This document shows positions 1 through 43,581 of a stretch of 43,581 nt of DNA, in pieces. The notes under the pieces are model-generated. The model saw only the letters and a program-made list of their open reading frames with translations, was not told the origin of the DNA and searched no databases. Within the stretch, counting starts at the first letter, position 1. The number at the start of each line of letters is the position of its first letter. Both the position numbers and the translations under genes were made by a program. The stretch lies in assembly GCA_040387495.1 (NCBI GenBank), contig JAZKDQ010000014.1:73752-117332 (forward strand). Reading direction: 5' to 3'. Source of the stretch: Pseudomonadota bacterium. GTDB lineage: Bacteria; Pseudomonadota; Alphaproteobacteria; Paracaedibacterales; CAIOTO01.

Positions 1-2357
1 AAGTCACCACCAAACCAGTGGAAAAGCGCAAAGTTTGCTTTGTTAATGCCATGCATATCACTGGTCACCACCATCGGCTGTATAATTGAAGTGTTGCCAT
101 ACCACAAGTCAAATGAAAAATAGCTTTCATGATCATGTGCGCCAATGAGCTCATTCATCAGTGGTACATGGTTTGATAAGAATGTGTATGCAACAACACC
201 GCGCCCTTTTTTAAAATACTTCTTGGAGTTTCTAGCTTTAGCTGTTGGTGTAAGTGCTTCGAACTTCTGACCATCTAAGCTCCCAAACAAAGTGTCTTCA
301 TCAAACGTGTAATGGGGAAAGATTGGCAACTGCGCAATTTTGTTTGCAATGATTACGTTTGCTTCTCTTAGTGTTAATAGGCGCATATACTGCTGATACG
401 TTGATTCAAGCTTGTGGTAAGGAATGTCACTAATCTTTGCCATTTTGTAATGGCCTATGTTGGAAGCGTTTGACATCAGCACCGCAATTAAATGATCCAC
501 ATCATATTTTTGTTTCACATAACGAGGTTGCAAAGGGGAAAAGGCTGACATAAAATTTGTTTGATGGTCAACAAAACGCAAGACTTCGCTTAGGTCGCGC
601 ATGGGAAGCTTGCTGTAGAGTGATTCTTGCTGCGCCTCTCGATTTTTTTTTGGTTTTATCCAGGTTATTTCTTCTTTGACAGGGTTATATTTAATGTGCT
701 TTAGGCTTCCTTGTTTAAGGCGCACATCGAATGTATTCCAAAGTGTATCAAGTTCTTTGAAAAGTAAATCAATTTGATCGACGCAAGGTGTTTTGAGCCA
801 AGGTATGTCCAAGGTTTTTAAGGCTTCTTCTTTACGTTCAAGAGAAACCAAATCTTCTGAAAAAGGCCTGTAACGTATGCTGTCTTTAATATGAATAACA
901 CCTGTGTCAATTTGCTCAATTAGTTGTCTGTAAACCTGTAATTCATAACGATTCATTAAATAAGTCGTTTCATCTTTATCATTATTTACCTGAATATATT
1001 TCTTAGTTGAGTTTGAAATAAAATCAATTGGAATTTCTTCCGTTTTTTGCTTTGTAAGTGCCTGTTTCTTTGAAAAGACATCCTGCATCCATTCAATTGC
1101 CTTAAGCAAAGGATTTTCTTCAAGACGACTTTCAAATTTAAGATTCATAAAAAGAGGCCTAAGATTGTACTTATAGCGAGCAGAAGCTTTATCCCGCTCT
1201 TTCCATTGCCTTTCGTGTTCTTGCACTTTCTTTTTAAGCATTTTATTAGCCAGAGCTTTAATTAATTCTTTAGGCAAAATAGCAAAGGCTTGTTTTCTAG
1301 GAATATCAAATGTTGTCGTATCACTTAATTTATCATCAACAAAGATAAGCATGAGCTTGGCAACTTGTTGGTCTCTATCATCTCTGTCATTATTTGCTTG
1401 CTCTTTGACGTTTGCCTTGATGTCAATTTCGAATCGTTTGGTGTTCACAATTAACGATGTCATAATATTGTCATTTATTTGCTGATAGCGTCTAAAAACA
1501 TAACATAAAAGATAAAGATAGGTTTTTTCATCATCAAAACGCTTTAAATCTCTGATTGTATAACGATGAACAAGGCTTGCGTAATAATTTATGTTATGCT
1601 GGGAAAGTGAAAGATGCGGAATGATCATCTTTGAAATGGGATAAAGCGATTTTAGGAGTTGATTCTTTTTTATTTCGACATTCATTTGCATAAAATTGAA
1701 ATTCTTTGCGTCTTGTTTAAGCGCAGCAAGCAGTGCAAGTGTTTCATCGTTGTTGATAAGTATTTGTAGTAATCTTTTATGATCGTCGGTTAAATATGTT
1801 TGAAGGCAAACTTTAATTCGCAAACGCTCAGAAACAAGCGCTTCGCCGACTACTGTTTGCAACGTTGTATAACCAGGCCTCACAATTTTCTGCTCTTTTA
1901 GAAAATGAAATACTTCTTGAAGAATGAATTTGGGTGTCGCATCTCGTTTTGCTATATCTTCAGCATACTTTTTTACTAATGGCAAATTTGCCTTTGTCCA
2001 CAAAGCATAACCAAAAAGATTTAGTATTTCATTTTGTTGAAATCGATATTCATGTTTTGTCACATTAAATTCAGACAATTCCTTATTTTCGAAATAACGC
2101 GTCAAAATAAAATGAATATCTTCTTTTTGGATTCTGCTTAGGGAAAATTTAAAGAACATTTTCTTTGCTTTGAAATAGCCAATTTGGATGGCGCAATAAA
2201 CTTGGGCATTAAATTCGCGGCATCTGCAAATCAGATCAATTTCTTCTCTGGTAAATGTGAAATACGTAGCACGTTGCTCATCATCAAAATCAGGGAGGCC
2301 GTAAAATGCAAATTCTTCGATTTCGGATAGTATGTTGAGTCGTTCACTCTTAGTCAT
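1..2357 (-). CDS. tnpA: Tn3-family transposase, 3' end truncated by the window edge (absent from the ORF track)
   Basis: Manual translation from ATG at 2357 (RBS GGAG upstream) gives MTKSERLNILSEIEEFAFYGLPDFDDEQRATYFTF, a DUF4158-like start. Near the window start it reads SLDGQKFE...KYFKKGRGVVAYT...IGAHDHESYF...TGDMHG, the Tn3 DDE-domain motifs. Confidence 0.92.
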   Translation of the reverse strand, partial: MTKSERLNILSEIEEFAFYGLPDFDDEQRATYFTFTREEIDLICRCREFNAQVYCAIQIGYFKAKKMFFKFSLSRIQKEDIHFILTRYFENKELSEFNVTKHEYRFQQNEILNLFGYALWTKANLPLVKKYAEDIAKRDATPKFILQEVFHFLKEQKIVRPGYTTLQTVVGEALVSERLRIKVCLQTYLTDDHKRLLQILINNDETLALLAALKQDAKNFNFMQMNVEIKKNQLLKSLYPISKMIIPHLSLSQHNINYYASLVHRYTIRDLKRFDDEKTYLYLLCYVFRRYQQINDNIMTSLIVNTKRFEIDIKANVKEQANNDRDDRDQQVAKLMLIFVDDKLSDTTTFDIPRKQAFAILPKELIKALANKMLKKKVQEHERQWKERDKASARYKYNLRPLFMNLKFESRLEENPLLKAIEWMQDVFSKKQALTKQKTEEIPIDFISNSTKKYIQVNNDKDETTYLMNRYELQVYRQLIEQIDTGVIHIKDSIRYRPFSEDLVSLERKEEALKTLDIPWLKTPCVDQIDLLFKELDTLWNTFDVRLKQGSLKHIKYNPVKEEITWIKPKKNREAQQESLYSKLPMRDLSEVLRFVDHQTNFMSAFSPLQPRYVKQKYDVDHLIAVLMSNASNIGHYKMAKISDIPYHKLESTYQQYMRLLTLREANVIIANKIAQLPIFPHYTFDEDTLFGSLDGQKFEALTPTAKARNSKKYFKKGRGVVAYTFLSNHVPLMNELIGAHDHESYFSFDLWYGNTSIIQPMVVTSDMHGINKANFALFHWFGGD

Positions 2358-2506
2358 AAAAGATACTCCTGTCATAAGTGTTATAACGCTCGTTTTATAA
2401 GTCCTTTTTATCTAGTCTAAAGGATCATTGTATGCCATTCTAATTATAGTGTGTTATGAGTTAAAAACGCCTTAACACCAAAGTTCGTCAAAAACAGGTA
2501 TTTTTT
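2358..2506. promoter_or_regulatory. Probable res site and divergent promoters of the transposon
   Basis: Lies between divergent tnpA and tnpR and contains short imperfect palindromes (e.g. GTGTTATAACGC). Subsites were not mapped. Confidence 0.55.
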
Positions 2507-3157
2507 ATGATTTATGGCTATGTTCGAGTGAGCAACCAAGACCAAAATGTCGAAAGCCAAAAAAATGTGATTAGCCGATATGGTGTTGATCATAAAATGA
2601 TGATCGATGAGTGGATTGAAGTTGAAATGTCATCGCGTAAATCAACACGTGATCGTCGGATTGATGAGTTGCTTGAAAAACTACAGCCGGGTGATGTTAT
2701 TATTGTATCCGAACTTTCACGTCTAGGAAGATCAATTAAGGAAACACTTAATACCATTGATAATCTCGTTCAAAACAAGAAAAACAGACTCATTTTAATT
2801 AAGCAAAATTTAGATATGAATCCTGGTAATATGAACAGCCTAACGAATAAAGTGCTGATCACTGTATTTTCGATGATTGCCGAGTTAGAGCGTGATTTTA
2901 TTTCAGAGCGTACAAAAGAAGGGCTTAACGCACGCAAAGCAAAAGGAATAAAACTCGGAAAGCCAAAAGGTATTTTACAGTCATCCATGTATGACCAAGA
3001 TGCCGATAAGATATTACACCTATATCAATTAGGTGTCCCCATTCGCAAAATTATTCAAACACACATCTGTTACGGAAAATACTCGTCACTTAAAGAATAC
3101 ATTGATAAACGTAAAAATATTTATTTACCATTAAATGAATCTCTTATCACTATCTAA
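2507..3157 (+). CDS. tnpR: Serine recombinase (resolvase)
   Basis: YGYVRVS (catalytic Ser), VSELSRLGRS, AELERDFISERTKEGL and GxKLGKP motifs. Confidence 0.93.
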   Translation: MIYGYVRVSNQDQNVESQKNVISRYGVDHKMMIDEWIEVEMSSRKSTRDRRIDELLEKLQPGDVIIVSELSRLGRSIKETLNTIDNLVQNKKNRLILIKQNLDMNPGNMNSLTNKVLITVFSMIAELERDFISERTKEGLNARKAKGIKLGKPKGILQSSMYDQDADKILHLYQLGVPIRKIIQTHICYGKYSSLKEYIDKRKNIYLPLNESLITI

Positions 3158-3543
3158 TTATACTTATTCGTTACTTTCACCGGTAATGTCGGCGGTTTGA
3201 CCAAAGTATGCCTAAAAGGATTTAAACGTCGGTGAGCGCTATCACGGTGGTTATTAATGCGTGACTGCTCAATACTATTAGGATTCAAAGTGCCGTTATT
3301 TGTTAGTATCATAGAATGAAGTTCGGCTCTTTCTATAGAAGTAAGTGCAGCACCTCCGAGCAGTCTATCGAGCTCAAGTATTTCTGCTGCTTGAATATAA
3401 TTAATTCCTGCGGTGCTTGTCTTCGTGCATTGGTATCCGCTTTCCTCGCAGTCAGCGCATACAAAACTGTGTGTTGTAAAGATTATTAGCAATGTTGATT
3501 TTAAATAAAAATTATTTTTCAATGTATATAAACTCAATATCAA
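3154..3543 (-). CDS. Small hypothetical protein, possibly secreted; transposon passenger; start uncertain
   Basis: 129-aa ORF with a hydrophobic N-terminus (LLIIFTTHSFVCA), convergent with and overlapping the tnpR stop. Confidence 0.5.
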   Translation of the reverse strand: MILSLYTLKNNFYLKSTLLIIFTTHSFVCADCEESGYQCTKTSTAGINYIQAAEILELDRLLGGAALTSIERAELHSMILTNNGTLNPNSIEQSRINNHRDSAHRRLNPFRHTLVKPPTLPVKVTNKYN

Positions 3544-3640
3544 CGTATTTATATAATTATATCAAACAAAAAACCGTATTTCCATAAAAATATGATCTTT
3601 CTTATATTCATAATGAATTTATTTTAAATATAAAAAATGT

Positions 3641-3680
3641 CTAACATTCCTGTTCGTGAAAAAAGGAAAAACGAACCTCT
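3641..3680 (-). repeat. Candidate Tn3-family terminal inverted repeat
   Basis: Minus strand reads (A)GAGGTTCGTTTTTCCTTTTTTCACGAACAGGAATGTTAG. The ~39 nt length, G-rich start, internal ACGAA and GTTAG end resemble the Tn3 IR (GGGG...ACGAAAACTCACGTTAAG). The partner IR is not visible. Confidence 0.55.
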
Positions 3681-3827
3681 ACTCCTATTAGTGCGGTGGT
3701 GAACACAATAAATATAGAGCCAACTATGGCTGAACAACTCAGAAACAACACGAATCAACGCTACTGGTAATACATGCCCAGGAATCCCCTAATTAAGCAT
3801 ATTAAGCTAGTAAATTATTCTTAATTT

Positions 3828-3863
3828 AAAAAAAACCCGAGGGCATAACAACGCTCGGATTTT
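3828..3863 (-). terminator. Rho-independent terminator downstream of the NHL gene (possibly bidirectional)
   Basis: CCGAG...CTCGG stem flanked by A8 and T4 tracts. Confidence 0.55.
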
Positions 3864-3891
3864 CGCATAAAAATCAACGTAACAATGCCTT

Positions 3892-4956
3892 TTAATAATG
3901 TCCAGATGGCGTGATTTTACGAATAATATCACTATCGGCTACATAAAAAGTACCTTTGTTGTCATCAACTATCCCTAATGGTTTACTAAACTGGGCGGAC
4001 GTCGTCGCAGCATCTACATAGCCAGAAGTGGCCCCACCGGCAAACGTCGTCACAACACCATAAGGAAGGGTTACAAGACGAATACGCGTATTGTTCGTAT
4101 CGGCCACCAAAAGATTCCCCTGAACATCAATGGTAATAAAAGCTGGTGCATTAAATTGTGCAGTGACACCTGCACCGTCCACGTACCCAGCAACAGTTGC
4201 GCCAGCAACAGTTGTCACCACTCCTTGCTGTGTTATTTTTCGAATATTATTGTTGCCCTCATCTGTCACATAAAGATTACCATTATTATCGACGACAATC
4301 CCAAATGGTTTATTAAACTGAGCAGCCATGCCTGTGCTGTCTATATATCCAGCCATACCTGAACCCGCGAGGGTTGTCACCATACCCTGTGGTGATATTT
4401 TCCGAATACAATGATTCAAGGTATCAACCACATAGAGATTGCCATTTCCATCAAATACAATACCCGACGGATGGTTAAATTGCGCACTTGTTCCTGCAGC
4501 ATTTACTAATCCAGATGCGCCTGACCCAGCATATGTTGTCACAATACCTTGCGGTGTTATTTTTCGAATACGGTTATTTTCTTTGTCAGCGACATAAATA
4601 TTTCCATCTTTATCAATAGCGAGACCAGTAGGCTTGTTAAATTGTGCGGCCATTCCCGTACCATCAGCATACCCCGCCGTACTTGCCCCAACGAATGTTG
4701 TAACAACGCCTTCGGGGGTTATTTTTCGAATGCAATTATTATTCTTGTCAGCAACATAAACATTTCCACCACTATCAACAACCATGCCCCTGGGTTCGTT
4801 AAATTTTGCTTCAGTTCCTTTGCCATCTGCATAGCCAGCGGGCTGATTTCCCGCGAGAGTTCCCACATTATACGCTGCGCAATTACTGATGGTTCCGATA
4901 GTGACAAGCGCCACAGCAACCATTTGGAAATTAACAATATTTTTAAAAAACGTCAT
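3892..4956 (-). CDS. Secreted NHL-repeat (6-bladed beta-propeller) protein
   Basis: Signal-like N-terminus followed by six ~54-aa repeats of the form DGxGxxAQFNxPxGIxVDxxGNLYVADxxNNRIRKITPxGxVTTxAG. Confidence 0.9.
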   Translation of the reverse strand: MTFFKNIVNFQMVAVALVTIGTISNCAAYNVGTLAGNQPAGYADGKGTEAKFNEPRGMVVDSGGNVYVADKNNNCIRKITPEGVVTTFVGASTAGYADGTGMAAQFNKPTGLAIDKDGNIYVADKENNRIRKITPQGIVTTYAGSGASGLVNAAGTSAQFNHPSGIVFDGNGNLYVVDTLNHCIRKISPQGMVTTLAGSGMAGYIDSTGMAAQFNKPFGIVVDNNGNLYVTDEGNNNIRKITQQGVVTTVAGATVAGYVDGAGVTAQFNAPAFITIDVQGNLLVADTNNTRIRLVTLPYGVVTTFAGGATSGYVDAATTSAQFSKPLGIVDDNKGTFYVADSDIIRKITPSGHY

Positions 4957-5150
4957 CGGTCGCCTTTTTATAGAAAAAAAGATTTATGATAAATTATAGA
5001 CATTAACACAAGTCTATGTATACTCATTTCGAATTACCATCCTAATTTACCTTAGAAATACAGGTGCACGTCTTAGAAGCCTCTTAATTATTGCTATTGC
5101 TGGTTCACTAATGTGAGCAATAATTTAGCCGGTTAATTCTTATTCGAACC

Positions 5151-5567
5151 TCAAACAATTTTTGTTATCCACTGTCGAGTCTGCTGCACATTTTCTTGCA
5201 ATGCTTCAATATCATACAGCTCCGCCGCACCAACACCCCACACAGGATTCGGCCATGCAGCATCTCCGGGATCGCGACCAAGCACGTGAATATGCAATTG
5301 CGGCACAACATTACCTAGCGCGCCAACATTGACTTTATGCACGGAAAGTTCTTCTTTCAAATAACGCGACACCAGTGAAATCTCGGCCCATAGCTGTGCT
5401 TGGTGAGCCTGATCCAATTGATACATCTCTGTCATATCCGCAACGCGTGGCACCAAGACAAACCATGGGTAGCGCGTGTCATTTTGTAGAAACAAGCGAC
5501 ATAACGGCAAATCAGCCACCCATTCTGTGCTTCGCAATAAGCGATCATCAATCGTGAATGTGTTCAT
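5151..5567 (-). CDS. HIT-family hydrolase
   Basis: NDxRYPWxVLVPR and NVGALGNVVPQLHIHVLGR...DAAWPNPVWG, the typical proteobacterial HIT variant. Confidence 0.9.
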   Translation of the reverse strand: MNTFTIDDRLLRSTEWVADLPLCRLFLQNDTRYPWFVLVPRVADMTEMYQLDQAHQAQLWAEISLVSRYLKEELSVHKVNVGALGNVVPQLHIHVLGRDPGDAAWPNPVWGVGAAELYDIEALQENVQQTRQWITKIV

Positions 5568-5658
5568 AAAATGTCTTTCCTACCAATAAATCTTTAACTT
5601 TTTACCAATCAACATATACAATATAATAAGTGTTTTATGATACTGGTTTCGTTTTTCT

Positions 5659-7128
5659 GTGACAAAATGTTTTTACGCGATTGTTTTTTTCATGCTCTTT
5701 GTAGTCAGCAATTCGACTGCTTTAGCACCTAACGCCAATAATGATAATGACAAAAAACTGATTGAGCCCTACTTTGACGAACGTTTTTATAAAGACAAAT
5801 ATAAAGAAGACCTTGAAAAAACGGGGCTAGCGGCGATTGATCACTTTATGCAATATGGTTGGCAAGGGAACTGGAAAACACATCGGGATCCTAATGGTTG
5901 GTTTAATATTACCTTATATAAGGATCGCTTATGGCCCTGCGCAGGAAACCCGTTTGTTGATTTTTTGAAACAACCAAAAAGCGATTTTTCTGATCCATTT
6001 AAACAAGTAGAAATTTTCGTCAAAGATTCAACCGAGCTTTATCGCGCGTGGATGGCTGCTGAAGGATTCTTGCGGCTTAAAAAATGCAACCCCGTTGTTC
6101 ATTTATCCCCTGCACGATTTCATAAAATTCCAGATTGCTTTGTACCAATGATTAATCGCGGCTTGGTCGTGCAATTAACAAACCTAAACGACGTCAGCTT
6201 TTACAAAAGTGATTTTATCAAAAACCCAGCTGTTTATGGAATTGATTTTGGACAAGACAGTCATGCAAACAGGCACATGTCAGTCAAAATTAACACTATT
6301 GATTACAAATACATCAAACATGACTTATATCAATATGAATGGATCAATTATTTTAAAGAGGGGCGAATCAACCCACTTGTCATCAATTTTGCGTATTTTA
6401 CCGACGAACCGTTACACTATTGTGATTTTGGGTCAACGACAAAAGAATATATTTCGTTTATGCAGCGTATTGCGCCTGGTTATGATGTGATCCATACAGG
6501 GCTTGAAATAGGTTCACCGAATGAAAAAATCATCCCGGGGTTTATGTACACGATGTATCTTAATGCTGGAGAAGGCGATATTCCAAGGACGAAAATACCA
6601 GGGGTTAGTTTTTTGCTCAGCTTAGGAATGGGCGGCGGCGATAAAAGCTATTTAGACAGTAAGCTTAGAAATTATCACATCCGAAAAAGTCTATGGGATC
6701 GTGAAAATGAAATCACAAGTCCACGCTTTTTTTATGTGTCGTTGCGTGATAAAGATAAATTCTCAGAAAGCTACCAAAGCCGTCTTTTGCCTACCGATTC
6801 AAAGAAATGGCTTTTCCAAAGTCAATATCACATTGTAATTGAAAACTGCAGGCAACGAAATTACATCACTGAAAAACTGCTGCACCCCTTTATTGCGCTG
6901 ACGGTTCCGATTTATATTGGGTGCCCAAATGTTTCAGATTATTTCGATGTGCGAGGCATGCTGATCGCTGAAAATATTGACGAGGTAATTAAACTTGCAA
7001 ATTCATTCACGCCTGAAAAATACAATGAAATGCTGCCTTATTTGGTGACCAATCAAAAGAAAGCGCATGAGATGCTAGGCATCAGAGATCGCTATGTTAA
7101 AGAGTTTTATGTGGGTAAGGTTGTGTGA
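5659..7128 (+). CDS. Glycosyltransferase family 10 (alpha-1,3-fucosyltransferase-like) with an N-terminal signal peptide
   Basis: C-terminal GT10 motif YHIVIENCRQRNYITEKLLHPFIALTVPIYIGCPNV. Also an FDxxFY...HFMQYGW...RDPNGWFNxxLY module of the kind seen in glycosyltransferases. Confidence 0.8.
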   Translation: MTKCFYAIVFFMLFVVSNSTALAPNANNDNDKKLIEPYFDERFYKDKYKEDLEKTGLAAIDHFMQYGWQGNWKTHRDPNGWFNITLYKDRLWPCAGNPFVDFLKQPKSDFSDPFKQVEIFVKDSTELYRAWMAAEGFLRLKKCNPVVHLSPARFHKIPDCFVPMINRGLVVQLTNLNDVSFYKSDFIKNPAVYGIDFGQDSHANRHMSVKINTIDYKYIKHDLYQYEWINYFKEGRINPLVINFAYFTDEPLHYCDFGSTTKEYISFMQRIAPGYDVIHTGLEIGSPNEKIIPGFMYTMYLNAGEGDIPRTKIPGVSFLLSLGMGGGDKSYLDSKLRNYHIRKSLWDRENEITSPRFFYVSLRDKDKFSESYQSRLLPTDSKKWLFQSQYHIVIENCRQRNYITEKLLHPFIALTVPIYIGCPNVSDYFDVRGMLIAENIDEVIKLANSFTPEKYNEMLPYLVTNQKKAHEMLGIRDRYVKEFYVGKVV

Positions 7129-7192
7129 GTGGGGGCAAAGAAATTAACTTTTCAGTTTCCTTATGGCGTGATCGCAGGGGCCACAAGCACAT

Positions 7193-7214
7193 GGATCTCG
7201 TGTCAAGCACGAAG
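7193..7214. repeat. Remnant REP-like palindrome
   Basis: CTCGTGTCAAGCACGA (7197-7212) is identical to 30999-31014 in the full element. Confidence 0.65.
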
Positions 7215-7218
7215 AAAA

Positions 7219-7899
7219 CTAGAAACCCATCAAATCCTCTGGCACATAAAGTCCAGGCTTTTGTTTCACCAACCATGCTGCCAAACGAAGGGCGCCATCA
7301 GCAAAAACATGCCGCCCATTCGCGGTGTGAGTCAACTTAACCGTTTCATGATCGCCCCGAAATGACACAACATGTTCGGCAATGACATCGCCTGCACGAA
7401 GAGAGTGCATTCCAATAGACGCAGACCGAATTGATTGAACGGTTTCTTTTAAGGAAAGTGCCGTTCCCGATGGTGCATCAACTTTATTACGGTGATGCGT
7501 TTCAATAATATCAATATCAAAAGAACTGTCTAACATCGTGGCTGCAACTTCGAGCATTTTACGTAATACCAAAATACCAATACTAGTATTCGGTGCAATC
7601 ATGACGGGGCAGGTGGCGCTGCATTTTTTGAGTGCATCTTTAGTCTCCGCCGTCAGGCCGGTGGTGCAAATTAAAAGCGGAATCGTTTTCCCGATGGCGG
7701 CCTTTGCAAGTTCAGCAGTCATTTCTGCATGTGAAAAATCAATAACGACATCAACAGGGGTAGAGGCATCCCACACACATGTCAGATCACGCGATATGGG
7801 CAATGTGACGCGCCAATCATTGTGATTTTGTGTAAGCTCCGCAATGCATTTTCCAATGCGACCCGTTGCACCGATAAGTGCGATTTTTGTTTTATTCAT
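7219..7899 (-). CDS. dapB: 4-hydroxy-tetrahydrodipicolinate reductase
   Basis: IGATGRIG, VIDFS, CTTG and ETHHRNKVDAPSGTA motifs. Start moved to the ATG at 7899. Confidence 0.96.
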   Translation of the reverse strand: MNKTKIALIGATGRIGKCIAELTQNHNDWRVTLPISRDLTCVWDASTPVDVVIDFSHAEMTAELAKAAIGKTIPLLICTTGLTAETKDALKKCSATCPVMIAPNTSIGILVLRKMLEVAATMLDSSFDIDIIETHHRNKVDAPSGTALSLKETVQSIRSASIGMHSLRAGDVIAEHVVSFRGDHETVKLTHTANGRHVFADGALRLAAWLVKQKPGLYVPEDLMGF

Positions 7900-8062
7900 T
7901 GTGTGGTTCTTATCGTTAGCGAATCTACAAAAATAATTTTTTGTAATTAAGTATCCATGAGAAAGCATGGTTTTCCTATCTCCCTATTTTTCCTCCATTT
8001 TAACCGAAGAATCCACAAAATACACAGTTCCTCTGGTCATGTTTGTTAGAGACTATTTTTTA

Positions 8063-8758
8063 TTAAATACTTTTACTTGAATATCTTACTTTTCGAAATG
8101 TTTGGCGCGCCTTTTGTTTTGCGAATTTAAAATAAATTAAGATGGGGCTACGCCGCTTTCTGGGGATTATCCCCTTATGAAACGTATACGACCACACGGT
8201 TGCAGGCGGCACATTGCGAAAAATATGCCCAAGGCGTGTTGCAATTAACCCCAGCTTTTTATGGGATAAAGGCGAAACAGGGCCATAGGTAAATTGAATA
8301 ATCTGTCCGGTGGGACTTAGTGTATTTTGAAATGCAGTGATCAGATCCAGCTGTTCTTCTTTATTCAAATTAATTAGCGGAATGCCCGAGATAATTGTTT
8401 CAACATTAAGTGCGACCCCAATAGGCAGCAGTTGATCTAACTGCGTTGCATCCCCCTGAATGATCATCACATCTGGGAAATTGCTTCGTAAATAATTGCA
8501 TAGCTCACGATCCAGCTCGATAACAATCAAGCGATCAGCGGCAAGCCCTGCATTCAACAACCCCCGTGTGAATCGTCCTGTTCCTGCGCCAACCTCGACA
8601 ACATAGGTTGTAGCATCAACACGCACATGCCGTGCTACCATTTCAGCAAGCGCTTTTGAGCTTGGCGCAACAGCCCCAAGTGCTTTTGGATTTTTAATCA
8701 AACGCCTTAAAAACAACATGTTTTCTTGGCGGTTTGAAGCACGTTTAATGGGTGTCAT
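8063..8758 (-). CDS. pmtA: Phospholipid N-methyltransferase (PmtA-like), copy 2
   Basis: NPKALGAVAPSS, VVEVGAGTG, ISGIPL, QFTYG and NVPPATVW motifs. Confidence 0.85.
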   Translation of the reverse strand: MTPIKRASNRQENMLFLRRLIKNPKALGAVAPSSKALAEMVARHVRVDATTYVVEVGAGTGRFTRGLLNAGLAADRLIVIELDRELCNYLRSNFPDVMIIQGDATQLDQLLPIGVALNVETIISGIPLINLNKEEQLDLITAFQNTLSPTGQIIQFTYGPVSPLSHKKLGLIATRLGHIFRNVPPATVWSYTFHKGIIPRKRRSPILIYFKFAKQKARQTFRKVRYSSKSI

Positions 8759-9430
8759 TTATCTGTATTTTCTGACCTCATCACGAGAGTCATTTGTATT
8801 CATCTGATCGTTTTCCTTTTTCGTATACGACCATACAAACCCTGGGGGTATATTCATCCATAATCCTACCACACGTTCTTGGGTGTACGCACGTGAAAAG
8901 GCAAGTGGTGATTTTGGATTATACGTAACATGTATGATTTTTCCGCCAGGCTTAAGAACGCGAAAGGCGGCTTCGATAATAGCGGTACGTTTATCTTCTG
9001 CTAAGCACATCAATGGGACAGATGATACCACGGTTTCAACATTACCAACCCATGACGGAGGAATTAAATCAGACAAATAAGCTGCATCTCCTTCGATGAT
9101 TTTTGGCGCATCTGAAGCCAAACACAGCGCAGGCAATGTATCTTTTAAAAATGTGCATAGCTTTGAGTCTAGTTCAACAGCAGTTAATTGTGCTGATGGC
9201 ACCCCACGTTCAAGAAGGGCACGTGTTAAACGGCCTGTTCCTGCACCAATTTCAACAACATATCCATCCTTATTGAAAGCATATGAAGCAGCTACGCGTG
9301 CCAATTTGAGCGAGATCGGTGCTACCGTGCCCAGACGTCCAGGGTGTCTGATCCATTGCTTGAAGAACAGCTTGTTTTCAAGAGTGCGTAGCTCAGAATC
9401 ATAATGCTGATCAAAGGTATGTTGAAGCAT
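8759..9430 (-). CDS. pmtA: Phospholipid N-methyltransferase (PmtA-like), copy 1
   Basis: FFKQWIRHPGRLGTVAP, VVEIGAGTG, VSSVPL and NIPPGFVW motifs. Directly abuts copy 2. Confidence 0.82.
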   Translation of the reverse strand: MLQHTFDQHYDSELRTLENKLFFKQWIRHPGRLGTVAPISLKLARVAASYAFNKDGYVVEIGAGTGRLTRALLERGVPSAQLTAVELDSKLCTFLKDTLPALCLASDAPKIIEGDAAYLSDLIPPSWVGNVETVVSSVPLMCLAEDKRTAIIEAAFRVLKPGGKIIHVTYNPKSPLAFSRAYTQERVVGLWMNIPPGFVWSYTKKENDQMNTNDSRDEVRKYR

Positions 9431-10024
9431 ATCGCTTGTTCCTAGATTATAAAGGACCTATACCCACTCAAAATGACTTCGTGGATTTTTAACGTGATCT
9501 TTTAACCATCAAGCAGCACCTTTAAAGGCCCCAAATAGCGATACTATCTGTGGTTTTAAAGACTTTCTTTTAATCAAAATCTTTAACGTTTAAACTCAAC
9601 ACTTTCATCTATGATGGGTATAAAAAAATTAATATCTTTACGCTATCGTGATTTAAGCGTTTGTGCAAGGTGGAAGTTGAGCGGTAAGCAAAACCATAAG
9701 CCATATCTGATTTTATGCGCCCTGTTTTGCCTAGATTTTATCGAAGGGAAAAGATTCTAACCAACCTTAAACATCTCTATTATGTGAAAACTATTGTCAA
9801 ATTGTGGAATGCAAAAAGAAGTTACTGCAGAGAAAAGATAATAAAAGCCTTAGCAAAGTTTTGTGATAGTGAGATTATCATGTTCATGTGACCGTTCTAT
9901 ATTTCCTGACGTTTATGACTGCTGTTGCGCTTCACTGTTGAATCGGCGTTGCATAAAATTATCATTTTATTAACACTATAAATGTAACATGATGAATATA
10001 TAGTTTATTTTTATTGGTATTGAA

Positions 10025-11032
10025 ATGAATATTATGTTTTTTGTTAAATTTATTCTGATAGTTTTTGCATTTACGCAAAGCGGTTTCGCATATGATTCTG
10101 TGATTAAACACTATGACGAACGATGCATCGGTTATATTGAAAAAAGAAACATTGATACTTATACAGATTCTATTCATCAAACCTTATCAACAGAAGATCT
10201 AATTGACCCAAACCTCCACGATTTTGAGAAAAAGAAAAAAGTCATCCAGGCTGTTATGGCCTCTGTGATTATTCACCAGGGAAAGAAAAACTTATCAGGC
10301 AGACTTCCTCAACGAGTGATAAATTCCATTTTCGAAGATCACTTCAAGATTATAATTCTTACAGAAAAAATTTCATTGGGGATTGTTAAAGGTAGGTACG
10401 AGCCTGCAGATTTTCGATTGCTCAAAGAATATAGTGGGATTGAAAAAACCATATTCCTTGATTGGTTTATCGATACATGTCTCGAGCATCAAAGGCCAGA
10501 TCTAGTCCAAAGAATTGAGGAAAGGGAAGCAAGACAGAAAAACCTCCAAAATGAATTGATTCAATTGAGAGCAAAATTAGAAGAAATAAATGTTTTGGAA
10601 AGACAAATTGATAGAAACACTTTAGCCAGAAATCCTCACCACTATGATGGAAATATCCCAAGATGGGCAAATGAGCTTTGGGGCGCATTTGCGGCGTTAA
10701 ATCCCATCAACGTACCAAGCGCAAAAGCAGTTGAAGATAAAATAATGGCAGCAGCAAAAGATATTAATCAAGATGGGTTAATTGCCGAGCGCTATAAGAG
10801 TCTCAGAGGCGCTGGATTCGGCGTTGCTCAAAACCTTTTACAACAAATTGTTGGTTGGAATATTGAAACAGCCGATGGTGGTTATTACGTACCACTTACA
10901 TATGCACTAATACCCGCTGAGGGCTCAACAAATTCAGCAATGTACAACGCTTTTCTTTTTCCTGCAATAAGTACTGTGCAAAATTTATACCTAGAAAAAA
11001 TCCAAGAAATCGAACGTGAAATGCGAAGATAA
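10025..11032 (+). CDS. Secreted hypothetical protein; member 1 of the shared-N-domain family
   Basis: Signal peptide (…QSGFA), N-domain similar to those of 17256-18554 and 33339-34793, then a coiled coil. Confidence 0.8.
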   Translation: MNIMFFVKFILIVFAFTQSGFAYDSVIKHYDERCIGYIEKRNIDTYTDSIHQTLSTEDLIDPNLHDFEKKKKVIQAVMASVIIHQGKKNLSGRLPQRVINSIFEDHFKIIILTEKISLGIVKGRYEPADFRLLKEYSGIEKTIFLDWFIDTCLEHQRPDLVQRIEEREARQKNLQNELIQLRAKLEEINVLERQIDRNTLARNPHHYDGNIPRWANELWGAFAALNPINVPSAKAVEDKIMAAAKDINQDGLIAERYKSLRGAGFGVAQNLLQQIVGWNIETADGGYYVPLTYALIPAEGSTNSAMYNAFLFPAISTVQNLYLEKIQEIEREMRR

Positions 11033-11114
11033 ATCTGGAGGAAGTGCTTTCAGCATGGTGGCAAAAAGATCTGTCGTATATTTGTGGGCACAAAACACCC
11101 AGGCAATCTTAATT

Positions 11115-11142
11115 AAAAAACCCACAAGATTTCTCCCGTGGG
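11115..11142 (-). terminator. Rho-independent terminator of yccA
   Basis: Minus strand CCCACGGGA-GAAA-TCTTGTGGG followed by T6. Confidence 0.8.
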
Positions 11143-11191
11143 GCTTAGTGTTATTGTGTAGTAACCAAGTTGTTATGCGGCACAGTCAAAC

Positions 11192-11899
11192 TTACTTGCG
11201 ATCGCCAAAGATATGCAACAACGACACAAAAATGTTGATGAAATCAAGGTACAACGTTAATGCACCAAACACAGCTTTTTTACCAGCTATTTCTGTGTGA
11301 TCAGATTCTACATAGATTTCTTTGATTTTCTGTGTGTCATATGCTGTTAGGCCTGTGAAAATAATCACACTCAAAATAGAAATCAAAAGTTGCATTGCGC
11401 TGCTGTGCATAAACATATTCACAACACTTGCAAGAATTACGCCCCAAAGACCCATGATCATAAATGATCCCATGGATGTTAGGTCTTTCTTTGTTGTGTA
11501 CCCATAAAGGCTCATTGAACCAAATAGAGATGCTGTAATAAAGAAAACGCGAGCAATACTTTCACCGGTAAAGTGTGCAAGCATAAAGGATAGCGACACG
11601 CCCATCAATGCTGCATATACCCAAAAGAGCATTTGCGCAGTGGATGCTTCTATTTTATCCATACGAACGCTTAAAAACATTACAACACCAAAGGGTGCCA
11701 ACATGAAAAGCAAAGCGAAGGGCTTTAAGCTGCCTAATAGGTGAGGATTGGATGCGATAAGATACGCAATTACACCAGTTAACCCGATACCAAGTGCCAT
11801 GTAGTTATATACACGCAGCATGAATGTGCGCAGACCTTCGTCGATTGCGGAAACGGTCGTTCCATTGCGGAAAATTGGTTGATCATCAAAACGTGACAT
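11192..11899 (-). CDS. yccA: Bax inhibitor-1/YccA family membrane protein
   Basis: IDEGLRTFMLRVYNYM, YGYTTKKDLT, TAYDTQKIK and GALTLYLDFINIF motifs; about 7 TM segments. Confidence 0.93.
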   Translation of the reverse strand: MSRFDDQPIFRNGTTVSAIDEGLRTFMLRVYNYMALGIGLTGVIAYLIASNPHLLGSLKPFALLFMLAPFGVVMFLSVRMDKIEASTAQMLFWVYAALMGVSLSFMLAHFTGESIARVFFITASLFGSMSLYGYTTKKDLTSMGSFMIMGLWGVILASVVNMFMHSSAMQLLISILSVIIFTGLTAYDTQKIKEIYVESDHTEIAGKKAVFGALTLYLDFINIFVSLLHIFGDRK

Positions 11900-12125
11900 A
11901 AATAATTAGCTCCTGAGTCTGTTTTTCTCGATATCGTTATTCTAACCCGAAAATTATCGTTTGTCATGTTTTTCTTTTATACTAATAAAAAGAATATATT
12001 AGGTGTTTGTAGTAGTGGTGCTGTGAATAATGGGGATAACTTTGTTATTAACAGACTTATCCACATGATAACATAGGTTTAGACGGTGAGTTTACCTAAT
12101 GAGCTGGGTGGTTATCCACAGGGTG

Positions 12126-12233
12126 TGTATAAACAACCTTTCCCTGTGCATAAAAGAGGGGTTATACACAGGGGTAAAAAGTTGTTAACAGTTTGTTAAC
12201 CTTTCACGGATGTTATCCACAGGGTTATCCACA
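12126..12233 (+). repeat. Direct repeat copy A (right half of oriC)
   Basis: 108 bp, closely matched by 17127-17233. Confidence 0.92.
12185..12200 (+). promoter_or_regulatory. CtrA binding site within the oriC candidate
   Basis: TTAA-CAGTTTG-TTAAC is an exact match to the TTAA-N7-TTAAC consensus. Confidence 0.75.
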
Positions 12234-12248
12234 GGTTGCCTTGCTGTC

Positions 12249-15200
12249 TTAATGTAACCCTTGATTTTTACCCATATCAATAACCTTTGAATCAGAAGTA
12301 ACTGGGGCAATAGCGCCAATACCTGATTTCTTTCTCATCGCCAAAAGACGTTTTAAATATGGTGTTGCTCCGTTATCTTCGTCTATATGCTTTACCAGTT
12401 GATCCAACGTTAAACCAGTAGATGTTTTAAATTCAAGTAGCTCTTGGTTTTCTTCAACGATTTTTTTCAGCAACACTTCGTGTTTAAATAACAGGATAAA
12501 TCGAGGGTATGCATCATTATCATCATCCGCCCTAGCTAACTTTGAAATATTTGCCCGGGCCAATTTTTCAACAACATTTTCGGGAAAACATTGTAAACCG
12601 AGCGCTAAGAAGTCCTTACCAGGTGCTGTGTTGTTAAAGATAGAAAGTGCTTGATCAACAATAAGTTTTGTTAAATTTGGTGAGTTTGTGTCTGCCATGC
12701 ATAATAAACTTCTCATTTGATCTGCTGTCAGTTGATTTAACACATTCGCACAACCTGCCCATTTTAATACCGCCTCTGTTGCTTTTAACTGGAAAACAGG
12801 ACCATAAGTTGTGGGCATTAGGAGTGGTGGCGTGTTGTACCCACTAGCAGTATCACGTGCTTTTAAAACAACATCGGCCCTTGCCTTTAGTTGATATGGT
12901 AGATAGTAAAATGCACCCACCTTTTTGCTGTTATTGGATGGGTTCAAGGCAGCATATCGTTGATACGCTGGATCCATGCTTTTTAGTATTTGATCAAGGA
13001 TACGCGGAATAAAAAACACATTTTCATCTTTAAAAAGATCATTTATAAATTGTTGATCGAAAAGAGAGAAATCAATCGTTTCAATTTTAGACATAAATGT
13101 CGCAGGTGTTTTTTTAAACTCTTCTGTTAGTTTGTAGGCCAACGATGCTCTTTCGTTTTTAACTGTCTGTTTTGTATCTGATATTTTAAGGCGCCCATCA
13201 AGGTTGCCGTGTAGGTGTGGAACTATTCTTGTTATATCTGAGTAACAGTCACTATCAATAGCTCTGTTTAATTGGTCTTGTAATAATGGTTGTCTTTTTA
13301 TATTTGATGCAATTTTTTTATCAATAATATTTTTGTATTTTTTTGCAACAGAAAACGGAGGTGTTGGGTAAAAATAAGAAACAGATAAAGGCATTTTTTT
13401 TATGATGCGCCATGCTTTTTCTTTTGAGTCTACAATTCTTTTTAAATTGGAATACCATGTTTGTTCTTTTGTGGATCGTTTGCGTAATATTTTTTCCGGG
13501 ATGTGATCCTCATAATATGTCAACAAATCGCTTGATGGGCAATTTTCCAAGACATTTTTAATAATCGATGCGCGATTTGTTTGCAGCGCTGTTTCTAGTT
13601 GGGAAATCCACACTTGGGCGGCATCTGCAGAAAAAGGATTTTTGTACCATAGCCAAGAATTAACACTAGAGTTAATTTTATGTTTAAAAAAAGCATAAAA
13701 TTTGGGGTTAATGTGATCTTTTAATGAGCCACCTGTCTGTTTAATGTGTTTTTCAAGATAGTTGAAGAAACCAGGGGACATGGAGCGTCCTTTTTTGAAT
13801 TCAATCAAGGCATGATTAAGCACACTTAAACCATTAGCGTTGTGAATGCTTAAAAAATCATTTTGAAATGAAAAGTCAGACTCTTGAAGATTCTGTAGAT
13901 ATGGTAGCTCAAACAAAAAAGGATTTCCGGTGTCGGGGTTTTCCGTTTGAAGGTCTAGCCCACTTTTAAAGAGATGGAGAATGTGTTGTTGCATCCATGT
14001 TTTTGTTGGATTTTCTTTTAAAAAACTAAGAAAAAGACTTGCAAATTTTGCAAGGGTTACAAGTTGGCGTTTTGTGGCTGCTTTTATGCACTCTCCCCAC
14101 TTGTCTAAAGAGCGATCAACCGACACTATGGTTTCTTTAATGTCTTCTTCTGTATAAGACCAAATAGACCTGTTTATCAGCTTAACGGCATAGTCATCGC
14201 CGGTTTTTAAAATGGTGCGCCCTATCTTTTGTTTTATCTTATCAGAGACACCAGAAAAGTCGTAATGTTTTAAAATATATCTAAACGAGGATTTAAGTTC
14301 TTCATCCACTCCCGTTGTTATTTTTGTTAATACACTTTCGATACTTAGTATGTCATTTAATTTTTTATTATTTGGATCTTTATGAATAATTTCTGTTACT
14401 ACATATTTTGTGACAGTATAGCTACCACTGGCCAATGCTGCATTACAAAGTGTTACTGGATCAATGGATTGCACCAAATCTGGACATGTTTCCACCAATG
14501 TTTTAAGGGCCTCGATATGACCAAAACGTGCCAAATGTAAGAGGCTGTGTGTGTTTGGTACATCTTCATGTGTATTTCCTGTGACGCCTTTAAAAACCAT
14601 TTTGTACAAATCGCGTGCAGCAGGGGCTTCCATTAAGCTTCCTGGGATAAGCGCTGTTCGTTGAGAAAACCAATACCCTAAGTTAGCGGCAGTTGTTTTG
14701 GAAAGTTCCTTTTCGAAACGTTTCTTTTTCTCGGGGGTGAGTGGAAAAAAATCCAAACCATGCATTTTAAGTTGAGATTCATCATCGGCAAGCGATGGGT
14801 GGAGTGATAAACGCACTTCCCCATAAAGGCCTGTTTTTTTTCTGGTTTCTTCTGTACGTGTTGAGTCGATTTTTCCATCTGCTGTTTTTGGTTCAAAGTC
14901 TTCTTTGCCTGCTTGTGCAACGCGTTCATATTCAGCTTGTGCATTTTGATAAGCAGTTAGAGCTACTTTTTCATCCATATAATCGGTCGCACCATACTCG
15001 GTCAGTGCATCAGGCTTGATAAATAGTTGCAGCAACATTGCGTTACCATAAGGTGTGCCTGTATCGGCAATAAATTGTTGAAATAACGATTCATAGGGGG
15101 CGTAGCTTAAATCCATCCCTAAAAGCGCCGTTCCCTCTTCAAATCGTTTGGAAACATTTGGATCTGCAACACTGTGATTGTTTCCCCAATATTCAACGGA

Positions 15201-16865
15201 TGAGGACGTTGATCTGGATGTTGCGCGCCCTGCAGTAAGTACAAAGTTTCCAAAAATACGACGATCGCGATTACCATTATCATAATGGCTATCACCATTT
15301 CGTGTGGCATCATCGATCATGTTTGTAAGATCACGGAAATAAAGATCGGTATAACGAAGACGTGTTAATCGATCTGTTTGACTTAAGGTTAGATGGTTAT
15401 GCAAGCTTGATGCAATACGGAATGCGTGACCATTCTCATCGTTTGTGCCGTGATAAATTGGGTAAAAACCTGTCTTTTCCCACTCCGTCCGTTCTGAATC
15501 CATTACATCGGCGAGACGCTCAATATAGCGTTCATCAATAACAAGCTCGCGTTTGAATTCGCCTTTTCCATCAGCGATTTTGTTTTTGTATTCCATGCTG
15601 TTGTATGTATAAAAGTATTTTCTTAAGTTGGTAATGTTGGCTGAACGGTGTGGACTTGCTTGGCTTGCATGCTGTGGGTCTTTGGGTTCCGCGTATTCTT
15701 TCTCTAAGACCAGCATAAGGTGCCCTTCGGTCATGGTGTATCGGCCGTGCACAGTCTCAATTTTAGGACGCAAAGAATGCACAGTAAATTTTTCTGTTTT
15801 ATCTAAAATAATAGGAGAATTAAGGGCAGCCATACGCTTTTTCTCAGCCTCTGACTTAAGTTCTATTGTCACGCGTTGACGAAAGGCCTCGGTGTACGCA
15901 AATTCTTTTTCTTCGTGTGCAGTAAACTGAACTTTTTCGTAAGCATTTGGAACAATCTTCATTTTATCAAGGTTGTGACCAAGCTTCTTTAGTTTTTTAA
16001 TGAGTTTGAGTTCTTCTTTGGCCTCAGCTGCATTATTGTTCGCTCTCTTCTGCGCCCTTGCAGCTATTGCCAGAGAGTTGTGTGCCAAATTATCCCGTGG
16101 GGAAACTTTACCATTATCATGATTTGTGTAATCTTCTTCCCTTACGTAACTTGCCTTTTGCGGCGCGCCTAATGGAATAGGCCGCTTACCTTGCGCTAAT
16201 TGTTCTAACATATGCCGATAAAACGGCGTTGATAGCATGTCGTACAGTGGTCCATAAAGTGTAACCTCTTCAAGGTCGTCTGTTTTAACGTTTACTTTTC
16301 CGTTTTTAACCGCACCTAATAAATCTTCTACATTAAATGTTTTAAAGCGCCTGTATTCTTTGCTGTGTCCATCGGTGGCATCGGCAAGTTTTTTGTCAAA
16401 TCTTTCCGCTGAAACATATTTAGTTTCATAAAAATACATACGATACAGTTGGGATTTTTCAGCCAAATACAAATCCGCAAAAGGTGCCCGTAACAAAAGA
16501 TGTGGGTGCGTAGCGAATATGTTAAATGATTCTTCGGCAGCTTCACGGCCCGCTGTTACATGAAGTGTTCCATCATCTGGATCTGATTTGCCACCAAAGT
16601 TACAAAAACCATCATCATCATCGCGCTGTCCCAGGATAACCTTGTAATTATTATGCTTGTCGCGCATATAATACAACACGCCAGCGGCTGTATGCTGTGC
16701 ATCAGCCTTAAAAAATCTGGTTGTTTGTTGTGGCTTGGTTCCGGTCGTTGATACGAAAGATTCAACCTCGGTGAATTCTTTTAATACAGCATAAGCAGAG
16801 GTGCACACGGCTTGATTGAAAACGCACGTCAGCAATAAGGAAGAAGTAAATTTCTTAAGGTTCAT
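12249..16865 (-). CDS. Large secreted multidomain effector-like protein: NUDIX hydrolase, putative ART-like region, ankyrin-like/helical repeats
   Basis: Signal peptide (…TSAYA); Nudix box GGKSDPDDGTLHVTAGREAAEESF at aa ~91-114; YHGT at aa ~471; ankyrin-like LLHLARFGHIEALKTLVE and NANGLSVLNHAL. Confidence 0.85.
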   Translation of the reverse strand: MNLKKFTSSLLLTCVFNQAVCTSAYAVLKEFTEVESFVSTTGTKPQQTTRFFKADAQHTAAGVLYYMRDKHNNYKVILGQRDDDDGFCNFGGKSDPDDGTLHVTAGREAAEESFNIFATHPHLLLRAPFADLYLAEKSQLYRMYFYETKYVSAERFDKKLADATDGHSKEYRRFKTFNVEDLLGAVKNGKVNVKTDDLEEVTLYGPLYDMLSTPFYRHMLEQLAQGKRPIPLGAPQKASYVREEDYTNHDNGKVSPRDNLAHNSLAIAARAQKRANNNAAEAKEELKLIKKLKKLGHNLDKMKIVPNAYEKVQFTAHEEKEFAYTEAFRQRVTIELKSEAEKKRMAALNSPIILDKTEKFTVHSLRPKIETVHGRYTMTEGHLMLVLEKEYAEPKDPQHASQASPHRSANITNLRKYFYTYNSMEYKNKIADGKGEFKRELVIDERYIERLADVMDSERTEWEKTGFYPIYHGTNDENGHAFRIASSLHNHLTLSQTDRLTRLRYTDLYFRDLTNMIDDATRNGDSHYDNGNRDRRIFGNFVLTAGRATSRSTSSSVEYWGNNHSVADPNVSKRFEEGTALLGMDLSYAPYESLFQQFIADTGTPYGNAMLLQLFIKPDALTEYGATDYMDEKVALTAYQNAQAEYERVAQAGKEDFEPKTADGKIDSTRTEETRKKTGLYGEVRLSLHPSLADDESQLKMHGLDFFPLTPEKKKRFEKELSKTTAANLGYWFSQRTALIPGSLMEAPAARDLYKMVFKGVTGNTHEDVPNTHSLLHLARFGHIEALKTLVETCPDLVQSIDPVTLCNAALASGSYTVTKYVVTEIIHKDPNNKKLNDILSIESVLTKITTGVDEELKSSFRYILKHYDFSGVSDKIKQKIGRTILKTGDDYAVKLINRSIWSYTEEDIKETIVSVDRSLDKWGECIKAATKRQLVTLAKFASLFLSFLKENPTKTWMQQHILHLFKSGLDLQTENPDTGNPFLFELPYLQNLQESDFSFQNDFLSIHNANGLSVLNHALIEFKKGRSMSPGFFNYLEKHIKQTGGSLKDHINPKFYAFFKHKINSSVNSWLWYKNPFSADAAQVWISQLETALQTNRASIIKNVLENCPSSDLLTYYEDHIPEKILRKRSTKEQTWYSNLKRIVDSKEKAWRIIKKMPLSVSYFYPTPPFSVAKKYKNIIDKKIASNIKRQPLLQDQLNRAIDSDCYSDITRIVPHLHGNLDGRLKISDTKQTVKNERASLAYKLTEEFKKTPATFMSKIETIDFSLFDQQFINDLFKDENVFFIPRILDQILKSMDPAYQRYAALNPSNNSKKVGAFYYLPYQLKARADVVLKARDTASGYNTPPLLMPTTYGPVFQLKATEAVLKWAGCANVLNQLTADQMRSLLCMADTNSPNLTKLIVDQALSIFNNTAPGKDFLALGLQCFPENVVEKLARANISKLARADDDNDAYPRFILLFKHEVLLKKIVEENQELLEFKTSTGLTLDQLVKHIDEDNGATPYLKRLLAMRKKSGIGAIAPVTSDSKVIDMGKNQGLH

Positions 16866-17126
16866 ATCAGTCTCTGCAAAAAAATAAAAATTTCAAATAA
16901 AAATAAAACAACAATAGTTGCAATGTTTATTAATTAGAATTTTATATTTATATTTTCAACAGTAATCTGATGGATTGGTTTTTTATTCAAAATTTATTGA
17001 TTTTTATCAGAAAAGAGCGAATTAAGTACGCATTGGTTTGTAGCTGTTCAACTATAAATTGATGAAGGCAGAGACACACCGAAAGCATCACTGTTCACAT
17101 AACGTCAGGGAGAGAATCTGCTTTTT

Positions 17127-17233
17127 TGTATAAACAACATTTCCCTGTGCATAAAAGGGGGGTTATACACAGGGGTAAAAAGTTGTTAACAGTTGTTAAT
17201 CTTTTACACACACTATCCACAGGGTTATTCACA
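17127..17233 (+). repeat. Direct repeat copy B (decayed copy of the oriC right half)
   Basis: The first ~65 bp are nearly identical to copy A. The CtrA spacer is shortened to N6 and the two terminal boxes are changed to CTATCCACA and TTATTCACA. Confidence 0.92.
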
Positions 17234-17255
17234 AAGCTGGCGCCGTGCTTTGATG

Positions 17256-18554
17256 TTATATAGTCGCATGTTGGCTAAATAAAAGGTTACCTGCTGTGAA
17301 TAAGTATGACATTAAACTATTATCCACCTTCTTCTTCTCCTTGGCTTTTGGTGATCCCTGCCAACCAGGAGAAGTTGTCTCTGTAACAACCCAATTATCT
17401 TGATTATCGTTAACCTCGTTTTCACCATTCTCATCTTTTTGTTTATAACAAGCCGAATCGGGAGATGAGCATGCTGATACGCTTTCTATGTTGACGTCGG
17501 GGCTTGTTAGTTTTGGTTTGGTCGAAGTGTTCTCTGTTTGATTGTTCGATAAAGAAATCGATTCAAAATCTTCATCATCATCTTCTTTGTCGCTATTATC
17601 CCCATCACTTTCCTCCTCTTGTTCTCTATCAAGGAAGCCTGCTGTTGAGCTGGATTCATCAGATACAGACCCCGTTGAGGAGGTTGGTTTATTGTTGTCA
17701 TCAAGATCTTCTGGTGTTGTGTGGGAAGAATCAAAGCTCGCTTCATCACAATTAATGGTGTTAAAATACCCATCTCCTAAACTCACATCTTTCTTTACTC
17801 TACTTTGTGTATCAAGCCTTGGAGTTGAATATCGAGGAGAGTGGAGTGTAGAAGCTCGTTTCTTTGGTGTGGTGAAGTCGCTATCCGGTTCGTTTTTTGA
17901 TAGCTGAAGAGGGCTGCGCTGGTTGACTTTTTTTGCGATTGCCGTGTTTACAATCTGCTCATTTAAGGTTTTTTTGGCAAACACAGTATTATCAAGAATG
18001 TTAATTGCTTGTCGTTTAGTAAGACCATCGTTGTGTTCAGAAAGAGCCTCGTTAAACCAAAGAGAAAACATATCTTGTGTGATTTGGCCAAATTCATCAA
18101 GTTCTTTGTGGTCGTTCCACTGATTCGATAACAATTCACGATCAATGGTTTTATTGCCATCTTTGTCTAATAACCCCCTTGCTAATTTATCCGAAAGCGC
18201 CTCTGTTTGTTCTAGAATTTTAAAATGTTTATAATTTTTGTCTTTTTTATCCAGTTTCTTAAACGATAACCTGTATTGTTCTGGGTTTTTATGAACAAAA
18301 AATTTGGCCATAGTTGTTTTAATGATCAATTTTTTTTGATCAAATGTTGCCTGAACATTTGAAACTTTGTCGTAATCGGAAAGTAATTTATTAGAATTTT
18401 CAGTGTGTTGAGCAAATAATTCTTCTCTGTTTGGGTTCGCGTTAAATTTTCCACGGCGATATTTGTTTTCATCCTCAAGATATTCACATGAAAAGCTTTG
18501 CATCGAAATAAAAAATGTAAAAAGTATGCTTTTGCAATAAGATCTGACTTTCAT
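17256..18554 (-). CDS. Secreted hypothetical protein; member 2 of the shared-N-domain family, with an acidic disordered C-terminal half
   Basis: Signal peptide (…MQSFS), shared N-domain, and a D/E/S-rich tail. The ATG at 18554 follows a GAGG RBS. Confidence 0.8.
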   Translation of the reverse strand: MKVRSYCKSILFTFFISMQSFSCEYLEDENKYRRGKFNANPNREELFAQHTENSNKLLSDYDKVSNVQATFDQKKLIIKTTMAKFFVHKNPEQYRLSFKKLDKKDKNYKHFKILEQTEALSDKLARGLLDKDGNKTIDRELLSNQWNDHKELDEFGQITQDMFSLWFNEALSEHNDGLTKRQAINILDNTVFAKKTLNEQIVNTAIAKKVNQRSPLQLSKNEPDSDFTTPKKRASTLHSPRYSTPRLDTQSRVKKDVSLGDGYFNTINCDEASFDSSHTTPEDLDDNNKPTSSTGSVSDESSSTAGFLDREQEEESDGDNSDKEDDDEDFESISLSNNQTENTSTKPKLTSPDVNIESVSACSSPDSACYKQKDENGENEVNDNQDNWVVTETTSPGWQGSPKAKEKKKVDNSLMSYLFTAGNLLFSQHATI

Positions 18555-19026
18555 TTTGATCACCTCGTTTGTAATGTTTTGTTTACATTGTAACGTTTAA
18601 TTCATACTGGCTTTTTAAACAGAAAAAAACGTAATTTGAATCACAGTTTTATGTATAAATCGGAACTACTTAATTAAAATATTCATTGTCTTACCATTAA
18701 CAATATACCGACTTATTTTTACTCTTCGTCTAATTGATAAAGATATAGCACGTTTTTAGTTTTAATTTTAATTGAATTCCATATCAAGATTCTCCAGCCA
18801 GAGACATTAATGCTATGGCGGGGTGTGTAAATCTTGCTTCGCAGTGGTTTTTTAAATCACTCTTTTGACGTGATCTTTTGTATGGAGTGTTGGCACGGCA
18901 GAGCGGTATACAGCTGAGGTGTTGCTGGAATGTGTAGAGCAGAGCTGGCGATGGTTGATAATAAAAATTTAGGATGTCGATTCTCATCAAACATCCTAAG
19001 GTATCTACGTTATTATGAACAAAATT

Positions 19027-20172
19027 CTAAGCATCTGAATCATCATCAGATGTATCGCTGTATGGGTCGCCTTCACTTTCGCTGTCTCCGCCAAATACTT
19101 CTAGCAACTCTTGGTGAATGTCTTCACGCTTAGAATGCTTTGCTTGATCTCCACCACGTAATTTGCGAATGACTCTTTTTGTTGCTTTGCCGCGATGATC
19201 TTCGCTTGGGGCTCCCTCGAAAGCGGAATAAGTACCAAAGGAATATTCGGAAGAATGCTTGCTTGGTGCATGAAAGAAATCTTGTAGTGATAATTCTTTC
19301 TGTTTTTCTTGTAGGGAAAGCTTTAATGCGCCCACAATCGCACATGCAACAGGAACGTTATCAAGTACGTTTCGATCCTAATTCATGAAGTTTATTTTCC
19401 ATTTTTCATGGCCTAGATTCTGAGCGCGCTGGGTATTACGTGCTTTGCTTTGAGCAATATCATCATGAAATGCTGGATTTAATGGATTATTAACAATATT
19501 GGAATCTTGAAGGCGTCGTGCAACCTCAAAATCTAAAAGCACATTCAATCTTTCTAAATCTACAATTTCCCCTTCATGTGAAAGTCTGGGATAACGAATT
19601 GAGTAATGATATGAGCCATCATCCTTTTTGCGTGCTTTTAAAAGTTTTTTAGCTATTTTTTTTTGATATGATGTCTTGTATATATCTAAAACAGGATGTA
19701 TTTCTCTGTGCATTCCTATTCCCGCAACAATACCATTACCGGGTTGTCGTAAAATTGGAGTTAACTTAATATTAAATTCCTTCTCGTTAAGCAAAAACGG
19801 AATCGCTTGATCTTCACCCTTTACAGCCGCTGTTAACTCACGAAATAGAAAAATACGTGAACGTGAAGATAATCCATCAAGACTAATTCGTGTAAGGGCA
19901 TTTCTAGCCTGAAGTTCTGTTTTGAATTGTTGTACGGCAGCGCGAACGACTGGCTTTGTGGACAACCTTTTGAAAAATCTATTATTCACTCCTTGATGCC
20001 GAGTGTATTCTACATCAGTATCATATTCTTCTTCTATTTCTGCCTTTTCTTGTGCGACAATCTTTAATACCGCTCCAATATCGTTTAGATCATCTAGGCC
20101 TTTATTTCCTGCATGTAATAAATGCAATTGTGAAATTATAACAACCGTAGATAAAACTATTTTTACAATCAT
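19027..20172 (-). pseudogene. Secreted hypothetical protein interrupted by one in-frame TAG (19378-19380)
   Basis: ORFs 19378-20172 and 19027-19335 share a frame; the read-through is …KINFMN*DRNVLDNVPVACAIVGALK…. Confidence 0.7.
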
Positions 20173-20409
20173 TTTATTGTTTCTTTCCTTTGAATACTAA
20201 TATTTTGTAACGTCATTTCCATGCAAAACATACTTATCTGAAAATGACATTTGCCATAATGCTTTCAATCATTAGCAAAGCATAATAAAAAATGTATTAT
20301 TGCCAAAAAATGCCAGTGGAGTTTAACTGTGGTTTCTAAAAGATAAATCACGAAAATAGTGGTACATTAGGGCAATTATGCATATATATATATAAAATAA
20401 CGAAAAAAA

Positions 20410-21912
20410 ATGGCTCCAATGAATCAAGCTAAAAAAGACGCCAAATTCACGCACTTGCGTGCAACATTTTGGCCCAGCCATTCACATGAAATAAAGAAAT
20501 TTGTTTCGCTATCGTTGATCATGTTTGGGCTTCTCTTTATCTACACCATTGCGCGCGATACAAAAGATACGCTCGTCATTAATGCCGTTGGTGTGCATAT
20601 TATCCCTTTTTTGCAAGGGGCAGCGCTGACAATAGCTGGGTTTTTGTTTGTTCTGGTGTACGCAAAACTGTCTAATATGTTTTCGCGTGAGAAATTGTTC
20701 TACATTATTATCACGCCTTTTTTGTTCTATTACGCCTTTTTTGGGTTTGTGATTCATCCTAACAACGAGTGGTTCCACCCTGCAAAAGAAACCATCGCTG
20801 CACTGAATGCCTCATTCCCCGCTCTGTCGGGTTTTATTGATATATATGCGTGCTGGTCGTATTCACTGTTTTATATTCTAACCGAAATATGGGGCAATGC
20901 GATGATCGGCCTCATGTTTTGGGAATTTGCAAACCATATTGTTCTTCTTGATGAATCAAAGCGATTTTATGGATTGTTTGCCGTTATTGCCAATGTTGCA
21001 TTGATTATATCGGGTTATTTTGTGTATTTTTGCTCGAACACGATTCAGTCTTTCTTACCGCAGGGAAAAGACGCATGGACAATCTCGATGTATCTTTTGA
21101 TGGGCAGTATTCTTTTGATGGGTGTTTTTGTTATTAGCGTTTTTCGTTGGATGCACATTCATATATTACATAACGGTGACGCGGATGGCTTCTCCGTAGA
21201 AAAAGTTAAAGCACAGCCATCCCAGAAAAAATCACTTCTCCAAAGTGCCTGGGTTGTTGTGACTTCACATGAGATTTTGTTGATTCTTATCCTTGTCTTG
21301 TCCTATTCCATTGCGGTTAACGTGCTCGAAATGCAGTGGAAGCATCAGCTCAATCTATTTTGCCAGGGTAATAGTGGAATCTATAACGGATACATGGGGT
21401 TGTATTCGTCTATCACAGGTGTTTTTACGATTCTTTGTGGCGTGTTCATTAGTGCGCGCTTGCTGCACAGTGGCACGTGGTTTCGAGCGGCGATCATTAC
21501 GCCGGCACTATTTTTAATCATCGGTGGATTGTATTTCATTCATATAGTTAATCCAAACTTGATTGGGTTTATTTTAAGTAAGTTTTCTGTGTCGCCGCTT
21601 GCATTTGCTGCAGCGGCAGGTGGAGTGGTTGTTCTTATTTTAAAATCAATGAAATACACATTGTTTGACCCCACAAAAGAAATGGCTTATATCCCATTGA
21701 GTGAAGAGCTGCGCACAAAAGGAAAAGCGGCTGTTGATGTGCTGGGCAGCAATTTAGGCGAATCCGGTAGTGGGTATATTCACATTATTTTGTTTAGCGT
21801 GATGGTAACGAAAGATGTGCTGATTATTGCACCGTATGCATGCGCGATTTTTCTGGCTGTGTGCTTGGTGTGGCTAATGGCCGTTAAAGTTATGGCAGAT
21901 AAGATTGCGTGA
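20410..21912 (+). CDS. NTT/TLC-family nucleotide transporter (ATP/ADP translocase family)
   Basis: YTIARDTKD, FWEFAN, KRFYGLF, KYTLFDPTKEMAYIPL and KGKAAVDV motifs; about 12 TM segments. Confidence 0.93.
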   Translation: MAPMNQAKKDAKFTHLRATFWPSHSHEIKKFVSLSLIMFGLLFIYTIARDTKDTLVINAVGVHIIPFLQGAALTIAGFLFVLVYAKLSNMFSREKLFYIIITPFLFYYAFFGFVIHPNNEWFHPAKETIAALNASFPALSGFIDIYACWSYSLFYILTEIWGNAMIGLMFWEFANHIVLLDESKRFYGLFAVIANVALIISGYFVYFCSNTIQSFLPQGKDAWTISMYLLMGSILLMGVFVISVFRWMHIHILHNGDADGFSVEKVKAQPSQKKSLLQSAWVVVTSHEILLILILVLSYSIAVNVLEMQWKHQLNLFCQGNSGIYNGYMGLYSSITGVFTILCGVFISARLLHSGTWFRAAIITPALFLIIGGLYFIHIVNPNLIGFILSKFSVSPLAFAAAAGGVVVLILKSMKYTLFDPTKEMAYIPLSEELRTKGKAAVDVLGSNLGESGSGYIHIILFSVMVTKDVLIIAPYACAIFLAVCLVWLMAVKVMADKIA

Positions 21913-21946
21913 ATAGAGAAGTGCTTCTTATAGCAATATTTAATCA

Positions 21947-21975
21947 TTGACATTTTGTCGCCCATAGGATACACT
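21947..21975 (+). promoter_or_regulatory. Sigma70 promoter of the TA operon, overlapping an imperfect palindromic operator
   Basis: TTGACA-N17-TACACT, with TGTCGCCCATAGGATACA overlapping the spacer and -10. Confidence 0.7.
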
Positions 21976-22009
21976 TTAAGGATCACCTACACTAGACATG
22001 TCAACTTGC

Positions 22010-22339
22010 ATGAATACAAAAAAAGTTCTTATTTACAAAGATATTACAGGCAAAGAGCCTTTTGTAAATTGGCTAGAAACACAAGATAAAATTTCTCAAA
22101 TACGCATTAGAAAGCGAATTGCGCGTATTGAAATCGGTAATTTGGGTGATTACAAGGCGATTGATTCTGGCGTCTTTGAACTAAGGTTTTTCTTTGGATC
22201 AGGCTATCGTGTATATTTTGGAATGCTTGGTGACACCGCTGTTATTTTATTGTGTGGCGGCGATAAATCAAGTCAAGAACAAGACATAAAAAAAGCAATT
22301 TCTTATTGGAAAGAGGTTCAAAATGAGATCATTTCATGA
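22010..22339 (+). CDS. Type II toxin, RelE/ParE (addiction module killer) family
   Basis: GKEPFVNWL…GNLGDYK…GVFELRFFFGSGYRVYF…LLCGGDKSSQEQDI. Confidence 0.92.
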   Translation: MNTKKVLIYKDITGKEPFVNWLETQDKISQIRIRKRIARIEIGNLGDYKAIDSGVFELRFFFGSGYRVYFGMLGDTAVILLCGGDKSSQEQDIKKAISYWKEVQNEIIS

Positions 22340-22643
22340 ATATAACATTGAAAAATTAAAAAATTCTGAAGATGCATGCCTTTATTTGACAGACGCTTTG
22401 CTTGATTTTGAGGTTGATCATGATGTGCATGCTTTTTTGAAAGCGCTGAAAGATGTGACTGATGCACAAGGTGGTATAGGTGAGCTTGCAAAAAGAACAA
22501 ACCTCAACCGTCAAAATCTGTACAAAATTCTTTCTGCAAAACGCCAACCAAAGATCGAAACATTGGGAACAATTTTAGATGGATTAGGGTTTCAGCTAAG
22601 TATTACCCCCAAAAATAGTACAATTCCAGAACAGCATGTTTAA
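22323..22643 (+). CDS. Type II antitoxin (addiction module antidote, HTH)
   Basis: YLxxAL…FLKALKDV…GGIGELAKRTNLNRQNLYKILS…PKIETL; overlaps the toxin gene. Confidence 0.92.
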   Translation: MRSFHEYNIEKLKNSEDACLYLTDALLDFEVDHDVHAFLKALKDVTDAQGGIGELAKRTNLNRQNLYKILSAKRQPKIETLGTILDGLGFQLSITPKNSTIPEQHV

Positions 22644-22789
22644 TTACCCTCCCCGATCCCTTATTCTGGTATGAGAGGACTTCCCAACATCAAGAAGAAT
22701 TAGATCGTGCAACTGATGCAATGCATAATGTGATTAAAAATAATGGTGAGTGGATACCAAGCTAGGTATCTCTTAAAAATTTGAATTGT

Positions 22790-22867
22790 TATGCATGCGC
22801 GATTTTTCTGGCTGTGTGCTTGGTGTGGCTAATGGCCGTTAAAGTTATGGCAGATAAGATTGCGTGA
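22790..22867 (+). repeat. Exact 78-bp copy of the ntt 3' end (21835-21912), including the stop codon
   Basis: Base-by-base identity. Confidence 0.96.
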
Positions 22868-23053
22868 GACGAAAGGGGGACACTTCGGACTTAAAAAAGT
22901 TTTTCTCCTGTCTAATTCTTAAATTTATTATTTCTTCCCTCATTCTAATTGCGGCTATTATTTAATCAAAATTTTTCAGAGGATCAATCAGGATTGCGGA
23001 GATAACCTAATACGTATAGCATTTATTTAACTAATTACGCGGAGTTCTTGATA

Positions 23054-23791
23054 ATGTATATTATTTTTGTTGCATTAGGTGTAGCGGTCGCTATGTTTCT
23101 TGTTGAACTTATATGCCCTGCACGACAGTGGAAAATAGTTAGGCATTGGTGGCTACGCGCAATCATTTTTAACAGCATTCAGATTGCTATCGTTTATTTA
23201 GCAACACTAACGTGGGATCTTTGGTTTTCTGGAAATCATGTATGGGAATCAAAAAAGTATCTAGGGGATGGGGCGTCTATATTTGTTGGATATATACTCA
23301 TTACATTTATTTATTATTGGTGGCATAGAATGCGACATGATGTTTATTTTTTGTGGAGGTGGTGTCATCAATTGCACCATAGCCCACAACGAATTGAAAT
23401 TCTGACAGCGTTTTATAAGCATCCGATAGAGCTTATCGTGAATGGTTTTCTATCAAGTTTAATTTTATACGTATTCCTTGGGTTAGAACCTTCAGCAGTA
23501 TCCCAGGTTATTTTGATAACAGGAATTGCTGAATTATTTTATCACTGGAACATCAAAACGCCTTATTGGTTGGGCTTCATTTTTCAACGTCCAGAAAGTC
23601 ATTGTATACATCATCAATATCAGCATCATAAAAATAATTACTCAGATTTGCCGCTTTGGGATATATTATTTGGAACTTTTCAAAATCCTAGAGAGAGTGA
23701 ATTTATGTGTGGCTTTGATGACAGTAAAGAGCAAGCTGTTATACCTATGTTGAAAGGAAAAGATTTATACAAAAGAAAGCAGCGCAAATGA
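23054..23791 (+). CDS. Sterol desaturase / fatty-acid hydroxylase family protein
   Basis: His boxes YWWHRMRH, HQLHHS, FYH and HCIHH, plus NYSDLPLWDILFGT. Confidence 0.9.
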   Translation: MYIIFVALGVAVAMFLVELICPARQWKIVRHWWLRAIIFNSIQIAIVYLATLTWDLWFSGNHVWESKKYLGDGASIFVGYILITFIYYWWHRMRHDVYFLWRWCHQLHHSPQRIEILTAFYKHPIELIVNGFLSSLILYVFLGLEPSAVSQVILITGIAELFYHWNIKTPYWLGFIFQRPESHCIHHQYQHHKNNYSDLPLWDILFGTFQNPRESEFMCGFDDSKEQAVIPMLKGKDLYKRKQRK

Positions 23792-24291
23792 ACTTTCAAG
23801 ATAAAATCACATTTATATTCTTATGTTCAATTGGTATAATGCAATTAAGTGGAGACTTATTAAATGTGCCTCTATTAAAAGCATTAGGCGCCGCAACTGG
23901 AGCATCCCCTGCGCCAAAAGTATTTACAGCACAAAATGGTTTTGAAACATATACTTCTACTTTTTATATATCTTGGTCTGATCAGAAGAAACAACAGCAG
24001 ACGTTGGAATTAAGTCCAAAAATATATAAAGGCATTAAAGGACCTTATAATAGGCGGAATGCTTACGGTGCAATTATTTCGTATGCACCTGTTTTGTATG
24101 CAAATTCAAAAACAAAGGACATGTTTTTAGGTGCCTTGCACTATTCTTTTTGTGGAAAAACTACCGTTCTTGGAGAACTTGGCATTTGCCCGGATAAAGA
24201 CGCTCTCATAACATTGCATCTTAGTCCAAAACAAAAGCTTCCAGATAATCATACGTGGAAATTGCAATATGAGGTAAAATGTCATGCATAA
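23788..24291 (+). CDS. Hypothetical membrane-anchored protein, translationally coupled in the operon
   Basis: ATGA overlap with the desaturase; N-terminal TM; ASPAPKVF and GPYNRRNAYG motifs. Confidence 0.8.
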   Translation: MNFQDKITFIFLCSIGIMQLSGDLLNVPLLKALGAATGASPAPKVFTAQNGFETYTSTFYISWSDQKKQQQTLELSPKIYKGIKGPYNRRNAYGAIISYAPVLYANSKTKDMFLGALHYSFCGKTTVLGELGICPDKDALITLHLSPKQKLPDNHTWKLQYEVKCHA

Positions 24292-25498
24292 CAAATGGAC
24301 AAGCAATCAATATAATGTTTTTAGAGTTCTCTTTGGTGTATATCTTATCGTTCATTTTTCTTATTTAATACCTTGGAGCAGTGAATTATTTTCAGATATT
24401 GGCATGATATCACATAGACAAGATAGCCCATTATTATATTGTTTCCCAAATATTTTGGCGTGTATAGATAGCCCTTTATTTGTAATTTTTTTTATAATTC
24501 TTGCTTGTCTATCTGCTATTTGTTTTGTGTGTGGTTATAATGATAAATATGCAGCTTTATATATGTGGTATGTTCTGGCATGTCTTTTTGGACGCAACCC
24601 CCTTATTGCAAATCCAAGCCTGCCTTATGTAGGGTGGATGTTATTAGCACATTTATTTATACCAAAAACACCTAAAAATAGTATCGATAGTGCTATTGCG
24701 TGGAAAATGCCAACCTCTGTTCATTTGGCGAGTTGGGTAGTTCTTGCTGTATCTTATAGCTATAGCGGGTATACAAAATTACTTAGCCCAAGTTGGTTAG
24801 AAGGAAAAAACCTTTTATATGTACTTTACAATCCCTTAGCGAGAGATTATTTCTTAAGAGATTTCTTCTTACGGATACCCTCCATTTTTCTGAGCTTGAT
24901 CACGTGGGGAATATTAATCATAGAATTACTTTTTGCATTTCTGATTTTAAAGAAAAGGGTGCGCCCATACATGTGGCTTTCTATGTTGATTGTTCAGTTT
25001 GGTTTTGCATTTTTACTAAGTTTTCCTGATTTAACCATAGCAATGCTTTTGTTTCATTTATTCACCTTTGATCCAGCATGGCTGGAATCAAAAGCAGCGG
25101 CAAATTCTGGTATATTATTTTATGATGGTGATTGTGGTCTATGTCATGGCGTTGTCCGGTTTTTATTGGCCGAGGATCATCGTCAAATATTTCAGATGTC
25201 TCCTTTGCAAGGTGAGAAATTCAAAACAATATTAGAACCGGGAAAGCAGGTGACGATGAAAGATAGCGTTGTGTTGGTTATTAAAGATAGAGCTTTAACA
25301 CGTTCGACGGCCATTGTTTATTTATTGAAAAATTTAGGGGGTTTATGGACAATTTTGGGATATATCCTTTTCTTTTTCCCTAAATTCATAAGAGACTTTG
25401 GCTATGATTGTGTAGGCACTATTCGTCATTGTTTATTCCCAAAACCATCTGGATTTTGCCCTATACTGCCAGAATCATTGAGAGGTAGATTGTTATAA
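24284..25498 (+). CDS. HTTM-like membrane domain fused to a DCC1-like (DUF393) thiol-disulfide oxidoreductase
   Basis: FRVLFG…, RNPLI, YSYSGYTKL…W and IELLF in a multi-TM N-terminal part; C-terminal LFYDGDCGLC…PLQG…RDFGYD. Confidence 0.8.
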   Translation: MHNKWTSNQYNVFRVLFGVYLIVHFSYLIPWSSELFSDIGMISHRQDSPLLYCFPNILACIDSPLFVIFFIILACLSAICFVCGYNDKYAALYMWYVLACLFGRNPLIANPSLPYVGWMLLAHLFIPKTPKNSIDSAIAWKMPTSVHLASWVVLAVSYSYSGYTKLLSPSWLEGKNLLYVLYNPLARDYFLRDFFLRIPSIFLSLITWGILIIELLFAFLILKKRVRPYMWLSMLIVQFGFAFLLSFPDLTIAMLLFHLFTFDPAWLESKAAANSGILFYDGDCGLCHGVVRFLLAEDHRQIFQMSPLQGEKFKTILEPGKQVTMKDSVVLVIKDRALTRSTAIVYLLKNLGGLWTILGYILFFFPKFIRDFGYDCVGTIRHCLFPKPSGFCPILPESLRGRLL

Positions 25499-25505
25499 CA
25501 AAGAG

Positions 25506-25700
25506 AAAGGAAAAGCGGCTGTTGATGTGCTGGGCAGCAATTTAGGCGAATCGGGTAATGGGTATATTCACATTATTTTGTTTAGCGTGATGGTAACGAA
25601 AGATGTGCTGATTATTGCACCGTATGCATGCGCGATTTTTCTGGCTGTTTGCTTGGTGTGGCTAATGGCCGTTAAAGTTATGGCGCGAAAGATTGTATAG
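25506..25700 (+). repeat. 195-bp diverged copy of the ntt 3' end (21718-21912)
   Basis: Colinear, with few substitutions until the last codons. Encodes …VMARKIV* versus …VMADKIA*, with the stop at the same position. Confidence 0.96.
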
Positions 25701-25850
25701 TAATGATTCAGATGTTTTTGGGGATCTAACGCCGAATGACATTGGTTTTTCCAATTCCAATTTTTTATACTTGATTTATTATCACGTCATGCACATATAA
25801 GAATAGTAATAAGAAATATGCTTTTAATTTTCACATCAAAGGGATACACA

Positions 25851-26918
25851 ATGTTTACAAAACTTGTAATATTGACGACACTTTCATTGGTTTCAATCGT
25901 TACTGCAATGACGCCAGAGGACATAGAAAATAATTCGAATCAGTTAGTTGTTGTTGCTGCAGGTGCGGCGATAGAGCAAGTCGGGCAGGCCGCTGAAGAA
26001 CACGCTGCAGCTATAGGGCAGATTTTGACGGCAACACCTGCTGCAACTCGTGTCTATAAAGAGCCCCACCTTTGGAGTGAAATAAGATCATATTTGGGAA
26101 TGAATTACAGCTGCCCAAGTGATGCGCGCATAAGCAAATTGTTGGCTTTAAATGAATCAGACAGACACAAAGCGTTTATTTTTTCGGCGTCTATTTTTTC
26201 GCCGTATCTAAAGATTAATGATTTTTCAATTTTATCAAATGCACATTTAATAGCATTAAGTACCAATACTTTTTTTGATACTGTTGATATAGATATGCCA
26301 TACATAAACCCAAATAATTTGGCTGATGGATTAGCAACATTAAAAACCTCTCTTCTTCCACGCAAAGTAACCATATCTTCTGAGAGCTTTCAAACAATTA
26401 GGTGGACTCGGACTTTTGAAACGATTAATGGAAAAAGAGTTAACACAAGAACCAGTGATTTTGTTCAAATTACACCTGAACGTCCTTCACATTCATGTGG
26501 TATGAGAATCAGGGGTGGAGAGCTAGATGGAAATGCTGTGTGGATAGAGGAGCCTGAATGTGGTCGTGATATTTGTGTTAATCAAATAGATATTTTTAGT
26601 AAATTGCAGGTGTGTGCAAATATAAAAAAAACAGAGCTTAAGTCATTCTGGGAAAAGGAAACTGATCATTTTTCTTCGATTCGTGATTTAATCCTTATGC
26701 CACAAACAGAATATAAATTTTTCAAAATAACTAATGAATTTTCCAAAATTGACTTATCAGCAATACTCTTAACACTCCCAACTCTGGCACTCGAATCATC
26801 AAGCATTGAACCTTCTTATGCAAGAATCGAAACAACGTCGATTCCAGTTGAGTCTAGTGCTGGAGAAATTTATCTGAAACTAACAACAAAGTTCTCTGTG
26901 TTTTCGTTAAAGAAATAA
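25851..26918 (+). CDS. Secreted hypothetical protein
   Basis: Signal peptide MFTKLVILTTLSLVSIVTA; no recognised domain. Confidence 0.75.
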   Translation: MFTKLVILTTLSLVSIVTAMTPEDIENNSNQLVVVAAGAAIEQVGQAAEEHAAAIGQILTATPAATRVYKEPHLWSEIRSYLGMNYSCPSDARISKLLALNESDRHKAFIFSASIFSPYLKINDFSILSNAHLIALSTNTFFDTVDIDMPYINPNNLADGLATLKTSLLPRKVTISSESFQTIRWTRTFETINGKRVNTRTSDFVQITPERPSHSCGMRIRGGELDGNAVWIEEPECGRDICVNQIDIFSKLQVCANIKKTELKSFWEKETDHFSSIRDLILMPQTEYKFFKITNEFSKIDLSAILLTLPTLALESSSIEPSYARIETTSIPVESSAGEIYLKLTTKFSVFSLKK

Positions 26919-27340
26919 GATAAGTGAGCGGTGTATTTTTTTAATGTAACAAATTATTAGGGGGGGCGTGCAGTATGCCATCGGATCATGCTCCCTCTCA
27001 TTTTCATGCTATATACGGTGATACGAAGTGCTTATAAATAACAAACTTTGAAGTTATTAAGGGGTTTTTGCCTCGCCAAGCCCTTGTTCTTGTGTTAGAA
27101 AGGGCTACCAACATCGAGAATAAATGCTCTAAATTTTCAGGTCAATCACACGCCACTGGCATAAGAAAATAGCGTACATATTCTTATATGTGATAGAAAA
27201 GTACATATAAGCCTTAGCCATCTCTTTATACCTTTCAAAAATAGCCATAGGAAATACCCAAAATTAATGCTAAAGTCTATCCAAATGGGATGGCAGAAAC
27301 TAAGCATTTCCCTACCTATCCAACAAAAAGGATCATGACC

Positions 27341-27838
27341 ATGACAATTCAAGTAGGCCAAAAAATTCCAAATGTTTGTTTGAAAATCGTAAATTCTGAC
27401 GGCGTTAAAGAAGTCAGTACACTCGAATTATTCAATGGCAAAAAAAGTATTGTATTTGGGCTTCCTGGCGCGTTTACGCCTGTTTGCTCTGCACGCCACG
27501 TGCCTGAGTTTGCTGCAAACAAAGACGTTCTTCAAAAAGCCGGTGTTGATCAAATCGTTTGTCTATCTGTTAACGATGCGTTCGTTATGAAAGCATGGGC
27601 TGACCAATTAAACGTAACTGATTCCGTGATTATGTTATGTGATGGTAATGGTAGCTTAACTGAAGCGCTCGGCATGACGCTTGACCTTTCAGCGCATGGC
27701 CTTGGAGTACGTTCCAAACGTTATGCGATGATTGTTGATGACTGTGTTGTAAAACATCTTGGAATAGAAGATACCCCCGAAACATGTTCTGTGTCATCAG
27801 CAGAATATTTTGTAAATCTGCTTTCAAAAGCAGTATAA
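27341..27838 (+). CDS. Peroxiredoxin (Prx5/AhpC-TSA redoxin family)
   Basis: FGLPGAFTPVCSARHVP, SVNDAFVMKAW and RSKRYAM motifs. Confidence 0.93.
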   Translation: MTIQVGQKIPNVCLKIVNSDGVKEVSTLELFNGKKSIVFGLPGAFTPVCSARHVPEFAANKDVLQKAGVDQIVCLSVNDAFVMKAWADQLNVTDSVIMLCDGNGSLTEALGMTLDLSAHGLGVRSKRYAMIVDDCVVKHLGIEDTPETCSVSSAEYFVNLLSKAV

Positions 27839-27945
27839 ATCCATTAATGCTCTTCGTTTGGTACGGATTGTTCTTGATTTTAAGAAAAGAGAATATAGAC
27901 GAATGAAGAGCACCAAGTACCTTAACCTTTATAAAAGTATCACAC

Positions 27946-28812
27946 ATGCCTCTTTCAATTCAAAATCAAGATCATTCACGTGAGGATTCGTTACCTAATA
28001 CATTGTTAGCGCCTGGGGATCTTAAAATTGGAGAGCAATATCATCTTTCAGAGTTGAGACACGATAAATACACACACGACTTTGGTTATTTGGACCGAGT
28101 TTTAGAAAACGAACAATTTGCCTTGTTTGAGCAACGTCAATGGAATTTAGATCTTTGCACGCCCATGGGCACAGAAATATTGCTTCGCGTACCAAATGTA
28201 AATGACACTCAGCTTTATTTATCGACAGCCTATTGGATTGAATTCGCTGAATCAACCAAAAAGCTTGAAGACTTATCGTATAAAATTTTATCAAAGCTCC
28301 TTAGGAATGCACATTTGTTAAACCCCTTGCATGCGCCTTATTATGTGAATATGCCGCCGCCAGTTGTGTCTGTTGAGCTTGTTAATTATCTTAAGACATT
28401 AATTGATAAAGCGGGACTACCCTATAATTTCATCGGCATTGAATTGACCGAGCGTCAACCCATTATTGACCCGATACAATTTAAGCATGGCATCAATGCA
28501 CTGCAGTTGCTAAAAATACCGGTTGCCCTTGATGATTACGGACGCGGGTATGCAACGATGCAATTCTTGCGTGATATGTATGTTGATCGCGTTAAGATTG
28601 ATCGCGGGTTGTTACATGACGCTAAAGTTAATTTATCAAAACGCTTAACACTGGTGTCGTTGCTTGATTTTGCGACTGAATTTGGTATCGAAGTTATCGC
28701 CGAAGGTGTTGAAATTGAAAGTGATTACGATTTTGTATGTCAGCTTGAGTGTGATGGGTTGCAAGGATTTTATGTTGATTCGCCCCAAATGCTGATTCCT
28801 GTTGAGGCGTAA
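27946..28812 (+). CDS. Stand-alone EAL-domain protein (c-di-GMP phosphodiesterase-like)
   Basis: EILLR, YVN, IELTE, DDYGRG, KID, EGVE and QG motifs. Confidence 0.88.
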   Translation: MPLSIQNQDHSREDSLPNTLLAPGDLKIGEQYHLSELRHDKYTHDFGYLDRVLENEQFALFEQRQWNLDLCTPMGTEILLRVPNVNDTQLYLSTAYWIEFAESTKKLEDLSYKILSKLLRNAHLLNPLHAPYYVNMPPPVVSVELVNYLKTLIDKAGLPYNFIGIELTERQPIIDPIQFKHGINALQLLKIPVALDDYGRGYATMQFLRDMYVDRVKIDRGLLHDAKVNLSKRLTLVSLLDFATEFGIEVIAEGVEIESDYDFVCQLECDGLQGFYVDSPQMLIPVEA

Positions 28813-28936
28813 CGTATTTTGTTAGCGTGAGGTGAAAATTCACTAAAAATACACCTAAAAAATACATAAAATACAATCTATTTGTTAATAAATTCATGCT
28901 ATGCTCTCATCAAAGAAGTGTATTAAGAGGATTTTT

Positions 28937-29941
28937 ATGAGTTTCACATCTATATCAAACTCTCTGAATTTTGGTCGGCGCAGCCCCAAGCAACCTCAGC
29001 TGCGTTCAGATACTTCCATAGGCCCACTTTCTGAATCTTCAAGCACTTACTGTTCAAAACTTATAAAAACAAGTATGCGTTTTTCTTTAACTGCTTTGTT
29101 GCTTGAAATGCCACCATATTATGTATCGCAGGCGAATGCAGATGATGAAAAAGGTTCTTCAGTTGTTCAGGTAGGTGCACGTAATACACGCAATAAAGAT
29201 TTCCAACACATACTAAATAATTCTCATTTCGCCCTATTTGCACAGGAACAACGATACGTAAATAATGGACTTTTAGGCAAGGTTGATCGATCTGCGGGAA
29301 CAGAGCTGCTTATTCGTATCCCCAATGCACTGGAAAAAGGTAAATACCTCAATACCGAAGAATTTATTATCCACGTTGCCAGCATGGGGCAGCTTGACGC
29401 GTTGACAACAAAAATTATTGAAAAAGTCATTCGCAGTGTGGCGTTATTGGATAGAGCAAACGCACCTTATTATATCAATGTTCCGCCGCCATTGATCTCG
29501 CCTATATTTGCTAAAGAACTCGCGTTGAAATTAGCTGAAGCTGGACTCTCAACTAAATTGATCGGTATTGAACTAACAGAACGTGAAACGATTTTGGATC
29601 GCGCAGCTTTTAATGCAGGCATGACAGAACTTAAGCGAATGGGTATTCCACTTGCGCTTGATGATTATGGGCGTGGCAATTCAACGCAAGAATTTCTAAT
29701 TGGTTTACCAGTTGAGCGCATTAAAATTGATCGCGGTGCGTTTTGTGATGCGCAAAAAGATTCAAAACTGGCAGAAAAACTGTCTTCAGAAATAGAACTT
29801 ATGCAAAAATCAGGCATGGAAGTGATCGTAGAGGGCATTGAAACCACTGACGATTGCACGTTTGCACTTAATTTAGGGTGCGATGGGATGCAGGGTTATT
29901 TTTTTGATTTCCCCAAAATGCTGATTCCTGTTGACGCGTAA
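28937..29941 (+). CDS. EAL-domain protein with an N-terminal extension
   Basis: ELLIR, YIN, IELTE, DDYGRG, KID, EGIE and QGY motifs. Confidence 0.88.
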   Translation: MSFTSISNSLNFGRRSPKQPQLRSDTSIGPLSESSSTYCSKLIKTSMRFSLTALLLEMPPYYVSQANADDEKGSSVVQVGARNTRNKDFQHILNNSHFALFAQEQRYVNNGLLGKVDRSAGTELLIRIPNALEKGKYLNTEEFIIHVASMGQLDALTTKIIEKVIRSVALLDRANAPYYINVPPPLISPIFAKELALKLAEAGLSTKLIGIELTERETILDRAAFNAGMTELKRMGIPLALDDYGRGNSTQEFLIGLPVERIKIDRGAFCDAQKDSKLAEKLSSEIELMQKSGMEVIVEGIETTDDCTFALNLGCDGMQGYFFDFPKMLIPVDA

Positions 29942-30008
29942 GCCTGGGCTTACTAAGAATAGTAAGAGAATTGATGAGCAATACACGATAAGAAGCAAAA
30001 TTTTCATT

Positions 30009-30106
30009 GTCATTCCCGTGCAGGCGGGAATCTAGGCTGTATGAAATTTCATTGATCAAGCTTTCTTGTTAATATTTGTTCTGGATTCCTGCCTGCGCGG
30101 GAATGC
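30009..30106. repeat. REP/RPE-like palindromic element (GTCATTCCCG…GCGGGAATC type)
   Basis: GTCATTCCCGTGCAGGCGGGAATCTAG … CTGGATTCCTGCCTGCGCGGGAATG inverted arms. Confidence 0.85.
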
Positions 30107-30156
30107 GGGTGGATAAAGTGCACGCCTTCAATTAAAACAACGAAAGGCTTTCTACA

Positions 30157-30840
30157 GTGATTACACGAAAAATTTTATTACTATCTGTTGCAACAACGAT
30201 GCTTGCAACACCAGCATTTTCTGGTTTCTATTTGGGTGCGCAAGCAGGCGGCACATTGATGCGTGGTGATCTTAATTACACAGATCAGAACGTTCAACAA
30301 AATACGACAAGCCACACACGTGGCATGGGAATGGCATTTGGTGGGCATCTTGGCTATCTTTATCAGCTAACCGACAGTCACATGTTTGTTTTGGGCGAAG
30401 GCTATTTCATTAAAGAGTCAACGAAATCGAAGTCCGCTGACATGACGTTTCAAACGTCTACGACTAAAGGTGTATTCACTGTTCAACCAAAGAGCAATTA
30501 TGGCGCTTCGGTTGGATTTGGTGCATTTATGAATCCAAAATTTAATTTGTATGGAAAAATTGGGTTTGAAAGCAAAGGTCTGGACACGACTTACACACTG
30601 CCAAATCAAGCACTAGCTAATGGAGTTAAAAAATCAGCATGGTCGATTGCGCCTGGGGCTGGGTTTATGTATAAAGTAACAGATTCTATTGCACTAAATC
30701 CTGAATATACGTATGTTGTTGGTAAAAAGTACAAAGTGTTAGGGCAAATAACAAATGCTGATGGTACATATACAAAAGGAATAAGCTTTACGCCGACGGA
30801 GCATCGCTTGATGTTGAAGTTGAATTACATGTTTGGGTAA
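30157..30840 (+). CDS. Outer-membrane beta-barrel protein (OMP_b-brl/Omp25-like)
   Basis: Signal peptide, FSGFYLGAQAG, alternating amphipathic strands and a C-terminal LNYMF(G). Confidence 0.85.
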   Translation: MITRKILLLSVATTMLATPAFSGFYLGAQAGGTLMRGDLNYTDQNVQQNTTSHTRGMGMAFGGHLGYLYQLTDSHMFVLGEGYFIKESTKSKSADMTFQTSTTKGVFTVQPKSNYGASVGFGAFMNPKFNLYGKIGFESKGLDTTYTLPNQALANGVKKSAWSIAPGAGFMYKVTDSIALNPEYTYVVGKKYKVLGQITNADGTYTKGISFTPTEHRLMLKLNYMFG

Positions 30841-30901
30841 GTTTGATTGTTGACGAGTGCCACCTTTATATTCATTTCTGTCATTCCCGAGTTCCTGCTT
30901 T

Positions 30902-31021
30902 GTCATGCTCGGGCTTGACCCGAGTATCTCTACAGTTGAAGTCGCATATAGTTGGTTTATAATGTGATAAAGTATTTGCTTTTGCGGCTTTATAGATCCT
31001 CGTGTCAAGCACGAGGATGAC
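30902..31021. repeat. REP/RPE-like palindromic element (CTCGGGCTTGACCCGAG type)
   Basis: GTCATGCTCGGGCTTGACCCGAGTATC … GATCCTCGTGTCAAGCACGAGGATGAC; a GTCATTCCCG remnant precedes it at ~30880. Confidence 0.85.
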
Positions 31022-31072
31022 ACCTTTGGCTGTATGAGTACATAGAGCAAACTAAAAAAATAACGGACGATT

Positions 31073-31897
31073 ATGAACAAAAAATTTATTTTACTAAGTG
31101 GATTACTGGTTGCCGGAATCGCATTATTTTTTATGCGCCAAGCAGAGCATCCTGTGGATCCTAAAGGTGCTGCAGATAAAGCTCCATTAACTGAATTTCG
31201 CGTCGGTGTAACCGCAGGCCCGCATGCCATTATTATGGATTTTGTGAAAAAGGAAGCCGTGCGCCACGGGCTCAATGTGAAAGTCGTTGAGTTTAATGAC
31301 TTTATTTTGCCAAACGCTGCGCTTGATCATGGTGATATCATGGCGAATTCATATCAACATAAATTGTTTTTGGATGATCAAATCAAAAATCGTAATTACC
31401 ATTTAACTGTTGTGGCGCCGTCTGTTGTGATGCCACTTGGTGTGTATGCCTTTTCGCTGAAATCACTTGCTGATCTTAAGCAAGGTGCAACTGTATTGAT
31501 TCCAAATGACCCAACTAATGGTGGGCGGGCACTGTTGTTGTTGCAAAAATTAGGCTTACTTAAGCTAAAAGAAAATCCATTACCAAGCATGCTTGATATT
31601 GCAGAAAATCCAAAACAATTGGTGATTAAAGAGCTTGATGCGCCCACATTACCGCGGGCAATGGTTGACGCAGATATCGCTGTGATCAATACGGATTGGT
31701 TGTTTGTGGCGGGATTGGATCCGGCAAAGGCTCTGGCACGGGAAGAAAAAGATTCACCGTATGTGAATATAATTGTAGTGCGTAGCGGAACCGAGAATGA
31801 TGCAGATGTGAAAAAATTTGTGGCGATTTACCACAGTGAGCCGGTGCGCAAATTTATTGAAACTGAATTTAAAGGCGCTGTTATTCCTGCTTTTTGA
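31073..31897 (+). CDS. metQ: MetQ/NlpA-family ABC transporter substrate-binding protein
   Basis: VEFNDFILPNAAL, ANSYQH, IPNDPTNGGRALLLL and SPYVNIIVVR motifs. Confidence 0.9.
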   Translation: MNKKFILLSGLLVAGIALFFMRQAEHPVDPKGAADKAPLTEFRVGVTAGPHAIIMDFVKKEAVRHGLNVKVVEFNDFILPNAALDHGDIMANSYQHKLFLDDQIKNRNYHLTVVAPSVVMPLGVYAFSLKSLADLKQGATVLIPNDPTNGGRALLLLQKLGLLKLKENPLPSMLDIAENPKQLVIKELDAPTLPRAMVDADIAVINTDWLFVAGLDPAKALAREEKDSPYVNIIVVRSGTENDADVKKFVAIYHSEPVRKFIETEFKGAVIPAF

Positions 31898-31914
31898 GGA
31901 TATTTCCATTACTA

Positions 31915-32002
31915 CACCGTCATGGCGAGACTCACAGAAGCGTGGCCATCCAGAAAACAGCCTGGATCACCACGTCGTCTTTGACTCCTCGTGATGACGG
32001 TG
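31915..32002. repeat. REP/RPE-like palindromic element (CGTCATxGCGAG…GCGTGGCxATCCAG type)
   Basis: CACCGTCATGGCGAG…CGTGGCCATCCAG / CTGGATCACCACG…CTCGTGATGACGGTG. Confidence 0.82.
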
Positions 32003-32027
32003 ATTAAAATACATAAGGATGAAAAAC

Positions 32028-32861
32028 ATGAAAACAGTAACAATCGGTACCATCAACGTATCAAACACATTACCACTCGTACTTATCGCGGGTCCGTGCG
32101 TACTTGAAAGCCGTGACCATGCGATGATGATGGCAGAAAAACTAACGACGCTCTGTGCACAAAAGAATATTTCTCTTATCTACAAATCATCATTTGATAA
32201 AGCAAATCGCACCAGTTTAAATGGTGCACGCGGTCTTGGCCTTGATGCGAGTCTTGCTATTTTTGAAGAAATTAAGCGCACCTTTGGTTGCCCGATTGTG
32301 ACGGACGTTCATTCACCAGAGCATTGTGCAGCGATTGCGGGTTCGGTAGATGTATTGCAGATTCCAGCATTTTTATGCCGTCAGACAGATTTGCTAAAGG
32401 CTGCCGCTGAGACTGGTAAAGTCATCAACATTAAAAAAGGTCAATTCCTTGCGCCATGGGATATGAACAACGTTGTATCAAAGATGGAAGCGTTCGGAAA
32501 CACATCAATCATGTTGTGTGAGCGCGGTGCAAGTTTTGGTTATAACACATTGGTGTCTGATATGCGCGGCCTGGCCATTATGGCAAAAACGGGTTATCCC
32601 GTTGTGTTTGACGCGACGCATTCAGTGCAACAACCAGGCGGAGCAGGCGAATCAACCGCTGGTCAACGTGAATTTGCACCAATTTTAGCGCGATCTGCAG
32701 TTGCAACGGGCATTGCAGCCGTGTTTTTGGAAACGCACCAAGACCCTGACCGTGCACCAAGCGATGGTCCAAACATGATTCATTTATCGGATATGGCACA
32801 AGTCATTGATGAATTGATGGCGTTTGATAAAGTTGCTAAGGCAATGCCGCGGGGGATTTAA
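32028..32861 (+). CDS. kdsA: KDO8P synthase (3-deoxy-8-phosphooctulonate synthase)
   Basis: IAGPCVLES, KSSFDKANRTS, LQIPAFLCRQTDL, KKGQFLAP, DATHSVQQPG and SDGPN motifs. Confidence 0.97.
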   Translation: MKTVTIGTINVSNTLPLVLIAGPCVLESRDHAMMMAEKLTTLCAQKNISLIYKSSFDKANRTSLNGARGLGLDASLAIFEEIKRTFGCPIVTDVHSPEHCAAIAGSVDVLQIPAFLCRQTDLLKAAAETGKVINIKKGQFLAPWDMNNVVSKMEAFGNTSIMLCERGASFGYNTLVSDMRGLAIMAKTGYPVVFDATHSVQQPGGAGESTAGQREFAPILARSAVATGIAAVFLETHQDPDRAPSDGPNMIHLSDMAQVIDELMAFDKVAKAMPRGI

Positions 32862-32914
32862 GGGACCGGAATTTCCTCTTCTCTCTTGCTCTCATATTTC
32901 TTTCATTTCCAATT

Positions 32915-32941
32915 CCCCTTGAGTCTAACTCAAGGGGTTTT
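32915..32941 (+). terminator. Rho-independent terminator of kdsA
   Basis: CCCCTTGAGT-CTA-ACTCAAGGGG followed by TTTT. Confidence 0.85.
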
Positions 32942-33338
32942 CCATATTAAGGCCCGTCAACGATGAATACACGAAAAAATAAAAGCGGGATGTGTTATTA
33001 AATCAAATTTTAATTTCTATACATAACAATAAACACAACAAAAAACTATATCTCATCTCAATTGTAGGCATCTTTGTGAGAGCCCGAAGATGGCACCGTG
33101 GAGTCTTGGAAATGATATCGTGGGAATATTCTCCTGTCATTTTGTTTAAGTACCATTAAATTGACCTTCCATCATTTATGATCATCTGAATAAATTATTG
33201 CGTATTTTAAATATCAATAAAATGCATTTAAAGTTAAATTATAACTATAAAATTAGCAAATAAAGCAATAATTCAATCCCTGCTTGTTCAAAGAAAGTGA
33301 TATCCATGATATGTAAAATATGAAGAAGGTATAGTGAA

Positions 33339-34793
33339 ATGAAAATAGAAATAGAAATTAAATTCTATCTAAAATTATTGTTATTGGCATTTTTTGCAAT
33401 AACAAATAGTTCTGCAGTTGATATGATCAAGGAAAATGACAACACACGATGTGGTTTTTTTAATGAATCACCAAATGATGAGTCGCGATATTTACAGAAC
33501 ACAGCAGAAATAAACCAGACACTTGGTGATGAAAAGAAAGTTAATCCAAAGAAGTCAGCGTCTGTGGCGGAAAAAGAAATAATTCTGAAAGCTGTTATGG
33601 CAACGGTTATTATTCATGGAGATTTGCATAAGCTAGTTACTCCTACGCTGGGTGAGACCCATGCTCTTTATTATCATTATGAAATTTTACGCCTTACTGA
33701 GGAGCTTTCCCACAAACTTGTGAGTCAGTACAAAGACGAGAAAAAGATCGATATAGCATGCTTTAGTGGATATGAAAATCTGTATGCGTATAGTGGCTTA
33801 GAGCAACAAATGCTTGCTTTGTGGTTTACTGACGCAATGTTCGCTCATAAGGCAGGGATTGATAAGCTTATGGCAGAAAAAGTTGAAAAAGAGTTTTATC
33901 AAAGTGATATTAGAGGAAGAACTACTGCACAAAACTCAGGAAGAACAAGCACTGAAAGTGTTGATTCAGAAGATATACCAAGAGAAATAGAAGAAGCATT
34001 AGATGAAGAAGACAAAGTTGATTTGATTATACCTATTGACGCTTCAGCTAGGACAAATTTTACGGCGACTTCGGCAAAACCAATCGTACATTCTCCTCGG
34101 CCAACTACCAACACATCAAATTCAAGTGTTTTTACCAACAATGCACCTAATGAGATTAGTGAGAATGGAGAATCAAGTAAAATAGTTGCTTCTTTTATCG
34201 CCCCAGATGGTGCGTCCACTAATGACATTTTAAGGGGAAAACATAATAGAAAAAGTTATGTATTTACTATTCAAAATTTTTCTTACGGTGGAAAGAGCCT
34301 CCGTGAGGCATTAGAAATGTCAGACGAAATGCTTGTTAAGTTAAGGAAAGATCTTGCTGATTTCGCGGAATTTTATCCCAAAGTAGAAAAATTAAAAGAC
34401 TCCCGAATTGAATCTAATAAACGTATGGGGAGGAATAATTTGGTTGCAAAATTAGAAAAAGATCAGCGCATAGCAGATAAAAAAATACAAAAGTTAAACG
34501 ATATACGCGATAAAAATAATGATGAACTCAGTAATGACATAGAGCTTGCATCATACGCCTTGAATAAAAACGTAATATGCATTTGGAATAATAATGAAGG
34601 CAATCTTTCCTTAGTTTTTGCCTACAATAATGGTGAAAATTTTATAGAAAATACGGATACAGATGTTGATTTAACCTCACAGAACACGATTCACTTATTA
34701 TATAACGAAGAGGAAGGTTGTTATCACCCTCTTAAGAGAGAAGAAAATACGCCGATAACAAAACTGTGTAATTTTTTCAGGCTTTATAATTAA
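33339..34793 (+). CDS. Secreted hypothetical protein; member 3 of the shared-N-domain family, with an OTU-like C-terminus
   Basis: Signal peptide (…NSSA), shared N-domain, S/T/E-rich linker, then IAPDGAS…LRKDLA…DIELASYALNKNV…IHLLY…CYHPL. Confidence 0.8.
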   Translation: MKIEIEIKFYLKLLLLAFFAITNSSAVDMIKENDNTRCGFFNESPNDESRYLQNTAEINQTLGDEKKVNPKKSASVAEKEIILKAVMATVIIHGDLHKLVTPTLGETHALYYHYEILRLTEELSHKLVSQYKDEKKIDIACFSGYENLYAYSGLEQQMLALWFTDAMFAHKAGIDKLMAEKVEKEFYQSDIRGRTTAQNSGRTSTESVDSEDIPREIEEALDEEDKVDLIIPIDASARTNFTATSAKPIVHSPRPTTNTSNSSVFTNNAPNEISENGESSKIVASFIAPDGASTNDILRGKHNRKSYVFTIQNFSYGGKSLREALEMSDEMLVKLRKDLADFAEFYPKVEKLKDSRIESNKRMGRNNLVAKLEKDQRIADKKIQKLNDIRDKNNDELSNDIELASYALNKNVICIWNNNEGNLSLVFAYNNGENFIENTDTDVDLTSQNTIHLLYNEEEGCYHPLKREENTPITKLCNFFRLYN

Positions 34794-34870
34794 TAATGTC
34801 TTTGTTGAATTTCCAGGAATTTTGTTTTTATGATACACTGAAAAACTAAGATATTTGGCATTAAACCTCA

Positions 34871-35224
34871 ATGAACACCACATTTGTACGCGGCGTGCGC
34901 GCTGAAGAATCTGCTCGTTTGTACCTTGAACGCAAGGGCTACACGTTGATTGCGGCGCGCTACAAAACCCCGCATGGTGAAATTGATTTACTTATGCGTG
35001 ATGGCCAGGCAATCGTTGCTGTTGAGGTCAAATACCGGAAATACGAATCTGATTCCTTTGAATGCTTAACACCACGTCAGCAAAAACGCATTGAAAATGC
35101 GCTGCTCCATTATCTTAGCGAACAGAACATAACCGAATCGGGTGCAAATTCTTCTTTGCTTCGCTTTGATGTTGTTTTATTATCAGCTAGAGCACACCTA
35201 ACGCATATTGAAAATGCATGGTAG
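34871..35224 (+). CDS. yraN: YraN (UPF0102) family endonuclease-like protein
   Basis: GVRAEESA…YLERKGY, GEIDL, VEVKYR, RFDVV and HIENAW motifs. Confidence 0.93.
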   Translation: MNTTFVRGVRAEESARLYLERKGYTLIAARYKTPHGEIDLLMRDGQAIVAVEVKYRKYESDSFECLTPRQQKRIENALLHYLSEQNITESGANSSLLRFDVVLLSARAHLTHIENAW

Positions 35225-35356
35225 TTGACAATTTTCTGTTTCCCTCATACGTGATCTGAGGGTCCATGTCCAAGCATAGTAATGCTTAAAGCTGGATTCT
35301 TTCGTCAAGCCAGAGGAAGACTGAATAAATTTGTAGAAATGCATGGCAGGAAAATA

Positions 35357-35953
35357 ATGAATAATAATGTTAAAATAATACTATCTCTTTCAACCTCTCT
35401 ATTTTTAGTAACCGGTTGTTTAGCCCCATTGGTTATTGGTGGCGGCGCTGCTGTTGGTACACTTGGGGTACGCGAAAAAGGCATAACGGGCTCGATGAGT
35501 GACAGCCAAATTTCCATGGTTATCAAAGCAAAGCTTTATAGTTTTGACCCTGATTTGCATGCACGCGTTGGTGTTAATGTCGAAGGCAGTGAAGTCTTGT
35601 TGACCGGTTCAGTTCAAAAGCAAGAATGGCCCATAGAGGCTGAGCGTATCGCATGGGAAGCCAGCGGCGTTAAGAAAGTTCTAAATAATATTACAGTCGT
35701 CGACAATGACGAAATTGGCGTTGGCATTTATGCGCAAGATTCATGGATTACCACTCAATTAAAATCAAAATTATTATTTGGTGATGATATTAGATCCCTC
35801 AATTACAGTGTTAAAACGGTCGGTGGTGTTGCATATATAATGGGTATTGCGCAAGATCAGGCTGAGCTTGACCGTGTACTTGACATTGCCAGCAAAACAT
35901 CAGGTATAACTAAAGTCGTAAATTATACAAGGGTACGCGGCGAGGCAGAGTAG
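35357..35953 (+). CDS. Dual BON-domain lipoprotein (DolP/YraP-like)
   Basis: Lipobox LVTGC; two BON domains (VLLTGSV…GVKKVLN; DSWITTQLKSKL…YIMG). Confidence 0.88.
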   Translation: MNNNVKIILSLSTSLFLVTGCLAPLVIGGGAAVGTLGVREKGITGSMSDSQISMVIKAKLYSFDPDLHARVGVNVEGSEVLLTGSVQKQEWPIEAERIAWEASGVKKVLNNITVVDNDEIGVGIYAQDSWITTQLKSKLLFGDDIRSLNYSVKTVGGVAYIMGIAQDQAELDRVLDIASKTSGITKVVNYTRVRGEAE

Positions 35954-36017
35954 GTCTTTGCTACACCCGGGAAATACGCCATCAGAAATAAATCGCGGAA
36001 TAATCATTAGATTGTTT

Positions 36018-36106
36018 CGCTCTTTCAACATTGAAACAGCTGAAGAGAGATTCTTAAGGCATTGAGCCATCACACTCTAGTGGTGCGTTTCAATGTTGAA
36101 ATGGCG
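36018..36106. repeat. 20-bp inverted repeat pair whose arms are themselves palindromic
   Basis: CGCTCTTTCAACATTGAAAC (36018-36037) and GTTTCAATGTTGAAATGGCG (36087-36106) are 18/20 complementary. Confidence 0.8.
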
Positions 36107-36174
36107 TTTATAAAAACTCATCAGATTAAATATTTATTAAGTTCTTAAGTATACTATGTATAATAGATGTATTT

Positions 36175-37014
36175 ATGAGTAATTTAAAGATGAGAAAACT
36201 AATTTTATTGATGACAGTCGCAGCAACCGGTGCGCAAGCATATGCGGATGGAGATATTCAGTATAGAAATTATGCTGAACAAGACACCTATAATAAAGAA
36301 GAACAATATAGTGGTTATGATAAACGTGCAAAGCAACAACGCTCTGCTGTGGAACAACAACGTTTAATGTTTGCTGAGTTAAAAGAGAAAGCACAAGAAA
36401 AAGCACGTGCACGTGAACTGCTTGCACAACGACAAGAAGAAGAGGAGCAGCAAGAAGAGATGCGAGCTGAACGGCAACGCACGGCCCCTCAATTGAGACA
36501 GAATATTAGAACGAGAGCTGTACATGAGGAAGAGCAAGATCCAAGATATGTAGCTTCTGCAAGACGTGCGCAGTCTCCAGAATTTGAAAGAGAGCGTGCC
36601 ATTCAAGAGGAAGAAGAACTACGCGCTGAAGAAAAAATGCATGCAGAGCAGGCTTACGTACAAAGACGAAGGACTTTAGCAGATAGAGAAGAACAAGGTG
36701 CAGAAGAACTACAATTACGTCAAGAGCAGCGAATGCTGGAATATGAGAAAGAAAATCAACGACCTAGGTATAGTCAAAAACGATACAGAGAAGATGTCGA
36801 AGATAATTCGCGCATAAATAAAAAAAGAAAACTATATGCAGAGGATGAAGAGCTCATAGAAGAAAAAGGGCTAGCACAACAGACAGCACAAGAAAAAGAA
36901 AGTGCTGTTGATAAGGTAAAAAAATACGCGACAAAAGAAAATATGGAAACTGCTAAAGATGCTGTGGCGGGCATTGGAAGCACACTAAGTCAATTAAAAG
37001 GCTTGTTTGGTTAA
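36175..37014 (+). CDS. Secreted E/Q/R-rich coiled-coil protein (start may be 36190)
   Basis: MRKLILLMTVAATGAQAYA signal; charged helical body; amphipathic C-terminus …LSQLKGLFG. Confidence 0.8.
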   Translation: MSNLKMRKLILLMTVAATGAQAYADGDIQYRNYAEQDTYNKEEQYSGYDKRAKQQRSAVEQQRLMFAELKEKAQEKARARELLAQRQEEEEQQEEMRAERQRTAPQLRQNIRTRAVHEEEQDPRYVASARRAQSPEFERERAIQEEEELRAEEKMHAEQAYVQRRRTLADREEQGAEELQLRQEQRMLEYEKENQRPRYSQKRYREDVEDNSRINKKRKLYAEDEELIEEKGLAQQTAQEKESAVDKVKKYATKENMETAKDAVAGIGSTLSQLKGLFG

Positions 37015-37067
37015 TGATAGTTATTTGCTTATAAATTTAGAATACTCAGTGCTCACGTTTTTCTATC

Positions 37068-37102
37068 TGTGTATTGCTCGGATCACTTCCGGGCAATACA
37101 TA
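37068..37102. terminator. Long hairpin between convergent genes
   Basis: TGTGTATTGCTCGGA-TCACT-TCCGGGCAATACATA. Confidence 0.65.
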
Positions 37103-37162
37103 AATTAGACGTATTATAGAATCAAATTAAACGCGAAGTGCTATATCTTTGCTACACATGTG

Positions 37163-38998
37163 CTACTTCGTACGACACATATCGATACTGGATTCCCACT
37201 GACACATGCTTTCATTGCTAATACCGCTGCACAACGATTTGAGGGTTACAGCCTCGCATTTAAATTGGCAACCGGTAGCTTCTTTCCACTCACAATGCTT
37301 TGAGCGACGCTCGCAGTCTTCTTGTGGTTTTCCACGACAATCCCGTATTGCGCTTGAAAGCATTGATGCGTTTTTTAAATCATATGATGCCGTAGGACCA
37401 TCTTTTTCAGCAGCCTTAGCAGCAGAAAGCATGGTTTGAGCCGCCACCTTTGCTTTACGTGCAGCATCGGTCGCTTCTAAAATTGGTTTGAATATTGATT
37501 TTGCGAACATTGCAGCTTGCGCAGAATTCTTAATTGATGCGGAAGAGTCACGTGCTGTTGTGCTTGCCTTAACCATAGATTTGTATGTTTTTTCTAAATT
37601 GTCGAGGCGGATTTTTGAAAATTCTTTTTCATCTTTGCTTGCCGATGCATTTGATTGAACAATGATGTTTGCTTCGGTCGTAATTCGTATGGCATTTTCA
37701 AGTGCTAGCAAAACTCTTTGTTCTTTATTGTTAATGTTGGGCTGTAAAGAATCAGCAGAGATTGCTAGATTAGCAGCCTCAATCACCGCTTTTGCAGTCA
37801 CGTTGGCGGCCTGCGTTGCCGCTGAATCTGCTTCTGAAGCTAACTTTTCTGTAAATATTTTATAATCTGTTAATTCTTCCGCCACATTGTTCATATGCTT
37901 TTGCACTTGTTGATCAATATTTTGTGTGGAATCAAGTTGAGCTGGCGCAGTTAATCCCATGGGTGACAAATACTGGTTATACGGTGTTTGCTGCCCTGAC
38001 ATCATCATATTATTTTGTAATTGTGGTGTAATATAGCCTTGTGGTTGCATCATCGATGTCATTGCTAACGCGTTAGTGGTCATAGTTGACGAAGATGTGG
38101 ATGATCCCGTAGACGCTGTAGATGATGGACGAGTGCCACTAGAACTTTGTGTCGATATGGTTGAAGGCATGGATGGCGAAAAGAGCCAAGGTTGTTGATT
38201 GTTATAGCCTTGCTGTTGTGGCTGCGGTGACCAAGAAGGTTGCACATTATTGTAATTATTTTGAGCTGACCATGGTTGAGCATAGCCTTGTTGTTGCGGT
38301 TGAGCTGACCAAGATTGCGCGTTATTGTAATTTTGAGCTGACCAAGGTTGTTGATTATTATAGTCTTGATGTTGTGGTTGCGATGACCAAGGTTGTGCAT
38401 TGTTATAATTTTGTGATTGGCCTGATTGTGGCTGTGACGACCAAGTCTGTGCGTTATTATAATTCTGTGATTGGCCTGATTGTGAATTATTATTATGTGC
38501 ATATCCTTGTTGAGATTGCACATTTGATGAAGACGACCAAGGTTGTTGGTTGTTATTATTGTTTTGCTGCTGATTTTGTGAGCCATTTACTGCGGGCGTT
38601 CCAGCTGTAACGATCGTTGTTGCACCTACTGTCATTGGCGTTGTTGTTGATTTAACAGGTGTTGTGATTGTAGGCGCCGGTGCTGGCACGGTAACTGGCA
38701 CAGTGACCGGCACTGTAACGGGCACGGTAACTGGCACTGTAACCGGTACTGTCACTGGCGCAGGTGCTGCTACTATTGGCGCTGCAGGTGGCGGTGACTT
38801 GGCTTGTAAAAATGAACCTAATAATGATGAGGCTTGATCAGACGCATAAACATATGAATTTGTTGATAAGTAAAACAATGTACAAATAAGAATAAGTGAA
38901 ATTATTTTTGATTTTTTATTATTATTTTCGCTGTGCCAAGAAAGTTGATGCATTTTGTTTACATTGTTCTTTGTCACACATATGCTTTTAATTTTCAT
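37163..38998 (-). CDS. Secreted/surface low-complexity repeat protein with a C-terminal Cys-rich domain
   Basis: Signal-like segment (…YVYA), (PVTV)x7, Q/N-rich QPWS repeats, Ala-rich coiled coil and an 8-Cys tail. Confidence 0.82.
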   Translation of the reverse strand: MKIKSICVTKNNVNKMHQLSWHSENNNKKSKIISLILICTLFYLSTNSYVYASDQASSLLGSFLQAKSPPPAAPIVAAPAPVTVPVTVPVTVPVTVPVTVPVTVPAPAPTITTPVKSTTTPMTVGATTIVTAGTPAVNGSQNQQQNNNNNQQPWSSSSNVQSQQGYAHNNNSQSGQSQNYNNAQTWSSQPQSGQSQNYNNAQPWSSQPQHQDYNNQQPWSAQNYNNAQSWSAQPQQQGYAQPWSAQNNYNNVQPSWSPQPQQQGYNNQQPWLFSPSMPSTISTQSSSGTRPSSTASTGSSTSSSTMTTNALAMTSMMQPQGYITPQLQNNMMMSGQQTPYNQYLSPMGLTAPAQLDSTQNIDQQVQKHMNNVAEELTDYKIFTEKLASEADSAATQAANVTAKAVIEAANLAISADSLQPNINNKEQRVLLALENAIRITTEANIIVQSNASASKDEKEFSKIRLDNLEKTYKSMVKASTTARDSSASIKNSAQAAMFAKSIFKPILEATDAARKAKVAAQTMLSAAKAAEKDGPTASYDLKNASMLSSAIRDCRGKPQEDCERRSKHCEWKEATGCQFKCEAVTLKSLCSGISNESMCQWESSIDMCRTK

Positions 38999-39050
38999 TT
39001 AATTTCACACAATTTACACGATCTACACCTTTAATTTATCAAGAAAGTTG

Positions 39051-39065
39051 TTAACAGATGGTTAA
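39051..39065 (-). promoter_or_regulatory. CtrA box upstream of the 611-aa gene
   Basis: TTAA-N7-TTAA; the minus strand reads TTAACCATCTGTTAAC. Confidence 0.6.
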
Positions 39066-39107
39066 TAGGCTAAATTTTCGCTCGCTGTCTTTGTCATATC
39101 GGCTTAA

Positions 39108-39167
39108 GCAAATCAAAGCTAGCCTGTCAGACGTGCGGTTTGGCATTTTTAAACGCTTCGTTTGTTA
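39108..39167 (-). repeat. Decayed copy of the valS 3' region (39436-39495)
   Basis: 54/60 identical by manual alignment, with weaker similarity for ~15 more bp. Confidence 0.88.
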
Positions 39168-39303
39168 CATTTCTTGCTAAATAACAAAATACCCCCAGCA
39201 TAATAAAATGTGGGGGAAAATCCAGTATTACATGGCCTAAGCCGTAGACTAAGATTTCCGGGTCACATGCAAGCCTGGCAGCCTAAAATTCTAAACACGA
39301 CAC

Positions 39304-39334
39304 AAAAAAGGAGGCAAATGATGCCTCCCTTTTT
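39304..39334 (-). terminator. Bidirectional terminator of valS
   Basis: A6-GGAGGCA-AATGA-TGCCTCC-CT5. Confidence 0.85.
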
Positions 39335-39373
39335 ATTCTTTTTCACACTCATTAGCGCTATCGCCTTCGCTAA

Positions 39374-41962
39374 TTAATCACCAAGCGAATCCAAAATCCC
39401 TTGGATTTTCTCAACCTCAATGGATTTGAGAGCGTGCAAATCAAAGTCAGTCTGCCAGACGTCCGGTTTGGCGTTTTTAAACGCTTCGTTTGTTAACTTC
39501 TTCGACAAATGAATGACTTCAGTTGATAGCACGCTGGACTTATCCTGCAACATTTTTTTGACTTCATCCAGGCGAATTACGTCATTGATTTCTAGTACAA
39601 AGGTGCTTCCCGAAACAACAAAAGGAACGCCTTTACCACTTTCATTTAAGTCACTTAGGCGTGCTAAGTGGCTGATCCATGGCCAATTTTGGGTCAAAAG
39701 CGCATTATCAGCCGCAGACCCTTGACTTACCAGTGGCACACGAACGACGCCGGTGATACCAAGCAGACCTTTGAGCGAGCGAACTGCCTCGACAAATGCA
39801 ACTGCCCAATCAACGCCTTTGATCGCATCGGATGGTGGCACGGTCAATGTTGTCCAAGGTTGCTCCATAAGTGTATCTTTACCAACAAATTCTTCCCACA
39901 AATGTTCTGTTAGCATCGGCATAATGGGGTTCGCTGCTTTTAAAAATTGCACTAATACCCACATCGCTGTTTTGCGTGTCTCGTCAGCAATTTCAGAATC
40001 AGTCAGCAGTGGCTTTAAGCATTCAACATAGATATCGCAATAGGCGCCCCACAAAAAGCGATACAGAACATTCGTTGCTAAATCAAAACGATAGCCTTCG
40101 ATTTCACGAGCGACGTCATCAATCATACCAGCCGTCTTTTGAACGATCCACTGATTCACCGGAGCTTTTACCGTCATTGGGTCAAATGCCTGGTCATATG
40201 CGCATTCATTCATTTCTAAAAAGCGTGCCGAATTCCAGATTTTTGTGATGAAATTTCGTGTGCTTTCAACACGAGATTCACCAATCTTAACGTCACGGCC
40301 AGGGGTTGCCAATTGCGCCAAAGTAAAGCGCAGTGCATCCGCACCAAACTTATCAATTAACACCAATGGGTCAATAATATTACCGATTGATTTTGACATC
40401 TTTCGGCCTTTTTCATCGCGAACGAGCGCGTGAATGTAAACCGTTTTAAAGGGAACCTCACCCATAAAGTGCAGGCCCATCATCATCATACGGGCAACCC
40501 AGAAAAAGATAATATCGAATCCAGTTGTTAGTAGTTCTGTTGGGTAATAACGATCAAGTTCTGGTGTCTTGTCTGGCCAGCCGAGTGTTGTAAACGGCCA
40601 CAGTGCGGATGAAAACCAGGTGTCGAGCACATCTGGGTCACGTGTTAATGTAACGCCAGTTCCTGCTTGTTGTTGGGCTTCCTCTTCAGACTCTGCCACG
40701 AAAATTGTACCATCAGCCGCGTGCCATGCAGGGATTTGATGCCCCCACCAGATTTGTCGTGAAATACACCACGGCTGAATATTGCGCATCCATTCAAAGT
40801 AGGTGTTCTCCCAATTCTTAGGGAAAAACTGCGTGCGGCCATCTTCAACAGCTTTTAGGGCTGGCGCTGCCAATGTTTCTGCATCAATAAACCATTGATC
40901 CGTGAGCCAGGGTTGAACCTGGACATTGCTGCGTTCACTATAAGGCACTTGGTTTGTGATAGATTCTGTCTTAACAAGCAACTCTTGTGCCTCAAGCGCT
41001 GCAAGCACTTTTGCACGTGCCTTTGGAAACGTGAGACCAATATAATCAGCCGGAGCGGGATCAATGATATGACCTGTTGAATCCATAATATTGATCAGTG
41101 GTAATTTATTGCGCTGGCCAACGGCAAAGTCATTCATGTCATGCCCTGGCGTGATTTTAACGGCGCCAGTACCTTTTTCCTTGTCGCAATAGGTATCTAC
41201 AATAATAGGAATCAAACGATCAGTCAGCGGCAGGCGGGCCATTTTACCAATCAGGTGCTGGTAGCGTTCGTCCTCTGGGTGCACAGCAACAGCTGTATCG
41301 CCAAACATGGTTTCAGGGCGCGTGGTTGCAACCGTAATGAATTCATTCGTACCATCAATGGGGTAATTGATGTGCCACATATGGCCTTTTTGTTCACGTG
41401 AGTCCACTTCAAGATCTGAAATTGCAGTTTGGAGCGATGTATCCCAATTCACCAGGCGTTTTGCGCGATAAATTAGCCCTTCTTGATGCAGCTGAACAAA
41501 CACTTTTACAACGGCGCGTGATAGCCCTTCGTCCATCGTAAAGCGTGCACGTTCCCAATCAGGTGAAATACACAAGCGGCGTTTTTGATTCACAATCGTA
41601 TTGCCGGATTTTTCTTTCCACTCCCACACTTTGTCTATAAATGCGTCGCGCCCTAAGTCATGCCGCGTCACGCCTTGCTCTGCCAGCTGACGTTCAACGA
41701 CGATTTGCGTTGCAATTCCCGCGTGATCTGTGCCTGGTTGCCAGAGAACGTCCTTGCCACGTTTGCGCCAATAACGAATCAAAATATCTTGCAATGTATC
41801 GTTCAACGCATGCCCTAAATGAAGACTGCCTGTTACATTCGGTGGCGGCATCATAATGGTGTAAGTTTCGCGATTTGCAGTTTTGTCACACGCGAAAAGA
41901 TGTTCTGTCTTTTCATACAGACGTTGCTCAACGGATTGTGGATTAAAGAATTTATCTAACAT
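39374..41962 (-). CDS. valS: Valine--tRNA ligase
   Basis: PPPNVTGSLHLGH, GTDHAGIATQ, WCISRQIWWGH, DVLDTWFSS and KMSKS motifs. Confidence 0.98.
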   Translation of the reverse strand: MLDKFFNPQSVEQRLYEKTEHLFACDKTANRETYTIMMPPPNVTGSLHLGHALNDTLQDILIRYWRKRGKDVLWQPGTDHAGIATQIVVERQLAEQGVTRHDLGRDAFIDKVWEWKEKSGNTIVNQKRRLCISPDWERARFTMDEGLSRAVVKVFVQLHQEGLIYRAKRLVNWDTSLQTAISDLEVDSREQKGHMWHINYPIDGTNEFITVATTRPETMFGDTAVAVHPEDERYQHLIGKMARLPLTDRLIPIIVDTYCDKEKGTGAVKITPGHDMNDFAVGQRNKLPLINIMDSTGHIIDPAPADYIGLTFPKARAKVLAALEAQELLVKTESITNQVPYSERSNVQVQPWLTDQWFIDAETLAAPALKAVEDGRTQFFPKNWENTYFEWMRNIQPWCISRQIWWGHQIPAWHAADGTIFVAESEEEAQQQAGTGVTLTRDPDVLDTWFSSALWPFTTLGWPDKTPELDRYYPTELLTTGFDIIFFWVARMMMMGLHFMGEVPFKTVYIHALVRDEKGRKMSKSIGNIIDPLVLIDKFGADALRFTLAQLATPGRDVKIGESRVESTRNFITKIWNSARFLEMNECAYDQAFDPMTVKAPVNQWIVQKTAGMIDDVAREIEGYRFDLATNVLYRFLWGAYCDIYVECLKPLLTDSEIADETRKTAMWVLVQFLKAANPIMPMLTEHLWEEFVGKDTLMEQPWTTLTVPPSDAIKGVDWAVAFVEAVRSLKGLLGITGVVRVPLVSQGSAADNALLTQNWPWISHLARLSDLNESGKGVPFVVSGSTFVLEINDVIRLDEVKKMLQDKSSVLSTEVIHLSKKLTNEAFKNAKPDVWQTDFDLHALKSIEVEKIQGILDSLGD

Positions 41963-42080
41963 GTGAGGTACTCAAGAGAATTTTTAATGTTTATTAAACG
42001 TGTCCATATAATATGGTGCCCGCGTTAAAAAAGCAATTTTGTTGAGCAACGCATTATGTGGTTTAACAAAGAGAGTTCTG

Positions 42081-42096
42081 TTAACTAAGTGTTAAC
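42081..42096 (+). promoter_or_regulatory. CtrA box in the valS / hypothetical divergent intergenic region
   Basis: TTAA-CTAAGTG-TTAAC. Confidence 0.6.
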
Positions 42097-42248
42097 AAAG
42101 ATCGGATTACGGTATAAGCATACCGGAAAAATCTATCGCAGGGGTAGATTGCCTCATTATTTAGTATCTTTAAAATACATTGTATTTATCTAAAATTGAT
42201 TTTATCGTTAGAATATCGTGTATGTTTTTGTATGTTAGGATTTCCATT

Positions 42249-42788
42249 ATGATCAAAAAAATATTGTTATTAGTAACTATTTTGCCGTCGTTATTAAATG
42301 CTATGATAGATATTGAGGATGCTGAACATGCTGCTCGGCATGGGAGAATAGAAGAACTTAGAAGGTCTTATATTGCAATCACAGATCCTGAAAAAGACAA
42401 AATTATTATACCCACCATTAGAATTTATGGACATCTTGATGCGTTTTATATGAGTCTTGTACGCAATGGGGATGTAGAGATCCTCCAAAAATTAATGAGG
42501 ATTGATCACCTTCTAACTCCACATGCAATTAGCACAATCTTTGATGCAGCACTGGCTATGTATGCAGCGACCGACCCTGCTGACGAGGAAAAATGTTCCA
42601 TTTATAAAAATTTTATGGAAAATATGATGTCTAAAAAAAAGACAATGGATAAGTTACATCAAACATGTAAATCCAAATATGCTAGCATTGTTCTTAAGCA
42701 AGAAGAGCGAGTATTGCATAGCTTCACTGGTGATCAACAGGCGGCTTTTGATAGAGAAACAGAGTGCTGGATGCATACTTCATTTTGA
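42249..42788 (+). CDS. Secreted hypothetical protein with degenerate ankyrin-like motifs
   Basis: MIKKILLLVTILPSLLNA signal; HAARHGRIEELR and LVRNGDVEILQKLM. Confidence 0.65.
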   Translation: MIKKILLLVTILPSLLNAMIDIEDAEHAARHGRIEELRRSYIAITDPEKDKIIIPTIRIYGHLDAFYMSLVRNGDVEILQKLMRIDHLLTPHAISTIFDAALAMYAATDPADEEKCSIYKNFMENMMSKKKTMDKLHQTCKSKYASIVLKQEERVLHSFTGDQQAAFDRETECWMHTSF

Positions 42789-42842
42789 AGTTTTGGACCA
42801 TACATTGAATGAAGTGGAACGTAAGGTCAGAAAATAAAGAGT

Positions 42843-43535
42843 TCAGCGCAGAACTTTAATTATTTCATATTCCAAAGGTGGGTTGCGCGAAAGGTATGCA
42901 TTTTCACCATAAATGATAGCAATCAGAGTGATGCCGTTTTCAAAATCCACGCTTCGTATTCTTTGATCAAGTTCGGTTGTTTCTGGTTGTAGATCGAAAT
43001 CGTGTGTGAGTGTAGTTACGCCATCTGTTAGTTTGTATGAGATTGTATTAACAGACGCGCCGCATGTTATGCTTAATCCATAGAATTGTGTGGTGTAGAA
43101 TCCAGAGGCGTTTGCCGTTTTTGAAGCTGCGAAAATCGCTGTGATGATGGGGGATAACTCTGTTGATTCTGAGATAATATAATCACCGATATAATCGAGT
43201 GTGGCATGCTCGTCTGAAGTTTCTAAAACATTTAAGTGTCCAAAATATGACCACAAGGCATCTGTAAGTTTAAATGCATTAATGCTGCTAATAAAAACAT
43301 GCTTAACGGTGATTGTATTTTCAGAATTAGAATTGCTCGTGAGTGTCACTTCTTTTCTATCATTTGATTCGTGTGGATTAATTGTTACAGAAAAGACTTG
43401 TTGGCCAATTGGAAGGTTTACCGTATTGCGTGCATATGTAGCCATTTTACATGTGCCGGAGATAAAGCCTGTAGTTGTAAAACTTTGGATAGCTTTTGTT
43501 CTGCTTTGTGAGTTTGTTTTGTTTGCAAACCTCAA
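42843..43535 (-). CDS. Hypothetical protein or 3' fragment of a disrupted gene
   Basis: 230-codon ORF without a convincing start or RBS; an in-frame TAA lies upstream at 43566-43568. Confidence 0.45.
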   Translation of the reverse strand: MRFANKTNSQSRTKAIQSFTTTGFISGTCKMATYARNTVNLPIGQQVFSVTINPHESNDRKEVTLTSNSNSENTITVKHVFISSINAFKLTDALWSYFGHLNVLETSDEHATLDYIGDYIISESTELSPIITAIFAASKTANASGFYTTQFYGLSITCGASVNTISYKLTDGVTTLTHDFDLQPETTELDQRIRSVDFENGITLIAIIYGENAYLSRNPPLEYEIIKVLR

Positions 43536-43581
43536 TTCGGGATTAAAATTGCACCATAACTGATTTTAGATTTTAATCAGA

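Follow-up and report, generated by a model that had tools for sequence, protein, structure and literature searches.

Three open reading frames lying apart from one another in the window (the whole stretch of 43,581 nucleotides analysed here) begin alike and end differently. They raise the question of what one constant N-terminal domain does for proteins with unrelated C-termini. The bacterium has a TLC ATP/ADP translocase as well as a type VI secretion system (T6SS); it is apparently an intracellular, small-genome alphaproteobacterium.

A constant domain in three genes of the window

A first-pass annotation had described open reading frames starting at 10025(+), 18554(-) and 33339(+); all three are present, with the peptide blocks quoted from them found in the translations. 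They are named W1, W2 and W3 below, and their features are as follows.

10025-11032, forward strand: W1, a family member of 335 aa
10025-10090, forward strand: Sec-type signal of W1, by sequence reading
10091-10519, forward strand: constant all-alpha domain of W1 (HMM envelope, residues 23-165)
10520-11029, forward strand: heptad-like stretch of W1, followed by its C-terminal part
17256-18554, reverse strand: W2, 432 aa from the ATG at 18554
18489-18554, reverse strand: signal of W2, by sequence reading
18006-18488, reverse strand: constant domain of W2 (HMM envelope, residues 23-183)
17259-18005, reverse strand: Ser/Asp/Glu-rich low-complexity tail of W2
33339-34793, forward strand: W3, a family member of 484 aa
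33339-33416, forward strand: signal of W3, by sequence reading
33417-33878, forward strand: constant domain of W3 (HMM envelope, residues 27-180)
up to about 34230, forward strand: low-complexity linker of W3
about 34231-34790, forward strand: C-terminal cassette of W3, delimited by the breakpoint against its relative P0016

The three N-termini are homologous. Over the N-terminal ~150 residues, BLASTP aligned W2 with W3 at E 2e-17 (31% identity), W1 with W3 at E 3e-10 (29%) and W1 with W2 at E 2e-6 (22%), a similarity far above what chance would give. The common domain proposed by the annotation thus stands, since every pairwise alignment was significant; its coordinates agree with the profile envelopes, and the residues it listed as invariant among the three proteins (K, MA, three His, TE..S and WF) are those seen here. 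For W2, a GTG codon lies three codons upstream of the ATG at 18554.

Ahead of the domain, the N-terminus of each of the three proteins is first basic, then hydrophobic, in the manner of a Sec signal, as read by eye from the sequence. The signals end in ...SGFA/YD, ...QSFS/CE and ...NSSA/VD, and those of other members in HCFS or QCFA. The canonical lipobox is L-[AS]-[GA]-C, and in a reading of the sequences it was absent from W1, W2 and W3 and from the other members. The neighbours of the three genes are largely housekeeping (methyltransferases, Bax1-I, KdsA and UPF0102, together with an orphan protein of 1538 aa); no gene was found conserved beside family members, and no MafA-like lipoprotein gene lies upstream of W1, W2 or W3. 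A 201-nt contig from a freshwater metatranscriptome library is identical to window positions 34034-34234, which gives a hint of transcription, although such libraries may contain DNA.

The domain, which we call the head, spans ~150 residues and is predicted with AlphaFold2 to be all-alpha at a pLDDT of 97.2 (W3 domain). No Pfam or NCBIfam match was obtained for W1, W2 or W3, and when 86 family members were searched against Pfam at E<=1, no family was matched by more than two of them among the best 25 of the 90 families listed; the family is therefore without a name, as had been suspected. A profile search of PDB sequences gave a best E of 1.3, Foldseek against the PDB found nothing at E<=0.001 (the best TMq being 0.28), and the ESM Atlas search returned no usable match. 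In a wide structure search with VIA, no match reached Z>=8. The best (4uer_a, Z 6.3, rmsd 3.5, 99 aligned) is generic helical, and these matches would establish neither a new nor a known fold. A limited full-text literature search found no paper describing the family. Taken as a model, the head has a confident, novel-looking fold and is apparently a new domain. A homodimer test gave no support (ipSAE 0.01), which weighs neither way.

Across 172 copies of the domain, the most conserved residues are R37 (91%), T55 (86%), H113 (92%) and H170 (83%). The metal site of three His and a Glu that the annotation had envisaged does not hold up over this wider set, as one of the three His is kept in only 62% of copies and the Glu in <60%. 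The four residues that are kept would be as much at home in a catalytic or ligand site as on a binding surface.

Expansion in one order and replacement of tails

A profile search of the 1.66-Mb genome found the head at 10 places, one of which carries an in-frame TAA. The annotation was thus right to see a dispersed family, whereas its count of three members was too low. Five of 6 congeners also gave many matches (9 to 24 per genome); one genome of the same genus, 98% complete, has no copy. Within the same order, 14 of 62 genomes carry the family; elsewhere in the class, the head was found in 0 of 397 genomes, and 208 of 1.84e9 protein representatives match its profile. Within the genomes searched, the family is therefore restricted to one order of small-genome, T6SS-carrying alphaproteobacteria. 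W3 used as the sole query found no related loci among the genome contigs searched. Co-regulation through CtrA boxes was also considered; TTAA-N7-TTAA occurs upstream of only 1 of the 10 members and is not a common feature.

The position of the head is similar in most members. In 141 of 150 representatives its start lies no further in than residue 110 (median 27.5). In 116 of 159 proteins a strongly hydrophobic segment stands in front of it, and 13 of the remainder are truncated at residue 1. C-terminal tail anchors were confined to one lineage (3/159).

Beyond the head, the proteins are highly diverse. The C-terminal parts of the eight intact non-giant copies in this genome showed no similarity to one another or to the rest of the genome by tblastn and blastp, and 125 C-terminal parts from the family fell into 72 BLAST clusters. 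Replacement can be seen directly in W3 and P0016, which are 48% identical over signal, domain and linker and unrelated beyond a clean breakpoint. Likewise, tails were unrelated in 15 of 41 protein pairs whose heads were at least 60% identical. These data bear out the swappable C-termini described in the first-pass annotation. Individual tails have few relatives: the C-terminal part of W1 is common to P0027, P0051 and P0087 only, the W2 tail has P0007 as its sole match (96% identity), and neither matched Pfam.

Where Pfam recognises tails, they contain Sel1 (3), Ank (1), HEAT (1), DnaJ (1) or subtilase (2) domains, which are of the kinds met in host-directed effectors; any Pfam match was obtained for 12 of 150 proteins. 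The OTU-like assignment given to the W3 tail found no backing in sequence. No Pfam OTU match was obtained at E<=1, the tail has two homologues only, and its candidate catalytic motifs are not shared, as 'DGAS' is absent from the sole diverged homologue and 'CYH' reads 'HFY' there.

Giant relatives, export routes and known designs

The head is not confined to small proteins. In a protein of 2593 aa whose gene starts 816 bp before the window, a single head lies at residues 772-932 and is one of the 10 places in this genome; five giants of relatives carry 2-3 tandem internal copies. A further arrangement is found in P0067 and P0073, in which a C-terminal copy follows a Peptidase_S8 domain. In an AlphaFold2 model of residues 560-1160 of this genome's own giant, the helical domain is attached via a disordered linker and flanked on either side by confident beta regions. 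The modelled beta parts align to beta-helices of type V secretion system (T5SS) proteins, namely Vag8 (Z 16.3, rmsd 5.8, 317 aligned) and the two-partner-secreted adhesin EtpA (Z 14.0, rmsd 7.8, 349 aligned); Foldseek returned nothing for the segment at E<=0.001, and among PDB sequences the giant had no match.

These giants resemble CdiA and other two-partner-secretion exoproteins in their very large size, beta-helical body and non-beta module inserted mid-filament. DUF637 lies downstream of the head, at E 4e-12 in P0004 and 5e-11 in P0020, and in the own giant at E 8e-4, below the curated cut-off. Giants of relatives also have a weak PT-VENN match and LHH or Tox-HNH-HHH ends, that is, HNH-type C-terminal toxins as in CdiA, and the C-terminal end of the own giant had no Pfam match. 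Unlike CdiA and TpsA proteins, six giants searched against Pfam at E<=1 showed no Haemagg_act, no FHA repeats and no detectable TPS domain, and no TpsB/ShlB turned up in this genome or its 6 congeners, in a search that did detect one in 1 of 41 relatives.

This genome encodes only one Omp85 and one orphan secretin, which has no GspE-type gene among its neighbours, and VirB4 was not found. Across the order, secretin (38/41) and T6SS (41/41) are near-universal while the family is patchy; neither tracks the family, and their presence is thus uninformative. The Sec signals of the family, moreover, do not fit T6SS export.

The family adds a further case to a design already known from endosymbionts and polymorphic toxins, "constant head, variable cargo". 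Its members have a signal followed by a lineage-restricted globular domain and polymorphic, replaced C-termini. In Zhang et al. (2012; PMC3482391), MAFB-N, Microscilla-N, APD1 and APD2 are lineage-specific constant N-terminal domains with variable C-termini, for which surface anchoring or clustering was proposed. APD1 and APD2 offer the closest description: they occur in a host-associated endosymbiont of a microbial eukaryote (Amoebophilus asiaticus), stand right after the signal peptide and precede extremely polymorphic C-termini in many parallel paralogues, with eukaryote-interaction domains among the tails. The likeness is one of described design, and the lineages differ, APD1 and APD2 belonging to Bacteroidota and the present family to Alphaproteobacteria. 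APD proteins have a lipobox, whereas the canonical form was not seen in the family sequences; in contrast to APD1 and APD2 as described, the head is present within beta-helical giants and behind subtilase domains as well.

MafB of Neisseria likewise combines a signal, a conserved, restricted globular domain (MAFB-N, overlapping Pfam DUF1020) and a polymorphic C-terminus; in the same paper, MAFB-N is genus-restricted and a surface-anchoring role is proposed (PMC3482391). DUF1020 was not matched in W1, W2 or W3, nor by any of the 86 members at E<=1 among the best 25 of the 90 families listed. Unlike the MafB system, the window has no evident MafA-like gene upstream or immunity gene downstream, and the recognisable cargo of the family is mostly not toxin domains. 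An organism of related kind is Ca. Bodocaedibacter vickermanii, a Paracaedibacter-like symbiont with Sec and T6SS (PMC8163844). It has giant toxins, one with a Tox-HNH-HHH end as in the relatives' giants here, and small 'PTS III' proteins with N-terminal homology to a large protein, again a likeness of described design. There the genes lie in clusters together with putative antitoxins; the family genes here, by contrast, are dispersed.

A possible docking module and its alternatives

We give about an even chance to the reading in which the head acts as a docking or anchoring module common to the family. After a cleavable-looking signal, the ~150-residue head is followed, usually through a low-complexity or coiled linker, by a C-terminal module that differs between paralogues and has been exchanged over evolution. 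Presumably exported beyond the inner membrane, the head would bind one common partner where the symbiont surface meets the host, and this partner may hold or bring many different cargo domains to the same place. The internal tandem and C-terminal copies are less in keeping with an N-terminal leader than with a binding module that is complete in itself. In CdiA, the receptor-binding domain reportedly sits mid-filament, and the head insertion in the giants would, on this comparison, lie at about the same position.

Alternatively, the head may be an export or translocation handle, recognised by an outer-membrane export route or itself taking the attached cargo through a host or vacuolar membrane. 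Its place directly behind the Sec signal in the great majority of representatives favours this, as do giants in a genus without detectable TpsB, since giants and small proteins may then share an exit route. Histidines act as pH sensors in helical toxin translocation domains, and by analogy the conserved histidines of the head could do the same. The handle is nevertheless unlikely, because the head also works as an internal tandem and C-terminal module, because it is missing from other signal-bearing orphan proteins of the window (12249-16865(-), 19378-20172(-) and 25818-26918(+)), and because inspection by eye showed no hydrophobic helix of membrane-spanning length in W1, W2 or W3; the near-universal secretin and T6SS beside a patchy family speak against it as well. 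Somewhat less probable still is an enzyme or a small-ligand- or metal-binding domain, with the tails as targeting parts. The near-invariant Arg, Thr and two His and the compact, very confidently predicted fold would agree with such a site, but the poor conservation of one listed His and of the Glu does not, no enzyme family was matched in sequence or in fold, and tandem copies within a filamentous adhesin-like protein would be unusual for an enzyme.

Least probable, and in our view very doubtful, is a pro-domain or intramolecular chaperone that holds cargo in an inactive or soluble state within the periplasm and is removed on release. The analogous Amoebophilus domains APD1 and APD2 are called 'prodomains' (PMC3482391), and the low-complexity linker after the domain in W2, W3 and relatives could hold a processing site; a disorder proxy for the linker differs slightly in composition (0.55 vs 0.51, a small difference over 120 proteins). 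Against this, it is improbable that a single domain would act as chaperone for at least 72 unrelated tail families, the sequence behind it showed no conserved cleavage motif, and the tandem copies within giants are at odds with such a role.

With docking or anchoring as the preferred reading, the family bears on a process that is little understood, namely how the Sec-exported effectors of such protist endosymbionts reach and act on their host. A single, confidently folded and apparently new domain marks about 10-24 proteins per genome, plus giant toxin-like filaments, and thereby yields a computable list of candidate effectors and a concrete handle for finding a common partner or route. It also bears out what was predicted in 2012, that constant heads specific to a lineage are commoner than the few cases then known (Zhang et al., PMC3482391). 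It is improbable that the head serves as an address tag for a delivery route not yet described, acting either as an outer-membrane exporter handle for small effectors and giants alike or as a self-acting host-entry module; if so, it would be a bacterial counterpart of the leader domains of eukaryotic pathogens, in symbionts that are poor in T5SS and lack a type IV secretion system (T4SS).

The head family and its distribution

The family is real, expanded and, in the genomes searched, restricted to the order Paracaedibacterales, and its head domain is undescribed and confidently folded; a limited full-text literature search found no published description of it. Three genes of the window, named W1, W2 and W3, encode members:

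10025-11032, plus strand: W1, 335 aa
17256-18554, minus strand: W2, 432 aa counted from the ATG
33339-34793, plus strand: W3, 484 aa

Their N-termini are basic, then hydrophobic and Sec-type, and lead into a common region of ~150 residues, the head, beyond which lies the tail. By BLASTP the heads are 22-31% identical in pairs (E 3e-10 for W1/W3, 2e-6 for W1/W2 and 2e-17 for W2/W3), so that the first-pass annotation was right to assign a common domain to these three ORFs, as it was in its peptide blocks and invariant residues. It had also recognised no named family, and the three proteins have zero matches in Pfam and NCBIfam. When 86 family members were compared with Pfam at E<=1, no family was matched by more than two; weak UIM matches occurred in two members.

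The same annotation counted three dispersed members, which are real, but the count was too low: a profile built from the three window heads finds 10 places in the whole source genome (1.66 Mb, 20 contigs, 99.9% completeness). Besides W1, W2 and W3, these are as follows:

contig C7: a tandem pair
contig C1: a single gene
contig C4: a single gene, 758 aa
contig C16: a single gene, 263 aa
C8:113682-114353, minus strand: a copy with one in-frame TAA just ahead of the domain core
contig C14: a copy inside a giant ORF of 2593 aa, whose start codon lies 816 bp ahead of window position 1

The C8 copy probably reflects either a pseudogene or a mistake in sequencing or assembly.

Within the order, the head is found at E<=1e-5 in 14 of 62 genomes, the source genome included. 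Five of six congeners carry 9-24 matches apiece, and the congener G002 (genus g1; 98% complete) has zero head matches. Elsewhere in the order the family is patchy: all three genomes of genus g16 are positive. In genus g9, one genome of 14 is positive (G039, 6 matches) and the other 13 have none. The patchiness in g9 and g1 suggests that the family has been passed between symbionts or quickly lost. Outside the order, an even sample of the class Alphaproteobacteria gave 0 of 397 genomes. Among 1.84 billion representative proteins, 208 carry the head at E<=1e-3; a cut-off of <=1e-10 leaves 145 of them, and one of <=1e-30 leaves 29. The sole source name seen for family matches is 'hypothetical protein [Alphaproteobacteria bacterium]'. 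Parts of W3 recur in identical or near-identical contigs of watershed and freshwater metagenome runs from four studies; the source may be among these four. One 201-nt contig from a freshwater metatranscriptome library is identical to part of W3, which is only a hint of its transcription.

Head fold and interchangeable tails

An AlphaFold2 model of the head, based on an 86-row alignment, is all-alpha with eight helices (pLDDT 97.2, pTM 0.92). Foldseek returned no PDB match at E<=0.001 (best TMq 0.28); an exhaustive VIA search gave a best Z of 6.3, a size that VIA itself rates uninformative for helical proteins, and none at Z>=8. Neither a sequence profile search of the PDB nor the ESM Atlas contributed a relative. 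The modelled fold thus has no convincing known relative in the libraries searched (PDB, VIA, ESM Atlas). Over 172 head copies (W3 numbering), the best-kept residues are H113 (92%), R37 (91%), A74 (87%), T55 (86%), H170 (83%), L62 (82%), F163 (80%) and W162 (78%). The suggested three-His/Glu metal site is not a family feature, because only 62% of copies retain its first His (H93) and <60% the Glu.

Architecture was surveyed in the best 150 of the 208 representatives. The head starts at or before residue 110 in 141 of them (median start 27.5), and 116 of 159 proteins have a strongly hydrophobic 10-mer ahead of it. Among the 43 that do not, 13 are truncated at residue 1, and the leaders of most of the rest are similar but weaker. 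The nine exceptions comprise five giants of 1506-3315 aa, in which the head is internal in 2-3 tandem copies, two subtilases with the head at the C-terminal end, and two further proteins with the head away from the N-terminus.

The tails are diverse. BLASTP sorts the 125 tails that are 60 aa or longer into 72 clusters, and only 12 of the 150 proteins have any Pfam match at E<=1e-4: DUF637 (two giants), LHH (1), Tox-HNH-HHH (1), Sel1 (3), Ank (1), HEAT (1), DnaJ (1), Peptidase_S8 (2) and ParcG (1, weak). The C-termini had been called unrelated and swappable. In the source genome, the tails of the eight intact non-giant members indeed show no similarity to one another or elsewhere in that genome. 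Unrelated tails also occur in 15 of 41 pairs with heads at least 60% identical, a count perhaps inflated by low-complexity tails such as that of W2. A clean case of replacement is W3 and the representative P0016, which are 48% identical from the signal through W3 residue 297 (E 2e-76) and have no alignment past it. The W1 tail has a heptad-like stretch followed by a part common to three representatives, and that of W2 is of low complexity, rich in Ser/Asp/Glu. For W3, an 'OTU-like' C-terminus appears unsupported at the level of sequence: Pfam OTU is not matched at E<=1, and the candidate catalytic motifs differ between its only two homologues in 5.8 billion clusters.

Giant proteins and secretion machinery

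The source genome's own giant is encoded just outside the window:

G000:C14:65155-72936 (= L020:7156-14937), minus strand: signal-bearing, beta-helical protein
window 3-3157: DDE_Tnp_Tn3 transposase (cut by the window end) and serine resolvase, between the giant gene and the remaining window; the transposase is the giant gene's upstream neighbour

This giant has a single head (residues 772-932). A DUF637 match lies downstream at 2002-2176 but is weak (E 8e-4) and falls short of the curated cut-off, and the ~400 aa at the C-terminal end match no Pfam family. In an AF2 model of residues 560-1160 (mean pLDDT 78.9), confident beta structure (blocks mostly >90) is followed by a disordered linker, the helical head and confident beta structure again. 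Structural alignment pairs the beta parts with right-handed beta-helices known from type V secretion passengers and from adhesins, namely Vag8 (Z 16.3, rmsd 5.8, 317 aligned), the two-partner-secreted adhesin EtpA (Z 14.0, rmsd 7.8, 349 aligned) and the HxuA secretion domain (Z 10.8, rmsd 4.5, 197 aligned), although repeat folds generically score high in such searches. Related giants have DUF637 and end in LHH or Tox-HNH-HHH; PT-VENN is also seen among them, though weakly (E 0.013). Given the flanking beta structure and the DUF637 and toxin ends, the head is a self-contained module set mid-filament in CdiA-like proteins. In 2018, Ruhe et al. reportedly placed the CdiA receptor-binding domain at about this position. 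The giants resemble CdiA in beta-helix, DUF637 and HNH-type toxin ends, but no TPS domain was detected in them with Pfam, and no TpsB gene was found near the own giant or elsewhere in its genome.

The genome contains a T6SS sheath gene, one TolC-type gene and one Omp85; VirB4 and ShlB/TpsB were not found in it. The ShlB search can detect TpsB in this lineage, because it was positive in one of 41 relatives. The sole secretin is of a kind present in 38 of 41 relatives:

G000:C1:206404-210740 (= L101:6405-10741), minus strand: secretin of 557 aa (Secretin + Secretin_N_2)

Its gene overlaps a TPR/ARM-like gene of 891 aa, and none of the neighbours scanned is of GspE type. The window itself also holds housekeeping genes, including a ValRS with 50-60% identity to alphaproteobacterial ValRS, and the following:

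5659-7128, plus strand: signal-bearing protein, 489 aa, with a weak match (E 1.4e-4, below cut-off) to the C-terminal domain of glycosyltransferase family 10 (fucosyltransferase)
12249-16865, minus strand: orphan of 1538 aa directly downstream of W2, with a Sec-type signal, no Pfam match and a near-N-terminal stretch that we take, by eye, to resemble a Nudix box
20410-21912, plus strand: TLC ATP/ADP translocase (E 2e-136)
21998-22643, plus strand: Gp49-like/HI1420-type toxin-antitoxin pair, after the translocase
27946-29941, plus strand: two adjoining EAL-domain proteins (288 and 346 aa), GGDEF detected in neither
37163-38998, minus strand: signal-bearing protein, 611 aa, containing (PV)n and long, low-complexity Gln/Asn-rich repeats, with a Cys-rich C-terminal end and no Pfam match

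Possible role of the head

Read most economically, the head is a putative common docking or anchoring module at the symbiont-host interface, an interpretation with about an even chance of being right. It would bind one partner there, and diverse cargo would reach that same partner through it. This reading is favoured because the head sits N-terminally, internally in tandem and C-terminally, because the tails attached to it belong to over 70 unrelated families, and because some tails are eukaryote-interaction repeats. We consider it rather unlikely that the head is instead an export or translocation handle; it is unlikely to be an enzyme or ligand-binding domain, and a pro-domain seems quite improbable.

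A docking or anchoring role has been proposed for MAFB-N, Microscilla-N and Amoebophilus APD1/APD2, and further lineage-specific heads were predicted at that time (Zhang et al., 2012, PMC3482391); for the present head, the same role is one that we infer here. Ca. Bodocaedibacter vickermanii, a related symbiont, is described as having Sec, T6SS and giant toxins; one of its loci encodes small proteins with N-terminal homology to a large one (PMC8163844), an arrangement that resembles, in its description, the head-sharing seen here. The family is a further instance of a known constant-head design, not a new kind of system.

Follow-up and report, generated by a model that had tools for sequence, protein, structure and literature searches.

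Background

The Cori of Caulobacter is an alphaproteobacterial origin with DnaA boxes and CtrA sites, located beside hemE. Clusters of DnaA boxes outside the origin, i.e. datA, DARS1 and DARS2 of Escherichia coli and those of Bacillus subtilis, are conserved and carry high-affinity boxes. Campbell-type integration by a single crossover leaves the insert between direct repeats of the homologous segment. Mycobacterium bovis BCG reportedly possesses a tandem duplication covering oriC. Two origins occur in Pseudomonas aeruginosa and are predicted in Halomonadaceae (bioRxiv 10.1101/2025.08.05.668638). In the type VI effector-immunity arrays of Vibrio cholerae and in Rhs/CDI loci, orphan fragments derive from additive cassette displacement at a conserved anchor, attributed to homology-facilitated illegitimate recombination (PMC5361080).

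The locus described here lies in a window of 43,581 nucleotides, i.e. the whole stretch of DNA analysed, and consists of a predicted origin, the right edge of which recurs beyond a single gene. Like Cori, the origin possesses DnaA boxes and a TTAA-N7-TTAAC motif, and ctrA is present in the genome; unlike Cori, it adjoins a Bax1-I-family gene, with hemE and dnaA on other contigs, and a single full CtrA site is seen. The displaced copy (copy B) resembles datA, the DARS elements and the B. subtilis clusters as a DnaA-box-like cluster a few kb outside the origin, but it has no perfect box, is restricted to one lineage and is losing its motifs. As after Campbell integration, the insert lies between direct repeats of its target, which could in principle recombine and release it; however, the repeats are only 108 nt long and 10% diverged, and neither a circular form nor a plasmid backbone or integrase is seen. 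As in P. aeruginosa, Halomonadaceae and BCG, the chromosome contains origin sequence more than once, although those cases are complete origins or large segmental duplications, whereas the repeated part here lacks the left boxes and the AT-rich tract. With the type VI, Rhs and CDI orphans, the locus shares an intact anchor, a single-gene cassette added beside it, older material displaced to the distal side along with a remnant of the anchor, and occurrence at several loci. In contrast to these orphans, the anchor is non-coding origin DNA, the cargo is no toxin-immunity pair, and neither donor nor intermediate was found.

The predicted origin

The conserved block at 11950-12233 (Table 1) is very probably the chromosomal oriC, of the DnaA-dependent alphaproteobacterial type, because it combines the densest DnaA-box cluster, the GC-skew minimum, a CtrA box in a genome with ctrA, and a Bax1-I-family neighbour conserved in relatives; an earlier note on this DNA had regarded the region as a replication origin on sequence grounds, and the box cluster, skew, CtrA site and synteny bear it out at that strength. 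With one mismatch allowed, the whole window contains 40 DnaA boxes against 13.3 expected, and among 300-nt windows of the genome the origin ranks first for DnaA boxes (score 13 vs 7 for the next). The cumulative GC skew of the contig (C14) has its minimum at ~80 kb, corresponding to ~6-12 kb of the window. The genome's ctrA gene is recognised by NF045991 (389.6 bits, cut-off 350). An origin-like block with aligned boxes adjoins the Bax1-I-family gene in five congeners (G001-G005) and in a metagenome contig (L134), with 81% identity over ~280 nt for G001 and G003. A smaller local dip in GC skew was observed near dnaA on another contig (C3), with no box cluster there.

Table 1. Features at the predicted origin and in the adjoining segment (window positions)
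Feature	Position	Strand	Remarks
Bax1-I / YccA-family membrane protein gene	11192-11899	-	Pfam PF01027, E = 9e-64; conserved left neighbour of origin
Predicted oriC, conserved block	11950-12233	no strand	9 DnaA boxes with at most 1 mismatch (4 perfect) within 12022-12233
AT-rich tract, candidate unwinding element	11960-12003	no strand	read from sequence; aligned and conserved in G001 and G003
Copy A	12126-12233	no strand	rightmost 108 nt of origin, intact, joined to remainder of origin
Head-to-head DnaA-like boxes	12142-12173	-	12-bp hairpin in transcript of converging gene; same structure at 17143-17174 in copy B
CtrA-type box TTAA-N7-TTAAC	12185-12200	+	site kept in alignments of G001, G003, G005 and L134
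Putatively inserted cargo gene, 1538-aa protein	12249-16865	-	N-terminal signal-peptide-like segment; NUDIX-like domain at ~residues 48-211
AT-rich region upstream of cargo gene, 261 nt	16866-17126	-	part of putatively inserted segment 12234-17126
Copy B	17127-17233	no strand	displaced, decaying duplicate; 4 one-mismatch DnaA boxes, 0 perfect; CtrA box broken
435-aa signal-peptide protein gene	17256-18563	-	432 aa from first ATG

The repeat and its two copies

Copy A, the right 38% of oriC, recurs as copy B in direct orientation (108 and 107 nt, respectively), with a start-to-start spacing of 5001 nt. The alignment of 108 columns contains 10 mismatches and one gap (89.8% identity; E = 7e-35 in a BLASTN search of the complete 1.66-Mb assembly), and the longest stretch without a difference measures 34 nt (12158-12191). 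The same BLASTN search detected no third copy of the 108-nt repeat; other matches reach at most 57 nt. Copy A contains TTAA-N7-TTAAC at 12185 and perfect TTATCCACA boxes at 12213 and 12225; in copy B the CtrA spacer is N6 with TTAAT, and CTATCCACA and TTATTCACA replace the perfect boxes of copy A. The 1538-aa ORF ends 15 nt from copy A and the 435-aa ORF 22 nt from copy B. The hairpin of the head-to-head boxes may act as a terminator.

Several claims of the earlier note are thereby confirmed: the recurrence of a 108-nt origin segment 5001 bp away, found both by repeat search and by BLASTN of the whole assembly, the gene ends ~15-22 bp from each copy, which agree with the two minus-strand ORFs of Table 1, and the motif differences, i.e. 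the spacer change from N7 to N6 and two perfect boxes mutated in the distal copy. Its description of two units, each of half an origin plus an effector gene, is overstated; BLASTN finds no third copy beyond the 435-aa gene, and only a single unit is bracketed.

Differences between the copies were polarised with three outgroups, and the numbers are small. Copies A and B share derived states relative to the outgroups and are therefore sister copies. Seven of the 11 differences are derived in copy B, four of them in motif positions (the spacer deletion, a change in a CtrA half-site and two DnaA-box changes), which supports the earlier view of the distal copy as the decayed one. The remaining four are derived in copy A and all fall within the spacer at 12205-12211. 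In the head-to-head box pair of copy B, the stems are free of derived changes and the loop is changed. With a B-derived divergence of 6.5%, we estimate that 24 unchanged bases would be expected about one time in five.

The cargo gene and its segment

The 1538-aa protein has no sequence match in Pfam (even at E = 1), NCBIfam or PDB. Its residues 48-211 align with the NUDIX region of a 1580-aa Legionella protein (BLASTP, E = 2e-19), and PF00293 is carried by five of 11 homologues. Atlas leads for the protein score 0.81-0.87, below the level to be trusted. The designation "effector" is unproven: a signal peptide and a NUDIX-like domain are present, and no VirB4-type secretion ATPase was found. 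The 261-nt region upstream of the gene aligns neither to the left part of the origin nor to the upstream region of the orthologue in G001.

This orthologue (G001:C114; 55-61% over the full length, 55% by BLASTP) sits between EAL and outer-membrane-protein genes, at a site that is empty in the present genome and in G004. The tail of the EAL gene recurs as a duplicate (110 nt, 96% identity) that flanks the orthologue, and its distal copy runs directly into the ancestral downstream sequence. A flanking repeat is thus present at two of the three complete loci of the cargo family, the third (G001:C58) having no repeat of at least 30 nt. Judged from these contexts, the cargo gene appears to be mobile. 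The cassettes of the present genome and of G001 have the same 5001-nt period and similar lengths of duplicate (108 vs 110 nt), of sequence past the stop codon (15 vs 17 nt) and of upstream DNA (261 vs 278 nt), but the segment ends are not alignable and the upstream regions are identical at 141 of 303 columns. The equal period and near-equal duplicate length are read as coincidence, because the component lengths differ and repeat lengths genome-wide run from 47 to 324 nt; they could instead point to a defined mechanism.

Comparison with related genomes and other loci

A search of 40 related genomes, which are other species and in part incomplete (G006 is 75% complete), found no second copy of at least 60 nt. 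Homology of the origin to G001, G003 and L134 stops at 12232-12235, where the repeat ends on the right, and the sequence that follows varies between genomes. Right-hand neighbours of the origin are of five different kinds among seven sequences: the 1538-aa gene in the present genome, a multi-copy repeat in G001, a PolyA_pol gene in G002, a GNAT gene in L134 and G003 (in the latter with an extra 0.8 kb), and another gene in G004 and G005. The PolyA_pol, GNAT and hemC genes of the present genome are located on a different contig from the origin. The N-terminal ~180 aa of the 435-aa protein belong to a family that is multi-copy in the genus, with eight matches in the present genome and 14 in G003; its gene was probably the right neighbour of the origin before the insertion. 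The earlier note had inferred an additive insertion and named a bipartite origin as the competing case; the lack of a second copy in the 40 relatives searched and the position of the G001 orthologue between other genes agree with an insertion specific to this lineage. Neither an empty-site allele nor a donor was found, and the call of an insertion rests on comparison with different species (origin ~81% identical), the flanks of which are themselves rearranged.

Of the local repeats of 40-350 nt with at least 75% identity and a distance of 0.3-12 kb, 49 are direct and six inverted, a ratio that overstates the number of scars since the direct repeats include some tandem paralogues and intragenic repeats. 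In the same window, the tail of an ATP/ADP-transporter gene occurs in three copies, and the genome's other scars contain unrelated cargo between repeats of 47-324 nt. The suggestion that oriC served as a special homology anchor did not hold, as the same type of insertion occurs at ordinary gene ends in the window, elsewhere in the genome and in G001; the origin was probably just one more target of a process common in the genome.

Proposed history and alternatives

We regard the locus as probably the scar of a lineage-specific additive insertion, the target of which happened to be the edge of oriC, with copy B as a decaying leftover. In a host taken to be an uncultured alphaproteobacterium of intracellular type, an event in a single lineage would have added a 4.89-kb segment (12234-17126), comprising the 1538-aa gene and the 261 nt upstream of it, precisely where the origin ends on the right, and would have duplicated the last 108 nt of the origin. 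Copy A would have stayed joined to the rest of the origin with its binding sites kept, whereas copy B would have been pushed 5 kb off, beside the former neighbour gene, where it decays. As the most likely route, either recombination would have combined one homologous anchor with one illegitimate joint, or a circular piece would have integrated by a single crossover; template switching during replication is an alternative. No clear microhomology or donor signal is present at either of the two insertion junctions. A gene-dosage benefit, titration of DnaA and excision of the unit as a circle, all raised in the earlier note, are speculation.

An assembly artefact behind the repeat is unlikely. In run X1, which may be the source sample, independent k-mer contigs (k = 31) are interrupted only at the shared core, and depths are 12.8 in the left flank, 11.9 in the 5-kb unit, 11.2 in the right flank and 22 in the 36 nt of the core. 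From another sample (X5), a contig of 151 nt covers 17113-17263, i.e. copy B and both unique flanks, with five mismatches. The deletion joint is absent from contigs of four runs, which as contigs cannot show rare forms. These data bear on the reading that the 5001-nt unit is an unintegrated circle threaded in by the assembler, with the chromosome joining the origin directly to the 435-aa gene. The break of the X1 graph at the core, taken alone, fits both paths, but the depth of the unit equals that of its flanks, the X5 contig links both sides of copy B with their flanks, and the copies differ on either side of the core so that ordinary reads can phase them; such a circle is highly improbable. 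In some organisms, two DnaA-box regions flanking a gene form a bipartite origin, and two clusters 5 kb apart with a gene between them resemble this arrangement. That both are required for initiation here is nevertheless effectively refuted by the failure to find the second cluster in any of the 40 relatives searched, against conservation of the first in five congeners; moreover, the second has no perfect boxes and lacks the left part and the AT-rich tract of the origin. A tandem duplication of the right part of the origin together with its neighbour gene, followed by replacement of one gene copy, would explain the direct orientation and the 15-22 nt between each copy and a gene end. It is very unlikely, as the gene bodies share only matches of chance size (the longest 24 nt at 79%), two events are needed where one suffices, and no relative with paralogous genes at both positions was found.

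Copy B might rather be a working DnaA site, perhaps also a CtrA site, outside the origin, for titration or recycling in the manner of datA and DARS or for coupling the 1538-aa gene to the cell cycle. Its score of 6 places it in the genome's top six windows for DnaA-box density, the 1538-aa gene lies downstream of it, the head-to-head box pair is altered only in the loop, with unchanged stems that could mean residual function, and the genus does maintain DnaA-box elements outside the origin. These maintained elements, however, are under clear constraint and keep their boxes perfect in 11 of 11, 9 of 11 and 11 of 11 copies, whereas none of the four boxes of copy B is perfect, its CtrA site is broken (N6, TTAAT), four of the seven B-derived changes hit motif positions, and copy B did not turn up in the 40 relatives searched; we consider a working site unlikely. 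Similarly doubtful is a discrete mobile unit that duplicates ~110 nt of any target in either orientation, although the same gene family occupies independent sites in both species, at the oriC edge here and at the EAL tail in G001, with duplicates of 108 and 110 nt, the same period of 5001 nt and similar stop-side and upstream lengths. The segment contains neither a recombinase nor a Pfam domain, its ends do not align with those of the G001 segment, the locus G001:C58 is complete without a flanking repeat of at least 30 nt, and the other scars of the genome combine repeats of 47-324 nt with unrelated cargo. A transposon or integrative element was rejected, with no recombinase gene and ends not conserved between the present genome and G001; the nearest transposase, of the Tn3 family, is located 9.7 kb away (3-2375). 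An improbable extension of the additive insertion preferred here is a dedicated cassette insertion of the endosymbiont lineage, with no visible recombinase, that copies tens to hundreds of target bases, with the 1538-aa family as a repeated passenger and the displaced origin piece possibly staying a weak DnaA site or terminator hairpin.

Implications

Copy B does not show a new replication-control element. The additive insertion considered probable here means that the edge of an origin can accept new genes without loss of the origin, as the insertion would regenerate an intact target and leave the old piece behind. If a dedicated process existed, secreted-protein genes could be added within essential gene ends or origins without destroying them. 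With a working and an inactivated copy of the origin fragment so close together, the locus serves as a small natural experiment on constrained positions: the DnaA and CtrA sites are spared by changes in the working copy and struck by those in the fossil copy. The origin flank joins the rearrangement hot spots of the genus, and the locus points to frequent repeat-flanked gene addition in a reduced symbiont genome.

Predicted origin and its partial duplicate

The block at 11950-12233 of the window is, with high confidence, the predicted oriC, as judged from sequence. DnaA boxes with at most one mismatch number 40 in the window, against 13.3 expected, and nine of them, four perfect, fall within 12022-12233. 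Among all 300-nt windows of the genome this cluster reaches a DnaA-box score of 13, the next clusters scoring at most 7. On the 117-kb contig, cumulative GC skew reaches its minimum at ~80 kb (window ~6-12 kb) and rises afterwards. The genes dnaA and hemE are located on contigs other than that of the origin; a smaller skew dip near dnaA is not accompanied by a DnaA-box cluster. Five congeners, and L134, a metagenome contig of a relative, likewise have the conserved origin block next to the Bax1-I-family gene, with boxes and CtrA site aligned, and ctrA is encoded in the genome of the window (NF045991, 389.6 bits, cut-off 350).

The right 108 of the 284 origin nucleotides (38%), comprising four boxes and the CtrA site but excluding the left boxes and the AT-rich tract, are present a second time (copies A and B). 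The repeat search returned two blocks (12126-12204 / 17127-17205 and 12193-12233 / 17193-17233) with a one-base offset between them, and BLASTN against the whole 1.66-Mb assembly a single 108-column alignment (89.8% identity, 10 mismatches, 1 gap, E = 7e-35). On the minus strand, the frame of the 1538-aa gene in the inserted segment, here called cargo, stops 15 nt from copy A, and the 435-aa frame 22 nt from copy B. BLASTN and frame positions thus bear out the duplication beside two minus-strand gene ends that an earlier note had described from the sequence. Its count of two units, each an origin half with an effector gene, was an over-reading, as a third copy of the 108-nt repeat is absent from the genome according to BLASTN (remaining matches at most 57 nt).

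An assembly artefact is an unlikely explanation. Contigs built independently from the public sequencing run X1, possibly the source sample of the assembly, are interrupted only at the identical core of the repeat, at the depths listed in the table. In a further run, X5, a 151-nt contig of a related strain spans 17113-17263 with 5 mismatches and joins copy B to both unique flanks.

Positions and properties of the duplicated pieces, neighbouring genes and compared sequences. G001-G005, congeners; C7, another contig of the genome containing the window.
Feature	Location	Position	Remarks
Predicted oriC	window	11950-12233	
Copy A	window	12126-12233	right part of oriC
Copy B	window	17127-17233	
Inserted segment	window	12234-17126	
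Cargo gene	window	12249-16865 (-)	1538 aa
435-aa gene	window	17256-18563 (-)	first ATG gives 432 aa; ~180-aa N-terminal family, without Pfam family
~180-aa N-terminal family	window	33339-34793	without Pfam family
~180-aa N-terminal family	C7	24091-26736	without Pfam family
X1 left-flank contig	window	end 12187	depth 12.8
X1 unit contig	window	12164-17188	depth 11.9
X1 right-flank contig	window	start 17165	depth 11.2
X1 shared core unitig			36 nt, depth 22
TLC tail, intact	window	21718-21912	
TLC tail, 78-nt copy	window	22790-22867	100% identical; after toxin-antitoxin-like Gp49/HigA-like pair
TLC tail, 190-nt copy	window	about 25506-25695 (to 25700)	96% identical; after three further genes
EAL-tail duplicates	L041 (G001:C114)	6599-6708 and 11600-11709	
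DnaA-box elements	C7 (L135, L149)	5793-6004, 16877-17117, 17342-17582	three copies
Origin block, G001			81% identity to window over ~280 nt
Right neighbour, G001	L045 (G001:C229)	1-117	repeat with 19 matches, of which at least 12 at contig ends
Origin block, G002			77% identity in part; right neighbour PolyA_pol-family gene
Origin block, G003			81% identity over ~280 nt; right neighbour extra 0.8 kb, then same GNAT gene as L134, then hemC
Origin block, G004			67% identity; right neighbour another gene
Origin block, G005			70% identity; right neighbour as in G004
Origin block, L134			right neighbour GNAT acetyltransferase gene

Divergence of the two copies

Copy A has TTAA-N7-TTAAC (12185) together with two perfect TTATCCACA boxes, located at 12213 and 12225. 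In copy B the spacer is 6 nt long, the half-site reads TTAAT, and CTATCCACA and TTATTCACA stand where copy A has the perfect boxes. When polarised with G001, G003 and L134 as outgroups, seven of the 11 differences are changes of copy B, among them the spacer deletion, the TTAAC-to-TTAAT substitution and a single change per box in the two boxes that were once perfect; the distal copy has therefore decayed, as the earlier note held. The remaining four are derived in copy A and all fall within 12205-12211, in the spacer that separates the CtrA site from the double box. These numbers are small, but they fit constraint on copy A and relaxation on copy B. Derived states are also common to both copies against all outgroups, e.g. 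TTATACACA where relatives show TTATCCACA; the two are therefore sister copies that arose within this lineage.

Copy B is sixth among the DnaA-box windows of the genome, with a score of 6 and no perfect box. A different element of ~230 nt occurs in one to four copies per genome in five of the six congeners searched, with none found in G006. Besides four DnaA boxes (one left, two tandem, one inverted), it has a TTAACA half-site and a TTGACA motif; a hairpin in it shows compensating changes, and its right ~45 nt resemble the right end of oriC. The boxes are perfect in 11/11, 9/11 and 11/11 aligned copies, and box columns are 97% conserved versus 76% for the remainder. In the genome of the window, G001 and G003, tRNA-Val(GAC) has one copy upstream of it; an Rfam search of the elements on C7 matched only the neighbouring tRNA. 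The element is a candidate for an extra-origin DnaA control site or a DnaA-regulated promoter. Copy B, lacking a perfect box, does not look like an extra-origin DnaA site as maintained in the genus, and titration of DnaA by the spare copy had been read into it too readily.

When transcribed from the converging gene, the head-to-head box pair of each copy can form a hairpin of 12 bp, whose role as a terminator of that gene would be a guess. Rfam yielded nothing credible in window 9000-21000, the sole match being mir-96 (E = 0.085, far under gathering score). Since 16866-17126 contains no TTAA-N7-TTAA, the idea that the cargo gene has a CtrA-box promoter is rejected.

Proteins beside the repeat

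Neither the 1538-aa nor the 435-aa protein has a match in Pfam, NCBIfam or PDB sequence searches. The N-terminus of the cargo protein resembles a signal peptide on inspection. Among 11 homologues, five contain the NUDIX family and two ankyrin repeats; cargo residues 48-211 align to the NUDIX region of a 1580-aa Legionella protein (E = 2e-19), and Atlas hits (ankyrin, NUDT12-like; 0.81-0.87) serve as leads only. In the 435-aa protein, the N-terminal ~180 aa are those of a signal-peptide family with multiple copies in the genus, with eight matches in this genome and 14 in G003. A VirB4-type ATPase was not found in the genome, and there is one secretin gene. The 1538-aa protein is a fair candidate for an exported protein of host interaction, and the label 'effector' is unproven.

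The cargo protein is encoded once in the genome. Numerous members of its family occur in more distant relatives (G027, G033, G037). P0005, a protein of 851 aa from a different assembly, where its contig measures 23 kb, is 87% identical to cargo residues 362-1181 but diverges beyond them; truncation or a frameshift of the gene in a closer relative is the probable explanation.

The same architecture at another locus

The closest congener homologue of the cargo protein is encoded on contig C114 of G001 (55% identity over the full length in BLASTP, 61% in a second comparison), between orthologues of the EAL-domain gene at window 28901-29941 and the outer-membrane-barrel gene at 30157-30840, which are adjacent in the genome of the window and in G004. 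Direct repeats of the EAL gene tail, 110 nt long and 96% identical, lie on either side of this G001 gene, 5001 nt from start to start, and the distal copy continues into ancestral downstream sequence. The same architecture is therefore present at an unrelated target. In G001 an intact anchor is followed by ~270 nt, the gene, ~16 nt and a displaced anchor stub, with the cassette oriented oppositely relative to the anchor in the two genomes. The equal period of 5001 nt is probably chance, because the component lengths differ (108/110, 15/17, 4617/4596 and 261/278 nt in the genome of the window and G001, respectively) and the upstream regions fail to align (141/303 columns identical). The second G001 paralogue has no flanking repeats of at least 30 nt, and the cargo loci of G003 and G009 are interrupted by contig ends.

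Within the window, the final 78-190 nt of an ATP/ADP-transporter (TLC) gene are present three times, which looks like serial additive insertion in two successive events at one anchor. A self-BLAST of the genome for pairs of 40-350 nt with at least 75% identity and a distance of 0.3-12 kb yielded 49 direct and six inverted repeat pairs of 47-324 nt, tandem paralogues and intragenic repeats being among the direct pairs. Repeat-flanked insertion would accordingly be a general process in this genome. A special role of the origin as anchor, as earlier proposed, was accordingly an over-reading, the same architecture occurring at the EAL tail in G001 and the TLC tail in the window.

Origin flank in related genomes

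No second copy of the origin piece was found in any of 40 related genomes searched, including G006, which is only 75% complete and has no match to the origin repeat; extra matches are 19-53 nt long and mostly consist of the double DnaA box. The comparison thus points to a lineage-specific insertion of the 5-kb unit and not to a bipartite origin. In metagenome contigs, an exact 32-nt pattern common to both copies had no match, and a degenerate 29-nt pattern matched one contig, L134, of a G003-like relative, in single copy. A search of genome contigs for the Bax1-I-family protein gave 80 loci, all of distant alphaproteobacteria (48-62% identity) and none of close relatives.

In G001, G003 and L134 homology to the window ends at 12232-12235, the right end of the repeat. 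Beyond it the neighbours differ among genomes (see table); the multi-copy repeat abutting the origin of G001 is probably an insertion sequence end. In the genome of the window, PolyA_pol, GNAT and hemC lie together on C7 (17755-24086, L149) beside two tandem DnaA-box elements, so that in this lineage origin and ancestral right flank have come apart. The rearrangement is not explained by simply inverting the stretch from the origin's right end to a C7 element, an idea rejected because the orientation of PolyA_pol relative to that element does not fit. On the left side, 9 kb from the origin, window 3-3157 holds a resolvase gene and a Tn3-family transposase gene that is truncated by the window boundary.

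Possible mechanisms

Several routes would produce this arrangement. Single-crossover integration of a circular piece would leave a direct target duplication around the added DNA; a one-sided homologous exchange whose other end is joined illegitimately to the sister chromosome would yield the same direct duplication, and replication template switching an identical product. The genome possesses recA, and the inserted segment contains no recombinase gene. Homology-facilitated illegitimate recombination has been put forward for Vibrio effector cassettes, whose additive displacement is comparable to the origin-edge insertion, and for Rhs/CDI orphan ends (PMC5361080).

Excision by recombination between the copies, whose longest identical run is 34 nt, would be possible in principle. 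The joint of 12233 to 17233 is absent from the contigs of four runs over window 9000-21000, contigs being prone to drop rare variants. Excision and raised gene dosage, as parts of the earlier interpretation, went beyond the data.

The core of that interpretation, an insertion bracketed by a duplicated and decaying piece of the origin, holds: the repeat is confirmed, copy B has decayed, and it was found in none of the 40 relatives searched. None of the literature matches listed describes an insertion scar made of part of an origin. As far as the compared sequences indicate, rearrangements in the genus are concentrated at the right edge of the origin, a hot spot for them. The origin-edge duplicate itself is a recombination scar of a known sort, and its unusual aspect is the target.

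Follow-up and report, generated by a model that had tools for sequence, protein, structure and literature searches.

Two described systems are the closest precedents for the locus analysed here: C-terminal displacement in rhs genes and the integration of e14 at icd. More broadly, direct repeats of gene 3' ends separate units of cargo, some of them integrase-less, in cis-mobilizable elements, in tandem accretion at one att site and in partial-tRNA arrays of the tycheposon type; these require a fixed core and an integrase supplied by a related element. A laboratory counterpart is the standard method of insertion-duplication, the Campbell-type integration of circles that do not replicate: one crossover places the cloned fragment on both sides of the insert, and the gene stays intact if that fragment extends to the stop codon. 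Integration of e14 and phage 21 at icd was reportedly described by Hill et al. in 1989. According to the sections of the account cited here, these E. coli elements supply a substitute icd 3' end, the original end is found as the pseudogene icdC at the far side, and the differences between the two are mainly synonymous (PMC13626634). For rhs, the cited part of the source describes arrays in which dissociated 3' fragments, whose core pieces vary in length, lie downstream of an intact gene. The explanation proposed there is homologous recombination involving a small episomal circle on which a core fragment is joined to new downstream DNA; the old end moves to a silent position and no integrase is invoked (Jackson et al. 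2009, PMC2935791). The E. coli genomic island H47, as presented in the sections cited, is small, flanked by direct repeats and mobile without a site-specific recombinase of its own, which led to the inference that host functions move it (PMC5426353). Unlike those of the locus below, its direct repeats are short and do not consist of gene ends, and its excision is described there as RecA-independent (PMC5426353).

The locus lies in a stretch of 43,581 nucleotides (the window) from an alphaproteobacterial genome of the order Paracaedibacterales. It starts with the intact gene ntt, whose product matched the TLC family in a profile search (PF03219, 456 bits) and scored 379 bits against TIGR00769, slightly below the cut-off of 387; its orthologues in the same-genus genome G003 and in G001 are 84% identical. 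The 3' end of ntt recurs twice downstream (Table 1). A repeat search aligned 21835-21912, the last 78 nt of the resident end c1, with 22790-22867 at 100% identity, which makes c2 an exact copy, and aligned 21718-21907 with 25506-25695 over 190 nt at 96% identity. Followed to the stop codon, c1 and c3 differ at 11 of 195 positions, 8 of them within the final 16 nt, and three residues are altered such that the terminal ADKIA becomes ARKIV. An ORF within c3 (25527-25700) matches the C-terminal part of the TLC ATP/ADP transporter profile (E 5e-6), covering its positions 439-489 of 491. A whole-genome search found the ntt 3' end in these three places and no others, with E values (3.5e-98, 3.9e-86 and 1.2e-34) that exclude a chance origin. 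The two downstream copies have a common right edge at the stop codon and different left edges. An earlier, sequence-only reading of this DNA had reported both copies, the alternative C-terminus of the longer one, and their shared right and unequal left edges, and the repeat search, genome search and edge comparison bear it out on each of these.

Table 1. Features of the ntt-prx region, in window coordinates
Feature	Position	Strand	Details
ntt	20410..21912	+	Intact nucleotide (ATP/ADP-type) transporter gene, 500 aa; last 78-195 nt are the resident repeat copy
c1, resident ntt 3' end	21718..21912	+	195-nt block in common with c3; tail ADKIA, stop
Unit 1	21913..22789	+	877 nt; starts right after the ntt stop codon; toxin, antidote and promoter-like site
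Predicted RelE/ParE-family toxin (unit 1)	21998-22339	+	TIGR02683, 108 bits (cut-off 62.85)
Predicted HI1420-type antidote (unit 1)	22323-22643	+	PF21716, 48 bits (cut-off 27)
c2, exact 78-nt ntt-end copy	22790..22867	+	Stops at TGA; end displaced by unit 1
Unit 2	22868..25505	+	2638 nt; operon of three genes
Fatty-acid-hydroxylase-family gene (unit 2)	23048-23791	+	PF04116, 102 bits
167-aa ORF (unit 2)	23788-24291	+	
404-aa membrane protein (unit 2)	24284-25498	+	C-terminal DCC1 thiol-disulfide oxidoreductase domain; PF04134, 64 bits
c3, 195-nt ntt-end copy	25506..25700	+	11 differences, reading frame open; tail ARKIV, stop
Unit 3	25701..27224	+	Begins at the c3 stop codon; far end without ntt copy
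366-aa ORF (unit 3)	25818-26918	+	Hydrophobic N-terminus
Ancestral ntt-prx intergenic remnant	27225..27289	+	Alignable to the G003 and L031 spacers between ntt and prx
prx	27290-27838	+	PF08534 Redoxin; immediately 3' of the ancestral remnant

In G003 and in the metagenome contig L031, ntt is directly followed by prx, so the approximately 5.3 kb that lie between the two genes here are extra. (A metagenome scan with ntt returned one short contig only.) The residue at the Arg position of c3 is Arg in all five relatives read, and it is Asp in c1 and c2. Because c3 keeps the Arg-Lys-Ile tail of the relatives, it is probably the original chromosomal ntt end, displaced. The comparison of ntt loci that the sequence-only reading had proposed thus finds an insert here and none in G003 or L031, and the distal copy resembles the original end, as expected of the scar which that reading had envisaged.

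By its family matches and adjacent genes, unit 1 encodes a predicted type II toxin-antitoxin (TA) pair, a RelE/ParE toxin with an HI1420-type antidote, the antidote scoring 44.9 bits against TIGR02684, under the cut-off of 53.7. The two genes overlap at 22323-22339. A candidate promoter precedes them at 21947-21975 (TTGACA, 17 nt, TACACT), a match to consensus only; the promoter scan gave 19 sites against 23.4 in shuffles, and hence no excess. From 21945 onward, with the promoter region included, unit 1 has a 73% DNA match to G003, and because the homologous pair in that genome adjoins a P4-type integrase in a tRNA-Arg island, an integrase-linked origin of this cargo is plausible. No gene-end repeats were found flanking five TA homologues in relatives. 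After the antidote, unit 1 ends in a tail of 146 nt without matches; an open stretch of 38 codons lies in this tail at 22646-22764.

The gene trio of unit 2 recurs in identical order at 44 of 50 loci from diverse bacteria in a contig scan with a DCC-protein alignment as query, and none of these 50 loci has an ntt fragment; a scan with a single DCC protein as query found nothing close. The unit 2 genes are absent from all 61 other genomes of the order (E<=1e-10). The 366-aa ORF of unit 3 has no Pfam or NCBIfam match and was found in 0 of the same 61 genomes. Because no fourth ntt copy bounds the far end of unit 3 in a search that extended up to prx, it is not a cassette like units 1 and 2. The spacers at 21913-21997, 22644-22789, 22868-23047, 25701-25817 and 26919-27289 gave no further match in the genome or the fetched loci. 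Of the gene content that had been read from the sequence, the TA pair and the hydroxylase-family/DCC1 operon between the copies are upheld by family matches, and the secreted-ORF unit drops out as an array member for want of an ntt copy at its far edge.

Is this arrangement peculiar to ntt? A genome self-comparison, which the sequence-only reading had suggested as a check, returned 69 local direct repeat pairs, 10 of which, at nine loci, pair a gene 3' end with a downstream fragment; the 5'-end equivalent amounted to two pairs at a single locus. At eight further housekeeping genes of this genome, an intact gene is followed by 0.65-2 kb of cargo and a 3' relic: an SDF transporter gene, mutL, pmbA, an ettA-like gene, pgk, a parE-like gene, gap and typA (SDF, MutL, PmbA/TldD, ABC-F, PGK, GyrB/ParE-type, GAPDH and TypA, respectively, in a Pfam check). 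The repeats at these genes measure 47-585 nt, alongside the 78 and 195 nt at ntt, and units range from 0.65 to 2.8 kb, most with a single gene. Cargo at the eight loci consists mostly of single genes for secreted or Sel1-repeat proteins, and its orientation is not constant among them. The layout is spread over seven contigs and is also present in G001. Because a control scan of 491 kb of unrelated loci, admittedly a crude one, likewise gave candidates (two of the 3' type and three of the 5' type), the raw count is not evidence by itself. Of the two 3'-type control candidates, one depends on a spurious antisense ORF across a GC-rich palindromic repeat, and the other is an IS200-like transposase.

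Relatives again supply empty sites: typA lacks the insert in three of three relatives and mutL in two of four, and ettA in G001 has neither cargo nor relic. G001 has its own arrangement of mutL, a Sel1 gene and a mutL relic, with a left edge different from the one in this genome. With a mutL C-terminal query, second copies were found among 62 genomes only in G000 and G001, with two ambiguous cases, G041 and G061.

Of the 189 pooled differences between resident ends and relics, 137 are at third codon positions. By codon position (first/second/third), they number 3/3/31 for SDF, 7/2/38 for ettA, 5/2/23 for pmbA, 1/2/11 for gap, 4/1/8 for mutL and 5/1/16 for mutL of G001; at ntt the count is 1/4/6 (n=11), and the third-position signal is absent there. 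The first four loci analysed (SDF, ettA, mutL and ntt) together give 15/10/83, with p=2e-10 when set against a rough model of neutral drift in one of the two copies. A predominance of third-position differences means that the copies diverged as working alleles, and thus that the incoming DNA arrived with a gene end of its own, as had been proposed. Similarity ends 0-3 nt beyond the stop codon in 8 of the 10 pairs. Synonymous divergence and a stop-codon edge would also fit an end borne by an integrase-carrying element, and so support an "own end" rather than an "integrase-free" origin.

We therefore turn to recombinases. In a six-frame search of the genome, PF00589 matched one protein, 458 aa long and Xer-like, which adjoins mreB on another contig; nothing in the window matched. 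The sole PF00239 match was a Tn3 resolvase, and tblastn with the recombinases of six relatives and the island integrase of G003 added nothing further in the genome. None of the ten units contains an integrase or a detectable remnant, so the earlier description of the ntt array as lacking an integrase stands. Because the genome is in 20 contigs, an integrase might lie in an assembly gap. There are no partial tRNA copies among 37 tRNA/tmRNA genes. The genome does encode recA, comEC and dprA.

We consider it reasonably probable that the ntt-prx stretch is a stack of insertions made by Campbell-type 3'-end displacement, with host homologous recombination as the most likely engine; the latter is favoured because no island-type integrase occurs in the units or the genome. 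Incoming DNA would consist of cargo joined to the last part of ntt and trimmed at the stop codon. A single crossover with the resident gene (Campbell topology) would let the incoming end complete ntt, and the former end would be shunted downstream as a silent relic. The first event would have brought the three-gene lipid-modifying operon with a 195-nt end, creating c3, and a later one the toxin-antitoxin pair with a 78-nt end, creating c2; the same process would have left the relics behind the eight other housekeeping genes. As in the model for rhs C-terminal displacement, the recombining molecule would be a circular intermediate. We infer the circular intermediate, the RecA dependence, the order of events and the way in which cargo came to lie flush with the stop codon.

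Several details of the copies bear on this reading. The 78-nt identity of c1 and c2, though units 1 and 2 differ in left edge, is natural if the ntt piece of the TA unit was copied from a chromosome that already had the new end. At SDF and ettA, resident and relic diverge by 9-12%, which makes a poor RecA substrate and counts against host recombination there; identical runs of 30-44 nt are present despite the divergence. No clear crossover-like switch in outgroup resemblance was seen along the repeats. Distances to relatives identified no donor, the resident end and relic being mutually nearest. A one-off homologous event does not account for cargo that begins 0-3 nt downstream of the stop codon, as it does in 8 of 10 pairs.

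How does the proposed displacement compare with known systems? The likeness to rhs lies in the two-step model and in core fragments of variable length, as set out in the cited part of that work (PMC2935791); there, however, the cargo is a variable C-terminal toxin tip with its immunity gene, within a polymorphic-toxin family (PMC2935791). In this genome, by contrast, the ends are almost alike (0-3 residues of difference at ntt), the genes are housekeeping ones (TLC, MutL and PGK among them) and what they carry behind them has no relation to them (TA pair, lipid operon, Sel1 proteins). Insertion-duplication is a laboratory procedure; in the literature searched, we found no natural, recurrent insertion-duplication at many housekeeping genes. 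From the att-repeat elements the array differs in that no such integrase or core was found. It resembles an integron in being a stack of small cargo units in the same orientation that includes a TA pair with its own predicted promoter, but it has no IntI, attI, attC or common promoter, and its repeats are coding sequence of the neighbouring gene; a repeat search found no inverted repeats at unit boundaries, which are direct copies of ntt coding sequence. The label "integron-like" was thus overstated, given the lack of a shared recombination site or common promoter and the varying cargo orientation elsewhere. With e14 the array shares direct repeats from the target-gene 3' end and, it seems, a substitute end borne by the element; in the sections cited, e14 is described as a prophage of 15 kb that encodes a site-specific integrase and is excised upon SOS induction (PMC13626634), unlike the units here, which are 0.65-2.8 kb and without a recombinase. 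Variable repeat length had also been read as an argument against a site-specific recombinase, which is insufficient alone, since e14 with its substitute icd end leaves icdC, as far as the cited sections describe it (PMC13626634).

The e14 parallel leads to the strongest alternative, which we regard as rather unlikely: the units could be eroded remains, or integrase-less satellites, of site-specific elements whose attP carried a substitute end up to the stop codon, as with e14 and phage 21 at icd, the integrases having been deleted or acting in trans. A block of identity that starts at a left edge particular to the element and extends to the stop codon, found in 8 of 10 pairs, is what such elements would leave, as are the mostly synonymous differences, which recall icd and icdC in the portion of that account cited (PMC13626634). 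Integrases are common in the order: a PF00589 match (E<=1e-5) was found in 61 of 62 genomes, and in most of them there are several. The TA homologue of G003 adjoins an integrase in its tRNA-Arg island. The resident copies of SDF and ettA have about twice the derived changes of the relics (48 against 24), which also points this way. Against this, none of the ten units retains an integrase or a detectable remnant and the only tyrosine recombinase of the genome is Xer-like; nine targets would need several specificities, all lost since; and the genome has no partial tRNA copies, which such elements leave more often than any other scar. Left edges have just 2-9 identical bases before the first mismatch, and hence no clear core, though later mutation could blur one. 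An identical 78-nt end in two units with unlike left edges and the small size of the units (0.65-2.8 kb, mostly one gene) also speak against it. Among the matches listed (150 of 282 in the order), no PF00589 protein lies downstream of an ntt orthologue; in G024, again among those 150, one of Xer size lies upstream of a paralogue.

Alternatively, the gene end could have been duplicated in situ at insertion, by template switch or staggered break, and the resident allele later overwritten by that of another strain through homologous exchange, which would make the relic a fossil of the older allele. We think this improbable. It would account for the identity of c1 and c2, expected straight after duplication, and for the relic matching outgroups more often than the resident copy does; co-occurrence of diverged relatives is evident from a prx variant of approximately 91% identity found in a second sample. 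It would, however, need two independent events per locus at several loci, with recombination tracts that end before the cargo, and no known process sets a break at the stop codon, where 8 of 10 pairs have it. The SDF and ettA relics, moreover, are nearly without first- and second-position changes, so that little neutral time can have elapsed.

An independent assembly of the likely source run yielded contigs that bridge all junctions (21883-22819, 22838-25535 and 25655-30000); these derive from the same reads as the window, and their k=31 graph is unable to order units across the exact 78-nt repeat. A contig joint from 22789 to 21835, which steps back by 955, is compatible with both copies of that repeat and so carries no information on circles; it comes from a data set (X2) in which cover of the TA unit is thin, and another (X3) has almost no content. 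Neither a circle nor an empty-site variant at ntt was found among the contigs. That strain variants of a metagenome were stitched into false repeats is very improbable: the genome is metagenome-derived, a related strain is present and the short-read order is ambiguous at the exact repeat, but contigs that were built independently include the cargo-to-mid-ntt junctions at a uniform depth of 10-14, no path between strains could create a join from cargo into mid-gene, and the layout recurs on seven contigs and in G001.

Small intracellular-type genomes are thought to acquire genes rarely, and chiefly via integrase-bearing islands, yet nine housekeeping genes share this scar in a 1.66-Mb genome without island integrases, and the cargo includes Sel1-repeat and secreted proteins, the kind used in host-cell interaction. 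A bolder and tentative proposal, which we hold to be somewhat unlikely, is that the lineage uses a distributed, recombinase-free cassette system. Small packages, each addressed by the last codons of one particular housekeeping gene and trimmed exactly to the stop, would move between related genomes by host homologous recombination, stack behind the gene and leave a fossil record. If this were true, the stop-codon edge (8 of 10) and the two mutL packages in two species would mean that the labels are long-lived and selected, not accidental flanks. Because the relics keep older alleles, they could help in dating acquisitions, putting them in order and tracing their donors, and the combination of gene-end self-comparison with the codon-position test is applicable to any genome. 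If host recombination alone suffices, displacement of this type would be a simple, general route by which to gain accessory genes and stack them beside essential ones.

The genome behind the window (contig C14:73752-117332; 1.66 Mb in 20 contigs, rated 99.9% complete) carries the end sequence of the nucleotide transporter gene ntt at three places only. The sequence-only reading had proposed two repeats of the ntt 3' end downstream of the gene, and both are present, with chance excluded. The proximal copy (c2) is an exact repeat of the final 78 nt, while the distal copy (c3) repeats the final 195 nt with 96% identity across the first 190 nt. Counted to the stop codon against the resident end now in use (c1), c3 has 11 differences over 195 nt, and 8 fall within the last 16. 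In line with the proposed age gradient, identity falls with distance from 100% at c2 to 94% at c3; these are two points only, and they fit insertion beside ntt with older relics (displaced former gene ends) moved outward. The encoded proteins end in ...ADKIA* at c1 and ...ARKIV* at c3. Relatives generally have ...(A/S)RKI-x or ...ARRM... (SRKIR in G003, a genome of the same genus; ARKIA in G001, SRKIL in G014 and ARRMPPLD in G004, all of the same order; SRKIQ... on a metagenome contig). Because the relatives' Arg is present in c3, with Asp there in c1 and c2, c3 looks like the displaced original ntt end and the present one like an import. Elsewhere in the genome (contig C8:53036-56167) lie two tandem ntt paralogues whose identities to the window copy of ntt are 54% and 48%; the second has an in-frame TAA.

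Features of the ntt locus, and recombinase genes and islands discussed in the text
Feature	Coordinates	Details
Tn3-family transposase	within window 3-3157	runs off window; DDE_Tnp_Tn3 + DUF4158
Tn3 resolvase	2507-3157	sole serine recombinase found in genome
ntt	20410-21912	500 aa; TLC ATP/ADP transporter family, 456 bits
Unit 1	21913-22789	promoter-like site, toxin, antidote
Promoter-like site, unit 1	21947-21975	TTGACA-17-TACACT; consensus match only
RelE/ParE-family toxin, unit 1		TIGR02683, 108 bits
HI1420-type antidote, unit 1		PF21716, 48 bits; overlaps toxin gene
c2	22790-22867	copy of ntt 3' end
Unit 2	22868-25505	three genes (23048-25498): fatty-acid-hydroxylase-family gene, 167-aa ORF, 404-aa membrane protein with C-terminal DCC1 domain
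c3	25506-25700	copy of ntt 3' end
Unit 3	25701-~27224	366-aa ORF
458-aa tyrosine recombinase	contig C15:68668-70044 (L028:727-2103)	best matches Xer families, weak
G003 island	L041 (G003:C12) 8616-19193	also encodes DUF3987 protein

Judged by gene order in relatives, the DNA between ntt and prx, the gene at 27290, is an insertion. In G003, prx lies only ~85 nt behind ntt, and after it come an EAL gene, an OMP gene, nlpA and a DAHP synthase gene, which is the window order from 27290 on, and ntt and prx are also directly adjacent on the metagenome contig, whose ntt is 82% identical. The window insert is absent from both of these loci, which count as one lineage because they are close (90% in the ntt end); neighbours downstream of ntt differ in G001, G014 and G004. 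About 65 nt of the G003/metagenome ntt-prx spacer align with 27225-27289, just upstream of prx, and the sequence following c3 shows no alignment to that spacer. Unit 3 starts at the stop codon of c3 and replaces at most ~16 nt of old spacer. Farther downstream, the window has two tandem EAL-domain genes (27946-29941) at the place of a single one in G003, which is 73% identical to the first and 42% to the second; the two have a common 64-nt 3' stretch (83%).

The closest relative within the order of the toxin-antitoxin (TA) pair of unit 1 is in G003, at 73% DNA identity with the promoter region included. It directly follows a 384-aa P4-type integrase (Arm-DNA-bind_3 and Phage_integrase domains), which lies inside a 10.5-kb island with 54-nt repeats of the tRNA-Arg 3' half at its borders. 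Because this homologue adjoins an island integrase, we conclude that in this genus islands with an integrase carry TA pairs of this kind; unlike it, the window TA unit lacks an integrase, and ntt ends form its borders. Promoter-like sites in the unit 1 region show no excess over shuffled sequence. Between the antidote gene and c2, a 38-codon open stretch with a stop at its end (22646-22764) has no match across the genome or the loci compared with it and may be a lost gene's tail. The unit 2 trio is a conserved operon, complete and in the same order in 44 of 50 loci of diverse bacteria (L073-L122; 42-58% identity), where the middle ORF is ~165 aa and the DCC1 membrane protein ~412 aa. Its DCC protein is a member of a large family of ~412-aa proteins (top non-self identity 60%), with no match at E<=1e-10 among the order's 61 other genomes, and its hydroxylase resembles OlsE distantly at most. 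The 366-aa ORF of unit 3 has no family matches and is likewise found in 0 of these 61 genomes.

Elsewhere in the window, in a DnaA-box cluster at 12022-12233, TTATCCACA is matched 10 times when up to 1 mismatch is allowed, and 4 of these matches are perfect (40 matches across the window vs 13.3 expected). A 108-nt partial copy, 90% identical, lies at 17127-17233 (region 17127-17328), and between the two is a minus-strand 1538-aa ORF without family match (12249-16865). The cumulative GC skew minimum is near 8-12 kb. The 12022-12233 region is possibly oriC, partly duplicated around an inserted gene.

Is the scar peculiar to ntt? Self-comparison of the whole genome (direct pairs within a contig, spaced by 250-12000 nt, with a length of at least 40 nt and an identity of at least 75%) gave 69 pairs. 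Ten of these, at nine loci, consist of a long-ORF 3' end and a fragment downstream, two from a single locus show the corresponding arrangement for a 5' end, and the remaining 57 are paralogues, internal repeats or unclassified. The sequence-only reading had proposed such a search, and it places 3' relics at ntt plus eight other genes (see table of relic-bearing genes). Relics are 47-585 nt long, and at the other loci 0.65-2 kb of cargo separates gene from relic. This cargo includes two Sel1-repeat proteins, an AdoMet decarboxylase, an AAA_14/DUF4143 ATPase and several family-less ORFs with hydrophobic N-termini; three loci have their cargo gene on the other strand, and a clear ORF was not found at the gap locus. 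The sole 5'-type locus (contig C14:20151-23743, outside the window) has a 395-aa ORF with two further copies of its 5' end upstream (173 nt at 91%, 63 nt at 79%).

Empty-site comparisons at the other loci cover typA, mutL and ettA. An 881-aa neighbour gene directly follows typA in all three relatives compared (G003, G001 and G002), as a 369-aa one follows mutL in G003 and G002. G001 has its own series of mutL, a Sel1 gene (~40% identical) and a mutL relic, which is 121-125 nt long vs 176-180 nt in the genome studied here, is 83% identical to G001's mutL and ends at the stop codon. Neither ettA cargo nor an ettA relic is present in G001. Across the order, a mutL C-terminal query gave second copies in G001 and in the genome studied here, plus two unclear cases.

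Relic-bearing genes (Pfam-checked) and resident-versus-relic differences at codon positions 1/2/3
Gene	Positions 1/2/3	Residues differing
SDF transporter	3/3/31	5/106
ABC-F (ettA-like)	7/2/38	5/170
PmbA/TldD peptidase (pmbA)	5/2/23	
gap	1/2/11	
mutL	4/1/8	
G001 mutL	5/1/16	
ntt	1/4/6	
pgk	1/2/1	
GyrB/ParE-type topoisomerase subunit (parE)	6/2/3	
typA		

Incoming DNA with its own gene end predicts that resident end and relic are two separately evolved alleles. Summed over two pools, their differences are distributed 33/19/137 by codon position (n=189). We compared these with a model in which one copy is under purifying selection and the other drifts (assumed shares 28/27/45%), and obtained p=1e-5 for SDF, p=3e-6 for ettA and p=2e-10 for SDF, ettA, mutL and ntt pooled. 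In the ettA repeat the non-coding part is the more diverged, with 18 of 75 bases differing vs 47 of 510 coding. From these patterns we conclude that resident end and relic diverged as two alleles in different genomes and came together later. The pmbA and gap relics hold one in-frame stop each and are therefore now decaying. The proposal that incoming DNA brings its own gene end is thus supported by the pooled codon positions, while at ntt alone the numbers are too small; overall, we consider it very probable that the incoming DNA brought its own end. In-situ duplication, by which the end would be copied in place and the allele replaced afterwards, is less likely.

An assembly artefact, in which strain variants would have been joined into false repeats, is also less likely. 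The run data used are contigs, from three runs of a single study. Those of the likely source run span every junction at depth 10-14, and its graph would fit ntt-R78-unit 2 with a free TA circle beside it just as well. Coverage in the second sample is too thin for judging presence of the TA unit. One of its contigs, over prx (window 27407-27653), has 21 differences in 247 nt with third-codon-position-like spacing; because of this ~91% variant, we conclude that a diverged related strain or species lives in the same habitat.

The absence of an integrase, noted earlier for the window, extends to the genome, beyond an Xer-like protein and the Tn3 resolvase. A six-frame search gave one PF00589 match, the 458-aa protein beside mreB; in Legionellales, too, a lone Xer recombinase has been described (bioRxiv 10.1101/2021.09.12.459815). 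The one PF00239 match is the resolvase of the Tn3-family transposon at the window start. A tblastn search of the genome that used six G001-G003 recombinases and the integrase of the G003 island as queries returned nothing further. Within the order, 61 of 62 genomes have PF00589 matches at E<=1e-5, most of them several, and the ordinary ~310-aa XerC/D-type proteins of G001 and G002 have no counterpart here. Partial copies of the 37 tRNA/tmRNA genes number 0 in the genome. The presence of recA, comEC and dprA proves presence of the machinery only.

The topology is that of Campbell-type integration. In the rhs model of Jackson et al. (PMC2935791), a small circle carries a variable-length core fragment plus new downstream DNA, and a single homologous crossover then moves the old tip downstream; these are the same two steps that we read for the gene-end relics. 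The classical counterpart is e14 at icd, where the substitute end and the icdC relic show mostly synonymous differences (PMC13626634), but e14 is driven by an integrase. We have moderate confidence that insertion here occurred without a site-specific recombinase. Counted for homologous recombination are the integrase-free genome, the nine targets, the lack of tRNA scars, left edges without a clear core, and an identical 78-nt end in two units whose left edges differ. The left edges fall at a different place in each gene, with 2-9 identical bases ahead of the first mismatch, and no common motif was found among them. Counted against it are the 9-12% divergence at two loci, the stop-codon boundary and the G003 island. 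Keyword searches of open-access text turned up precedents in rhs, e14 and H47, and nothing that describes gene gain through repeated 3'-end displacement at housekeeping genes.

For 8 of 10 pairs, as for the G001 pair, similarity ends 0-3 nt past the stop codon; it extends 46 nt more at typA, across a terminator-like hairpin, and ~75 nt more at ettA. A one-off accident would not so often put cargo flush with the stop codon, and we take such regular placement to suggest that the moving unit has long included the gene end, kept there by selection.
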